A DNA stretch of 64,000 bases, from contig CAJINV010000003.1 of assembly GCA_905178155.1 (NCBI GenBank), positions 2,189,065-2,253,064 of the forward strand, read 5' to 3'. The stretch comes from Amoebophrya sp. A120 (taxonomy: Eukaryota > Protista > Dinoflagellata). This document shows, one piece after another, positions 1 through 64,000 of this stretch. Under the pieces are notes generated by a model. The model made no database searches and had not been told where the DNA came from. It saw only the letters and a list, made by a program, of their open reading frames with translations. The first letter of the stretch is position 1, and every line of letters starts with the position of its first letter. The position numbers and the translations under genes were made by a program.

Positions 1-801
1 TTGCCGTTGTAATTCAGGTTCTAGATCATGAGCAAAGGCCACTGCACACACACTAGCGCCCCGTGTCTGCGTTGTGCCGAAACGACGAGAAGATTTTCTC
101 ACTACAATCGCAACTAATCACATAGACATAAAAGCAATGTTACTTTCGTGGAACGGGTGCGCCTGTTGGGCCTCACTTTTACATAGCCGATCTGCAAAAT
201 CACATACGAACCGTGACTGCGTACCATATCGATTACATGTACAGCTTCACACCGCGGCGGTGCAGTGCCGGTGTAAGACGAAACACGTGTCAAAACCGAA
301 TTTCTTTTTTCCTGCACAGAACGGAAAACACGCAAGCGAAGCACCTGGACCAGACTTGCGCAAAACCGAATTTACATCGCGACCACCTGACTGCACATGT
401 ATTCACGTTTAGGACTCGAGAGGACATTGGTTTCTTCAGACCGATATCGGTGAGATCGGTCGCGACGTACCGGCAATTGACATCTCATCTGCTTGAACAC
501 CAAAGCCACGACGCGCACCCGTGCACTAGCGGGCTCCTTCGAAGAAGCACAAAAGATTGTATTCTCGGCTATGGCGCGTCCACAGGAGAGTATCATCTAC
601 ATGAGCCTCGCGAACTATGGAGAATCATCCACTTGTTCCAGCGAGTCCACACTTTGCTTTACGCAGGATAGCAGAGGAGTCATCGTGTGTGCTCAGCGTC
701 ACAATCTTGACGACTCTCGACATATCAAGCTTGCAAGTGGCAAAATCTTATTCCCATTCTCAATTGGAAACTGTCGATACGATGATGCCGAAGTGGTCGA
801 A

Positions 802-1615
802 TTAGGCCTTGTAGAAGGACTTGACCTTGTTGTACAGGGCCTGTTTTGTGAATTTTGATGACGTACTTTTTCGATTTGGTGAGCAGGAGCAAGAACGGCA
901 AGACAAATCAGCACGACGTAAGTATACGTATAGCTTATGTCCATTTCGCGACAACGTCGCTCTCGCAGACTCACACCCGAAATCCATGCAAACGCATATT
1001 ATCATGAAGGCAAAGTAGAAGGCGCTAAGTACCTTTCCCTGGGCGGTCTTGCCACCGACCGGGCAGAATCCCTTGATGCCCAAAGCCTTGCGGGCCTTGG
1101 AGGTGGCGACGCCCCAGGCCGCGATCTTCTTGTAACCCTTCCTCTTCTTGGCGGCGGCGGAGGCCTTCGCGGAGACGACTTTTCCGGACTTGTTCTTCTT
1201 CAAGTCGCTCTTCTTGAGACCACCGGAAGTCTTGACCTTGGTTCCCTTGAACACGGAGGACTTGGCGCGCTTGCCCTTCGCGATGGTGGACTTCTTCATG
1301 GCCATCTTCTTCATGCCCATCTGTTTTAATTTTTTGCCTCATTTTATGGTTTGCTTCTGTGCCAAATTCCATTTGACTGTCCAGATGAGGAATCATCGCT
1401 TTCCTTCCAACAAACATTGTCATTCGCTTTTCTCCCAACAAACATTATCGCTTTCGCTTTTTATGCCCCACAGCAACACGAGAAAATGCACTACATACTA
1501 GCATTTGAAAAAAGTATGGAAACGTTATTTTCTGTACCTTCATTGACATCTTCATGGACATCATTTTCATCTTCATGGCCATTTTCATGGACATCATCTT
1601 CATCATCTTCGCCAT
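802..1615 (-). CDS. DVNP: Dinoflagellate/viral nucleoprotein (DVNP), 3 exons: 1615-1538, 1320-1033, 840-802 (134 aa)
   Basis: Core IAKGKRAKSSVFKGTKVKTSGGLKKSDLKKNKSGKVVS...ARKALGIKGFCPVGGKT..GKALYNKVK is the DVNP signature. Two phase-0 GT..AG introns (1537-1321, 1032-841) join a Met/Lys-rich first exon (MAKMMKMMSMKMAMK...). Confidence 0.92.
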
Positions 1616-2553
1616 TTTGGACGGAGTTTTTTTGTGTTCAGAAAACACAGATGCTGCTCGACGAATTTCCTACGGTTTTTTAAATTGGGAAAGGAATTAC
1701 AAACGCCAAACGCTAAATCGCAAACATTGAATCGGACCTCCACCGATGTCTTGGCAGCACAAAAACAACTTACTCAATGCTGTAAACGGAAACTAACCAA
1801 GCCTCGAAACAACGGTGTGCAGCGAAAAGTCGTGTGTTCAATCTTAATGCACGTTCTTCGTATTTCCACTTTATTGCACACTTCAACAACTCCAACGCGT
1901 GACGAAGGGGACTTCTGTTTATCAGTATGATCGTCACCCAAGCACAAATCAAAGCAAAGAACGTAAAATACCAAAACCGGTGGAAGACGATGAGAACACA
2001 GAGGCTCTGCGAAATCAAATATCCTTTTCGGATTAGCAAACCTGCTCGTCTTGTAGTTTGGTTTTCGATGGATTTTCAAAGCGGTTACTGACGTTTCTAT
2101 GAGCTCATCATGTAGGTACAAAGTCGCTCAGCACAGTCTGTGTAGTGGCTCGCATATTTCTAAATGTGGAATACATATCCCGCTATGAGCGTTTGCGCCT
2201 CCTGATCGTATGTGTGTCAACAATGAAGGTGAAGATACAAACCAGTCCTGCTGTTCACAAAGCAAAACCATAATGAGATATTCGCTCGTTGTTACTAAAA
2301 CTCTCAATCAAACTACTGTCCTATGATTTTGAACGTGTGCTGCTTCAATGGCAAATGTATATGCATATGGGTGCTTAATTTGTTGACCGCCATGACTGGC
2401 CAAAAATACACGATGAAGTGTTACTAATTAAACTGGAAGAACCAGCTGTGCCAAGGTTGTATCATCTTAATTTTTATTCCAAAATTTACGTTTGCTCTCT
2501 ACGCAGAAGCGAGATAAATCTTCGAAGCGATACGAGACTGCACAATCGCTTGC

Positions 2554-5500
2554 TCATCGCCAGATCGGACGGACACTGGGCACGGACCGGTTCCTGTTCC
2601 TCGCGGTCGTGTTCGGTGTAGAAGGACCCGATGACGGCGGAGTTGGACCGGAGAGACGCCTACCGCGGCGCGGCTGAGGTGTTCGACTCGGCGTCGATAG
2701 AGCAGGTGTAGATCGTCCGCTACCCAACGGCGATGGTGTAAATGGCATCTGCCCACCAGGAGGTGGTGTCACCAACCCGCCTCTCTGCATCCTACCAGGA
2801 GGTGGCGTCAGCAACCCGCCACCTCTCTGCAGCTGCACCACATCACTCGCGAAGGAACTGTCTGGCAAGCCCGATACGTCGGACGGATGGACAATTGAGA
2901 TCGGCGAGACCACCTGCGAACCAAAGTAATAATCTGGGTGGAACGCCATTGGCACGGCGGCGTCGGGGTATCGAGGAGAGTCGGAAAGTTCAGGTTGAGG
3001 TTCTGGAATATCGATACTGAGCTGCGGAGAGCGGAATAGCACTTCGTCTTGCTCTTCCAACCATGCGGCACGAGTGGCGTTCTGGTCAACATCTTCTGCC
3101 TCTTCCTCGCTCAGCTCCGCCTCATTCTCTGATCGCACCCCGTCCATGGCACGGAGCAATGCTTCACAGCGCAGCATCAGTGACGACACAGTTGACGGCC
3201 CTGACTCAAGCGAGTCGTCGGATGACAACATTGCTTCCTGATACATGCGCTCGATCGATTCCACCAACTCGTCCGCCTCGTAATGAGCCTCTTCCAACCA
3301 CCCGTCGTCGCCGTACCGCCCAACAAAATCATCGTCCAGAGCAGGGAATTCCCCCCAAAATTGCGGGGATTGCGGCAAGGATCTTTGCGTTTGCGCCTGA
3401 TCCATCTCCGCAGCGGAGCGGAGCGTGGCTTCGTGCGGTCGTGGGGATGTCAGATCAGAGCGTTCCTGTGTTGCAGAAGATCCATCAAGCTCTACGACGC
3501 CGCTCAGTTCGCTGATCCAGGACGGGTCAGCGTTTCCGACATTGTCCCTGCGTACCGTTGTTGCGAAGCTCGTCTCCCCTTGCGATTCGGACGGGGGAAC
3601 CATGGTCATTTCCAACTGCTGCTGAGGTTCGGTGCATGAATCGGCCGAGTACACCAAAGAACTGGTCCTTTCGCTAGTACCTTCGCTACTGCTGCTCAGG
3701 TCGGTGAGTCCAGCGGGGTGCTGGGGTGGGCGGTAGTGTCGGCGAGGAGCCAGAGACCCGTCTGCGCGCCCCAGTCCTCTTGCACGAGGCGCCTCGAGCG
3801 TTCTTTCCGCGAGTGGAGGTGCGTCAGTATCCTCTGCGACCTGAACAACGTCTGCAGCGGCTGCCATCGTCAGCTCTGCCCGCATAGTTTGTTCCTCCCG
3901 TTGTAATGATGTTCCTTCACGTGGACGCAGTAGTGTTTCGTCACGCGGCAGTTGTGTGCCCTCCGATCCAGCATCGCTAGTACCTCCTGCACCCACCTGC
4001 ATCCATGGCGCCGCCCTCGGTGGTGGCTGCTGCCCAAAGAGAGCTGCTAAGTCCCTGTTAGTTTGGTTCAGCAGTCGCGGGTCATTCTCTTGATTTTCGT
4101 TGGCGAAACGCCTCCGGCATCGTCCCTGGTGAGGACTCTTGTGCCTCTTGCTCAAGACACCGCCCCCGTTATCCGACTTGCTGCGCTGTACGCTGGGCTG
4201 AATTTCAACATTAACCAGATTCCGCGAAATCGGCGCGATCTTACTATTCCGCTCCGCCGAAGGTCCCCGACGACCCGCCCGCTCTGGTCCCCCGGCCTGC
4301 CTCGGCAGTGGTCCTCGACGCCCACCGTGGTTATGGGCGATGGTGTTCAAAGATTTCACATACCGCTTCAGCACCAGGTTGATCTTCTTCGCCAAATTCC
4401 CCGGTTGTTTGGCCGCTAACTGCGCCAGAGGTCCGAGAAAGAGCCAGGTGCTGGGTATTCTACTTTCATCGGGAGAACCCCACGACAGCAGTTCGGGGTG
4501 TTCGTTTAGAACGTCCAAAACCGCGTTCACCACGGCCATGCGCTCTGGCACCTCTTCAAGTCGGTTTGCCAGCCCGCGGTTGTGCACCTGGTGCAGCTGG
4601 CGGACGCTGCCGGCGGAATAGAGCTCGGCCTCCCGGTTTTTCACGCTGCGCAGCTGTTGCAGGTGCTGCTTGTGCCGATTGAACGGAGTCGGCGTTTTAC
4701 CATCCGCGCACGGGACATCGTACTCTACCCGTTCAACCGACTTCGGTCTCGATCGGCCGGACGGCGATCGTGATCGGCTCGGAGCCCCAAGTGCTTTGGC
4801 TCGCGCAAAGCATCCGGTGAGGGAATTGCGAAACAGTTGAAAAATGCCGATCAAGATTTTGTCATAGTTGTCCGGCTGCGAGAGTCTTTCTACCTTTGAG
4901 GCAATTTTCGGACCGCCTAGATAGATGGGCAACCATTCGGTCCGCAAGCGGTCAGCGTACATGTGGTCGTTCAAGGCCGGTTTCAGTGCGTACTTGTAGA
5001 GCGGCTTCAGAAGCCGCTGGACATGCCATGTGGTCAATGGACGTTCGGCGCGCGACCTCCGTTCCTCCAAGCGTTTGAGTAAAGATTCCATTACCAGCAT
5101 GGGTTGCGGTTCCCGACCCCCTTGATCCCGGTTCGATCGCGGCGGCGTGGCGGAGCGTCGCATCAGCGCGGCCCAGAAATCCTCCTTCGGCCTCGAGTGG
5201 CGGTCGCCCGCGAAGTTCAGGAGAAAATTGTCCAACACGAAAAAAACCTCGATATCCGCGTGGATGGCGCGTGCCAAAGCGGAAATCGCGTCGTTATCGA
5301 CGTACCCGCGCTTTGTCAGTCCGGTCTTCACAACGTCCACGCAGCTGTGCACATCGGTTGCCAGTGCTTCCCCTGACATCGCGCCGAGCATGCGCTCCCG
5401 CTCTGCCGCGTTCTTGCAGTGCTCATAGCGGGCGGACCACGGCTGCTGCAGGCGCGCCGGAACCTTAGGACTGAAAAGTGCCGCGGGTCGGGAGGGTCGT

Positions 5501-5562
5501 GCGCCATCCAGCAGCGGAAGCCCCGCCACGATAAGCAGAAAAGTTGGAAAAAGCATTTTCAT
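2554..5562 (-). CDS. Large single-exon hypothetical protein, probable signal peptide, disordered acidic/Pro-Ser-rich C-terminus
   Basis: 1028-codon ORF; likely ATG at 5562 gives MKMLFPTFLLIVAGLPLLDGA, which is signal-peptide-like. Confidence 0.65.
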   Translation of the reverse strand: MKMLFPTFLLIVAGLPLLDGARPSRPAALFSPKVPARLQQPWSARYEHCKNAAERERMLGAMSGEALATDVHSCVDVVKTGLTKRGYVDNDAISALARAIHADIEVFFVLDNFLLNFAGDRHSRPKEDFWAALMRRSATPPRSNRDQGGREPQPMLVMESLLKRLEERRSRAERPLTTWHVQRLLKPLYKYALKPALNDHMYADRLRTEWLPIYLGGPKIASKVERLSQPDNYDKILIGIFQLFRNSLTGCFARAKALGAPSRSRSPSGRSRPKSVERVEYDVPCADGKTPTPFNRHKQHLQQLRSVKNREAELYSAGSVRQLHQVHNRGLANRLEEVPERMAVVNAVLDVLNEHPELLSWGSPDESRIPSTWLFLGPLAQLAAKQPGNLAKKINLVLKRYVKSLNTIAHNHGGRRGPLPRQAGGPERAGRRGPSAERNSKIAPISRNLVNVEIQPSVQRSKSDNGGGVLSKRHKSPHQGRCRRRFANENQENDPRLLNQTNRDLAALFGQQPPPRAAPWMQVGAGGTSDAGSEGTQLPRDETLLRPREGTSLQREEQTMRAELTMAAAADVVQVAEDTDAPPLAERTLEAPRARGLGRADGSLAPRRHYRPPQHPAGLTDLSSSSEGTSERTSSLVYSADSCTEPQQQLEMTMVPPSESQGETSFATTVRRDNVGNADPSWISELSGVVELDGSSATQERSDLTSPRPHEATLRSAAEMDQAQTQRSLPQSPQFWGEFPALDDDFVGRYGDDGWLEEAHYEADELVESIERMYQEAMLSSDDSLESGPSTVSSLMLRCEALLRAMDGVRSENEAELSEEEAEDVDQNATRAAWLEEQDEVLFRSPQLSIDIPEPQPELSDSPRYPDAAVPMAFHPDYYFGSQVVSPISIVHPSDVSGLPDSSFASDVVQLQRGGGLLTPPPGRMQRGGLVTPPPGGQMPFTPSPLGSGRSTPALSTPSRTPQPRRGRRLSGPTPPSSGPSTPNTTARNRNRSVPSVRPIWR

Positions 5563-7265
5563 CGATTGGTAGGCAAAGAGATGAGTTTGACAATGTTCTA
5601 GTACCTTCCTCGAGGGACCGCGGTTTCGATGGCGTGACAACGCGAATCAAGACCAGAGAGATAGCTTACGAGGACAGCAATCAAAGTTTATACTTCAGTA
5701 CCTTCAGTTGATCTTGGAGTCTTCAAGTGGTGAGCTTATTGTTAGCTTAATTTCGTGTCTTTTACACCTGTAAAACACAAATCAAAAACTTCTGATGCAG
5801 GGAAAAAATGGCTAATTAGTGTGTCAAAGGTAAAAATGTTTAATTGTAAACTACGCCGAAAGCGTGAAGTAAGATTGTTAAGATGCAGATCTATGCAGGT
5901 ACTTCGTACGGAAAAATGCAGGCGGCTAACTGAGTAAAATCCGTAAACGGTGTGTGGTCTATTTCTACGTGTGTCTACAGATCGCTTCGAGTCGAGGGCC
6001 CTGGAATCATCATCATCATCATCTTGCTAGCATAGGGGAGGGCTGCTAGAGGTTATTGGGACGTGTCCTCGTTATCGTTTAAGCGCAGCTTCTGTCTTCG
6101 ACACCGAGAGCCGCTGCCTTGCAGCTATGGATCGATTCATCTTTTTTTTAATTTGAACTTTGCAAGATATATAGATGTCAATCTGCTTAATGATTTCGAC
6201 CGAAACTTTTCCACTCCGTAGTTCCAACAAAAACCGATCTGCAATTTCTCCGTTATTTTTGGATCACCATTTTCCCTTATGCTTCACAAAGATCCACTTC
6301 TTCACAATACAATTTACAGGGACGCTCTGCCCTTAGTCTCCTCACACGACACGGAATATCCCATAGCTGCAGAGGCACTAATCAATGAGTTACACAAGCA
6401 CGGATCGATCTGCTTCTGATTTATTAAGGCATTTCCCCGTTCGAGCTGACGGTGGCCGCGCAACAGGACTTGACTACATACCGAGCTTCATCTATGTATC
6501 GAATACGCAATGGAAGAGGCTGTGTCGCAGCATAAAGCATCAAACACTAAAGGGCACAAGTTCCGCTTGTTGCTATTCTGGGAATTACTTATTTGTACTT
6601 CTGTGTCGAGATGAAGTGTTTCTGTTTAGTAGCAAGTATTCAGATTCGATTCACCCAACCCTGTAGCAGCTTCTTTTGCAATTCCAAAGATTTAGCTTCG
6701 CTGGAGAGCCTTCCGTTTATTTACACCGATATTGCACAGTCGGACTACTACAACTTTTCGAATCTATTTGATAGTTTTTCTCTTGCTCAGGTCGGTATGT
6801 GGTACTTCGCTTCCCGACTTTCACATATACAAATACAGAGGTCGACTTCCTTCAAATCTTCCATAAACGAGTGAGGAAACAATGAGCACCACGCATGACA
6901 GGGCGACGAGACGACGCGAAACAATAACAATATATTTATATGTCAGCAACAAAGACCAATATACATGATTACGAAATTGACCTACGACGAAGTGAGGTGG
7001 TGTGCCGACGCTGGCGCAACGCAGCAACTAAAATTTTCGTCTATAGTAGATAGAACACGTACAGCCCTTTTTCAAGTGATTAATATGACAGGCGTGAAGA
7101 TATTGCTCTCTGTAAATTCTGATTACCATAATTTGTATTCGTACTTTCTTTTTTCTTTTCAATCGTTTTCGAAAAAAACCTGCTATTGAGTAGATATCTT
7201 TCACTCTTGGTTATTTTTGAGAGATCCTAGTATTTTCATATCCTTCCCTATCGATCCTCGAGGAG

Positions 7266-7304
7266 GCAATGCGATCCCGATAGGTGGAACAGGATAAGAC
7301 GAAA
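7266..7304. repeat. 39-bp direct repeat, left copy
   Basis: gcaatgcgatcccgataggtggaacaggataagacgaaa is identical at 8973-9011. Confidence 0.95.
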
Positions 7305-7337
7305 GTGTTCCACCTATGTACAGGATAAGACGAAGCT

Positions 7338-7554
7338 GTTTGTCATGCTTGTCTGCCATGACTTTTAAATCTGTCCTGCACGTTACCCAACAGCTCCACT
7401 TTTCTGTGATGCAGAAACGCAGTTTGATGTCATGCAGAATAGGCAACAGTTAGAAGCTCAGAAACTTGTCATGCTGAGCCAGCATTTGTGGCCTCATCAT
7501 GAGACGCCACCCAGCATCACAAGTTTCCAGACCCAGACATTTTTGCAGTTGATA
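7338..7554. mobile_element. Truncated TIR element, family A (left TIR missing)
   Basis: Ends ttccagacccagacatttttgcagttgata; interior is the reverse complement of a 57596-57847-like interior. Confidence 0.85.
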
Positions 7555-7711
7555 CAACAGTAAAGGAAACCAAGCGAGGACGAGAGAAGCGGCGTCGCAT
7601 TTCCAGGGCTGGGGCTCGAAAAATAATGATACAACAACCACGCGGACAAAGGTCGGGGCCAGCAGTGCCTCCAAAGGTGGAGCTGCAGGATGCGATGGAG
7701 TTGCCGGCCAC

Positions 7712-7927
7712 TATGAAAGTGCACAACTCCCCCTCCCCCTCATTTGCGATGCAAAATCCCAAATCCAGCTGCTGCCTTGTAGCACTGTTTGCATGACAAA
7801 TCCTGGAAGCCCAAACAGCACTACACTCCAGTGCAAATTTGTCATGCAGAACCGGCATTCTTGCTGGTGCTTGTATTGTCGTTCATGCCATACAAATGAG
7901 GGGGAGGGGGAGTTGTGCACTGTCATA
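7712..7927. mobile_element. TIR introner, family E
   Basis: TIR tatgaaagtgcacaactccccctccccctcatttg / caaatgagggggagggggagttgtgcactgtcata; TSD gccac. Confidence 0.9.
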
Positions 7928-8519
7928 GCCACGTGGTAAGCTGCCAAAGTAGCGACAGTCAGGGCGAAGGAAGTGGTCATCATGGTAGACGACACGACAG
8001 AAGGAGAGCAAGTACTTTTAAAGGCGGCCGAGGTGTTGTTGCTGGACTAGCATCTTCGAATTATTACATCAACTCGACCGCATACGTCGGAGGCGGCCTC
8101 CAGCACAGCCGCTACCAAAAGATGAACGAGGGGATTATGATGAACTACTGGGGTCAAAATCTTTTTCAGCCGGCACAGTCGTGCAACGCTGGTGGTCCAG
8201 CATCAGGAGTTCTTGGAGCGTACGATGTCTCTACTTGTTCAAACCATCACTATTCAACTACAACATCTGTCAACAGCTACAACAGCAGCGACACCGTAGT
8301 TGTACAAAAGCAAAACGACTACAACAAGCAGGAGTGGTGCCAGCGCCAGCAGCTTTCATCAGAAATACAAGGACTCGGCTCAGCGACTACGGTCGAGGAA
8401 CTTCTAGGCTTGGTCACGAAAGAATCGACGAGGGCCACAGCAGACGAGCGACCGAATTTAACTTCTAACGCTCTTCTTTCAACATCGTCCTCATCGAACT
8501 ACACCCCGCAGGAGTGGGA

Positions 8520-8754
8520 TATGGCGTTCTCAACTGTTACACTCTCAGCTGTTGCATGATTTGTCATGCAAATTCACAATCAGAATCGATGCGATCAAGC
8601 TGCTTAGCATGACAAATTCTCCAAGGCCTAAGCAGGCTGATACTCTGCGCCAAATCTGTCATGCAAGACGCGCAAGGTCCCTCGTTTCACTTTTGCCATT
8701 CTTGCATTACAGATTCATGTAACAGTTGAGAATGTAACGATTGAGAACCCCATA
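8520..8754. mobile_element. TIR introner, family F
   Basis: TIR tatggcgttctcaactgttacactctcagctgttgcatga / tcatgtaacagttgagaatgtaacgattgagaaccccata; TSD tggga. Confidence 0.88.
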
Positions 8755-8810
8755 TGGGAAGCTTGGCTGCAAAGCCACGCGGCCTTCGCGGATTGCAATG
8801 CGATCCTGGG

Positions 8811-8967
8811 TATCCTGTGCAAAAGTATCGTACTCGTAGTAATTGCAGTCATGCATTACAAATCGCCTTCCTACGCTAAAACAGCATGACAAATTCAATT
8901 TGTCAAGCTAAGGACAATTTGTCATGCTAAGGAAATTTGTAATGCAATTTATACTAGTACGATCCTT
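8811..8967. mobile_element. Truncated TIR element, family D (outer right TIR lost)
   Basis: Starts tatcctgtgcaaaagtatcgtactcgta, as at 19524; right TIR stops at tactagtacgatcctt just before the 39-bp repeat. Confidence 0.85.
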
Positions 8968-8972
8968 ATTTT

Positions 8973-9011
8973 GCAATGCGATCCCGATAGGTGGAACAGG
9001 ATAAGACGAAA
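8973..9011. repeat. 39-bp direct repeat, right copy
   Basis: Identical to 7266-7304. Confidence 0.95.
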
Positions 9012-9432
9012 ATTATTCGACAACACTTTCATAAAAAAGCTAAATACATTCCTTACGGTGTCATAGACAATGTGATTAATGTTGGTATTGTATTCAAGAC
9101 AAATGGCGAGATGTGCCACCCTGTTCGGATCCTTTGATAATATTCTATTTGAGTATAGTATTGAGTGAAGGAGGCGTTTCCGTCTTCCGTTTTTATTGCT
9201 CTCATTCAAGGTGGAAGAAAAGTTGAAACGTCCACCTGCAGCTCGCCCTCACAAACCGGATTTTCAAGAGGAGCAGAGAGAGAGATTGCACAGGAGTACT
9301 GCGGGTTGTACTACATGTCTTCATGCGCAAACGGGAACGTCGGCCGCGAGTCGTCGCTCTACGATGCTGTTTTGTGATGTTTCTGCCACCCTATGGCATG
9401 GAAAGAATTATCAGTATCGCTACGACGCATGA

Positions 9433-12400
9433 TTAGCCCGTCGGAAACGGCAGGTTTGGCAATGGCGGTGGCGAGCTCGGTACTGGCGGAGCACCTCCCA
9501 CTCCGTTGGATTGATACACCAGTTCGGGCGAATGGTACGCCGTGGGATGATCGGGGAGTTGTCCCTCGTTTCGTAGCGAAGCCAGCTGCTCTCCGGCCTG
9601 GTGTTGGCCCAAGGAGCTCCGCCGCGAATGCGACACGTAATGCTCCTCCGCGCCGTCATTGTACAGACCCTCCTTTTCGCCCTCCGGGGCGTTATCCAAG
9701 GTAAATCCGGCATCCAGCTTATCCTGTGTAAAAACGTACCCACACCAGAGTCAGGATGGGGATTTTGCAGCACAAACCTAGGAGCTTTTGTGAGTCACGC
9801 ATGACAAGTTGCACTCTGCAGCGTAGTGCAGGTTAGCAAGTGCAGCCGCATCACAGATTCATCAGCTCATCCTGTTCACAGCATCACAAATTCCAAAACA
9901 CGACTGGAAATGGCTCTCATGGGGATGCGCATTACAAGTCTTCCTGTCTTTGCAAATCTGCATTACAACTCTGGTGTGGGTACGTTTTTACTCAGGATAC
10001 AGCTTCCCAACCTTCTTGTTTGGCGTTTTCTTCATCGGCCGGTCCTGGATCTGATACCGGGCCGGTTCAAACGCGAAGCCTTGTGCGGTCAGACGTGCGC
10101 GGACGTAGAGGAGGTCGCTGTAGCGGAAAAATTGAGGATTTTTCAAAAAGAAAATCATTTCAGGAAGGTGCGACAACTCTGCTTCTATATTCTCAAGGTG
10201 ACAGTGAGAAAGCACGGCCCGTGTCTACGAATATCACTTTAAGAAGTAAGTACCTTCGCATGTAAGTGGTTGCGTCGTCGGTGTCTTTTTTGTCCTGTGC
10301 CCAGCTTGGTTTCTGTGAAATCAAATCGTATATGCTTTGCTTGCTTGGGACGGTTTCGTCTTTGCTCTGGTCCTTGCTTCCAGTGCGCAAACTGCTGAAA
10401 CCTGTCGTAACAAGATGGCGACTTGGTGTGGCGAGGCTAAATTTTTATTTTGTGCAAAATCAGGAATCTTTCTTTTGCGCACGGTCGACGAATTTAAATT
10501 TTGTTGCACGGCCAGGTCAACAATTATTATCGTCATCACATGAGCATCGCAACCAAAAAGCAGTCTCTCAAGTACGATCATTCTCCGGCCCGGGCGGCCC
10601 TCCGACGGGGTAGGAGTCGACTCGACCGCTCAGCAACTCCGTGCCCGAACGCCGCCAGTCGTGCACGCTGGAGCGGCCCTTCGGAGCCGGCCCGGGCGCG
10701 GAGGCCCCCATCAGACCCGCTGCGCGAGAGTTACCACTTTCCATCGCGCCCATCCCCTCGCGCAGTCCGGCGGCGCGCGAATTGGTGGGAACCACGGGGC
10801 CGGACGCCCCCAACCCGGACGACAGGTCCTGCGAGCCCGTGCCGCCGCGCGACAACAGCCCGCTGCGCTCGCGAGGCAGATCCCCCGCCAGGTGCGCCTG
10901 GGCGGAGGGGTTGTATTTTGACTTCTGCCCACTGTCCTCGTCTTTGGCTTTGCGAATCAGGTTCTTAACCATGTCTTCCGCGCGACGAATCTGGACCCGG
11001 GTTCCCTTCATGATCACCGCGCGCGGAATGCCGGCCGGGACATCCTGGTCAATGTTGATGTTGCAGCCGGTGGCAGTTTTGATCTTTTTGATCGTGTCCC
11101 CGGCCTTGCCAATCACCAACCCAACGTACTTCGGCTCCACCATGAATATCTGCTGGTGCTCCGTGCCGTCGTCGCTCTCATCCGCGTCCTCCTCGGAAAA
11201 CGTGCGGTGCCCGCTGGCTGCGCGCCAGTTTTCCTGCTCGTCGACGGAGTCCCGGCGTGAGCTGTCGCGCCGTGGCGGGTACGTGGGCGCGGTGCTCACC
11301 TGCAGATTCACCTCCTGGGCGGTTCCGGGGCCCTGGTGACCCTGGTCCGCGTGTGCGGTATTGGTCGCAGTTGCGTGCAGTTGCTCCTGCGCAGTAGTCA
11401 TCTGCTCGCTGCCTGTTGGTATGTCATTTTTTCGACAATCTAAATCCCTTGCTCTCGTTGCAGGAGGCGGAAAACAATCATTCACGAAGTGGTCAACGAC
11501 TGTGCGAAGAGGTGGTAAACTAAGTAAACGGGAATCTGAATCACAACCATCTACGAGTTATTTTGCTTTTGAAGGAGGAAAAGTCATCTGATCTGATACT
11601 TTTTGAGCCTCCCGCCCCTGGCTGCTGGTACTGAGCGAGAATTGCTGCTGAGAACCTGTTTGCCTCTTCCGCGGAACTGTCTTCGGACTGCTCGTGCTGC
11701 TGGGAGGCCGGATTTGTGCCAGATCCATAGCTACCCGCACTGTACATGTTCTGATGTTGTCCGGATGTTGGGTTACCTGCAAAGCAGTTGAGGTCACAAT
11801 TTATTATCGGCCGCACAGAAAAAGTTAAGGTAACTGGCCCCGGTAGGTGGTCGTGATCTTGCGATTTTTTCCTGTGCTTGATGAACGTGAATCGTGAGAA
11901 AGAAAAACCTCGAACGCTGAAGGAAGAAAACGACAAATACCATTCGTCGCAGAAGGCGGAAAAAGCCGCGCCCGCTCCCGTGCGGGTATCACAGGCTCGC
12001 AATCAAATGCGTTCCCGCCTTCGTGTGCCCCGGTCGGGAACAAGTGCTGCAGTTCGTAGAAATCTTGAAACTGTTCACATCGGATGAGCAAGTCCGGTTT
12101 CAGATATCGACCCAAAAACCAATTCCGCATTCTCTGATGCGAGTACGGTCCCTGGCGACTCCCGTCGTTGCCGCAGTAGTACCAGGGTTGCGTCAACAGG
12201 TGCAGAGGTGGTTGCACATGCGGAGGCTGATGGTTCTCGTAGCCATGATACCCAGCACCCGGTGCTGGGTATTGCATGGGTCCTCGTGCCGGACTGTGAT
12301 AGGCGTGCTGCGGCACAGCTCCGTTGTACCCCTGTCCCTGGTAGTGCTGCTGCCCGGGGTGCGCGGGCTGGTGCCCCGGCGAGTATGGGTTTCTTGCCGG

Positions 12401-12781
12401 CTGAGCCGGACTCGAGTATTGCCGCGGTCCGACGCCGTATTGGGCGTTTTGTTGATTATACTGGTGATTGTTCCCATGATACTGCCCACCTGCGCTATGG
12501 TTGTTGTAGTGGTTTCCAGCATTATTTTGCTGTTGGTGATACGCGCCTTGGTGGTAAGCGTGCTGTTGGCCGGCCGCCCCGGACCCCTGGTCCATGCCCC
12601 GCATGTTTGAAGCCGCGGAGGTGGTGCCGAGCGCCTGCTGGACAGGATCCACCGCGTGTTGCAAACTCTGCTGGTAGTCCCCGCCCTTTTTTCCTCCGGC
12701 CGCCATCGGGCCGCCCTTCGGCAGGCCAGATGCTTGTTGCGTCGTCGCACCTGTTGGTGATTGTCGTTGCGTGGTGGACAT
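9433..12781 (-). CDS. Multi-exon GYF-domain and KH-domain protein (possibly the 3' part of the gene starting at 15503)
   Basis: GYF: WYYCGNDGSRQGPYSHQRMRNWFLGRYLKPDLLIR. KH: YVGLVIGKAGDTIKKIKTATGCNINID. Last exons join in frame across the 9720-9999 element (KVGKL|DAGFTLDN). Exon boundaries partly approximate. Confidence 0.7.
9720..9999. mobile_element. TIR introner, family B
   Basis: TIR tatcctgtgtaaaaacgtacccacaccagagt / actctggtgtgggtacgtttttactcaggata; TSD cagct; near-identical to 40780-41058. Confidence 0.93.
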
Positions 12782-12910
12782 TCATAAGGTTTGCCGTTGT
12801 AACGGAGGCGAAATGAATCGACCGACGGAAGCCACCGCGAAGGCTGCAAAAATAGAACCCACAACTCGAGAGAACACCAAATGAGAAAAAACACGTAAAA
12901 CAGCAGAACA

Positions 12911-15503
12911 TTAAAAAAAAAAGCGTAGTTTCCAACCTTTCCAGCCTGCGAAAGCCTTTGCCTGTTGCTGCTCTCTTTTTCTTTTTTCGCGTAGTTGCCT
13001 CTTTTCTTCGAGGACACTTGTCCATTTTCGGCGCACCAAAATGCCGTGCCAGATCGCTCGAATGGTCGCGACCGCAGCCGAGCGCTGTTTGAAGTATTTT
13101 TCTGCGGAGATGCGGTCGTAGCCGTACCGGAGAAGCGACTGGAGGGTTCGGCCGCCCTGCTCCTTTGCGGCGTCCTCCAGGACCGCAATCCTTCGCCGCA
13201 CCTGCCGGATCTCGTCGTCCGAGTTCTTCGTGGCGTTTGGATTGCCATACTCGAGCTGCCGTTCTTGCAACTCCCGGTTGATCTCGAGCAGCTTTCCGTG
13301 CAGCTTTAAAATGTCTTCCTCGACCTTCTTCAAGCCCGAGTTAGTCCGGAACCAGTGTTCTTCGCGCAGCCAAATTTCGCTCGGAACAACACTGGTGGCC
13401 GCAGTCTTGCTAGTAGACTTTTCCGCGCCGCCTTTTCCAGCGCTGCCTTTTCCAGCGCTGGAAGTGGACGCAGCAGCCGTGCCTTGCTGCGTCCTGCTCG
13501 CCGGGTCGTATACTGGTGGCTCCCCGCCTTTTGGTCGCGACTTGCCTTTTATCGGGCTGATCTCCAATGCGTGATCCAGTGGTGAGGTTTGTTGCGCAGA
13601 TGATTCGCCCTTCCCACCTCCCGGTGCACCTCCAGGGTCGCCTTTATCACCACCCTTCTTACTGGCAGCGGGGGGCGGCGAAGCTTTCGCAAAAATGCTG
13701 TCCGGGGCCTGCCCCCACCTGACGAGCCCCTGGAGCCCGAGCGTGTTAGAGGTTTTCACCTGTTGTGATTTCATCGTCATCTCGTGTGGCAGTGGGGTCT
13801 ACGGTTCTGTACTAGGTTCAAACTCTACTTCGGGGGAAGATAAGACCGAGAACTCGCAGGCGCACGAGAACCAAACAGTGACATGATCGAACAAGTTTGC
13901 ATAACTTCTAGATAACATCCATCCTGTTCAGAAAAAAAACATTCCTCATGATTTAGATTTACCCTCCCTGCTGAGGCGTCGAGGCTGGGAAACGAGCTCT
14001 CCGCGTGCAGGTCGGGGGTCCGCTGTTTATTCGCAGCGCCTCCGTTGCTCCGCTCGGCCCAGGTGCTGCTCGAGGAAGCCGCTTTGGCATTGGAGGTCGG
14101 GGGCCCGGGAACCGTGGCGTCAACCCGGGGTGTGGACTGCTTGCTACTGCCGTTCGTCTGCGAGCCGGTGTTCGTGAACAGCACCACGTGCGGGAGCAGC
14201 TTCTTACTACCTTCCATGATCGGCAGGGGCGCTTCCCGGTTCACCTCAATTTTCCCGATCACTTCTGGACTCCACTTGTGCACTTCGAGTTGCACATTCG
14301 AGTGGAACTGCAGGGGGTAATACCCCTCTTTCCGCGCGCCGTGCGGGTACTCCTTGCTGTCAATCGCAGCCTGAACCAGCTGTTGCACACCTGGCAGTTG
14401 TTCAATTTTAGACACAGTTCCTTGGAAAAGGAAAAGCGTTTCGTGCAATGTTGCGTTTGTTCGTGAAAATAACTCGAAGCACTTTCAGACAATTTTTACC
14501 CCGAAGAGCAAAAGTAGGTCCTCATAACGACTTACTTACCGCTGTCTGAAACCCCCGGCAGATCCGTCAGAAAGAGTTTTTCACAGAACCCCGTCTGCAG
14601 GAAAGGCCGTAGGGCCTGCACACTGGCGTCTGTAACGCCCGTGTTTCCCGCGAGCTTCAATTTCTGACATACTGGCCAGTCACGCAGGAAAGGACCCTGT
14701 AGATAGATGAATTCGGTACTGAATTATATTAATCCGATGCAATATTTTTCATTTTTAGGTTCCTCCTGAGTCTTTTGGTCTTGACATCATGGACAGCGAC
14801 AGTGCTTGTTAACCTCATATAAACATAGACATACACGCAAAGGCCTGCCTCTGATGCAATTTCAGAAAATAATCGTCGACCAAGAGCTATGTAGGCTAGT
14901 CTACAGCTAATGTTCATGCGTGAAACTACAAAAACTGCCATTCATTTACCAGCCACTTTTCCACTGCCTGGTCCGTAATGGAGTTTCCCGAGAGGTCAAT
15001 GTACGTGCCATATGAGTTGCCGTCGTGCTTTTGCGTTTCCGATCGGCACCAACTTGTAAACGTTGTCATTTCGGATTCGAAATACTCGATCAGGCTCTGC
15101 ACATCTGTATCGGTCAACCCCTGGCCGCTGCAGTTTACCTTTACCGCGCCAGTCTTCTTGTTCCAGGAAAAGTAATGCGCGTAGTCGTCCCATGTCTTCG
15201 GTGTCGACGTGTGGTCTTTCTTACCTCCGCCACCCTGGGAGAAGATAAAGAAAAAGTTTGCATGAACATATTAATTCATTCCTCGCGTGCCGCGGTTCCA
15301 CCTCAATCAATTTAGAGGAAACTTGTTCTTGGTGCGTTGTGGTAATACATATTCGCACTTTCGAGGGGAATAGAAAACAAGAACGAAGTCGGACGCCCGA
15401 CGAAACGGCGATAAAGCAACGTAAGTACCTTTTGCCCGTTTTTTTTGTGGCCGCCACCGTTGTTATACCAGTTATCGTTCTTTGAAGTCATCCACTTTGC
15501 CAT
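12911..15503 (-). CDS. Multi-exon hypothetical protein with LRR-like N-terminal repeats and a coiled coil
   Basis: GT-AG exons read MAKWMTSK...; YIDLSGNSITDQAVEKWL; QKLKLAGNTGVTDASVQAL; then ORFs 13825-14448 and 12911-13780. The 3' end is unresolved. Confidence 0.55.
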
Positions 15504-16793
15504 CTTGGGCGAGCTCAACAAATCCAAAACAAAACGATTGAATTTCAATTTCCAAAAATTTAGAAGCGTCAGTAATAAACTCGATACGCGCGTCAAAAAT
15601 ACTTTGTCGGCGAAACAGGTAGACGATCTGAAAGAATTCAAGTTTTTATACAAAACTTCTACATCTACGGGAATTGTTACTACAGTGAAAGTATGACGAC
15701 GGGGAGGGGGAATGGGAGGGGATCATTCGTGTGCCTGGCAAGGAATGAAGGACGATGCATGGCAAAACGCTGTCGCCTCATCCACACTCGTCTTACACTG
15801 TACTAGTACAGCTTCGCAATCCTACGGTTGGTGTACACTCTCTGCAAAATGAATATCGTCCTCCATGACGACTAAGTTGAAACTCTTAAGTAAGAGCTTG
15901 TTCCGGCGAAGTTGAACTATCTAGCCAACGGGCCAAGGCGCAGGTGAATTTACTAGAGTAAAACGAATTGGGCTTGCTCGGAAGAGGGTCAAAAAATCAC
16001 TATCAAAAGATTGGGTCAAAAATGACAGTGCAGCTGCATAATGCATACTCACCCTTGATGATTCACAAGGTGTGACTGCTCGTGACTGACGAGTGTTTCG
16101 GAAATGAGAAACATTGCTTTCCTGCGAAACGCGAAAGCAGAAATTGAAAAGCTCACAACTAAAGTTGACTAAGCGCGCCATACTGACCCTCTTCTTGGTA
16201 CCAAAACAAAATAAGTAACCAGATTTACATCATCTATTTCCAGGCAAGTACGCGTCAAGGAAACCGCTTCTACCATCGGGCTATCCACAGCTGATCTTCA
16301 ATCATGGTTTTGATCATGATCAAGATCGCGAAAGAAAAAAATTAACCTTCAAGAAAGTTCTTGAAGCGAGTCAAAAGTAACTCTCAGCTTTTAACCACAA
16401 AGAGTCAGACTTTTCGCAAAACACTTGCGAAAGTTCGCCGTCATCTTTCACGAGGAAAAAGTTCTTTCATGTGAAAGAAAACTAGCCATGTGCGCGGCGT
16501 CCCGGCTTATCCAGACCAGGTTATGTGCAGAGAGACGCGGCAAAAAGTGTCTTCGCTGCTTGTTTTTGCTCGACGCTGATGATGCTATTTCGATCGTGCC
16601 ACGCGGGGCGGATCTCGATGTGCTGATTTAGTTTTTACTCGCAAGGTGCTCTTGAAGATAGATACTAGCCACTTTGAAGAAAAACGAGATAGGGATAAAT
16701 TTGCTGCTAGATGTGCTTTCAAATAAAACTACCGCACAAAAAGCTGGAGAGGATCTGCAGCGGGAAGTTCGAACTTCCCCCCGTCCACTGTCG

Positions 16794-19700
16794 CTACGCA
16801 CGAAGCTGTGCACGCGCCTTGTCCAGGATCTCCTTCTGAATTTTCGGATACGCGGGATTGACGGTCAGTACCTGCTGGCAGATCAGAATACACTCCACGG
16901 TCCGCTTCGCCTTTAGGTAGTTGAAGGCCAAACGAAATCCTACGTTTGCGCTATGACCACTCAAGTCCCACGCTTTTTCGTAGTGCGTGGCTGCGTCCTT
17001 GTGCCCTTGCTCCTTTTCGCAAATCAACCCGAGGCACTCCCACGCCTTGCCACTGCTGCGGTTGTGCATGGATGCAAGCTGACACAGGGTCCCAGCCAGG
17101 TCGTACTGTGATAGTGTTCATTAGAAGTCTCCGTGTTTTGTACGAAATTTGCCAGTCTTTCCACGAAACCAAAACGTGCGCAGGTGTCGAACAAAAAAAG
17201 CAACAGGATCAAGCCCGAAAAACAGGTCCTCAAACAACTGTATGTAAGTACTTTTCCCTGCGATATGTACAAATCCGCGAGCAGAAGCCAGGCCTTCTCG
17301 AAGTCCTCGGCCCACTCGGGATTGTAGGATTTCTTCGCGATTTCCGCGATGCGCTTCAGCTGGTTGCGGGCTTTGGTCAGCTGCTTGCTGATAATCAGGC
17401 CCTGCGCCATCGCGAGAACCCCGGGGACGAAGTTTTTGTCCTCGTTGTAGAACTCCATGAGCATCTGCAGTCCGCGGTCCACCTCCGTTTTTTTCTTCGT
17501 GAAAATCGCGTTCTGGGCCTGGTACACGCGCAGCCGCGCCATCAGTGCCGGATTCCGCTGCACGGAGGACGCCTCCTGATTCAGGAGTTCGTGGATGAGC
17601 AGCTCCACTTCCCGGGCGTGCTGTTCGCTGTGTTGCGTCAGGTCCTGCAGGCTGTCCAGGGACAGCTTGTTGGGGTCCGGGTAGAGGTAGATGTCGATCA
17701 TGGCCAGCGTCGCTTCCCGCCGAAATTCGGCGTCGCGCGTGCGCGCAAAGTTCAGGTCCACCAGGGCATCCGAGGCCCGGTTCATGCAGCGGTAGTACCT
17801 GCCGCGGCAGTACCGGAAACCGGGTTCCTGCTCCGGGTCTTATCAAAAGGAAAAATCCACCCTCCCCATATCAAAACGGAAATCTGTGATGCAGATTTGT
17901 TGTCACAAATCAGCTGTGTCATGCTACACGGGAAAAGATGCGGACTGTAGTGCTGGGTGGCGTGGGGGAGCCTTGCATCTTCAGCATGATAGGAGGCAGC
18001 TGAGAGTGGGAAACAGCATGACAAATTGCCTGTAAACGAGACCACGACTGCGGCTCTTGGCCTTCTAGCATGACAAGTCGATTTGTGTCCTCAAATTCTG
18101 CATCACAGATTTCCATTTCGATATTGGGAGGGGGGATTTTTCCGTTTGATAGGTCTTTGTACATCTTCAGGTGGTGCTTGGCGTTGTTCAAAAACCCTTC
18201 GTAGTCCTTCAACTTACCGCTGCGCTTCAGAAGGTAAACCAACCGACTCAAGGCGCGCCAGTCACCTTATTGATTGCGACGGTAGAATTCAGCGCCTTTA
18301 GTTTTGTTTACTTTTGGTATAAAATAACTGAGGAATTCATGATAGGAAAAAAAGAAAAAGTGTTGTAGTCGCTCTGGTGATGCTGCGGTAGCGGTTTTAA
18401 CCGCCGGAACGATAATAATACATGGTTTTTTCTCCAAGAGCTGTCGGTAGTGGTAGGTGGCGTCCCGGTACTCCTGGACGCCACCTTCGCTTCGCGCGCC
18501 GTTCGCAGCTAGCAGCATGAGAAGCTCGGCCATTAGGGTGGAGCCCTCGATGGCCACTTCCGACGAAGATTCCAATCGGAGCAGCACCAGCAACTGCCGT
18601 TCGCAGGCTTCGTAGTTGCCCTCCGCCATCTTCAACTTCGCCAAATTGAGCATGCTGTTGTAGATAGCAGTGACGTTTCGGTTCTTGTACAAAGAAAAGA
18701 TAAAAAATCATTGCCGAGTTTGATGTTCAGCCATGAGAGGCAACCTTGGGTTTCAGCCTGCAAAACAGGCCCACATATTTGCTTGAAGCGAAAAAAAGTA
18801 CTAAGATGGTAAACATCAAATTCAAAGAAAACTTACGCCTTCTCGTGTGCCTCATTGTGGCGCAGGCATTCGGAATAGAACTCCGTCGCTTCGTCGGGCT
18901 TCCGCTCCCGCGCGTCGTAGTATTCGGCAAGTTGGAAAGCAATGTCCGCGTAAACCTCCCGATTTCTCGCTAGTCGCTGATCGTCGTCCTCGGCTCGCAA
19001 CCGGTCCAACACCTCTTTCTGCAACTGCAGCGCGTGCTGAAACCGCTCGGCCGCCTGTGGTGCCGGGGGTGCCCCGTCCGAACTGCTAGCGTTGCTACCG
19101 CGCTGAAACGCGGTCAGCGAGGATTCCAAGTGCACGGTCGCAAGTTGCCGCAACAACTCGATCTTCTGTTGCAGTTGCCGCACCGTTTGCGCGTTGCCCG
19201 ACCCGTCGCCAACGTGTTGCAGCGCCTCTTCCAGCTCCTGCCCCGCGCGCTGCCAATTTTCCAGTTTCATGTGCAACTTGGCCAAATCTAGGCGCAGGTC
19301 GATGGCCTGCGGGTCCCGCTTGAGCGCATTGGCGTAGTAGTTCATACCCGTTTCGTAGTCGTGCGTCAGCACCAGTGCCGCGCCGATTTTGCGAATCAGC
19401 TCCGTGGCGTCAGCCCGTTTGTCCCCGAGAGACAACGCCTTCTCGAAAGTCGCGATAGCCTCTTGCGGCTCCCCGATGTCCAACAACGCCTCGCCCAGCG
19501 CCAAATAGTTGTCGACGTTGTCTTATCCTGTGCAAAAGTATCGTACTCGTATAAATACATTACAAATTTCCTCAGCATGAGAAATGAAATTTGTAATGCA
19601 GATTTGCCTTGGGAACAAGATTTGTAATGCAAGCCTTGCATTTATACGAGTACGATCCTTTTGCACAGCATATGTCTGGGTCTTGCTCCAGGATTTCGCG

Positions 19701-22700
19701 GTAGCACTGGGCGTACCGCTTCGTGTCGTATCGAAAGGAAAAATCCCCCCTCCCCATATCGCAAACGAAATTTGTGATGCTGTATTTGAGGTCACAAATC
19801 GACTCGTCATGCTAGAAGGCCAAGAGCCGCAGTCGTGGCCTCGTTTGCAGGCAATTTGTCATGCTGTTTCCCAATCTCAGCTGCCTCCTATCATGCTGAA
19901 GATGCAAGGCTTCCCCACGCCACCCAGCACTACAGTCCGCATCTTTTCCCGTGTAGCATGACAAAGCTGATTTGTGACAACAAATCTGCATCACAGATTT
20001 CCGTTTTGATATGGGAAGGGGGGATTTTTCCTTTTGATATGTCGTTCTTGTGGTTCAGGTAGATCTTCGCCTGTTCCTTCTTGATCGTTTTCGCCATGCT
20101 TCCCGAGCTGGTGGCCGCGGCCGTCTCGAGCAGGCTCAAAGCCTTGTCCACGTCGTTTTTCGTTTCCGAGTACATCTCCGCCTGCGCCACGAGGATGCGC
20201 ACTTCCTCCTTCGTGCCCTTGAACTCCTTGCTCGCCTCCTGCAAAAGCTTGCTAGCCTCCGCTACCCGGTTCACCTTGCCGTACAGCTGCACGAGTAGGA
20301 GGAAGATCCTAACCCGGTCCTCCACGGTGATCTGCGTGTTCTGCTCCTGCCCGCGCGCCAGGGTTCGCACCCCGGGGATGCGGAGCGCCTCCTCGAGTAC
20401 CTGGATCGCGTTGTCACCGCGTTCTGCGTGGATCATCTGCGCCTTGACCAGGTGGTATAGAGGGTGACTCCTTATGCCGAAATCCCGCGACACGCCCTGT
20501 TCCAGGATGCGGAGCGCCACGTGTACGTCCCCGGCGTCGTAGTGCGCCCGTGCGAGCAGCAGGTACCCCTCCGCGTGGGCCGGGTCGAGGGCCAAGCAAT
20601 TTTCCAGCAGTCGCACGCCGTCTTCGTAGGAACCGCTGAGCAGCTTCGCGCGGGCCAAATTGGTTTGCACATTCAAATTCCCAGGCAAGAACTTCGACAG
20701 AGTCTCCAACACCTGGATGGCGCGGGTCAACTGCGAGGACTTTTTCGGCGCGGAGGCAGAAGATGCACCTGTGATTAAGATTATATGCGGTTGCTAGTTG
20801 GCTGATATAATTTACAAGTAACTCATTGACTTGCAAAAAATACGCGTTCGAGCAAGCATTTTGCTTTTCGTAATATTCTCACAGCTAACAAGACCTGCGG
20901 ACCGCGGCCTTATTCTGGTGACCAATTATGGCATCTTCACCATCAGTAGTGACAACTTACCATCTTGTTCTGGTGCGTGGTCGTGGTACGTCGCTAAGTA
21001 TTCGTTGGCGATTTGGAGCATGTTATCCTGAGTAAAAACGTCCCCACCCCATTGTCAGGTTGTGAACTCTGCAGCACAAATCTAGGAGTTTTGGAAGCCA
21101 TGCATGACAAGTTCGTCTTTGTAGTGTAGTGCAGGTTAGGAAGGACAGTCGCATGACAAACTCATCTCCTTATCCTGTTTACAGGATTACAAATGCCAAA
21201 ACACGATTGGAAATGCCTCTGATACTGATGCAGATGCGCATTACAAATGTTCCTGTCATTGCAAATCTGCATGACAACTCTGGGGTGGGGACGTTCTTGC
21301 TCACGATACATGTAGTCGGCATCGAGCTTCAAGTAGAACTCGTACCCGATCGCGACACGAAAGTCGCTAATATGCACTGTCAAAGTATCAAATGTAAAAA
21401 TGTCTGGGTCTGGAAACTTGTGATGCTAAAATGTGCATGATGAAAACCCTTCCGAATGCAGTCCGGCACGACAACTTCCCAAAACGCTTTCTCATAGGCA
21501 ATCCGCATGAGAAAGTGCGTTTTTGCATGACAAAAGAGGCTGCGACTTTTGTTGGCTACGCAATACAGATTTTCTAGGTATGGAAAATTAGCATTACAAG
21601 TTCCAACCTTCCAGACCCAGACATTTTTACAATCCATACAAAGCCTCGTTTAGCAACTGCAGCGCGGTTGTTTTCTTCTTCCTTCGTGCCACCAGCGCTT
21701 GCAAGTACGACGACACGCTACTTCGCGCGGTGGTCCCGGGCATTAGCGAGACCTGCGTCTCCTTCAGAAATTCCAGTTGTTCGCTGGCGTCGTCCACGTG
21801 ACCGTCGAGGATGCGGCAGTGAATCTGCCCCAAGAGCGCGCGATGGTCCGCCTCGTTTCGCTGACACGCCTGATTGAACGTGTTTCCGGCGTTTCGCACG
21901 TCCTCGAGCAGAAGGTACTGGAAACCCAGCTCGGTGAGGTACACGCTGGTTTCCTTTTTTTGCGTTTGTACGCTTGTCTCCACGAAATTCTGCAGCGCTT
22001 GCTGCGTGATCCGCAAAATTTTGCGATTCCTTCCCCCCAACCGCGAAAACAGCTGGACGACCTCCAGCAACAATCTTCCGGAGTACGGTTCTCGTTGTTG
22101 GATGAAAGACAACAACTCCTCCACCCGTCGCGCAGCCTCGTCAATCAGAGATCGCCCCTGGCTGCCGAGTTGCGCGGCCTTGTTCCCGCGTGGCCCGTGC
22201 TCGGAGCCGCCTAGAATTAATTCAAGATCAAGACAGTAGCACTTTTGCATAACAACTTTCCGTCAGCGTAGAATCCACTCTGTCAGCATGATGTTGAAAA
22301 ACTTATCATGTGTAAAGAACGAAGCGAGCAGAATGTTGAGAGGTAGAAAATATTAATCCGCACCACCTTACTTGGCATGCTTCCCCGTGCGAGAAGGTAC
22401 AGCAGTTGTATTTTGAGGGCGTCGATACTGCCACCCGAAGATGCGTCCTCCAACCGGGTACAAGTTTCGAGTGCCTGCTCCCAATCACCGCAGGACACGT
22501 ACACTCGCGCACGTTCCATCACCGCAGGCGTGAACCACGGGAAGTACACGATTGCTTGGTTCAGAAATTCCGTCGCAGCAGCCCAGTTCTTGGAGCCCTC
22601 CATCAGCTTGGCCTTCAGCATCAGGCCGTCCAATTGCGAAAGCTGCACGGACTGCGTCGTGCTGGCGATTACGTGTTTCTCCAGCAGCTGCAGACACTCT

Positions 22701-23416
22701 TGGTACACTGCCAGAGAGTTCATATATTTTTCAAGTATAGAAGCCATTGCCATGCTCCTGAAAAGAACGAAAGGCACGCACTTCTAACGCTGTACCTCAC
22801 TGTAGTCGCTAGTATGAGGAAAAAGACTCCGATCAAGTGCAGTTTTTTGCGGGCAGGCTACCGCCGAGGCTCCTGCTTTCACAATCTGCAATCAAAACCC
22901 ACTCGTACCGTCCTTTGCCACGGTTTGTGCGGTTTTCCTGGCGTTTGCGAGCCCCTCTTCGTACCGGCAATACGCCACAAAGCTCGCGGTGCTGGCGTTG
23001 TTCATCGAGGACACGCTGTCGGCAAGTTCGCGCGCCCGGGTGAGGGCGCCGACGAAGAGGTAGAACATGCCACAAATGGTCTTCCCCTCGTCGTCCTCCG
23101 GTTCGTTCGCGGCCCGGGCTTCGAACTTTCGCACGCACTCCAGGTCGGGATACTGCGCGTTCTCGTGGAAGTAGGCGAGCGCCCGGTTGGCGGCGAATTG
23201 GAAGACCCGGGGCCCGGTATCCGCGGCCGTCTGCATCTCGCGGATCGCCTCCCGCTCCCGGTTAACGACCCCCTCCATGCCCTCGCACCACAGCCCCACG
23301 GCCTTCCAGAAGGACAGCTCGCGGCCCTGCTCCAGGGCCACCTCCTGCACGCGCCGGTACCACCCATTGCGCAGGTAGTAGAAGATCAGCTTCTCCGCCT
23401 GCCCCGCGTCGGCCAT
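16794..23416 (-). CDS. TTC21B: Intraflagellar transport protein IFT139/TTC21B (TPR protein), multi-exon, with 5 TIR introners plus canonical introns
   Basis: N-terminal LIFYYLRNGWY...FWKAVGL; GYEFYLKLDADYM|LQIANEYL; EPGFRYCRG; KARNQLKRIA...EDFEKAWLLLADLYI; C-terminal KAWECLGLICEKEQGHKDAA.HYEKAW...VGFRLAFNYLKAKR...YPKIQKEILDKAR. Confidence 0.93.
17841..18151. mobile_element. TIR introner, family C
   Basis: TIR tatcaaaaggaaaaatccaccctccccatatc / gatattgggaggggggatttttccgtttgata; TSD ggtct; removal gives KMYKD|PEQEPGF. Confidence 0.93.
19524..19672. mobile_element. TIR introner, family D (149 bp)
   Basis: TIR tatcctgtgcaaaagtatcgtactcgtataaat / atttatacgagtacgatccttttgcacagcata; TSD tgtct; removal gives EQDPD|NVDNYLAL. 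Confidence 0.93.
19729..20039. mobile_element. TIR introner, family C, inverted relative to 17841-18151
   Basis: TIR tatcgaaaggaaaaatcccccctccccatatc; TSD tgtcg; interior is the reverse complement of the 17841 copy. Confidence 0.93.
21024..21308. mobile_element. TIR introner, family B
   Basis: TIR tatcctgagtaaaaacgtccccacccca / tggggtggggacgttcttgctcacgata; TSD catgt; removal gives DADYM|LQIANEY. Confidence 0.92.
21386..21638. mobile_element. TIR introner, family A
   Basis: TIR tatcaaatgtaaaaatgtctgggtctggaa / ttccagacccagacatttttacaatccata; TSD caaag; removal gives LNEAL|TVHISDF. Confidence 0.92.
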
Positions 23417-24123
23417 CGTGCGGTTCTAAAGAGGGCGGCGCGAAACGGCACGGCGGTACGGGTCAGGCCTGCATCATTTTCCCGCTTGCTCCGCGATGGC
23501 TCCTCACTTATTTTTCGAACAAAATACACGTATAAGCAGTTTTCCGCGTGCTGCAGCCACAACTTCAACATCGCTCTTCCTGCGAACAGGCCTGTCATCG
23601 CTCTGCGCTCCCTCGCTGCCAAAACTCAAACCGAGACCACGCAGTCGCTCTGGAGAGGTTGGTTCTTCGTACTTCAGAAAAAATGAAAATTCACCCGCAA
23701 CGCGCCCAATATTTCACATTCACCCTTCATTGCCCCCGCCCCGCGGTCTTCTTTCGTCTTTGGGAAGACGAAAGCTGCTCAGTAAGTAAGTTACACTTCG
23801 CCCATAGGCCCGTCGTTCGCGAACGAAAAGACGCACACTGAGAGAGATCAGAAGCCGTGCTCTGTGTTCATGCCGCGCTTCCATCTTGCAGAGCTTGGCA
23901 CGGATAAATTGATCCGTTCTTTCAAGATTATACCAAGAGAACGAGAAATCAAAAGGCAAAATTTATTTCAAAGACACAAGTATATCTACACCAGCAGCAG
24001 GAATCCGGGGTACAGACAGCCTGCATGTATGTCTACAGCACACATGATCAAGTTCTTCACGAAGAAGATAGAGCAACTGCAATCCTCGCTTTGTTTCGAG
24101 ACCACCGCGGTGGATATGATCTA

Positions 24124-25540
24124 TCACCCTACGCTGAAGAAGCTGTTCGTGAGCGTCTCCATAGAGCTTGACGAGGGCGGTGGTGGCACCTCCTTCAGGG
24201 CTTCCAAGGCACGGTTTTCCGGGACGGCCGGTGCGTCGCCGATGTAGAAAAATTCAGTGTTTGGCGTTGAGAAAACTTCCGGTTGTTCCGGCGTTGCTGC
24301 GGGTCCTCGTCCCTGTCGACCCCTCTCCAACTCTTCAATCTCGCGGTTCAATTGCTCCTCCTTCTGCAACTCCTTTTGCTGCTCGCGGGTGGGTATGCTC
24401 TGCAAAAGTATCGTAGTCGGACTGATTGCAGTTATGCATTACAAATCTAGTGGCTGTCGGTAAATCCGCATTACAAATTTACACTTGTAATGCTGAGCCA
24501 ATGTGTATTACAATTTATACCGGTGCGATACTTTTGCAGTTCGTAGTGGGCTTGTATGTGAAGCCGCCGACGAGGAAAGTGGGTTTGTTCCGACTGGTAC
24601 CAGAAGACGCCCCGGTCTTCAAGTCCACGTCACCAGTGCTGATATCGATTTCCACAGGTCCTCCGGCGTCCGTGGTCATGTCATCGGGATGGCCACTGGA
24701 GTTGTGTGAATGTGACCGCGATGAACCTCCTGCGCTGGTTTCCGATGGCTCGGGTACTACTTGGTGCGCGGGGTAGTAAGAACTCCCCGGACCACCGCTG
24801 CCCGCGGACGGGTCCGGTCCCCGCACGACTGCGTCGCGGTACGACCGGGCTGACTGTCGAGAGTGTGAGGCTGGATAATTATTCCCAGCCGGAGTGGTGG
24901 ACGAAGACCCGCTACCACCGGTGCCCGATTTCCAACGACGCCTAGTTGTACCACTTGCGCCGGCAAAGCCGCTTCCCCCGTCTGGTGTGCTCTGTGGCGC
25001 GGTTGAGCCGCTCTGCGTCGAGGAGAGCCGGGTCATGCTACTTGTCGGCGACAGCCGATGGACGCTCTTCCTCTGGACTCCCGGAAGCGACAGAGCTGGC
25101 TGGCTTGCCGCACCACCACCTGCGGGAGAGCTGGCCGACGAAGCGGGCGAACGCAACGACGGTTTCCACGTTTCCCCGGCGGAAGACGCGCCAGACGAAT
25201 GCGCTGGGCTTGCATGCCTCGTCCCGCCCGTCTCCGATGTCGACCCTGCTCCTGTTCCGCCCGTGACAAGTCCAGCGGACACGACGCCCGGGCTGTCAGA
25301 AGTCGTAATTGCTTTCGGACGGCCCCCCGCTGCTGACCGCAGCGTGGGTCTCCAAGATGACTCTCCACGTCCGGCGGGCCGGAGAGCGAGAGCTTCGACC
25401 GATGACGTGGTTGTTCCTTCCATTATACACAGGAAGCAGAGTGCAGCCACCGCAGCAGGCCGCGTCGGCGCTCTCGGGTAGGCAGACTTTGACATATTTA
25501 GTGCTCCACGCTGGGGTACAAGCACGAGACTCCCGATCAT
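24124..25540 (-). CDS. Ser/Gly/Thr-rich hypothetical protein, possible signal peptide; 3' end uncertain
   Basis: ORFs 24515-25540 and 24124-24405 join in frame (YKPT|REQQKE) after removing 24394-24545; hydrophobic stretch AAVAALCFLCIM near the N-terminus. Confidence 0.6.
24394..24545. mobile_element. TIR introner, family D (diverged)
   Basis: TIR tatgctctgcaaaagtatcg / cgatacttttgcagttcgta; TSD gtggg. Confidence 0.85.
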
Positions 25541-26223
25541 GATCGATGTTGGCCCGCAAGTTGCGATGGATGGAAAAATTACTCAAAAAAGTCAATCCGT
25601 GCCGTTTCGTTGCAAGGGATGAGTTTGGAACAGACAATGAGAAAGCCTTTTCGTGTCGCAAACAACAAATTGCATTCCTTTCTATTCAGCGGATGATGAA
25701 ACACGTACATTAAACACAAAAACTGCAACCAGCAACGCAAGAGAGGCTGAAGCCAACACACTCGTCGCCTGCAAAATGCAGAAGGAGATCCCGCGTGTTT
25801 CTGGAACAATAACTTAAGAAAAAAATGCGCACGCGCAGGAACAACAATTTTTGCTCTTCCACAAAGTGTCGGGAAGCTTCTCCATAATAGATAGTTAAAC
25901 TCGACAGGGATGTGCCGTGCGAAGTATGAAGGTGGAATAAAGTGGGGTGGAAAAGGTAGTACATAGCTACCATGAAACAGGAAATAGCGTCGGGAGAGTC
26001 GCGGGTCCACGCACCAATTACTGGCGCAGTGATTTCGATATAAAACCGTATGTCAATTCTGTTTGTCTTTCAAATTGAATGTGCGTAATCTGTGATCGAC
26101 GGCAAAAGCAGACCCACCTTACCTTGAAGAACTCAAGCGTGAACACTCGAGGAATCAGGTGCATCAGGAAACAGCAGGAATTGGTTCCCGGACCGAAAGA
26201 ACGCTTGAAAATCCGCACAGTGT

Positions 26224-29200
26224 TTATTCTGGCGGTGGAGGCGGCGGGGGTGGAACGCCCTCGTCACCCTCGCGGGAAACCCTTTCGCTACCGCTGCCAC
26301 TGTCCCGTGCCCGCAACTGCTGCATCAGCTCCACCTGCTTTTGCGCGTTGTAGGCAATCTGTGCCTGTATCTGTGCCTGCGCTTGGTACTGCTGAATCAC
26401 TTGCAAGTTGTAGGCGTTCACCTGGGCCTGCTGGATCATTTGCTGTTGGATCGCCGCCTGGATAAGAGGGTCGGTCGTGGAAGAGGCCGCGGCATTTGCG
26501 ACTTGACTCGTCGGGTCGAACGTAAAGGGATTACTGGCGGCATTTTGTGAAAAGCCAGCAAACGCAGCCTGCTGCTGCTGTTGTTGCAACAGCAACTGCT
26601 GGCTCGGATCCATAGCAGTAGTACTTCCCGACGGAGTCATAGCGGTGGCACAACCGAAGGGCGCGTTCAAATGAAGTTGCGCCGGCGGTGATCCGGCAAC
26701 CGAGGGCGCGCCATGCTGCGACGACCCAGCGACGGCATTCTGCATTCCAAGTTCCTCCTCGTGTTCCGGTTCAGGCCTTTCCTCTACAACTGGTTGCCCG
26801 TCCACATCGCCGAACGTGTGCTGCCGTGGCGGGGGATCTTGATCACTTGTGAAGGGGTTGCTTGGGTTTGCCCGGTGCTGTCGTGGCGGAAACTCCACGT
26901 CTTCTTGCTGCTGCGCGGCTGCTGCCGGGGAGGGTGCGACGTGTCCAGGTACGATGAGCATCCTAGTTGTTCGTTGTTGAGCAGCTCCCGTGCCGTGATG
27001 TTCGTTTTCTGCAAGAAGGGCAGCTCGCATCTCCTGTTCGCGCTGTTGCGCAATCATCTGGGAAGGAGGAAACCGCGGACCCGCGGAACTTGCCTTCGGC
27101 GTCGGCGGTCGCAGAGGACCCGCCGTCGCTCGTCCTGGAAACGGGGTTTTCAATACGAGCAAGGCTTGGTTGTCCCCGTGCCCAGGCGGCGCGGGTAGGA
27201 CCTGGAAAAACGCGGAAAAAGGCCCACGGCAAAACTGGGCGTATCCCTCGTGGCGCTTCTTCACGTGGGCCTTGATGGGGTCTTGGCCCAGGGCAGAGTT
27301 CTGCACCACCCGACTCAAGTAGGCGTAGTAGGCCTGGCCTCGGCCAGCATCGTACACGTCCGGGCGCGCTGGTGTTTCAATCGATTGCTTCATAACCTGC
27401 GCGGTCACCGCGTGGAGACTCCGGGAGACAGGATTCTGGCCTTCCTTCTGGAGCTGCGTCACCAGTTCCCAGCACGCCTGCCAGTCCAGCTCGGTGAATT
27501 TCTCCCGTGCCAGCTGCATCGTCGGTCCAACTCCCCCACCAGAAGGCCGCACAGCCGCTTTCCGAAGGGTGGCAGAGTACTGCTTGGGAAGCGCCCTTCT
27601 CACAGCGTCTTCGTAGCTGGGCCCTGGGAAGCTCGGCGCGTTTCTTGAGTCAAACAGCTGGCCGTCCTCGGAAATAGTCAGGGAGCTCGCGTTGCGAATC
27701 AGGCTGCGTTCCTCACCGACGCCAGGCGTTGTGGATCCGTCGCCGCCAGCGTTGCTTGGCGTTGGCTGTCTATTTCCGTTAGTACCAGGAATTGGCACCG
27801 GGAGAACGCCAGTGGATGTTCGAGTGTTACGCTCGGGCTCGTCGTTTTTCATCAAGAGCCCAGGGGGCTCCGGCATAGTCAGCGGCGGCGCTTCCAGCTG
27901 CTCATGCTCGGCGTACCCCTCAGCGTATTCTCGCTCTTCCTGGATGGCTTCTCCATACCTGGATAATGCAGCACTCACCACGTGGTGAAAATCAAGGAGC
28001 AGACACTTGCCAACCGCCTTAGAGCCGATTTCGATCACAACGATTTATTTCTTATGTCGATCGCATAGAAGCAGAATGCAAATTCATCATGGCACATGAC
28101 GCTACTCATGAAGGCTGCAGCATCCTGTAGGGATCAGAAAAACGTTGCCAGTGGTGCGTAATTTTTCCTGTGTCTCGAAATTAATTTGGTTTTCATATAT
28201 AGTTTTAGTTCTTTCTTTGTTCCTTCATGAATCGACAAACGTAGAGACGACGAGTTCCATCTTCTCGGTCTCCTGTTAACCGATTACACCTCACAACATT
28301 TGCGGCAAGCATGTATTTTCCCTGCTTCTTACAGCCTCTGATGTGTGTGATGGAAAAAAAACAACATATTGTGACTGTGGCAGGTGTCCAAGCTCATATC
28401 TAGCGCGTGCGAGATTGTTATCTTCCCGATGTTGTGCACCTGCATCGACATCCTCAGCACTGCGGAAAGCATCGTACAGATTGCCGCTAGAACTGGACGC
28501 ACTGGACCTTCTCGTCTCCTCTTGGTTTGTTGCACGTGTCTGCACCGGGTCAAAAATGGGACCTCCTGTCACCGGCTCCAGCGCAGAGTAGGAAATGAGA
28601 TTGCTCTTTTGCTTGACTTCGAGTAGTCCTTGCAAAAGCTCAACCTCCTTCGGGTCTGCTTTTGAAGAACTTGGTCCCGCCGTTGTATTATTTTCCGCAC
28701 CACCCGCTGGCGTTCTTCCCCCTTGTCGTCCACCTCCACTTGCGGTAGCATTACTACTAGCTGCAGCTGCGTTCTTTGGACGACGTTCTTTTACAGGCAA
28801 GGCTTGAGTGTTCTTGTCCTTGTGATCTGTGTCCTCCGCCGCCGCGACGTCCGTCCCGGTGGCGCGATCCTTTGCCTCCTGTATTTTTTGGTCCACTATC
28901 TTCAACATTTCCTCGACTTCGTTCTCTTCTTGCTGGATCTTCTTCGTGCGCTTTTTCCCCTCCTCGCGGTCGATGAAACCATCCTGAATGTCCTTGAGCA
29001 CATTGTCCTGCTCCTTGTCGAGATCTTCCTGCTTTTTCTTCAGCTTTTCCTTTTCCTTCTTCAATTTGAAGACCTCGGCTAAGTCGCCCTCCGGCTGCTC
29101 CTGGAGGGGATCGTAGTCCTGGTCCGCGTTACTCGATTCCTCTGTGTCGTCGACATTGTCGTCGAACTCGCCTCCGTCGAAGGCCTTTTTCCCGCGTCCC

Positions 29201-32200
29201 GTCTGCAACGAAGATGTTGAGCCCGCCCCCGCGGCTTGTTTTGCTGACTTGGACTTGGTCTTTTTCGCCCCCATATTGGGGAACGCGAGCTGCCCCACGC
29301 TCGACGTGCCGGCGCCCGCAGGAGGCTTCATCTTGTTCAACATCTTCCTACTCCCCCCCTCACTGCCCGACGAGAGTACCCCGGGCGGGAACGCTAGGGC
29401 AGCAAGGTCAGCCGGACTGCGCGCCGCAGCTGCTGCTCCCCCGGTTGACGAGGAGGAGGAACTTGCAATCACGACTTGCTGCTCGGGTACTGCAAATCCG
29501 ACCATTCTGTCCGTCATGTTCACGGGCGCCTGCTGGGGTGGAGGCACCTGCTGGGGAAACAGGTTATCGATGTTGAGAGACGTCGGAGGCGGTGCGGTGT
29601 TCGTTTGACCGCCGGACAGCCCAGTGCGAAGCCAGTCCGCCCACTCCTTCTCCGAGTACGAGCGGTCCATTGAATCTTGCTGCTGGGAAGGCATCGTCGT
29701 GGAGCTGCTGCTTGTTGCCGTGTTTGATGATCCTGTTCCTGCCGGAAGCTGCAGATTCGTGCCCACAGAGGCGAACATGGCGTTGCTGCCGAGCAGAAAC
29801 TGCTTGGCGATGTCTTGTGCACTGCTAGGCGTTGGTCCGCCTCCAATGGGAGTGATGCCGCCAGTGCCGGCGGGAGAAGTGCTCGACGTGCTGGTGCCGG
29901 CAGACTGGTTATTAAACACCTGGTAGTTTACGCCGGAAGCAGACAAGCTCGTCGAAGGACACGCGAACGAGGTGTCGCCTCGCAGCAATTGCAGGGTTTC
30001 GCGCTGCTTACCCCCGTCCTTTCCGACACACAGCTGGTGAAACAGCTTCATTGTGGCTCGCTGAGTGGTGTCAAGCACCTTCTTTCTTACACCTAGCATG
30101 AACTGCTTCGATTTGGGGTTGTCTGGCAGCGCCATGCTCAGATCCCACACGGTCTTCACGTCTGGGTTATTGTTCAGCAGTTCCTGCAGTTCGTGCCGGG
30201 CAACTTCTTTCGCAAGTTTCTGCAGAGGCAAAGGCTCGAGGATTTGTCTCAGCCACTCCCGCATTTGACTGAACTCGCGGTTTTGCACGCGGCTCAGGAA
30301 CCGCATCCGAAACATCTCCAAGTCTTGCCGAATGCACTTCGCGGCTTCAGGCTGTATGGAGTTTGGATTTTTGGCTTGTCGTTCGTAAATTGTTTTGTAC
30401 AGCAGGAAAAGGACCTAGATCTATTTGGTAGAACTACGTACTTTTTCATGCAGAAAAAGAGAAACGGACGTCTTTCAAAATTCGCATGCGCTGACCTGCT
30501 GACTCTGTGTTGATGCGTCCTCGCGATTATTGGTTTCATGGCTGTAGAAGACAAAATATACCTGCTTGTTTTCTCGGAGAAGTGTGTGCAGCTCCTTGAC
30601 GGCCGCAACTGCGTCATTTTTGAGCACCTTCTTCAATGTCTGCAAAATACGGAGCGTGTTCGTGTGCGCACCTTCCATAGTGCCGGGTTTGAGAGCAAGC
30701 TCGTCGTCGGGATGGGGGGTATTGAACAATCGCTTTATGAGTGGCATCGAGAAGGTGATGACGTCAAGGTCTCGCAGTCTCTTCAGCATCGTAACCACGG
30801 TTAACTCCTCCGGGAATTGGCTCGCTGGGCAAAACACGGTCTTCGCATGGAGCTCGTCTCCTTCCAGAGCCTGCAGCTGCGCTTCGAATGACTCGCAGAG
30901 CGCGCAAAATTCGCTTTCCAGGGGCGGAATCTCGGGAGCAGGGGGCACAACCACCGCGGGTTGTTCGTGATGTTGCGGAACCATATTAACCGTTTGGTGT
31001 TGAACCTCCGCGATGTTGTTAATTCCATCATGCGACAACCCGGGTGGCAGCATGCCATGCGGCGAAAAAGCCGCGCTGGTACTGTGCGAAAGCCCACTGG
31101 GGTCCACCAAAACCCCAGCGGAGTTCAGGCTGCTGCTGCTGTTCATCAGATGCGGAGGCGCAGTGGCGTCGGCGGAGTGGCTAGTTGCACGGCTGAGCGA
31201 GTCGTGCTGCGGCGCTCCAGGAGCCATCAAGACGGGAAGCACCTGGTCGGTTCTCAGGAGAGTGCCCACAACGGGATCCATCCCGCCGGATTGCTGGCGC
31301 TCCAGCACCGGCAGTGCGGTCGGATCGAAAGCCTGCTGCTCGCCTTGGACCGTAGTCGCCATTGAGGGAGATTTGTTCAGCGACTTCACCTATCAAATGT
31401 AAAAATGTCTGGGTCTGGAAGGTCGCTACTTGTCATGCTGTTTTTGGATTCTAGGAAAATTTGTCTTGCATGACCAGCAAGAGGGTTGCAGTTTGTGCTA
31501 CGCGGACAGGGCATTTCTCATGCGGAAGGCGCATCAGGAAGTCCTCTAAAAGTCTGTGATGCTAGGTCGTGCATTACAGGCATCATTGGCCATGAAAAAT
31601 ATGCATGACAAATCTTGCATTCTTCCAGACCCAGACATTTTTACATTTGATATCACCATCGACGGCGGAATCGAGGCGGCCTTCACCGCTTTGGCCCCCT
31701 ATTGTGAGGAAAAATCCCCCCTCCCCATACCAAACCGGGACACTTCTGAAAATTTGTGATGCAGATTCTACGGGCGGTCTGTCATGCTGTTGCTCCTACA
31801 GCGTAGACTTCTGCCATGCTAAGCGCCTAGGCCAAAACTTGTCTACTCAGGCCTGATATGGGCCTGCAGTCCTCGCCAGCAAGACAAATCTGATTTGTGA
31901 ACTCAAATACAGCATCACAAATTTCGTTTTCGATATGGGGAGGGGGGATTTTTCCTTTCGATACCCCCTGAACCTTCTTTTTTTCCGTCTCCCCAACGGT
32001 AGTTGCGGCATGGTCCACTTCGACCTTCTTGTTCGATGCCGTACTACCAGAGGAGGCTGTAGTCTTCAAAGTTGCCCACGGTGGAGGGGTGCGGTCGAAT
32101 GCCTTCTCTTTTTCCGCGCTGTTCGTCTTCTCCACGACACTCGTCGGCGGAGCCACACCATAACTCTTGTAGATCTTGGCAATCTGAAAATTTATCATAG

Positions 32201-33216
32201 CTTTTCATGTTGACGACAACCTCGGGATGCTGCTGGGAGAGGATTCCCGGCCCCTCCAGGGGGCAGGGGCTCCAGGAGTTTTATTGATCATCGCAGTGTA
32301 TCGAATTTATGAGTGCACTGTTTTCTAAAGTTCCGGGAAGTAGTTGCAGACCATCAAAACTCAAACAAGCATGCGCGTTACCTTGGCCTGCAGACCCTCT
32401 TCAACCTTCGACTCATATTGCACGGCGTCGGCGAAAAAACCGCGGGAATTGTTTGATCTAATTTTGAACCAGACCCCTACTTCGAGGGTTTGTGGCAAAT
32501 GCATAACCGACTGCAGGAGCTGGTCGAAGTGTTGCATCGCCGCTTCCTTGCCTTCTTTGAAGTCCGCGGCACTTACTGCCAGCGCACGAACGGTAGAGCA
32601 AGTCATGTGGTCCAGGTCCACCAAAAACCCCGACCGCTGGAACTTTTCCTGCGCCCCAGCTATGGTGAACGTCGATTGCTGAGCAGCACTCGCGCCAACA
32701 AACACATGATTGCCCACCAAATCGATCTTCAGTACCCCGTACACATTCAGTTTCTTCCTCTCCAGTTCGTTCAAAGTCGGTCGGTCGCGTCGAAGCGCAG
32801 CTCTAGCAGGGTCGAAATCGCTCTTCGGAAAGGCGTCCCCGTGGTCCGCTCGGATCCTGTCCACTTATGGATTGCAAATATGTCTGGGTCTGGAAGCCTG
32901 TGATGCTGGTTGGCGAATCCTGAGGACGCCACAAGTGACGGCTCAGCATGACAAGTTTCTGACTTGCTAGGTGTTGCGTATTCTGCATCACAAACCACGT
33001 TTCGGCATGACAGAAAAGTGGGGCTTTTCGGTAACGAGCATGACAGACTTTGGGGTCATGCTGGCACAGCATGACAGACCTTCCATTCTTCCAGACCCAG
33101 ACACTTTTACAATCCATACCACTGCTTTCTGAGCAACGAGGGCATCATTTTTCATTGCAGTAGGGGTCGTACCGACGTCCGTATCCTGCTTCGCGGGCGG
33201 CTGTATTGGAAGTTCT
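26224..33216 (-). CDS. Very large multi-exon hypothetical protein (low-complexity Gln/Ser/Pro, coiled coils); may be continuous with the 33679-37114 locus
   Basis: Same-strand ORFs 32361-32864, 31827-32198, 30475-31389, 28291-30321 and 26224-28038. In-frame joins across three TIR elements (QKAV|DRIRA; KVQG|AKAV...SMV|KSLNK) and a GT-AG intron (ENKQ|PEAAK). Confidence 0.6.
31391..31652. mobile_element. TIR introner, family A
   Basis: Perfect 31-bp TIR tatcaaatgtaaaaatgtctgggtctggaag; TSD tcacc. Confidence 0.93.
31700..31963. mobile_element. TIR introner, family C
   Basis: TIR tattgtgaggaaaaatcccccctccccata / tatggggaggggggatttttcctttcgata; TSD ccccc. Confidence 0.92.
32866..33118. mobile_element. 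TIR introner, family A
   Basis: TIR tatggattgcaaatatgtctgggtctggaag / cttccagacccagacacttttacaatccata; TSD ccact. Confidence 0.92.
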
Positions 33217-33678
33217 TAGTTTTTCATACACTTCACTTTCGTCGCGAACGAGAACTAGAGCTGTTCCCGAAGCAGCGATGAAAGGAAGAAAGGGAAAAAT
33301 GGCTCCGAAGGGCCGAAAAGGAAAACCATATCAAACATCCGACCACCCAAGCAACCCCTGGGCCTGAAAATTGAGTCAGCGTCGAAGCAGAAGCGTGCCC
33401 CTAAAAAAAAGTGGAAAAGCTGGCGACACCGAGAGAATGAAACAAAAGCCTTTTCGCAAGACCAGTTGTGTTCTGCTCTGAAGAAAGCCAACCTCCTCTG
33501 GCCAGAACCACCAGAAAGAGCCGTGAAGCCCGGACATGTTCTGGTTCTTTTTTGAAAAGACAAAGACTAATACTGATGAGCAGACAACGAATCCCTCAAG
33601 AGCTGCAAACAACGCATGCAAACCCGGCCTGGTGAGATGTGACGCGTTAGCTGGGCCGTCTATTTCATCTCGCTGCCA

Positions 33679-36600
33679 TCAAAAACAAAACGAAATAAAA
33701 GCTTTTATCATCACAAGTACCAGAGTCTTTGGCTTGGAGGCTGCCTGCTCCCAGACATCGTCGTCCTGAGGACTTCCTTTCTCGTCCGACACAGAGCCCG
33801 TTGGTTTGCTGGTCGTTGCCCACGCACGAACCGGAGACGTTTTCTTGCGGTCCTGTTCGGCGATTTTCGCCCCGGCAGCAGCGCTGCCTTTCGGTCCTGG
33901 AGACTTGCCATACAGACCCGTTTTATTTTTCGCCGGCTTCGCCTTCTCTTTTGTCCCTTTTGTTTCAGGGTTCTCTTCTGGCAGAGAACCGCTACTCTTG
34001 AGCGACTTTTTGGTCTTCTCCACATCCTCCTGATCATATCTTACTTTGCTCGGCTCCCGCTCTCGCTTACCCTTCTTTGTCTCCCGGTCCAACAGTTCGT
34101 GTGCAGCATCGCTTTTCATCTTCCCGGAATCGCGAGTAGACGGCGGCTTTTCTTTGTCCTTGTCTTTGTCCGGCGCCCGGGAGTCGTGCTCTGCGTCTCT
34201 ATCCCTTTTTATCTTACTTGGCGAACGTGGTCTGCGTGGCCGCACGTTGCTTGGCGACCGGCCTCGGTCGCGTATCTTACTGGAAGAGCGACTGCGCTTC
34301 CTCTCTCGGAGTTTGCTCGCAGACTTGCGCCTCGTTCGAGTCTTCGCAAGATCCGCTCGCTCCCGCGGAACTGGACTGCGCTTCCCCTCCGAAGATGCGA
34401 GCTCGTAGTCGAGCCCCCACTCTTTCTTGGCCCGGGGCGTAGCAGTTCTTCGTTCTCGAGAATCCTTCTCAACACCGCCGCGGCGCTCGCCTCGGTCGCG
34501 TTTCTTTTCCTTTGTGCGGCCCCGCGACCTGCGGCGCTCCCGACTCTCGTCGTTCCGTTGGCGAGGACTGGCATGATGATCTCGCTTCCGGCTGCTGTCG
34601 CGTTTGCGATCCTTCTTGCGTCGCCCACCGCTCCGCGACCTCTCCGTTGCGGGCGTACGAGCCCGCGAGCTACTTCTCTTCTTGCGAGCTTTTGGTGTCC
34701 GCGAGCGTGACCGCCTTTCTTTCGCCGCCTTTGGTGGTCGAGCAGGACTCGCCCTGTCTCTAGTACTCTCAAGAACAGCAGGTAGTTTTACTTGTTGCAC
34801 CACGACCTCGGAGTTCTTCTTGCGCTTCGATTGTAGTTCTTGCGGCACGTCCTCTTTCCTTGCAGTTATTTCCGTCGGCGTAGCGAGCTTTGGCTTTTTC
34901 GGAAGCACGCCTGTTTCTTCGTTCCTATAAAAATCATCGTCACGTCGCGCTGACCGTGCATCAGGACTACTGCTTGCTGCTGGAGGTGGGCGCTTCCTTA
35001 CGGAAGATCGCCCGTCATCTGGCACCACCTTCTGTCGCTGTGAAAACAACGAGGTCTTCTGCGTTTTAGCCTCCTGCTCCGCACCCAAATCCGAGGAGGA
35101 GCCGCGAACCCTTGGAGGTGGTCCGGTCTTGCCGAACGAGGCTTTCGCTTTCGGCACGATGATTCCCCGGGCCCTGTTGTCCTGCTCCTCGATGAGCGCA
35201 CGGATTCTTTCCACATCGTAGTGTCTACTTTCCGCGATGGCGTTTTCCATCGACTGTTTCTTGAACAGCGCAGGAAGCCGGCCCACGCCCTCGAAGGGAT
35301 TGTCACTTTGTCCTTGTATGTAGGTCTCGTCCTGGGTTGCCCGCTGCACAAACTTGATCACTTCCTCGTCTCGCCATTTCCTCCGGCCGTACACTTCCCG
35401 CTTCTGTGCCCACTTCCTCTTCCAATCTTTCCCGGCCGCGGCGCTCCTTTCCAAACAGTGGCATGCTGTTGGGTCGAATTTGTCAAAGTTGACTTTCACG
35501 CTTGCTGCCCCGTAGAAGGGGGCAGCCGTCCGAAAAACCCTCTCCGCAAAATATTCCTCGTGGATGGTGGCACGCGAGGTCTTAGTAGTCTTGTTGTTCT
35601 CGATCTTCACCTTAAGAGCAGACAAGTCGATGAGGTCCATGGGAACGGCCCGAATTTCCAGGATCCCTGCAGCAAGCTGGAGCAACAGCTCCTCCGCCTG
35701 TCCCTCACTTATCTCTTCGTTCACGTCGTATACTCTACCCGGCGCAAGAATCTCGTCGCAAGCTTCCTTTGCGTATGAAGCGGAAATAAATCGCTCCCCA
35801 ATAAAGCCGGATCATGCAGCACAGCTACTGTTCCTGGCCTTCTTTAAGGACCCAAGTCATCTTGCCGGTGCGTCGATAATGCAAATGGATTGATTTCTAG
35901 TTTCATGTCCCAAAACGATGCACATTCAGAAAAAGCGAGGGCTTCTGGTCCTATGCAAAGAAAAATGAAAAAAGATTTGCTGTACAACAACTCTTCGTAT
36001 TTTTTCGATGCCCACGATGAAAATAGTGACAAGGGGAGCGTGTAGTTTCCCGTTTTCTTAGCACGATTGTCTCGTAGGCTATCGTCCGAAAAAACTGTCT
36101 CAGTCTCAAACCTCTGCAGTTTCAGCATTATAGATTTCGTCAGCATGACACGCAAAATCTGTGATGCGTCAGATGCAAGGGAAAACTAAACTGTCTCAAG
36201 AAAGTTCCGCATCACAACTTGAGACTGAGACAGTTTTTTCTCAGGATATAAGCCTCGCGCTTTTCCGCGTCGCTTTTGTCCGGGTCTATCAAATCATCGT
36301 CCATGGCCGCCCTCTTCAAGGCAACGACTAGCCCGTCGAGGAAGCCCGCATAGCCCCCCACCGGTTCGTTCTCCGCTCCAGTACTGGATGTGAACAACCT
36401 GCTTTCGCAACTGTCCCGGTACACCATTATCAGCAAGCGCAGCGCATCCTCCCAAAACTCGTCGCAACTTCGCCACGGCACGATCTTCACATCGGTGCTA
36501 CTGGTCACCTGCGAGGCGGCGCTCCCTGGTGGCACTTGCTGTTGTTCCACTGCCTTCGGGCGTCGAGTTGTAGTGTCATCAGGGACCACTTGTTGCGACC

Positions 36601-37114
36601 CGGAACTTGTTGCAGCATTCGGGAGCTTATTTCTCTTGAGTTGTTGCGCATGACCTTCCTCTTGACCAGTGGTTCTCAAATTATTAGCGACGTTGTTCAG
36701 TGGTTGTTCGTAATCTTGTGTCTTCGCTTTTCGCGGTTTCAAATGAACCTCCTCCGGGCGTTTCTGTGCAGGACTTTGATAACGTGGCTTCAATGAGATG
36801 CTACTGCTGGATTGCTGCTGGTCTTGTTTCTTCTCCTCGGTAGTTTTATCATGTACTATTTTCGCGGAGGGAAGGACGTTTTTGATACTGCCAGGTTTTG
36901 GGGCAGGTTTTCTGCCTTCGTCTTCACCCGGTGAGTCATCACCGGCGAAACGAACGCTTTTGGTTTGCACTTTGGAAGCCTTCTTTTCAACAGCCGGCAC
37001 GCTGCCATTTTTTGGGACCGAGCTTTTTGTTTTGATCTCCAGTGGAATCAGGGCGGGCGGCTTCCCTTTTGGGATCGCCTTCGAGAATGCACCGCCCACT
37101 GCTTTTTTTGACAT
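33679..37114 (-). CDS. Multi-exon Lys/Arg/Ser-rich (RS-like) hypothetical protein
   Basis: ORFs 36212-37114 (300 aa) and 33679-35724 (681 aa, RSRS/RDR repeats); exon structure between 35724 and 36080 unresolved. Confidence 0.6.
36080..36248. mobile_element. TIR introner, family G
   Basis: TIR tatcgtccgaaaaaactgtctcagtctcaa / ttgagactgagacagttttttctcaggata; imperfect TSD taggc/taagc. Confidence 0.88.
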
Positions 37115-38922
37115 CTTCGCGAGGGACCCACACAGGTTCGATGATTTTCGTTCAGGAACTTCTTTTTATTACCACGCCTTGCGCATTGCCGCTCTCCTCG
37201 TCTCGTCCCTGGTGAAGGCCATCCTTGTACCAACTATGATTGTTTGTGTGCTCGTATTCGCTTATGATGAAATAGTGTGTCCCACAGGGACCGGTCTCGT
37301 TGATGAAGATACTGACATTTTTGCACTTGGTGCAAGTCGCCTGGCACGACCCTGTTTCAACTGGCTATGATTTTCATTTTGGTGAGGAAAAAACGCTGCG
37401 CCCGAGAAGGAACATTTTGAGGTCTTTCTTGATTAACTACTCTGTGATCAACATTGAAGATTTTTTGCCCCGTCGTGTCTGTCTTCCCCAGTAATTCGAC
37501 GTATTTCATGTGTCGGCTCTTCCCCGCTACGTGATGTGAAGAAAGCTCGTACTTACTTAACACCTCGGAGCCTGTCTCGAAGCGCCAGGGCGCCCGTAGC
37601 GCTGTTTATTTGTTGCGATCATCATCATCCTAGTTGGGGGGAAAAGAGGTCACTCTTCTTTCATCGCGCGCATGAACACGTAGCTGATAGCAAGCGACGC
37701 GATGTCACATGAGCACCAAGGGGAAGTGCAGCTATTTTGATCAAAATCTGACTTGCGGTAGAAGAAACCGCAAGCACCTATTTACGCAAGTCGAAACATA
37801 TATCGCGCACGAGCCCGGGTGGACACGCACACACGTCCTCGTCAAACTGGCTGAGCTTATGACGATCGCAATCAATGCTGATCGCAATCCAATGGCCTCA
37901 GCAGCGCACCAACTAGTGCAAGTGCTGTGTAACCACAACAAATAAATTTTCTGCACAGTGGGTTCGGGTGTGAAATGCACCACACATCAACCCCACACTT
38001 TGTAGTACAGAAGCGACAGCTTCGCGTTTGACGAGAGAAGGTGGTGTCGCGTCGTTGGGGCCGGAAAAGGAGGATATGAAAATGAAATTTCAAATAGAAA
38101 ATGAAAGCTGCTTTGAAATTTCAAATAGATTTTGATCGTTGTTTTGAAAACGGGGTATTTGGTCTCTCAAATAGATCTTGCTGCGGGAGTGGAACGCAAT
38201 GATTTTGAGAACAAAGGGCAACTGCAACTTACTGCGAATTTCAATCTTGGTAGCGCACGCGCTAAACGCATGGAACTGAGGTCCGCGATCGTGCAGAAAA
38301 TGCCATGTATTATTTCGAGTGAATTGTATTTGTACTGGTATTTTTATTCTTCTTCATTCATTGTTGGGAGAGTCTGGAAGGAGTCATAAACCTATTGCAC
38401 ATCATGAACCAGTACAAAAGAAGCGCAGGTGCAGGGGTACTACAACATATTGTATGATTCACGCAATGGATCTTGAATAGTGGAAATCATCGCAATCCTT
38501 GGCAAGAATGTTGACGAGGGTTCGGGGGAGGGGATCAGAATGCTTTCTCAAAACTCCATGTACAAGCAGGGTATGCGTGCACATGACGGTTTTTATGCAG
38601 TCGTCGGATACTACACAGATCTGAATGCGCACGAAAAACTCTCATCACACGTGATGTCGAGATGATTTGTTCGCGCACGATTCAGGACAAAAAGGTAAGC
38701 AAAATGCAGAAGGTTCTTTCTAACAAACATGATGTTGTGTCGTCCTACCACGTGCGTGGAGCAGGGCGCCAAAATGCTACTTGAACATGAGCCATTACTG
38801 TACAAAAACGGAAATTCTTCTAACTATGGTTGATAAATCTGTAAGCAAAATTCCAGGAACTCTCGTATTGAAAGTCGATCCTTGTGCTCTAAAAACAGCA
38901 CAAGTACAACTCGGTATACTTA

Positions 38923-41900
38923 TTATGGCTTTTTGTTCTTCGCGAACAGGGCAGTTAAGCCGATGGGTCCCTCGAACAGTCCCTTGCGCAGCTTGTCGAA
39001 GTCCAGCTCGCCCTGTGCGTTGTAGTCTAGCGTGTGGAAGTATCCAAGAAAAAAACTGTGTTAGTGTAACTTTCTTTGGCTGACAGCATCACAAATTTGC
39101 TCTACATGACAGAGAAAACCTGTCATGCGTGGCTCGTAAGGGAAAATACACATGAAAAAAGGACTTCATGGCTGTGTGGCATGACAATTGTGACTGTTTT
39201 GCATTTTCTGCATCACAGATTTACACTTACACAGTTTTTTTCTTGCATAGGAAGATGCGGTTTCGGCGGGTCCGGGTGCCGATGGTCGTGGGCCCGGGTG
39301 GGTAGTGGATGACGTGCGCCAAGTATCGCATGAAAAAACTGTTTCACTGTGAACCTGTGATGCAGAGAACAAAACACCAAACTGTTTGTCTTGCTACACC
39401 TGCAAGACATTGGATTTTTAAGCGTGCTTTCCCTTGGGAAACGCGCATGGCAAATTTTCTGGGTCATGTGTAGCAAACTTGTGATGCGGTTCTTGCAAAA
39501 TCATCACAGTGAAACAGTTTTTTCGTGGGATACCAAGGCCTGGGTGAACTCGGTGGCGGACAGCGATCCGTTGCCGTTGTCGTCGATCATCTCGAAGATC
39601 TTGCGCTGCGTGTCGGTCTCCGCCAGGTTATCCACCTGGTACATCTCGCACAGGTGCTCCCGCAGCTGCGCAAACTCTTCCGTCATGGGGACGCGGCGCT
39701 CCGTATCCAAAGGAAAAATCCCCCCTCCCCATATCAAAGCGGAAATTTGTGATGCTGATTTGTGACCACAAATGAGCTTTGTATTGCACAGAGGCGCTGG
39801 GTCTAGTGGCGTATGGGTCTAGTAGGGGCGTATGGGTCTAGTAGGGGCGTATGGGTCTAGTAGTTCAGCATGGCAAACGGCCCCCCTTTAGGCCAGACAG
39901 CACGACAAATCGCTTCCATAATGGGGCGGAAGCTTCTGCCGTTGTCTTCTTGCAAGACAGATGTGATTTGTTACCTCAAATCCGCAACACAAAATTTTTG
40001 GGAACATGCCTTTTCAATATGGGGAGGGGGGATTTTTCCTCTCAATACTCCGGCGGTGCGGCGTCGCGCTCCATCTGCGCCTCGATCTCCTTCTCGCCGT
40101 TGAAGAGACCAGTATGGAACTGTCAGGTTTGAAATCGTCAAAGTTGAAATAATCTGTAATGCATAAAATGCATGACCCGAGGTACGTGTGTTGCAGAGCA
40201 GGCAAGTGAGGCCGATTGTAAGCCTGTTTGGGGTTACAGCTCGAGCTGCTAAAGTAGCACGAGAAAATCACTCTTCTTTGCCTAAACAGCATGACAAACT
40301 GGATTTAGGGACCACCGAAATTTGTCATGCGCCACTTGGAAACTGGGTTCCAACTGGCATCCATTTTATGCATGGCAAATTATTTCAACTTTGTCGATTT
40401 CAACTCTGACACATCCATAACCGGGCTTCCCGAAGTAGTCCCGGTGCCCGGGGTTCATGTCGGAGGGCGAGATCTTCATGCGGGTGCACCACACTTTGGG
40501 GTGTTTCGCCCACAGCTCGTCCTGCGACTTCACGAACATCCAGTCGTACCACCGTTTGAAGGCTTTCTGCATGTCCGTGTTCTTGTAGATCTTGGAGGTG
40601 TGGCGCTGCGCCTCGTTGTTGGTCCTCTTCCGCGACGCGTTGTCGCGCTTGCGGATCCACTTGTTGTAGGCCTTCTGCGAGCTGTACCGCTTGATGCCAT
40701 CCTTTCCAACCACGTACACGTCCTCGTCGATGAAGGTGTTGGCGTTGACCGCGTCCCGCACCGCGTTGATCCGGTCCGCTCTCCTGAGTAAAAACGTACC
40801 AACACCAGAGTCAGGATGAGGATTTTGCAACACAAGCCTAGGAGTTTTGTGAGTCACGCATGACAAGTTGCACTATGCAGTGTAGTGCAGGTTAGCAAGT
40901 GCAGCCGCATCACAGATTCATCTGCTCATCCTGTTCACAGCGTCACAAATTCCACAACACGACTGGAAATGGCTCTCATGGGGATGCGCATTACAAGTCT
41001 TCTTGTCTTTGCAAATCTGCATTACAACTCTGGTGTGGGTACGTTTTTACTCAGGATATCCTCCTCGTTGTGCTCGCGGTGTTTTTTCGCTACCTCCTTG
41101 GGGTCGATCCCCAGTACGGAGCCGAACTCCTCGAAGGACAAATCTCCGGACCCGTCTTCGTCCAACAGGTGCAACAGGTTGGCGCGGCGCTCGTACGCCA
41201 CCTCGTCGTCGGCGTCGGCGCTGGGGTAGCACATCTTGGCCAGCCCCACCTGGAACTCCTCCATGGAGACGGAGTTGGAGCGGTCGGTATCCAACAGCTG
41301 GTAAAACTTGTACCACCACGTCGTGTCCGCCATGCCGTCGGAACCACGCAACATCTTGCCGTACCTGTAGCGATTGTTCCGATTTGTGCGCAAGTTTCGT
41401 GGGAATTAGTGCATGATGATGATGTTACTTTCGATTTCCTGTTCACAAAATAAATGAAAATTCCCTGCTAACATGCCTACTCACACAATGAAAAATTCCT
41501 CGTCAAATTGCAACGCTCAAGATGAAAACTAGCCTGTTCAGTACTTGTGTGCCAGCCACACGCGGAAGTAGAGCAGTTCGTCCTCGACCGGAGCAAGGCA
41601 AAAACGCTTCATAGCGTCGACTTCCTTCCCGTCGTAGTAGGTAACCCAGTAGATGGGCTGTTTTCCGCTGTTGGGCGGCATCATGGTGATCGGCATGCGG
41701 CAAGTTCCCTGGTCTGGCGGGTCCAACCACACCGCGGCTCCAGCGCAGTAGACCTGTGATAGGACGACGAAATTTTTGATAAAATAGACCTGCCTTTTTC
41801 GTACATCTAAATTGAGTGAGAATAGCAGGGAAAAAAAGACGCGGTTATACTCTTTGTCTCGCAGTCGCGACCCATGCAAACAGAAGGTTGACATTACTAC

Positions 41901-42251
41901 CAAGAGCATGTTGAATCATAGCGGTAAACAAGTATGTATTTTTACCTTGGTATTCTGGTCGAGCGGCGGGCGGGCCTGCCTGCTGCGCCACGTGATGTCG
42001 ACTTGCACCTTCATGACAGGGCAGGCGATGTAAAACCGCGATCCCGCTGGCGGGTCCTTGTCGATTTTCACATCCGCGAGCAGATCGTCGAGCTGCTTGC
42101 TGACGCGCTTGAACTCCTTGCCCTTCGGCGGCTCCCGCGCGAACAAGTCCGCCGCGGTCATGCCCTCGCCACGCGGCTTGGGGTTCATGATCATGGACTT
42201 CTTGCCGCGAATACCATCGAAGGTTTCGCGAGACCCCAACGACGACGCCAT
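38923..42251 (-). CDS. EF-hand calcium-binding protein, multi-exon (2 canonical introns, 5 TIR introners)
   Basis: EF loops DTDRSNSVSMEEF, DEDGSGDLSFEEF, DDNGNGSLSATEF and degenerate DYNAQGELDFDKL. Frame is continuous to TAA at 38923 after removing all five elements. Confidence 0.85.
39041..39249. mobile_element. TIR introner, family G
   Basis: TIR tatccaagaaaaaaactgtgttagtgtaa / ttacacttacacagtttttttcttgcata; TSD ggaag. Confidence 0.92.
39324..39532. mobile_element. TIR introner, family G
   Basis: TIR tatcgcatgaaaaaactgtttcactgtga / tcacagtgaaacagttttttcgtgggata; TSD ccaag. Confidence 0.92.
39704..40047. mobile_element. TIR introner, family C, with internal 19-bp tandem repeat
   Basis: TIR tatccaaaggaaaaatcccccctccccatat / atatggggaggggggatttttcctctcaata; TSD ctccg; about 3 copies of gggtctagtaggggcgtat at ~39799-39862. 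Confidence 0.92.
40113..40419. mobile_element. TIR introner, family H
   Basis: TIR tatggaactgtcaggtttgaaatcgtcaaagttgaaata / tatttcaactttgtcgatttcaactctgacacatccata; imperfect TSD accag/accgg. Confidence 0.9.
40780..41058. mobile_element. TIR introner, family B
   Basis: Near-identical to 9720-9999; left terminus mutated to tct; imperfect TSD tccgc/tcctc. Confidence 0.9.
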
Positions 42252-42880
42252 CTTGTCAGAATGGGTGTTTTGTCAAAAGACGATGCGATAAACAGCAGTG
42301 TGTTGTCTTGGGTTATGCTTTACCAGAGTTTTAGTCCGATTGCAAGAAAGAATTTTCGTATTAAAAGTAGTTGAGTAGGGTCAACCAAAATCGATTTAAT
42401 TTCAACACGGCACGATGCCTGATGGGGGCAACAAGCTATCGAAATATCTTCGCGGGAGAAGCCCTGTGAAATAAAATGAAGAGGCAGCACGATTGACGAG
42501 ATAGCGAAAACACAAGGAGTGAAAACACAGGACGCACGAAAAGAACGAACCAGTAGAACGATAGATACCGAGCTGTGGGTCTGCGTCTGCAGTACGATTG
42601 CTTACTACTCTTTTGCACGATAGACATAGATAATTTTGCACGTACCGATTATTTTTTTCGACTGAAGAATTTGGATTGAAGTACTACTCACATTTTCGCA
42701 CGTACCGATTTTTTGCTGTTGCTTCGTTTAGAGTGTCGCAATTAGACCGATAAATAGCTTTGCGCGTGGTCTCTCTGATTGTCCAGGTCATTCATCTAGA
42801 GTCAAAGTTGAACAGTTCTGTCTAATCAGCAGCATCGCGATTTTCGCGTTCCTCTGAAACTGGACAAAACTGCAACTACA

Positions 42881-45800
42881 TTACTTGCCAGGGGCCGTCG
42901 TACCTTTTTGCATCTCCTGTACACTGAAATCTTTGATTGCCTTCAAGAAGTTTCGATTCGATAAAATCCCAACGCCACGCGCCTTTGCTATTTTTTCAAC
43001 AGCTTTGGTTGAATTGCATTTGGTTTGCCTGATTAAGATCGCTGCCGTTATCGCTGCACTTCGGTTGACCCCCATCGCGCAGTGGACAAGCAGTCCCGGC
43101 AAAGTAGACCCTGCCGCGCCAATATCAGGGTTGGTGTTAGCACCCGCCGGTAAACAAGCCTTTTCCATTCGTTTTCGGGCACGAGCCTCGGCCTTGGACT
43201 CCTTCTTGGGTACAGAGCTGTTTGGAATTGAGGAATTTTTCGCAAGCACCGTGGAAGCCAGACTGCTTGTTTCGCTTTCAAGAGTGGCGAGCAAGCTCTC
43301 TACAAATGCGCAGCATTCTTCAAAATGCCGAGCGATGTCATAGTCGACATGGTCCTCGCAAGGCACTTCCAGATACCGAACCGGCGTCGCTTCTCCTTCT
43401 CGTTCGTTCGTCGCATCAGCCGCGCTCTTGGGTCCGGTCATTTTGGAATTCCGCCCCAAATTTTCATCATAAAACTTTTGAAGATGTATTCCATTCTCTG
43501 CGGACTGCAAGTTTTGGTCAAGTTGCGACAGCGTTTCCGCGGCGATTTCCTTGCATCCGGCGGAAGGGCAACAATTGATCACGCCGCGGACGCGGTGTCA
43601 AGTGGTCCAAGTTCCCAAGATGATTTTACGCATGTAACCGATTTTAAAAATTTCGCGCCCCGGGTTCGCGCAAATGTGACCAAGCGCGTAGGCAGGTTCT
43701 AGCGCTGCTTTCCTCGCGCCTTGACATAGTGCGCCGAAGCGGATGCGTCCGTCGCAATGGTACAAGTGCGACGCCCGACCACTTTCTGTTGGTCACAGGT
43801 GCGCACGCAAATTCACAGGGGCCGGGCCCCCAGCAGCGCCACACAGTGCCACACCCGCGCCAGAAGCTCACAAAACTTCTCACGCAGCCGCAACCAATCG
43901 GAACAACACTCGGCGCTCTCGGTCATGGTGCCCCCAAAGCCCGAAGTCGTGACCCAGCTTCGAACCCGCGCTCACTCAGAGCGCGGGCACAGATAAATAA
44001 GCTGGCAGGATCGGGGGCTCCTGATCTTACGAGCAAGAGCCCCCAACCTCGTCCCGGCACCATAGCGAGATCCACGAAAGCGGACTCCCGATCTCGCTGA
44101 TCTCGTGCCGATCATTCACCGGCCGATCTCGCGGCGAACTCCGGCCGATCTCGCACCCCCTCCCGCCGATCTCGCTGCGATATAACTCACGGCCAAAATT
44201 GATCTTACTGGCCAGCGCCCGCAGGTCGAAAATTCCTTCCCATTTTCGCTGTAGAATGAATTTCCGCCCGCGAGATCAACGAGATCGGGCACGAGATCAA
44301 CGAGATCGCGGGGGAGATCAGGCGGGAGACCATGAATTTCCGCCCGCGAGATCAGCGAGATTGGGCACGAAATCAACGAGATCGCGGGGGAGATCAGGTG
44401 GAGATCATGCGACGTCGATCGCTTTGATATCGACCGTTCTCGCGTCGTCCCAATACGAGATCGTAGCGCGGCCCGCGGGGAGGCGCCGGCTTTCCCAGCC
44501 GGCGAGGCCGCCGGCGTTCACGACCGATATCGCCAAGCCGGGGCTGCTACTTCTGCAACGTCGCTCGGCGGGCGCTTCGAAAATTACGCAGCGCCCTTGG
44601 TTGCAGTTACAGAGCGCCGCCGCACCGGCGCGGTCAAGCCGAAAGGCTTCAGAGAGAACCGCGGGCAGGTCTTTGGCCGTGCCATCTCTCGCGAATTTCA
44701 TGACGCTGAGTCGACCAGCCGCTGCGGAGGCATTGCGCAGAACGGCCGAGGGGTTTACGCTATGCCGACGAATCCCCGGACAGACAGACCACGGCAACGC
44801 TTTGGTCAAGTTGCGACAGCGTTTCCGCGGCGATTTCCTTGCATCCGGCGGAAGGGCAACAATTGATCAACCGACGTTCTTTTTTCTGAAAATTGTTCGG
44901 CGCCCGCAGGATGGGGCCCAGGCGCAGCGGGGCCGGGGGCAACGGCGAGAGCGGGAGGCGAGGAGGCGGGGCTGGCGGATATTGGCAAGGCCGATGCAGT
45001 GGCAGCGCAGGCACCGCCTGCCCGCACGCGCGCGCCACAAGCCGTGCCGGCCGGCGGGCCCTGGACATTGTGGGCCCAGACGGGCGCGGCCAGCCTGTTG
45101 GCCAGCGGGCAGGAGCCGAGCTATTGCATGACGCGGCCACCAATGCATCTAGTGCCGGCGGCGCCGGGGCCCGGGGCCTTCGCCCTCCGTTACATGCGCC
45201 GGCCCTTCGGTCCACAGAGAAGACAGAACCCGCCGGCCGCGCACAGCTTTGGGCGCGCGGCGGCAATTGTCCCACCCCGTGCAAGCCCCACCACGCCAAG
45301 GGCTTCGCGCAATGCGCCCAAGTTTGCCGGGGCCGGGGCGACGGACAGGGTGGGAACGAAAAGAAAGGCGGGCGGCGCGCAAAAGCGGGCCCCGCCCGGT
45401 GGTTCTATTGCAGAAACTAAACAGGCGAGGCGCGCCCCGCATATTGCGTTGCCGGGCCCGCCTGGTGTCTGTCAGTCTTCCGCCCCGATTTGCGGGGGCG
45501 TCTGCTGGCCTTCTTTGCGTTGGTCCTGGTTTCCCGCGTTTTTTTCGCACGACATCCCCGGGCCAAATGTGCACGAGAGTGCGCTGGCCCTTAAAATAAA
45601 AGCGCCGGTCGCGCCGCGACCTTTTGGGTAGCCTAGCTAGCGAAGAGAATGAACGGCCGACGGCCTCCCATCAATCAGAACCCCGGCCCGGGCACGGCGT
45701 AGATGCAGCCGGCGCGCAAAATGGGGGGCCACTCTCATGGGCGTGCGTGCTTGCGAAGCAAAGAGAACCGCTACAATTTTGCGCGCGGCCTCGGCGTGTC

Positions 45801-47012
45801 TCGCGGGCGCCCCTTGGTGGCCATGGGGCCGGCTTGGCGTGGTCTGCGGAAAAGTTGTGCTTCCTCCCTAAACCACAACTTTTCCCGGACTCCGCTCGTG
45901 TTTGAGGGTAAAAAGAAGCTGCACAACGCCCAAGGGGGGCAGAAAAAGACAGCCACAGGTCGTGCGTAACCTAATGCAGCATGGTATGGCTGCGAGGGAA
46001 ATTCGCACGCAGCGATACCATGCAGCATAACCTCATGCCCGATGCTATCCCTGTGTGTGTGGGGGAGTGCGAATGTTGCTGCTTGGGGATAGCATCGCGC
46101 AAAAGGTTACGCGCGACGGTGTGCAGCGGCTGCGGCAGCCGCTTGTGGCGAAAGAGGGGATTTGTAATGCGGAGAAGAGCCCGGGTTGCGGAGAACCCGA
46201 GGCTCCGGGCTTTCCCCATTTACCCACAACCCGAGCCCCGAGCTCTGGGGAGCCCCGCACTCCGCATTTGTAATGCGGAGAGCCCGACCTTTCCGCCCAT
46301 TTGTAATGCGGTCTTTCTCCCGCATTTGTAATGCGGAGAGCCCGACCTTTCCGCATTTGTAATGCGGAGAACCGGAGGCGCGGTCTTTCTCCAACCGGAG
46401 GAAGCGGAGTTTGCGAATTTGTGATGCGGCTTTTCTCCTGCGGGGAGAAAAGCTGCATCTAAATCCGGCCGGTTTTCCAATTTTGTAATGCAGTTTTTCT
46501 CCACCCGATCGTTCGAGCGGAGAAAAACCGCGCGCAAAACAAGTAGCTTTGCGCGAAAAAACGGGCACAAGCCCTAGGAAAAGCGCAGCTTCTACCCCGT
46601 CCGGAGCGGGAAAAGTTGTAAGCGGGTGGAGCCCCATTTGCTTCCTCATTCTCGTAGGTCGCTAGTTTCATTCTCGTGACAGTGTATGCTCTTACTGGGG
46701 TCAAATTGTATTTTGTCCGTTCATATCCGCGACGATTTCCTTGCATCCGGCGGAAGGGCAACAATTGATCACGCCGCGGACGCGGTGGCTACGCAGAAAT
46801 TCCAAATCTACGGCCGCCTCCAGATTTCCGAGGTAGAGGTTCAGTCCCACTGAAGCTCCCCGAGACAGAGTGGCGATGTAATGTACGGAGCTTCCAAATG
46901 CCTGCGAACCAAGGGTTCCGTGGTAATACCTATCTTCGGACGGATTCAAATGGTGGTCGATGAGGGCAATGAGAGGCTGAACCTCCTCGAGAACAGAGGC
47001 CGAGGAAGTCAT
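42881..47012 (-). CDS. Dual-specificity protein phosphatase, split by a 3.1-kb insert
   Basis: 5' part NLYLGNLEAAVDLEFLRSHRVRGVINCC; 3' part YLEVPCED...HFEECCAFV...LLVHCAMGVNRSAAI...RGVGILSNRNF with an intact HCxxGxxRS motif. Confidence 0.85.
44085..44410. repeat. GATC-rich foldback-like repeat with a 76-bp tandem duplication
   Basis: GATCTCG units at ~44085-44180 face CGAGATC units at ~44270-44405; 44256-44331 is repeated from 44332. Confidence 0.75.
46160..46495. repeat. Degenerate tandem array of atttgtaatgcggagagcccgacctttccgc-type units
   Basis: About 7 copies of TTTGT[AG]ATGC, the same motif found inside the TIR introners. Confidence 0.8.
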
Positions 47013-47793
47013 GTTCTGTCTTCTCGACCATGCATTCACTAGGAGGGTCGGAACAACGTCACGCAAAAAACACAGTCACAGAGTCGGTTAGATACTAGAA
47101 GGACATCACCAGTTTGCTATTGATTCCAAGAAACATCAAATCGCAACAAAATTACGCTATGCTTTTCTGAGACTGGGAGGCAACTTTCCTGCGAAACGAG
47201 GCAACTGAAGAACACTCATGTTGGTTCTTGCTTCACCCGTTTTCTGAGATTCTTTCTACACGATCATGATTACGTCCGGGTTTCCGAAGCCGGTCAGAGA
47301 CTTCGCGCAGACGAATAGACACTGAAAGAGTTGCGAAACGAAGCGGAATAAAACACTGTTCTACCGGTCGAATGAGTCGCACTGTGGCATATGTTCCAGC
47401 TTAAAATCGTATGGGAAGCTTGTTCGTTCTAGAATTGGGCGTTTTCCATGCGTTTTGGTATTTTTGTGGGACCAAGTTGCTTCTTCTTCTCCCTTCCTGT
47501 TTTCCCTCCTATGCCACTTCTGTACTCCTTGCCCTTTCCCTTTCTACTTGATGCGTCGCCATTTTCTGTTTCAGAGTTTTACTTTTTCCTCTTTTGCGTT
47601 TCAGCAACATCAGCGCCACTGTCCTTTGAAGAAGTAGAGTCTTTGCCATTTCCAATGAATTGTGGCTCCCTGCTGTTTGCGTGGTGCTTTCCTGTCAAAT
47701 TCCTTGCCAACTCTTTCCAGTATAAGTTCCCTGTAGCTTAGCTTTCTCACTCTTACCGCTTTCGATCTCGAAGATCAAGCAGCTCCCATGCGA

Positions 47794-49179
47794 TTATCGC
47801 CGGATCCGTCGGCGGAATTCGGCTGGAACGTCGGCCGTGGACACAAGTTTGAAGTCGTTACCCACGAGTCCGTCAACCGAGCTCGATTCCTTACCACGAA
47901 ACCACAAACCAAACTCCTCTGTTTTTGCGTAGATGATGTTCTCTGTTTGAACGGCGTTATTCCACTGTCTTCGCCGGCCGCACCAACTTTGCCTTCCAAC
48001 CCTTTCGTTTCTTCTCTCTAATCGAGCGACTTCGAACTGGAAAGCCGATCTTCTTGCATTCAAAGTAACTGGGAATCCGCGTCGGCCGCCGGAATTTGCG
48101 TCCCACTGATAAAACCATGAATCGTCATTGACAAGCACTTCGAAGATTTTTTGACATTCATCCTGTGAAAGTCTGAGCACGTCAAGATATTCGTACTGCC
48201 TCTGCCGAACGAGGTATGCGTCTCGAAATTCTTGCAGAACTTTTTTACGAATCGAGTCGGGTTGCTGAAGTTTCGTGTACAGGTCGACTAGCACTCGAAG
48301 ACCGCTCGAACTCCACGCTCCTGTTTTCAAATATGTATGATCCACTGCCGTTGCCCAGTCGAGCCGCCTGCGCTTCGTGCTTGGATTCAAGTCCAGCCAC
48401 TGAGCCAATACTCTGGACCCAGCATCCGACTGGAAGACGTAGCTGACCACATTGTTCACTGTCAGAAAATCCGCAGACTTCGTTGTCGCCCGCACATCGC
48501 CGAAGCTTTCTTGATACAATCCGGCACGCTTTAACGGGAAATGCGCCACAAGGTGAAAATCGAACTTCTTGGCTATCGCTTTCAAATTCGCGCTGTGAAA
48601 GTGCGTCTCCTCTAGCGATATCGCAATCATTCCTTTGTGAGTCAGCAAATCTGTTGCTTCGGCAAAAAAGTCGGGAAATCTTTTGGTGGCCCATTTTTTT
48701 GGATCATCACCAGGCGAAAATTCAGGAGGATACAAGTTGTTCAGCATTATCAGGTCGTAGGGCCCGTTCCGTCCCCTCTTCCGGGTTTCCGCTACCAGAG
48801 AGCCTGGCTGCATTTTAAGATTTTCCTTCAAACCCGACAGGCCATCGACCCCGAAAAGGACTCTTTGTCCACTGAGGTGGATTGTTTCCATGTGGCAAGC
48901 GCCGTTCTCCCGGGGGTTGAAGCGTTTCAAAAACTCTTCCTTTGTCTGCAAGACTGTCGCGTCGAGCCATCGTGGAACGGTTGGCAGCACCGAGTTCACG
49001 GTACCTGCTGGGGCTGGCGGCTTGTCGTCGAGCACCTTCTCCGCACGCGAAAGCCCAAGATCCGCCTCGTACGAAAGATTTCCACCACCGATCGAGAGAA
49101 CGCGGTAGTTCCGGTCAAGAATGAGTTCGGCCAGGCTGTTTATGCTCTCGTCTTCCGAACGCGGACGTTTATTGGACAT
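47794..49179 (-). CDS. DUF2431/BMT5-like rRNA (uridine-N3) methyltransferase-domain protein
   Basis: VLSIGGGNLSY, LDATVLQTKEEF, VLFGVDG, YDLIMLN and DFFAEATDLLTHKGMIAISL follow the DUF2431 motif order. Confidence 0.7.
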   Translation of the reverse strand: MSNKRPRSEDESINSLAELILDRNYRVLSIGGGNLSYEADLGLSRAEKVLDDKPPAPAGTVNSVLPTVPRWLDATVLQTKEEFLKRFNPRENGACHMETIHLSGQRVLFGVDGLSGLKENLKMQPGSLVAETRKRGRNGPYDLIMLNNLYPPEFSPGDDPKKWATKRFPDFFAEATDLLTHKGMIAISLEETHFHSANLKAIAKKFDFHLVAHFPLKRAGLYQESFGDVRATTKSADFLTVNNVVSYVFQSDAGSRVLAQWLDLNPSTKRRRLDWATAVDHTYLKTGAWSSSGLRVLVDLYTKLQQPDSIRKKVLQEFRDAYLVRQRQYEYLDVLRLSQDECQKIFEVLVNDDSWFYQWDANSGGRRGFPVTLNARRSAFQFEVARLERRNERVGRQSWCGRRRQWNNAVQTENIIYAKTEEFGLWFRGKESSSVDGLVGNDFKLVSTADVPAEFRRRIRR

Positions 49180-49727
49180 TTTGTCTTTGCGTTATTTACG
49201 CCAGCGTGTAAATGAAAATGTTGTAAAACTAAAATTTTAAGCAAAAAGTAGAACGCGCTAAAAACTAGTGATGGCAATGGCAAATCAATAGCAACAACGC
49301 ACAGACTAGAACGAATGAACCGTCAATCTCCACGGAGAAAAAACAAACAAATGAAACCTAGCCCTGTCCTGTCCACATACTGGGAGGAGTATTTTCGTGA
49401 AAAGAATGCTGGTCTCCCACTTGATAAAATGATCACACGAAAGTGGCCAAGCCTCAAAAATACCCAGCGCGCTCTCAGTACCAAGCTAAATTTTTCTTAG
49501 AACACGGACGCTTCTGGGTCGCACACATAACCTTTTACAAATGTCGTGGATTTTTACTCTTGCGAAGAGTCGCAAAATGCCGGTAGTACAGCAAAGAGAT
49601 GCAGAATTGTAGCTGTTCAAGCGCAGAAGTAGAAAAGAGAGATCACACCATGTGTTGGATCGATAGAAAAGAAAAGCTCTGCAGTAACGTCATTATGAGA
49701 AAGAGAGTCAAATCATAGCTTCCCCTA

Positions 49728-52700
49728 CTATTTTCGTAGTGCGGACTTGAGCCGTTTCACGGCTTTCTCCAACTCATACGCGGACTTCGAAGGTGTCTGG
49801 TCCGCGGCAAACGAAGCCGCGTAACTGTTATCGATGGCCGTCAACGTTCCGTGCAACGCCTTGTCCACTTCTTCTGCGTCCAAGTGCTTGTACAGGGCCT
49901 GCAGATCTTCCAGACCGGAAATGTTCTGCGACTTGCTCGCGGCCGCCACCAGGTCCGCAATCTGGATTCCTTTCTGCGACTGAACTTCCCTGTGACCCAG
50001 CTCCTTCGCGCGCGTTTTCGCGACCCGATTGTTCGCGGAGGACGTGGATGCAAGCACCCTATCGTTCTCGACGCGTGGGGAAATCGAGCGCGCAACGCGG
50101 TACTTCGAAGACGTTCTGGAGACAAAGGACTGATCTACGGCTCCGGCGGTGCCTATGCCTTGATCAGCCGATGTTAGTTCCTGGTCGTAGTGGTCCCGCT
50201 CGGCTACGTCAGCACGTCGTCTTCGCAGCGGCGTTGGCGACTTTGCCAGCATTTCAGACAGTGTGAGAGGCGCGGGTGCAGCGGGCTTGTTGCTGGCGGC
50301 TGATTTCGTTTTCGACCCGTCTGGAATGAAACCAGACGACGCCGGCGCGCGGGACGACGAGTGCGACGGTTGTTCCAGCGTCGCATAACTGCGGTCCAGA
50401 ATACTAGTAATGCTGGACTCCTCCGCCGGATGCAAGTTGCTGTAGCGTTCCTTCGGGTGAATCCGCTCGGGGGACAGCGACTTGAAGATGGAGTCGGTGC
50501 GGAGTCTCGCCTTCGTCTGCCGCAGCATTTTCTCCACGGAGGCCTTTTCGTGCCGCGCGGTTCGCAGTTCCGTTTTCAAGCCCGTGAGTTCCTCCTCGCG
50601 CTGCCGTCGATGCTCGTGTGCTTCGGACAGTTGCAGCTCCAGGGTTTCCACTTGTTCCGCATGGCCGCGCTCTTTGCCCTTCCACTGCGCGCGTTCCGCT
50701 TCCAGCAAGTCGGCCACCTCCTGCACTTGGGATCGCCACCGCTGTTCGTCCTCCTCCTGCTTCTTCGCGACCTCCTGGCTTTTCTGCTCGTTTTGCTCGC
50801 TGACCGCGTCCAGCGCGCAGGCCGACTTCTTCAGGCGCTTGCGGTACTCCCACAACAGCTGCTCTTTTTTACTCACTTCGCTTTTCGCCTCCTGCAGCGA
50901 CGTGCGCACGCAGGACAGTTCGGTTTTCAGCGCCGCCACTTCTGCGTCCTTGCTAGTTTCGATCAGCGTCTTCGCCTTTTTCTCCAGCCCCAGGTCTAAT
51001 TCTGCCTTGTCCGCCCGCGCCTGCAAGTGGTCGCGCTGTTCCCGCAAGACGAGCAGCTCGGCCTCCGACCGGTTCAGCGTGTCCAATTTCGTCTCCGTGC
51101 ACCGCTTTTCGGCACTCAGCTTCTCGTGTGCCAGGTCGGAATTGTAGGACTTGAGCGTGTCGATCTCGGACTTCAACGCCAGGTTTTCCCGGTCCAGCAG
51201 GTCGATCTCACGCCGCTTTTGTGAAAAGTGCGTTTGCAGTAGTTCCAGCTCCTCCAAGCGGGTCGCCAGCTTCAGCTCCAGAGTCTGCTCGTTTTCCTGC
51301 AGGGTGACCACCTGCTCCAAAGCGTCCGCCAGCCCGGTTTGCAGCTCGTCAAACTTTCCCTTGTCGAGCTTTTCCCGCTTTTCTAGAGCGGAGCGCGCGA
51401 TCCCGAGCTCCTCGGCCGCGTCGTCTAACTCCTTTTCCTTCATATCAGCGGAGCTCTGCAACTTCTGGATCTCCGTCCTCAGATTTGCGTTGCGCTTTTC
51501 CAGTAGGTCAATTGCCGTCTGCTTTTCCGCCAGCAGGGTGCTAGATGCGGTTTCGTGCAAGGCTTTTTGCTTTGCCAGAGCCTGTTCGCGGCGCTCTAGT
51601 TCCGTTTCCAGCTCGGCGACGCGGTCCTCTAGAATCAGGAGCTTTTCCGAAACTTCGGCGCGATCAGCAACTCGCTTCTCCTCCATTTGGGCTAGATCTG
51701 CCTTTGATCGCGAAAATTCCTGTTCTCGTGCCTCGATTTCTTCCTCCAGATCGGAAATCAGAGTTGTTTTTTCCTCAATCGCGCGGTCGAAAGCGGCTTC
51801 CCGCTGCAACAGCTCCTCCTTCTGCTCACTGAAAACCTAATTGATATAAAGGGTTCAAGATTTTTCTCGGGCTTTCTGCGGACGAAGAAACCTTGTTTTC
51901 AAAAGTCCAGCGTCAAAATCCTCAATTCGAAGATACAAAAGCAACCAGAATCTTCGAAAGTACCTTCGTGCTGTTTTGCAGCAACTCCGCGTTTTCTTTC
52001 TCGAGCTGCGCGACCAGCTTATCGCATTCCTCTTGTCGCACCTCGAGCTCCTGTCGCACATCTGCCAAATTTTGTTCTCTGACAGCGAGCTCATCGCGAA
52101 GCCGGCCGTGTTCCTGGTCTTGCTCTTCCAGCTGCAGCTGCAACTGCTGCTGCTTCTCGTTTTGCACCTGCAACAGTTCTGTTCGTAATTGCAAGAGCGA
52201 TACCTCGTCTTTCTGCGTCGTCTCCTGCAGCGCAAGTTTCTCCTGTGACAAAACCTGCAGAGAGTCCTTTGCAGTTTTCAGTTCTGCCTCCGCGACCGCG
52301 GTGCGGCGCTGGGCCTCATCGACCCGCGACTCGGCATCCACGCGGTCCTGCTTCTTCTGTCGCAGTTCCAGGGAGTATTTCTCGCGGAGCTCGTTGAGCA
52401 TCGTTGTGGTGTCCCCAAGTTTTTTCTGTGCGTCCAGGGCATCCTTCGTGGCAGTTGCGCTTTCCGCGGCACGTTGCTGTTCCAGCTTGTCCAGTGCGAG
52501 CCTGTGTGCTTCCGCGAGCGCAGCTCTTGCGGCCTCGTCGCCCTCCTTCGCGCTCACGAGTTCCTGGCTTTGCTCGTCCAGCTTGTCCATTAGACGTTTG
52601 TTGTCCTCAAGTGCGTTTGCCAATTCGTCCAGAACGCGGCCTCGCTCCGCGGAGAGAATTTCGCCCTGCTCGCGTTCCTGCGCCAGACTCTGCTGCACCT

Positions 52701-55700
52701 GCGCGTATTCGTTTTCCTGTTTGGCCTTCACTTCTTCCAGCTGGGTCCGCAGCAGCGAGACGGCTTTGTCGTGCTCCAGTTGCAGGGCATCGCGCTCGTG
52801 CTCAACTTCTCGTCGCAAAATGTCCTCCGTGTCGGCCTGCAGCTCCGCGCGCAACGCGAGCCGCACGCACGCGGTTTCCTCTTCCAGGCACCGCTTCCAC
52901 TCGGATTCAACCTTCTCTTTTTCCTCCAGTGCCTGCTGCTCGAAACAGAGCTTTTCGTTCGCGTGCTTGGCGATCAGCTCGGCCTTTTCCTGCTCCGAAC
53001 GCGCTTGCGCAGCAGCGATGTCTTCATTCAGTTTCGCAACCTTTTCATCGAGGTCTCTTTTGAGTTCCGCAACTGCTTCTGCGTGGCTTTCCTCTTTTTC
53101 GCGGAGCACTGTGGCATGGTCCAGTTTCAATGCCGATATTTCCTCTGCATCTCCTGCCCGGGTGGCGGTCAACGCGCTGCGCAGCTCTTCCACGGTGACG
53201 CGATGCGTTTCTTCCATTCGGTTTACTTCCCCAACGTGCTCCTTTCTCACTCTTTCCAGGTCCGCGGCGTGCTGTGCTTCCAGCGTCGTTTTGTCCAGGC
53301 CCGCAAGATCGGTCATTTCGTTGCGCAGGGTTGCCAGCTCATTTTCCCAGTACGCGTCGCGCTCCTTGCCTTCGCGCGCGCACTCCATCTTCAGGTCCGT
53401 CACGATGCGGTTCCGCTCTTCGGTCAGTTCCTTCTCGCGTTCATACAAACTCGCAACATTTTCTTCCGCCGCCTTCTTCGCTTCGGCTTCCAGCGCGGCG
53501 ATGCGCTTTGCGAGGTCTGCCTTGTCCTCCTCGGACGCGGACAGGGCTCTGGCAAGCTGCTTCTCCAGGTCCTCACAGCGCCACGAGTAGGAGACTTGCA
53601 GTTCGCGCAACAGCGCTGGCACGTCACTCGTCGCGTCTACTGCGTCCAGTTTTACTTCTTCGCTATTGTTGAAGCTGCTGCTGCGCCCTGGCATAATTTC
53701 CCGGCGGAAGGCTTTCACTGCGTCGCGGACGACGGTCGCGAGTTCTGCTGTTTCTGCCCGTTGCTTCTCTTCGAGTTTTGAAACGTTTGCGTCGTGCTCT
53801 TCCAAGGCGACGGACATGTCGTGCGCGCGGCCCTCGCGCTCCACTGCAAGCTCCTCGCGGACGTGTTGCACTTCCTCCCGAAGCTGCGAAAGTTCAACCT
53901 CCTGCTGCTGCTCCCGTGCGAGCAAGGCTTCTTGTTCCAGGGTGCTCTTTTCTTCTTGAACGGACGACAAAGCCTGAATTTTGTCGAGCTGCACGGTCTG
54001 CAACTCTTGCAGGGTGGCCACCATGGCCTCGGAGTCCTGCAGCATTTGGTCCACGTTGGCAAGCCGCTGTAACTCGGCGGCCACGTCGTCGAGGGAGCTG
54101 CACTCCAGTCCGTGTGCCTGGCAGTAGTCGAGGAGAGTCTTCTGCTTTTGCGTGTGCGATTGCAGATCGTTTTCCATCTCCTCGTGCACGAGCGCCTGTT
54201 CCGCGAGTTCGTCTTGCAGCGCACGCAATTTCGCGTCCTGTTCTGTTTGGAACGTAGTCAGCTGCTCCTCGCGCTCCGCCAGTTTCTGCTGCAGCTTCAG
54301 CAGTTCACCTTGCCGCTCCTCGTTGAAGCCTCGCACGGTGTCGAGCTCGTCTTGCAGTTGTCTCGACTGGGTTTCGGCCGTGCTGGACTGGTTCGCGAGC
54401 TGTCCACGGACCTGATCCAACTCGCGTTGCAGTGCGTCTTTCTCCCGAGTTACCGCGTCCTTTTCTTCGCGCACCACCTGCAACTGCGTCTCGGTCAGAG
54501 ACTTTTCACCCAGTGCCGTCTGCAAACGACTCTCGGTCGCGGATTGCTCTTCCTGCAGCGGCATCAGAAAGCGCTCGCGAAGGTCGGCCTCGCGCTTCTC
54601 ATAGTCGGTGCGCAGCTGTGCCAGCGCCGTCGCCTTTTCGCTTTCCAAGACGCCCCGCGATTCCGCGAGTTCGACGGCGTGCGCCTCTCCGGCTTTGCGG
54701 AGCCGCGCTTCACACTCATCTGCCTTAACGGCGAGCTGCTCCAGTCTCTGCTTTTCGAACTGCTTCTCCAGTACCGCCTGGCTGGCGGCCAACTCCCGCT
54801 CGAGGTCCCCGGCGAGATCTTGCCGCAGTTGCTCCTGCCGCTTTTCCCACTCCTTGTCGCGCTTCTCCAGGGCCCACTGCAGAGCTTCGTCGCTGGTCTT
54901 CTTCAGTTCCGTGCGAATCTCCACCTCAAAACGGTCGCGGTCGCGGTCCGCCTCGTGTTGCAGTCGTGTTCGCTCCGCCTTCACCCGCTCAGGAAGTTCC
55001 ACGTCCGAGAACCGCTTCTGCGCCACCTCCACGGCCTCCCGGGCGCGACGCTCCGCAGCGTCCACTTCGGTCTGCCAGTGTCGAGCCTGCTCCACCCGTT
55101 CTGCCTGCAGGGCCGCAGAGAGCTGCTCTCGATGCTGTCGTGTTTGCGTAGAAAAAATCACGAAGGAATTGTTCGCTCTCGAAATTATACGACACAGTCA
55201 AACAACACCAAAACCGGCGTGCGCAAAGGGGATACCAAAATTTTGACTTGAAATTATACCAACAATACTTTACTAGATACAACACCCCAGTACCTCCGCC
55301 TCCCGCGTCGCCAGTGTTCGATCGTACTGCAGCTGCAGATCTTCGCGGAGTTGCTTTTCGTTCTGGAGTAACAACTCACTGTGACTGTTTTGCAACTCTT
55401 TTTCCCGCGCCAAGAGTTTTTCCTGCGCCTCGTGCACGTGCTTGCTGTACTCGGCCTGCAAGTTTTCCTGGTGCTGTAAGAGGCTTTCGCGCTCGCGCTG
55501 GAAGCGCTTTTCGTACTCCGCGTGTCTGGTTTCGTAGCTCTGCTCCAACTCGGCCAGCTGCCGTTGGATGTTTTTTTCGTACACCTCCATGGCCTGGTGC
55601 TTCTCCAACACTTTGCGTTCCGCAAGCGCGCAGCGCTGGTCCGCCTCTATCCTATGTAAAAACGTCCCCACCCCATAGTCAAGATGGGGAATCGGCTAGA

Positions 55701-58700
55701 CAAATCCACAAGCTTTGGCTGTCTTGCATGACAAATTTGGAGTCGTAGTGTAGTGCTGTTTGAGCTAGCTTGGCAGCATCACAAATCTAGTATATCATGC
55801 AGATTGGAGCAAGACAAATTCAAATTGCAAAACACAACTATAAAATAAGTAAAAATGCTTCTCATGGGGCTCCGCATGAGAAATATTTTCAGCATGCAGA
55901 TTTGCAATACAACTATGGGGTGGGGACGTTTTCAAATACGATAGCCTCCGACCGGTACTTGTCGGTGATGGCCACCTTTTCGCCCTCGTGCAGGCTGTGC
56001 GTATGAATGTGTCAGGATTGAAATATTGAAATAGTTTGTCATGCATATAACGCAACGCAGAAAATGCCTGTCTTGCAGAGTAGGCAAGGGAGGCAGATTG
56101 TCAGCCTGTTTCGAGGTAGAAACAGAGCTGCTAAAGTAGCATGACAAAAGGCGTCTTCCTTAATACCCAAACAGCATCACAAACTGCATTTCGGCTCTAC
56201 TCAAATTTGTCATGCGCCGCTTCGAAATTGGGCTTGCAACTGGTATCGATTTTATGCATTACAACTGAGGTATTTCAACTTTGTCGATTTCAACTCTGAC
56301 ACATCCATAGTGCGCGGCCTCCAGCTCGTTTTGGAGCTGCTCGCGCATCTCCCTCGCCTGCTCCAGCTCCCGCGTGGCGGACCGCGCCTGCATGTCCTTC
56401 TCGTGCAGCTCTTCCTGCAGCTCCGCGCGGCTTTTTCGCTCCTCCTTCCACTTCCGGACGTACTCCTCCCGCTCGGTCTGCAATTCTCTGATCTCGGCGC
56501 GGAGCGCCACCGCCTCGGCCTGCAAGGTTTGCTCCTGCGATTTCAAGCGCCCCGCGGACTCCGACAGGGAGACGCGCAGCGTTTCGTTTTCGGAACGGAG
56601 TTTCTGCAGGTTCGTGCTGTCCTCCAGCTGGTTATATCGGCGGTTACGGCCGCCCGCCTTGTCCACGTCCACTCGCAGGAACTGCGCAGGGGTATTGTCC
56701 ATGTCGGCGTAGCCGGAAAACTCCAGCGAAGTGTTTACCGCGCTGTCCACGGTCTTCGTGTTCCGCAGCACCGCCACGCCCTTCTTTTGCACGTCCTGCA
56801 ACTTCTGCTGCGCGACCCGCTCGCGACGCGTCAGTGTGTCAATCTTCGCATCGGCCTCCTTCTTGAACTCGCTTAGTTGCGTCACACGGTCGACTATGGC
56901 GGCAAGGTCCAGTTTGGCATCAAGCTCAGCGAATTTGAACCCCGTGCTGGTTGACGTATTCAAGCTGGCCTGCGATGATATTCTTTTTGAGTGCACCAAC
57001 GGAGATAAATCAATGCTCTAGAGCCAAAGACAAAATGGCACATCAGACGCGCGATAGGACATCAACGCACGCTTGAAAAGAACTTGTTTTGGGAATAAAA
57101 CAAACAGACCGATCAAGCAAGCCAACAAGATCGACCAAGTCATTCAGTACGTCGTGCGCTCCCGCGGCGGCGTCTGCAAGTGAGGAGATGCGGAGGAGAA
57201 TATCTTCTCGCTCCTGGAGTTGCGTTTCCAATATCCTGAGTAAAAACGTCTCCATACCAGAGTCAACGTGGAAAATCTGCTAGACAAATCGGCCAACTTT
57301 GGTTGTCTCGCATGACAAGTTTGTCCTCGTAGTGCAATCCTGTTTAGCTAGTTCAGCAGCATCACAGATCTAGCCTATCATGCTATTTCTAGCATCACAA
57401 ATCCCAAAACGCGATTAGAAAAAGCTTCTCATGGGGCTTCGCATGAGAAACTTTTTTGGCATGCAAATTCGCATGACAACTCTGGGGTGGGGATGTTTTT
57501 ACTCGGAATATCCAAATCCACGCACTTGCCTTCCGCGTCCTCGTAGCCGTGGCGTACTTCGCGCTCGCGCTCGGACAAGTCGCGGACTTGGGTTCTATGC
57601 ACTGCAAAAATGTCTGGGTCTGGAAACTTGTGATGCTGGTTGAGAAAGACGAGGACGCCTCAATTGACTGGCAAGCATGACAAGTTTTAGGGGTGCTACA
57701 GTCTTGGTGTTTCTGCATGACAAAGTGAGCTTCTGCATGACAGAAAAATGGAGCTTTTGGGTAATGTGCATGACAGACTTGAGAATCATCTCAGACAAGC
57801 ATGACAAACTTCCATTCTTCCAGACTCAGACACTTTTGCAGTTCATAGGTTCGCAGTTTGAGCAATTCGGAATCCGTCTCGGCCGCCTGCTGCTCGAACT
57901 CTTCGAGATACCGCGCAAACTCCGCTTCCACTTGCGCCAAGGCTTGCTGACAGCAGGGCTTCGGACCCGTCGTTGTACTATCCATCCCGCCGGGGGTCGA
58001 CGAGGACTTGCTGCCTGACCGGGCCCCCGCGGACGGCGCTTTAGAAGTGACGCCCGGACTGTTCGCAATGCTCCGCGGGCCCCCGGACGAGGAAACCTTG
58101 AGCAGAAGCTTGCTGAGCTCGTCCTCCTTGCGGTCCAACTCCATCTGCAGCCGCATCGCCAGACTGCGGTAGTCCGTGATTTGGTGAATCTTGGGTCGGT
58201 TCTGCACCCGCATGGCGCGGCTGCCGAATTCCAACGTCGACTGCGTCTCCTCCACGTCGCGGTCGAGCGGCGACACCGTGACAATCAGAGCGGTTTTCGC
58301 CGTGCCGCCCAGCGAGTCTTGCAGCAGTCGCGTCAGTTTGCTGTCGCGAAACGGAATGTGTGTGCAGGAAACATCGGTGAGCGCCGCGATGCAGTTGCCC
58401 AAGGCGGAGAGACTCAGGTTGATCCGCCGAGCCTCCCCGAGCCGGAGTCCCCAGGCGTTGGTCTTCTTGACGCGCTCGGAGCCGGCCAAGTCCACAATGT
58501 GGAACCGTGAGAGGACGCAGCTCCCCCCGGTCTGCAGCTCGCGCTTCAGAATCACGACGGCGTGCGACCGGGAACTGTTCTTGTTCACCATGGTCGCAGC
58601 CTCGGCCCGCCGGTGCTCGGCGTCGCGGATCAGGCGCATGCAGGCCTCCGCGCTGTGCACGCGCAGCTGCTCGCAGTTTTCCAGGATGATTCCGTCGCGG

Positions 58701-59407
58701 GGGTCCTCGCGGATGCGCACCTCCGAGGAGGAAAGCGGGAGGCCGAGACTGGCGCTGCCGCTCGCGCCGCCACTGCCCGCACCGTACGCCGTGCCAGCAG
58801 TGAAGCCGTCCGCGGACCCGGCCAGCAGGTCCTGCACGAGCTCCATGTAGAGCTCGACGACGGACAGGTAGGTAATGGACTCGTCCTTATTCGAGTTCGT
58901 GAAAAGCGTGTGCACGCACGCGGGTACGACGCCGTCCGGGTTGGAAAACAGCGTGTGAGTCTTCCCGGTGCCCGTTTGCCCGTAGGCCAGGATGGTGCCG
59001 TTGTACCCGGCCAGCACCGAGTCGCACACCGGCTGGGCGACGTGGTCGAACAGGTCCCTGTTGGTGATCTCCGGGGCGAGCACGCTGTCGAAAAAGTAGG
59101 TCTTCGTCTTGCACGTGATGCTGTCCTGCTTGTTAGTATTTGGGTCGGCTGCACCACCGGAAGATGAACTACCCGCTTCCGAGGCGGAGGACCGCGTGGA
59201 CGAGCGGTTGCTCCTCGCAAATTTATTCGCCGTAGAGGACGAGCTGCCGCCCGTTTGGAAGTGCAAGTGCGACCGGGGGCCAGGCTGGCCCAACACCGGG
59301 CGGATTCGGCAGTGCACGCGGACCCGGTCATACTCGGCATCGGGCCGGCGGCGGTTCGGGCTGCGGGTCGACTGGGGCGAATCCGGCGGAACGCCATTGT
59401 CTGCCAT
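49728..59407 (-). CDS. Kinesin with N-terminal motor and very long coiled-coil tail; multi-exon with 4 TIR introners
   Basis: GYNGTILAYGQTGTGKTHT, NSSRSH, VDLAGSER, HIPFRDSKLTRLLQDSLGG. Frame continues across elements (LKLRT|QVRDL...CVDL|ETQLQ) into coiled-coil ORFs 56259-56999, 55273-55671, 51922-55161 and 49728-51809. Confidence 0.88.
55648..55943. mobile_element. TIR introner, family B
   Basis: TIR tatcctatgtaaaaacgtccccaccccatagt / actatggggtggggacgttttcaaatacgata; TSD gcctc. Confidence 0.92.
56002..56309. mobile_element. TIR introner, family H
   Basis: Right TIR identical to the 40113-40419 copy; left tatgaatgtgtcaggattgaaat; TSD gtgcg. Confidence 0.92.
57232..57510. mobile_element. 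TIR introner, family B
   Basis: TIR tatcctgagtaaaaacgtctccataccagagt / actctggggtggggatgtttttactcggaata; TSD tccaa. Confidence 0.92.
57596..57847. mobile_element. TIR introner, family A
   Basis: TIR tatgcactgcaaaaatgtctgggtctggaa / ttccagactcagacacttttgcagttcata; TSD ggttc. Confidence 0.92.
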
Positions 59408-59965
59408 ACTACCATCAGAAGAAGAACAGAAAATGAAAAAAGACGGGTGGCTTTATCAACGTCGAAACGGCTCTATTCTTATCTAATTAGTCGTTCTTTT
59501 GCCTTTATTTTCACGATGTGTTGTTACGAAAGAAGAAACGACGCGGATTTGTTTGCACTTTGTCAAGAGCGAAAAAACCATGGTCACACTCTACTTGCTT
59601 TTTTTGCACGCAGCGAGCCTCTTTGAATAGCTTTTGGCACAGGTTCTACTCTTTTCTACGACAGAAGTAGCCGTTCTTCCAATTACAACAGATGTTGCCA
59701 GTTCGTGACTGTGATTCCAGCCACGCTGACGAAGTGAAAGCGCATGGCGCAGCCGAAATGCGAACATGAACGTTACTGGAAAAAAGGTTGAAGTGCTGGT
59801 GCCGAGCAGCGGCGGTGCAATAAATTTGTCGTCGCGTCCATCCAAAACTGAATGAAGAAGAAGAACTTTTACTGTACTCTTCAGTCTGGCGATAATAGTC
59901 GTTTTTATTTTCCGCAGGGAATATTAATCATCATATGTGAGCTGTACGCTTGTTCACCATCACTG

Positions 59966-61290
59966 CTACCCAATGGTAGTGATGTTGTGGTAGTTCTGGA
60001 AGGTGACTTGGGTGTGATTTGGGTATTCTTTCTTAATATACTCGAACATATCCTTCAGGTCCTTGTGGGTGCGCAGTGCTTCTTCGCCGAGTTCCGGGCT
60101 GACTCCGAGCTTTGCGCTGTCGCGCACCATCAGCATGGACTGCACTTTGTTGTCGAAACAGATGTAAAGGCACACGAGGTTCTGCGTTCGGGGTTTCGTC
60201 AAGCCCTCGCGTCCGTCCGGGTGGGTCCCGGCGGCCGCCGAGATTATGTGTTTGTGCGTTTCAAAGTCCATACAGAGTGTGGTTTTGTTCGACCGGAATT
60301 CCGGGTGCGTTTCGAAGAAAAACCGCTTGTGCGTTATCTGCTGCAGCTCCGTCCCGGATTCCGTGAACACGCACTGGTACCGCGTCTTCACCGCCCAATG
60401 GTTGCCCAAAATGTCCCGTCCGTCGATCATCTTCACCTTGATCCCCTCATCGAAGAACTGCATAAAATCCTCGATTTTCCTTTCGATCTCCGGGCCTGTC
60501 GATGATGTGAAAAAGTTGAAAAGACGAGAGAAGATGACCGCTCATAAGCTGATTCTGTTGTGCACGAGTGCGAGCCAAGAAGGAATGATACAAACAAAGA
60601 AGTACCATAATGCACAGCAAGAAAAACGCTCCAAGCATAAGTACCTTTCTTCTCCAGTGGCTGATTGGACGGGATTTTGCGGTTGTAAATTTCGGTGAGG
60701 AAGCTGCAGAGTTGTGCGGCAGAGAAATTCATTGCTGGCTCTTCGTCGCTGCCGTTGGCTTGTACCGTGCCCCCAGAGACGTTTGCGCCCTCGGGTTCCT
60801 CGTCTAAGTCGCTATCTTCGTTGCGTCCGGCGCGCTTCTGCGCATTTCGCCCGGGGGCGGAGATCGGGGACGCATCTCGTGCTCCGCCTCGGTTCCGGGA
60901 ACGTGATCGTTTCGGGGAACGCCCGCCGCCCCCTCTTCCAAGCCGTCTCCTCAAGCTTTCGTTCTCCTCTATAAGCTGCAGGGGTTTTGGTTTTTCTTTT
61001 ACATTTAAAAAAAGCATCGTGTATTGTTGCCGGCTCAGACAAGCAACCCCAGTTATTCAAATTCGATGTTGCCAGTTCATCGTTGTGTCAGGAACAATAG
61101 CACAAGAAAAAATAGTCGTGTGATTAAACGCTGCTTTGATGATTGAACAGATATCATTCAATACGTCTCGAAGCCGCTCGATGGTGTCGTCCCATTCGGA
61201 CTGGGGAACCAAAACGACATTCTTCGCCGAATAAATTCTTCTCGACGACAATGCCTCCGGCGCGCGAGGCAGGTCCGAATCAGCCCCCAT
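59966..61290 (-). CDS. Three-exon hypothetical protein (coiled coil, RS stretch, possibly NTF2/SnoaL-like C-terminal domain)
   Basis: ORFs 61057-61290, 60433-61017 and 59966-60463 can be joined by GT-AG introns; IEDFMQFFDEGIKVKMIDG...VKTRYQCVF is only loosely SnoaL-like. Confidence 0.55.
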
Positions 61291-61919
61291 CTTTTCTGCG
61301 ATGATGAGAAAGGAAGCGGAAGGAATTGATTCAGAATTGTCACAGATGTCGAGCTAAGCGAAGCATGAATAAAAATGTCAACAAGCACTAAGGAAGTCCT
61401 GGACGGTTGAAAAAAACATCATGTGATCCATATTGCACTGCGTTGCTTCAACGGTGTCGCACAATCGGGTGCCAAGGTCGGCCGCTACGTTTGCTCGTTC
61501 TTTTGCGAGGAAGATCCACTTCGTCGTTCGAAAAATTGCTTCAAAGCATGCTTAGAAACCATCAGGGATCGATCCTAATGATCTTAAGGTGTACGAGAGA
61601 GCGTGATCCACCCTCTACGGTGAGTGCTGTTTTTGTGTGCCTCACGTTTTGATCTGCGGAGCTTGCAGCAAGCGCAAGTTTACCTGGCTTTCATGTTTGT
61701 TGTTCAAACTCTGCATACGCAAAGGATCTTTAACTTTCACTTTTTTGTGCGTCGTTACAACCTGCACCTCTGACAGAACATGATATAGAGCCAGCCAGTA
61801 AAGAATCGCGTTGCGAATGGAGCCCGCGAATCAATGAGGTAGTCCTTTTAGTCCCGACGCCACTTCTCTCGTTCACTTAATGCTTCTTACTCGGTGAGCT
61901 ACCCACTGTGCGTAGTTTC

Positions 61920-64000
61920 CTACTGGTTATTTCGTCCTCCTGGTTCACTTTGCGAAGATGTTAAGAACTTGAGTTTTTGCAACAAGGATGTCCAGATACC
62001 CGCGGGGGCTCCAAGCGAACGCTTGGAAGAGTTGTTTTCCAAACGACGCCGAACGACATCATCGACATCGCGGCAGAAAGCCGCATGCATCCCATCCATT
62101 GGATGGGTCAGTCGGACGCAAAGCAGGAGCGCTGCAAACGCCAGCTCCACTCTGCCAGACGACAGCAGATGAAAGATATTTTTCTCGAACTGGACGCTGC
62201 CAAGAGGATCCTGATCCAACAAAACGCGCTCCACCAGCGAAAACAACTGATGGACGCTCGATCCGGTCGTGCGCTGAAACAAATTCGATGCCGTCAACGC
62301 CAAAACCGGCCGCAGCGCGTTTCGTACTCCGTTTTCGTTCTGTGCGAGCGCGCTGGTGCCCGGGCCTGGTACGCCACCGTCAACGCGTGATGAAATCGAG
62401 GCGGACAGCACCATCCACACCAGCGCTTCATCCAAAAGGGCTATGGTTGCTTCGTCGGAGCACGTGGAACTCGAACCTCCTCCGGTACCACCAAACAACC
62501 CAGATGGTGTTATGGCCGTGGGTGACGATACTGAAATCGCTACTCCGAAAGTTTCGGCCAAGCGCTCACTGAGTCGGTGCTCTTCTAGGTCAAACGAGCT
62601 GCTGTGACCGTACTGCACGGCAACGGGTTGAGGCGCCGCGCCTCCACCGGCGATCGCGTTATCAACGAGCACGCTGTTCGCTGCCGTCAGCTTGCGGCAC
62701 TCGCGCAGGCACCGCCGCTGGGCCTGCCTCGCGACAGTCACCAGGGGGAAGGCTGGATCACCGTTCGGGGTCGAGAGGGCCGGCCACTCGAGTACGCGAT
62801 ACCCCACCAGCTTGTCCAGGGAGTCGACCTCTTCCAGCAGCTTCGCAGATAGACCGCCCTGCACACCCTCGCCGTGCTCCATCGTGCTGCACAGTTCAGC
62901 AAGCGCAAGATCGGAAAGCCGGAATGCTGTAGTCCCATTTCCGGCGCTCTCTTGCGGATCGCCACCGATGGCGCGGCCCTGCTGTTGCTCACCGTCAAAA
63001 AGCCCGGACAGCGCCAGGTCCCGCAAGAGGTGCAGCTTCGCAAGTTCGAGAACAACGAGAACACAGGAACTAATGAAAGGGTTTTCACTACCGTCTCTGT
63101 CTTTCTGAGAATTTTGATGTTCACTCCCTGAAAGTCCCAAGATCCACTGGTTCCACCCGCGCAATGCCTCCCGATGCTTTGCCCAGACGTCCTCCAGCAC
63201 CTTCTCTGTTCGCACGCTCGCGATGGGTCTCACCGGCTCACTAGCACTCTTCACTGAGGCTTGCATGCCGGATCTGCGCTGCGATCCATTTGCCATTGAT
63301 GTCGAGTCCTCTTCGTGATCCCCGCCACGACCGTCCGCTCCGTCGGATCCGGGTAACAGCGCTGCGTCCGTATCCAGGCGAGCGAGCATTTCGCGAAACC
63401 TTGCTTCCATAGCCTGCTCGTAGGATAAATTTTTCTCGTCATCGCTAACACCTCCTGTTCGCGACGATTGCAGCCTCAAGCCGGCGAGATACGCATCCGC
63501 ACGTGCCCGCGCGCTCGTGATGAGGTCCACCGCCGACTGTTCTACTTGTTCCGTTGCCGCTCTAGATCTCGACGGTTCCGTGTCGGCTTCGTCCGCAGTC
63601 GTGTCCCCTCCTAATCCCTCTTCCGTGAGCATCGTGGCGAACAGGCGCGCGATTGCGTCTTGTTGCGCAGCACCCTTGTTCCGAAGGAAGGCCACCAGCG
63701 CCGCTTCGGCCGTAACAGGGCCGCGGTTCTGCGCCGCCGCGCGCTCCTGCTCTGCTTTTGCGGCCTTCTCGGTTTGAAGCCGCGAGCGAGACGCTCGAGC
63801 GGTGTGCGCATCGGGATCGGCCTTGAACTCCGTAATCCACTTCTGCTTCTGCCGCTCCCACGACTCGGCCCGGCGCTTTGCGTCGGCCAGTTCGCGCTCA
63901 GCTGCCGTAGACTGTGCATTTGCCGCCGCGTCACGCTCGACCGCCAACGCGTCGAACAAAGCCCATCCACTCAATTCCTCCGAGTTTGCTTCGCCCGACG
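61920..64000 (-). CDS. Hypothetical protein, 5'-partial
   Basis: 684-aa ORF whose frame stays open to the window edge. Confidence 0.65.
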   Translation of the reverse strand, partial: SGEANSEELSGWALFDALAVERDAAANAQSTAAERELADAKRRAESWERQKQKWITEFKADPDAHTARASRSRLQTEKAAKAEQERAAAQNRGPVTAEAALVAFLRNKGAAQQDAIARLFATMLTEEGLGGDTTADEADTEPSRSRAATEQVEQSAVDLITSARARADAYLAGLRLQSSRTGGVSDDEKNLSYEQAMEARFREMLARLDTDAALLPGSDGADGRGGDHEEDSTSMANGSQRRSGMQASVKSASEPVRPIASVRTEKVLEDVWAKHREALRGWNQWILGLSGSEHQNSQKDRDGSENPFISSCVLVVLELAKLHLLRDLALSGLFDGEQQQGRAIGGDPQESAGNGTTAFRLSDLALAELCSTMEHGEGVQGGLSAKLLEEVDSLDKLVGYRVLEWPALSTPNGDPAFPLVTVARQAQRRCLRECRKLTAANSVLVDNAIAGGGAAPQPVAVQYGHSSSFDLEEHRLSERLAETFGVAISVSSPTAITPSGLFGGTGGGSSSTCSDEATIALLDEALVWMVLSASISSRVDGGVPGPGTSALAQNENGVRNALRPVLALTASNLFQRTTGSSVHQLFSLVERVLLDQDPLGSVQFEKNIFHLLSSGRVELAFAALLLCVRLTHPMDGMHAAFCRDVDDVVRRRLENNSSKRSLGAPAGIWTSLLQKLKFLTSSQSEPGGRNNQ

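Follow-up and report, generated by a model that had tools for sequence, protein, structure and literature searches.

The short repeated elements that interrupt genes in a 64-kb stretch of the Amoebophrya A120 genome (64,000 nucleotides, here called the window) are probably non-canonical introners: TAT...ATA inverted repeats of 150 to 350 bp, flanked by a 5-bp target-site duplication (TSD), which are kept in the DNA, lost together with one duplicate from the mRNA, and likely removed by a system that reads their paired ends and not GT-AG splice sites. The class is real and was rightly described in an earlier note on this DNA; because it has already been published, the finding itself is not new. 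The present work narrows the mechanism, in that removal acts at the RNA level, is independent of element orientation, and requires no target sequence. Bulk removal of nuclear introns without splice dinucleotides would be one of very few such cases.

For A120, Farhat 2021 (PMC7789003) reported 29,850 repeated introns in 1954 families, with inverted repeats that start TAT-N7-AAA, direct repeats of 3 to 5 nt (5 bp in the legend of its Fig. S19), and a mean length of ~240 nt. That study gave RNA-seq support for these introns, found no fixed splice dinucleotides, detected neither U1 snRNA nor a transposase, and left the mechanism of removal open, which agrees with the earlier note's premise that introners with inverted and direct repeats are known from Amoebophrya and that their removal is unresolved. 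In Gozashti 2025 (PMC12130899), most of the 19 of 58 A120 table rows available are DNA elements with terminal inverted repeats (TIRs), with size classes near 149, 208, 252, 260, 278, 305, 320, and 340, and an integrase-like TIR family, family 38, is described. The window elements share with the A120 introners the inverted repeat of TAT, seven variable bases, and AAA, the 3- to 5-nt direct repeat at the junction (5 bp), the many repeated families, the sizes, the absence from spliced RNA, and the lack of GT-AG or other fixed splice dinucleotides; nothing sets them apart as a system.

Elements in the window

We scanned the window for TIRs of 16 nt with at most 3 mismatches and an exact 5-bp flanking repeat, using three shuffles as the control. 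The scan returned 21 hits, compared to 0 in each shuffle. TAT-type elements made up 19 of the 21; the hit at 39748 was a motif pair within element 39704, and that at 54333 was unrelated. Three further elements, with one TSD mismatch each (36080, 40113, and 40780), came from a relaxed scan, and two truncated ones, 7338-7554 and 8811-8967, from BLAST. The 24 elements in eight TIR families counted in the earlier note were therefore borne out as 22 complete and 2 truncated copies (Table 1). The TSD is perfect in 19 of the 22 complete copies and has one mismatch in the other 3, and the layout claimed for them, TAT...ATA between two copies of a 5-bp TSD, holds for 20, the exceptions being the two already named (24394, which ends GTA, and 40780, which starts TCT).

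It had also been claimed that sliding the junction within the TSD gives no GT-AG pair. This stood for most copies, with no register for GT-AG, GC-AG, or AT-AC in 17 of 22, but a GT-AG register is possible in one (31391, TSD GGTGA). On the sense strand, sliding also permits GC-AG in one copy (55648) and AT-AC in three (19524, 19729, and 21024). As a class, the elements do not have the GT/GC-AG or AT-AC ends of canonical U2 or U12 introns. An Rfam search of the window gave 0 matches.

Table 1. Elements and host genes in the window (TSDs are 5 bp; positions count from the first letter of the window)
Position	Strand	Feature	Family	TSD	Remarks	Basis
7338..7554	.	truncated element	AAAATGTCTGGGTC		left end gone	BLAST to 32866 and 57596, ~80% over 211-214 nt
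7712..7927	+	element	CACAACTCCCCC	GCCAC	inside plus-strand open frame	scan, frame test
8520..8754	+	element	CTCAACTGTTAC	TGGGA	plus-strand frame shared with 7712	scan, frame test
8811..8967	.	element	AAAGTATCGTAC		decayed right end	BLAST
9720..9999	-	element	AAAACGT(A/C)CC	AGCTG (sense)		scan, frame test, strand call
16793..23416	-	host gene IFT139/TTC21			five elements and GT-AG introns	Pfam, homologues, model, transcript contig X3 record 9
17841..18151	-	element	AAAATCCCCCCTC	AGACC	IFT139 gene; missing from transcript	scan, transcript contig, frame test
19524..19672	-	element	AAAGTATCGTAC	AGACA	IFT139 gene; missing from transcript	scan, transcript contig, frame test
19729..20039	-	element	AAAATCCCCCCTC	CGACA	IFT139 gene; missing from transcript	scan, transcript contig, frame test
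21024..21308	-	element	AAAACGT(A/C)CC	ACATG	IFT139 gene; missing from transcript by length	scan, contig, frame test
21386..21638	-	element	AAAATGTCTGGGTC	CTTTG	IFT139 gene; missing from transcript	scan, transcript contig, frame test
24394..24545	-	element	AAAGTATCGTAC	CCCAC	sense start TAC	scan, transcript piece ending exactly at 24546
31391..31652	-	element	AAAATGTCTGGGTC	GGTGA	sole copy of 22 readable as GT-AG	scan, frame test
31700..31963	-	element	AAAATCCCCCCTC	GGGGG		scan, frame test
32866..33118	-	element	AAAATGTCTGGGTC	AGTGG		scan, frame test
36080..36248	-	element	AAAAACTGT	GCTTA/GCCTA	imperfect TSD (synonymous)	relaxed scan, frame test
38920..41353	-	host gene, EF-hand protein, 352 aa			five elements; model without canonical intron	Pfam, model
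39041..39249	-	element	AAAAACTGT	CTTCC	EF-hand gene	scan, frame test
39324..39532	-	element	AAAAACTGT	CTTGG	EF-hand gene	scan, frame test
39704..40047	-	element	AAAATCCCCCCTC	CGGAG	EF-hand gene	scan, frame test
40113..40419	-	element	TCAGG.TTGAAAT	CCGGT/CTGGT	EF-hand gene; imperfect TSD (synonymous)	relaxed scan
40780..41058	-	element	AAAACGT(A/C)CC	GAGGA/GCGGA	EF-hand gene; sense end AGA; imperfect TSD (Glu or Ala)	relaxed scan
55648..55943	-	element	AAAACGT(A/C)CC	GAGGC	kinesin tail; GC-AG possible	scan
56002..56309	-	element	TCAGG.TTGAAAT	CGCAC	kinesin tail	scan
57232..57510	-	element	AAAACGT(A/C)CC	TTGGA	kinesin tail	scan
57596..57847	-	element	AAAATGTCTGGGTC	GAACC	downstream of kinesin motor domain	scan, Pfam placement

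Loss of the elements from RNA

Two runs inform the junctions between 17000 and 36900, from the joints listed (759 further joints are unlisted). One, X1, is DNA-like; the other, X3, was taken to be RNA by guess, which its missing GT-AG introns support, and it is cDNA, not direct RNA, with a single contig spanning several junctions. That contig (X3 record 9), a transcript of the IFT139 gene, is without five elements, each lost together with one TSD, and also without three GT-AG introns, and must therefore be spliced. The gaps between its pieces (132, 51, and 347 letters) equal the lengths kept by a model in which the five elements and three introns are removed, so that a single transcript loses five elements, which belong to four families; the inner element boundaries are set by length only. 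Two of the five, 17841 and 19729, are 94% identical and lie in opposite orientations, and one family is thus lost in both orientations from the same transcript. A second piece (X3 record 11) ends exactly at the boundary of element 24394, and the depth in the next bin fits continuation past the element. Raw reads of X9 and X11 included none over the element junctions of this locus.

Within the same interval X1 has flat depth and 0 differences in unique DNA. Its contigs run 25 to 60 nt from unique DNA into the element ends at a depth of 21 to 27, again with 0 differences, so the sampled DNA holds the elements; they are present at full depth at all seven junction regions listed, in one DNA-like run whose contigs drop rare forms. 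Because five elements are absent from the spliced contig yet kept in the DNA-like run, removal at this locus acts on RNA, and excision from DNA is unlikely. Precise removal of an element plus one TSD without GT-AG, as the earlier note proposed, is upheld for IFT139 by this alignment of a transcript to the junctions together with the reading-frame and homologue tests described below; its other branch, DNA removal resembling that of ciliate internal eliminated sequences (IESs), went unsupported.

Host genes and reading frames

Pfam matches in the window identified TT21/IFT139, EF-hand, kinesin, and DVNP genes, the last at 802-1338. The best hits of IFT139 are to dinoflagellates, and the genes are compact and co-oriented. 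When each of the five IFT139 elements was cut with one TSD, the model beginning at 22753 stayed open for 1262 aa and was 45.6% identical to the homologue P0001 over 1237 columns. Alternatives in which a copy was retained, or in which two TSDs or none were kept, met an earlier stop in 15 of 15 tests. Compared with seven homologues, four of the five element junctions were gap-free and the fifth had one extra residue.

As judged against homologues, the claim that removal restores conserved proteins therefore stands only for IFT139. Removal brought back an open frame in the EF-hand gene, with EF-hand-like loops toward the C terminus. No element interrupts the kinesin motor domain, the four in that gene sitting in the tail. 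Taking out each element with one TSD opens the remaining host frames as well. In tests of the EF-hand gene, element 9720, and the kinesin tail, some variants with the wrong TSD gave frames equally long or longer, and ORF length alone is therefore no proof for these three.

A larger sample from another assembly

In a metagenome collection, the end of one family occurred in ~520 stretches, and the 80 loci listed were all on contigs of one other assembly. We analyzed 146 loci (545 kb) of that assembly; none of the 25 longest matches between this sample and the window lay outside the elements. Among 410 TAT...ATA TIR pairs, the exact flanking repeat was 5 bp in 212, 4 bp in 6, and 6 bp in 0; another 39 carried a 5-bp repeat with one mismatch, and the remainder includes cross-pairs between neighbors. 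Base composition at the target sites was flat. The nearest relative of a copy was 87% identical at the median, and TSDs had decayed in 38 of 296 copies. With TIRs, a TSD of fixed length, short non-coding sequence, and many copies, the elements carry the hallmarks of miniature inverted-repeat transposable elements (MITEs).

Strands were called with a codon model trained on window genes. Of 20 window copies it called 16, each on the expected strand; the other 4 received no call. In a second run the model oriented 156 of 338 elements, and the 182 unoriented ones were dropped from the counts. A GT-AG reading was possible in 11 of the 156 oriented copies, approximately the chance level, leaving 145 that cannot be GT-AG; 83 had no in-frame GT-AG pair nearby. 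Retention of the element would bring in a stop codon in 149 of 156. Both orientations occurred in 9 of the 12 families with at least 4 members, the largest cluster being chained via shared TIRs.

The oriented copies are not evenly spread over codon positions. In 77 of them the TSD starts at the third codon base, compared to 43 at the second and 36 at the first (p=1e-4); a random control gave 87/81/87. Mononucleotide target preference as a cause gave 0 of 17 positions under p=0.01, and dinucleotide preference gave 3 of 320 tests under p=0.01, as by chance. The favored model does not explain this codon-phase bias, and a base-level cause was not found.

Element ends and a shared motif

The arms follow the consensus TAT-(C/G)-N4-G-N-AAA and pair to approximately position 30, with A at positions 11-13 in 90 to 95% of ends. 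Across 296 copies, 23 to 53% were unpaired at positions 4-7, compared to 2 to 3% at positions 11-13. Because positions 4-7 are often unpaired, it looks as if each end were recognized separately, in the manner of a DNA-binding protein, a point against the paired-end scheme favored below. The end architecture that the earlier note saw across families is real but had already been published for A120.

The motif TGTnATGC is carried by 284 of 289 elements, and 24 of 26 whole-length families have it; it points inward and starts 33 to 45 nt from most ends. A relaxed form occurred 77 times in the 5.6 kb of complete elements in the window and 8 times in the two truncated copies, compared to 7 times as a cluster at 46162-46483 and once elsewhere outside the elements. 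Motifs of the same orientation are spaced at close to multiples of 10.5 bp (jitter p=0.0002 for 34 family-level spacings), 10 of the 34 being 31 to 33 and possibly sharing descent. We read the array as a putative binding array for one DNA mobilizer. Among the ORFs screened, 80 of the 146 long ones in the loci and 42 in the window, none had a transposase or integrase domain, and a search for a long element with the same TIRs that might encode a transposase gave one long TIR pair in 609 kb, which was false. The long candidate in locus L065 (2562-8758) in fact consists of the inner parts of two copies, and the interior of that in L016 (505-1608) is GC-rich and repetitive.

Comparison with known systems

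The main text of Farhat 2021 (PMC7789003) does not use the words "subterminal" or "lariat" and presents no analysis of element phase or orientation. In the accessible Amoebophrya introner literature we did not find the TGTnATGC array and its spacing, a motif that logos S19-S25, bioRxiv supplements, or closed journals may hold, nor a TSD of uniformly 5 bp that shows no base preference, a family removed in both orientations, or a codon-phase bias. In the accessible texts, including PMC11282704, PMC12005148, and PMC11453091, we found none that resolves how these introners are removed.

The non-conventional introns of euglenids (Nomura 2025, PMC12501133) likewise lack GT-AG, pair at their termini, and have fixed spacers from motif to cut; a MITE origin has been proposed for them, circles have been reported, and their machinery is given as unknown. 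They use a short CAG/CTG pair and require the first base of the exon to be a purine, whereas the elements described here have a 30-bp TIR, TAT...ATA ends, and no exonic base preference. The euglenid signature N3CDG...CHGN5-6|R was absent from our elements, which show no purine bias beyond codon composition. Fritillaria borealis (PMC13326754) resembles A120 in having bulk transposon-derived non-GT-AG introns beside a conserved U2 spliceosome, but its introns use the recurring dinucleotides AG-AC and AG-AT and its U1 is conserved, whereas here one end would be random sequence and U1 snRNA went undetected in A120 (PMC7789003). Polarella, Symbiodinium, and Aureococcus have TIR introners (bioRxiv 10.1101/2020.10.14.339549) that also combine TIR and TSD, include some families active both ways, and show a phase bias. 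Their bias arises because splice bases are recruited, GT/GC/GA and AG being drawn from the TSD or the element; in our sample, by contrast, nearly all oriented copies cannot be GT-AG and the bias had no base-level cause that we could find.

Possible mechanisms of removal

We favor a single machinery that would serve all families, with the TIR stem juxtaposing both TSDs. One DNA mobilizer with a 5-bp stagger may have spread every family, reading TAT at positions 1-3, G9 and AAA at 11-13, and the TGTnATGC array common to them. Insertion occurs in either orientation and needs no target sequence, as the sampled copies show, and the transcript loses the element plus 5 nt, as shown for five copies, in a molecule that also loses GT-AG introns. 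In the pre-mRNA, a TIR stem of ~30 bp would close in either orientation, and each cut may lie a set distance from it, a for one and b for the other, the two adding up to 5 (a + b = 5), comparable to the spacer-measured splicing of Euglena non-conventional introns. As the catalyst, a non-spliceosomal cut-and-ligate or circle-forming reaction is a candidate with nearly even prospects.

A remodelled U2-type spliceosome that removes the elements as lariats is a candidate only slightly less probable. A cut after the fourth TSD base would make the intron start N-UAU(C/G), which would supply positions +2 to +5 of the known 5' splice sites GUAUGU and RUAUCC. Elements and GT-AG introns leave the same transcript, and the TSD phases (77/43/36) would place 49% of the copies in phase 0 under registers 1 or 4, like ordinary introns. 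Nearly the full set of spliceosomal proteins persists in A120, U1-70K, U1A, and U1C among them, together with U2, U4, U5, and U6 (PMC7789003), and Fritillaria splices its non-GT-AG introns with a U2 spliceosome and a divergent U2AF (PMC13326754). Such a spliceosome would nevertheless have to accept one intron end of entirely random sequence, and neither the would-be +1 nor any other of the 17 positions examined near the site favored a particular base. Four tests on the strands revealed no asymmetry that would indicate a branch point or selection acting on an RNA stem, and the missing sign of stem selection counts against our favored scheme too. TIR mismatches in the sense strand gave no sign of selection for G-U over A-C (63 versus 80; p=0.18); in 118 copies, sense and antisense strands folded equally (p=0.86); arm positions 1-30 had no base that favored the 5' or the 3' side; and GCAUnACA, tried as a branch point, showed no 3' preference, the 3'-proximal copy being no better kept than the 5' copy (23 versus 30; totals, 177 versus 182). 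The last two tests have low power against a spliceosome, the elements being symmetric. Since symmetry is built into the elements and few changes are younger than the insertion, all four tests are compatible with RNA recognition, but they lend it no support.

The two remaining explanations are far less probable. Excision from DNA in the transcribing nucleus, like that of ciliate IESs, would suit the 10.5-bp motif array and the separate recognition of ends, which resemble DNA-protein signals, but transposition accounts for signals of this type, and X1 carries the elements at every junction region listed. The age of the copies, seen in their divergence and decayed TSDs, is also hard to square with excision in an organism without a germline nucleus, and to our knowledge the Amoebophrya lineage has no separate one. 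We give equally little credence to the idea that the cDNA gaps arise when reverse transcriptase switches template from one short direct repeat to the other, skipping the hairpin between them, with mRNA that keeps the elements either in dead genes or through ribosomal bypass between matched TSD codons. A hairpin with a short direct repeat is a known recipe for such artifacts, and a 5-bp repeat always contains one whole codon. All the RNA evidence, here and in Farhat 2021 (PMC7789003), is cDNA. Against an artifact, a single contig lacks all five IFT139 elements, and although retention would nearly always bring in a stop, IFT139 remains 45.6% identical to a homologue past five of them.

Returning to the favored scheme of paired ends read on RNA, a broader version of it is doubtful: that in genomes of the A120 type a second pathway of mRNA splicing, independent of the spliceosome, serves tens of thousands of sites, with a ruler of a + b = 5 matched to the 5-bp stagger of the mobilizer, a TGTnATGC array that binds a factor serving the element on DNA and possibly on RNA, and a cut that may shift from one register to another, letting the mRNA receive either copy of the TSD. 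New handles are the imperfect TSDs, which can place the cut, TGTnATGC as a bait for the mobilizer, and the phase bias, which models must explain. A scarless excision module independent of sequence would be useful in RNA engineering.

Mismatches between TSD copies

With 83 of 326 stems left out as badly registered, single changes in TAT/ATA numbered 13 in the remaining 243 copies, compared to 52 TSD mismatches (one end of the anchor copies being fixed by the search pattern); that such changes occur at all is a point against the favored scheme. TSD mismatches were synonymous in 18 of 29 cases, compared to at most 42% expected for one free copy (p=0.02), and all 7 at position 1 were synonymous; measured by the third-position rate, the excess had p=0.11. 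That both TSD copies are coding is only a lead; an equal excess could arise through conversion from empty alleles. Under ribosomal bypass, positions 1-2 of the matched codon should be free of mismatches; 8 of the 29 fell there, and bypass was rejected. The peptides flanking the non-synonymous mismatches look poorly conserved.

A motif cluster, a gene fragment and a possible second gene copy

The GC-rich insert of ∼1.9 kb in the dual-specificity phosphatase gene carries seven copies of the TGTnATGC motif, all at one end, and that end has no TAT-type terminal inverted repeat (TIR). Possibly, the insert is a remnant of a larger element sharing this putative binding site. The same gene contains a 69-nt segment in three copies. 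The plus-strand coding fragment, which holds two complete elements and has a truncated element on each side, lies in a region bounded by two identical 39-nt copies in direct orientation, and the region 7266-9011 looks like a captured or duplicated piece of a gene. Neither the phosphatase-gene insert with its motif cluster nor the 39-nt repeat had a match among the analysed loci of the other assembly.

Within that assembly, several elements were found in L067, the locus of the gene for the largest subunit of RNA polymerase, whose conservation makes it well suited to tests of element junctions. In the L016 element, a GC-rich repetitive interior stands where the right half would be.

Features in the window and in loci of the other assembly
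Feature	Location	Strand	Detail
DVNP (dinoflagellate viral nucleoprotein) gene	802-1338		Pfam PF19060, E 9e-17
Direct repeat, 39 nt	7266-7304, 8973-9011
Coding fragment	7555-8810	+	Opposite in strand to the remainder of the window
Dual-specificity phosphatase gene	43513-46771
TGTnATGC cluster	46160-46490
TAT...ATA element, 1.1 kb	L016 505-1608		Perfect target duplication
RNA polymerase largest-subunit gene	L067 2140-3324 and flanks		Pfam Rpb1 domains

A contig from X3, the run taken as RNA, shows at least seven differences from the window within 31995-32099, and depth in the DNA-like run X1 rises to ∼42 at 32382-32860 (versus 25); perhaps the gene part at 31995-32860 has a second copy or allele.

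Separately, some X9 raw reads join an element end to a different flank. X11 raw reads at 28212-28427, mostly 99% alike, place a poly(A) end of a minus-strand gene at 28212.

Follow-up and report, generated by a model that had tools for sequence, protein, structure and literature searches.

A helically phased internal motif common to short inverted-repeat elements of Amoebophrya sp. A120

Inverted-repeat elements in the window and in related contigs

The window, i.e. the whole stretch of 64,000 nucleotides that was analysed, contains a kinesin gene whose reading frame is joined four times by in-silico removal of an element together with one copy of its target-site duplication. For the focal element, this operation joins the frame of the gene, for which Pfam gives Kinesin, and the element is predicted to be a non-canonical intron. 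Its features, including copies of the internal motif GCAT[GCT]ACA[AG], and those of the other elements in this gene are listed below (strand is given where one is assigned).

57596..57847, focal non-autonomous element with terminal inverted repeats (TIRs), family A / fam2, 252 bp, interrupting the kinesin reading frame
57591..57595, left 5-bp target-site duplication, GGTTC
57848..57852, right 5-bp target-site duplication, GGTTC
57596..57625, plus strand, left TIR: TAT, 7 variable bases, A-run, family-specific inner part
57818..57847, minus strand, right TIR
57628..57636, minus strand, motif copy GCATCACAA, oriented toward the left end, ~3.3 turns away
57675..57683, plus strand, motif copy GCATGACAA
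57715..57723, plus strand, motif copy GCATGACAA
57735..57743, plus strand, motif copy GCATGACAG
57768..57776, plus strand, motif copy GCATGACAG, 33 bp after the copy at 57735
57799..57807, plus strand, motif copy GCATGACAA, 31 bp after the copy at 57768 and ~4 turns from the right end
57232..57510, family B element in the kinesin gene, 4 exact motifs
56002..56309, family H element in the kinesin gene, 5 exact motifs
55648..55943, family B element in the kinesin gene, 2 exact motifs

Other features of the window are the following.

805..1338, minus strand, DVNP gene (Pfam PF19060, E 8.7e-17), marking the window as dinoflagellate
7337..7554, left-truncated family A element, 4 exact motifs
7712..7927, family E element
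8520..8754, family F element, whose four sites alternate in orientation at intervals of 46-49 bp
8811..8957, family D element, damaged at its right end, 4 exact motifs
9720..9999, family B element; further copies at 21024-21308 and 40780-41058
17841..18151, family C element in a TTC21-like gene
19729-20039, inverted family C copy in the same TTC21-like gene
19524..19672, family D element; second copy at 24394-24545
21386-21638 and 31391-31652, further A-type ends
31700-31963 and 39704-40047, ends related to family C
32866..33118, sister copy of family A, 6 exact motifs
39041..39249, family G element; further copies at 36080-36248 and 39324-39532
40113..40419, family H element
46162..46491, minus strand, array of 7 exact motifs inside the GC-rich insert 43598-46725

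Short methionine/lysine-rich coding repeats lie near the DVNP gene (window 805-1620). The same ~39-bp sequence adjoins both damaged elements (window 7268-7305 and 8975-9013), which suggests a local rearrangement. The GC-rich 3.1-kb insert 43598-46725 is located in a dual-specificity phosphatase gene, with a 62-bp duplication on both flanks, a third partial copy of this duplication at 44791-44869, and CGAGATC repeat arrays at 44050-44450. It has one element-type end, at 46725, and its seven-motif array is placed 230-560 bp inside that end. Neither a partner end nor a Pfam match was found for the insert, which is possibly one end of a long relative.

To extend the sample, an end-anchored motif-pair pattern was run through 17 of 64 parts of a metagenome collection, yielding 153 loci, of which 146 are on contigs with the prefix JACKZZ01 and 7 come from other records. 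The JACKZZ01 contigs carry the same families as the window, with identity up to 98%, and none of the 7 remaining loci matches the element library. Elsewhere, the pattern gave 1 viral and 13 prokaryotic matches, none fitting the library, and a three-motif pattern in viral contigs produced 107 loci without a single TIR element. Window and metagenome contigs together comprise 612 kb of non-redundant DNA with 403 element calls. Clustering was performed on 388 elements of up to 400 bp (366 from the metagenome scan), 373 of which fall into 14 families of 3-89 members. Because the search pattern required one 30-34 bp pair near an end, the spacing tests described below count families once, drop those pairs, or use the families of the window.

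In general, the elements are 109-370 bp long, non-coding, present in many copies, and bounded by TIRs (~20-60 bp in window elements) with TAT...ATA ends and 5-bp target duplications; their in-silico removal joins reading frames. TAT is found at 777 of 806 element ends, and TAT or TAC at 792, given that the finder required TA. Positions 11-14 of the TIR are A in 664-760 of the 806 ends, most families having an A-run at positions 11-15, with the full run missing in families E, F, and H. Positions 4-10, located between the fixed TAT and the A-run, often differ between the two ends of an element and are substituted at 1.2 times the interior rate. An exact 5-bp duplication accompanies 19/22 complete window elements and 349/403 element calls, and a 6-bp duplication none of the 403; the finder behind these calls required at least 4 of 5 duplication matches, and the same 5-bp flanks appear without that filter. 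Masked interiors link families {0,2}, {5,6}, and {7,10,13, weakly 1}, and because of linked interiors and shared ends families were pooled into 9 independent sets before spacing was tested. The families had been described in an earlier note as unrelated and yet all carrying the motif; the motif is indeed common to them, but "unrelated" was an overstatement in view of the shared TAT ends and linked interiors.

Some longer elements were also observed. Two of them (L121 778-1562 and L178 8577-9435) have different ends and share ~800 bp of GC-rich cargo with GAGAGG repeats, 72-87% identical and without a Pfam match. In a family A element (L163 10538-11509), a short duplication containing a copy of the motif borders an insert of ~700 bp. 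The 470-bp element L150 2285-2754 has a different 24-bp TIR and resembles L152 6334-6489; to judge by these ends, the two make up a second transposon class.

Abundance, spacing, and conservation of the motif

In the 64-kb window, GCAT[GCT]ACA[AG] has 94 exact matches, compared with 4.04 +/- 2.25 in 100 dinucleotide shuffles, and the free base in GCATNACA[AG] matches is G, C, or T in 93/94. The 22 complete elements, totalling 5,623 bp, hold 77 of the 94 copies; the others are in two truncated elements (8), in one array (7), or single (2). Elements have 11.9 copies per kb, compared with 0.49 for other non-coding-like DNA and 0.05 for coding-like DNA as separated by a simple codon model, with five shuffled control motifs at no more than 0.28. 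As the earlier note anticipated, ordinary DNA is not equally dense in the motif, elements exceeding other non-coding DNA 24-fold. Non-element non-coding DNA nevertheless holds 92 copies against 13 expected, a 7-fold enrichment that counts against the transposase reading set out below; coding-like DNA holds 10 against 5 expected. Families have 2-8 sites, and at least two are kept in 383/388 elements. In 3/388 elements no site reaches 10 bits, and two of these three span open frames longer than 1.6 kb. Where long elements contain foreign inserts, only the element-derived parts have exact motifs. No Rfam match was obtained in the window, and Tandem Repeats Finder detected no array over the motif set of any complete element there; its rows touching elements or motifs are 8896-8945, 39804-39863, and 46261-46370.

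The motif starts listed in the earlier note for the focal element (57675/57715/57735/57768/57799) and for its sister copy (32946/32985/33005/33038/33069) are exact, the former set being incomplete for want of the sixth, reverse copy at 57628. The family B copies quoted there were recovered too, except that 9767 is GCAGCACAA, with one mismatch. The family C pair given as 17883/17915 is shifted by one and begins at 17884/17916, where 17916 is GCATGACAC, also with one mismatch, while the family D pair 19590/19621 has the right spacing and true positions 19591/19622.

Gaps of 31-33 bp, read in that note as about three DNA turns, exceeded chance when each family was counted once: among 70 family-level sites there are 22 direct pairs at this distance vs 2.4 expected (0/3000 permutations). 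Opposite-orientation pairs at 45-49 bp number 12 vs 3.0 expected in the same set of 70. The common unit is a direct pair three turns apart, in which the spacer between paired sites varies from family to family. Of the autocorrelation peaks predicted near multiples of 10.5 bp, the one at 31-33 bp was present, but direct pairs at 9-12, 20-22, and 41-43 bp amounted to 0, 1, and 0.

A period scan from 8 to 18 bp, from which the 30-34 bp direct pairs were omitted, has its peak at 10.4 bp with a mean cosine of 0.44, the largest of 200 block-jitter nulls, in which intact pairs were moved as blocks, being 0.37. The best reference point of this fit is the C of ACA, and it is stable when one group is left out. 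Taking one family from each of the 9 independent groups, in all 12 choices, the phase was equalled by 0-3 of 300 nulls at 10.4 and by 0-15 of 300 at 10.5; when only the window's own 9 families were used, the figure was 1 of 500. Pairs in phase at 10.4 include 26/39 direct, 12/14 convergent, and 30/38 divergent ones, and the best period by family ranges from 10.08 to 10.56. A 16-bp alternating lattice was rejected as the main rule (scores of 0.28-0.32 vs 0.44 for 10.4 bp without the 30-34 pairs). Family B, on which the earlier note also drew and whose sites are all in one orientation, does not keep the 10.4 phase (-0.2) and fits best at 10.1 bp. Together with the weak phase of families 7, 8, and 11 (about 0.1), this counts against the transposase reading.

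Phase extends to the element ends. The outermost site is located ~3.2, 4.2, or 5.2 turns from the end, 27 of 28 falling within -0.15 to +0.38 turn, and with one end taken per independent group the median R is 0.65 (p about 0.015). Element length is not quantised in turns (R 0.12), which again counts against the transposase reading. Outside the motifs, A-tracts and conservation show no clear periodicity, and outside the elements no 10.4 phase was seen. The proposal that a double-stranded-DNA-binding protein coats one face of the helix is consistent with the 10.4 period as far as double-stranded DNA and a single face are concerned, but a continuous coat does not agree with a unit formed by a three-turn pair. 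Given the period, the use of both orientations, and the tie to the ends, we infer that a putative protein bound to double-stranded DNA acts with the element ends.

Substitutions were counted on trees of 365 elements in 12 families, using a context-matched background rate. For the seven core bases of the motif, the observed/expected ratio is 0.17 along internal branches and 0.37 along terminal ones (terminal range 0.35-0.39), the free middle base 1.2 and 1.0, and the inner TIR 0.28 and 0.57; since motif sites and columns were chosen by score, apparent conservation is inflated and these rates are somewhat low. The rate for the motif in resident copies, after insertion, was at first 0.3-0.5 and becomes 0.5-0.6 after correction for alignment and search pattern, with intervals of 0.06-1.26 that include 1; some constraint on residents may thus persist, a point against the transposase reading. 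Phase-breaking insertions are common but nearly all private (136/145 of those of +3 and 37/38 of those of +6), suggesting that residents tolerate the loss of phase and that such copies rarely spread.

Insertions in element interiors (window, L108-L260) peak in size at +3 (153 distinct) and +6 (39). Among clean cases, 49/86 at +3 (where chance gives 11%) and 10/17 at +6 (where it gives 0.4%) are tandem duplications with one junction base changed, in many instances to the complement of its flanking neighbour. Their appearance is that of hairpin-type excision footprints left by elements that make 3- and 6-bp duplications; in exons such footprints would add one or two codons. Footprints of 5 bp are rare; the introners studied here therefore seem to leave few.

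Candidate readers of the motif

The best explanation, to which we assign a probability of roughly 0.55, is that the motif copies are binding sites of the elements' own candidate transposase, likely of integrase type, which copies the introns. Transposition is favoured by the way the sites keep phase with the ends and by their stronger conservation along internal branches. Copies of one DNA-binding protein would occupy the short element next to one another, on the model of Tn7-type transposases at spaced end sites, and the loaded protein would bend the element and join up its two TAT ends for cutting and joining. A single trans-acting enzyme may serve all families, as is suggested by the terminal TAT/A-run and the phased motif, which are common to them while inner TIRs and interiors drift. 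That the enzyme would be of integrase type is suggested by the TA...TA ends, by the length of the duplication (5 bp), and by a similarly built A120 family in the literature. The elements would be removed from RNA independently, via the terminal hairpin and the duplication. Several observations count against this reading in addition to those mentioned above. Pfam transposase or integrase domains were found neither in 20 frames of the window nor in 74 frames from long elements and flanks (612 kb), the motif does not duplicate TIR sequence, and motif pairs persist in the four predicted GT-AG introns described below. Furthermore, the text of Farhat et al. reports no putative transposase in A120 and rejects general mobilization by a transposase (PMC7789003).

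The shared motif suggests that very different families rely on one machine, and the phased motif provides a signature for locating the missing autonomous element. Being shared, selected, and phased, the motif can also serve as bait for the protein, with a built-in control in the comparison of in-phase and half-turn-shifted arrays.

Less probable, though the strongest of the alternatives, is that a host or domesticated DNA-binding protein reads the phased motif and marks chromatin, whereupon an altered spliceosome lacking U1 would remove the stretch co-transcriptionally. Under the same tentative account, elements might have spread because the mark makes insertion into exons harmless, and the putative protein could double as a bending cofactor for transposition. 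The account agrees with a motif common to families with different inner TIRs, with the retention of at least two sites in nearly all elements, with the constraint that persists on terminal branches, and with the text of PMC7789003, according to which U1 is undetected in A120 or A25. Motif pairs also persist where elements have decayed; direct pairs at 31-33 bp in unmasked sequence number 14 (two in the window insert, one on a duplicate contig). Pairs at 32-33 bp occur in four predicted GT-AG introns without TIRs, in both transcript orientations (L147 4569-4742, L117 8481-8616, L153 2367-2479, and L172 2314-2428), these being hand-chosen joins as the automatic intron caller was too permissive; such pairs may be remnants. 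Yet a chromatin mark needs no phase lock to DNA ends, most non-element non-coding DNA lacks the motif (0.49/kb), and no 10.4 phase was seen outside elements. Private phase-breaking insertions are frequent, 21 of them hitting unfished motif sites vs 28.8 expected, and the corrected interval for constraint on resident copies includes 1. Should the binder be a host factor needed for splicing, it would amount to intron definition from DNA.

A related but doubtful proposition is that the motif is a double-stranded-DNA signal for introns, by which a transposase-derived or host protein on one helix face directs the U1-less spliceosome in any orientation and at any border. If true, the mark for moving would also license splicing, and some ordinary-looking introns would have kept it after losing their transposon ends.

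That there is no specific binder appears improbable. The spacing would then be a relic of internal duplication in a few founders, or the motif would tune bending or wrapping by nucleosomes or DVNP. Some families do share interior ancestry, periods of 10.1-10.5 bp also fit wrapped DNA, and family B fits 10.1; however, the spacer in 32-bp pairs differs by family, seven specific bases are conserved around a free middle base, phase holds in 9 independent groups, and motif-free sequence shows no clear A-tract or conservation periodicity.

Action of the motif in the transcript, with opposite copies pairing as stems or an RNA-binding protein reading it, is very improbable: the focal element does fold strongly as RNA into a long hairpin (z = -5.4), with predicted pairing of 0.78 for motif bases vs 0.61 for other interior bases, but family B has its sites in one orientation with motif-motif pairing of 0.02 and is split 9 vs 9 between the two orientations relative to the host frame, complementarity of mirror sites at the free base is no more frequent than independence predicts (e.g. 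32/88 vs 32.1), and the scan supports a period of 10.4 but nothing at 10.8-11. The earlier argument that both orientations favour recognition of DNA over RNA is thus supported, as elements overall are oriented 63 vs 80 to the host frame (n=143, host strand inferred from the longest frame) and mirror sites lack covariation.

Relation to known systems

In structure, the window elements match the published introner elements of Amoebophrya A120, with splicing predicted. These introners, ~30,000 elements making up 17% of the genome, are described with TAT, 7 variable bases, and at least 3 A, with short direct border repeats, and as ~240-nt repeated introns, all as found here, and that text states their mode of movement and U1-less splicing without fixed borders to be unknown (Farhat et al. 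2021, PMC7789003). Published A120 family lengths of 106, 148, 160-165, 252-261, 278-279, 305, and 319-349 fit the families presented here, and family 38 (808 bp) is annotated as "Ginger, 5-bp TSD, TA/TA Termini", with integrase-like homology (Gozashti et al. 2025, PMC12130899). The elements are thus known already, while the internal motif, its conservation, and its phase are well supported here, and the text and supplement text of both papers contain no description of the three (figures and sequence files may differ), nor does literature including PMC11453091 and PMC9860276 give a prior account of motif or phase, as far as its text goes and apart from what figures or further supplements could hold.

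IS3EU/GingerRoot elements resemble those studied here in TA...TA (TAY...RTA) termini, TIRs of at least 30 bp, and little target sequence preference, an integrase-related transposase being the expected partner (PMC10045372, PMC6839031, PMC12730594). Their duplications are 6 bp instead of 5 bp (same sources), for which reason our elements are not filed under this group. Unlike in IS3EU/GingerRoot, TAYGG is present in only some of our families, and the integrase-related DDE transposase of that group was found in none of 94 frames (612 kb of non-redundant DNA). The main text on GingerRoot has 0 matches for "subterminal" and mentions no subterminal repeat.

MITE subterminal repeats bind transposase, and in Emigrant/Lemi1 (as in hAT and CACTA cited in the same text) short repeats inside the TIRs, in both orientations, are bound cooperatively (PMC1636448). 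The elements described here are MITE-like as short, non-coding, multicopy sequences with TIRs and target-site duplications, in which conserved repeats of the interior keep a fixed distance to the ends and are predicted to bind protein. According to the same source, the repeats of Emigrant are partial copies of its TIR and confined to a single family, whereas the present motif is distinct from the TIR and extends over 14 families. It is also phased over up to 21 turns, in elements that are predicted introns as well.

Tn7-type elements likewise make a 5-bp duplication, and their TnsB sites are much longer than the 9-10 bp motif. In Tn7/CAST, each end has several TnsB sites together with IHF, site spacing follows the helical pitch, and sites are held tight to the terminal dinucleotide; a host bending factor is a possible further similarity (PMC10201428). 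These elements are bacterial and autonomous, with TG ends, unlike the ones studied here, and no sequence relation is claimed.
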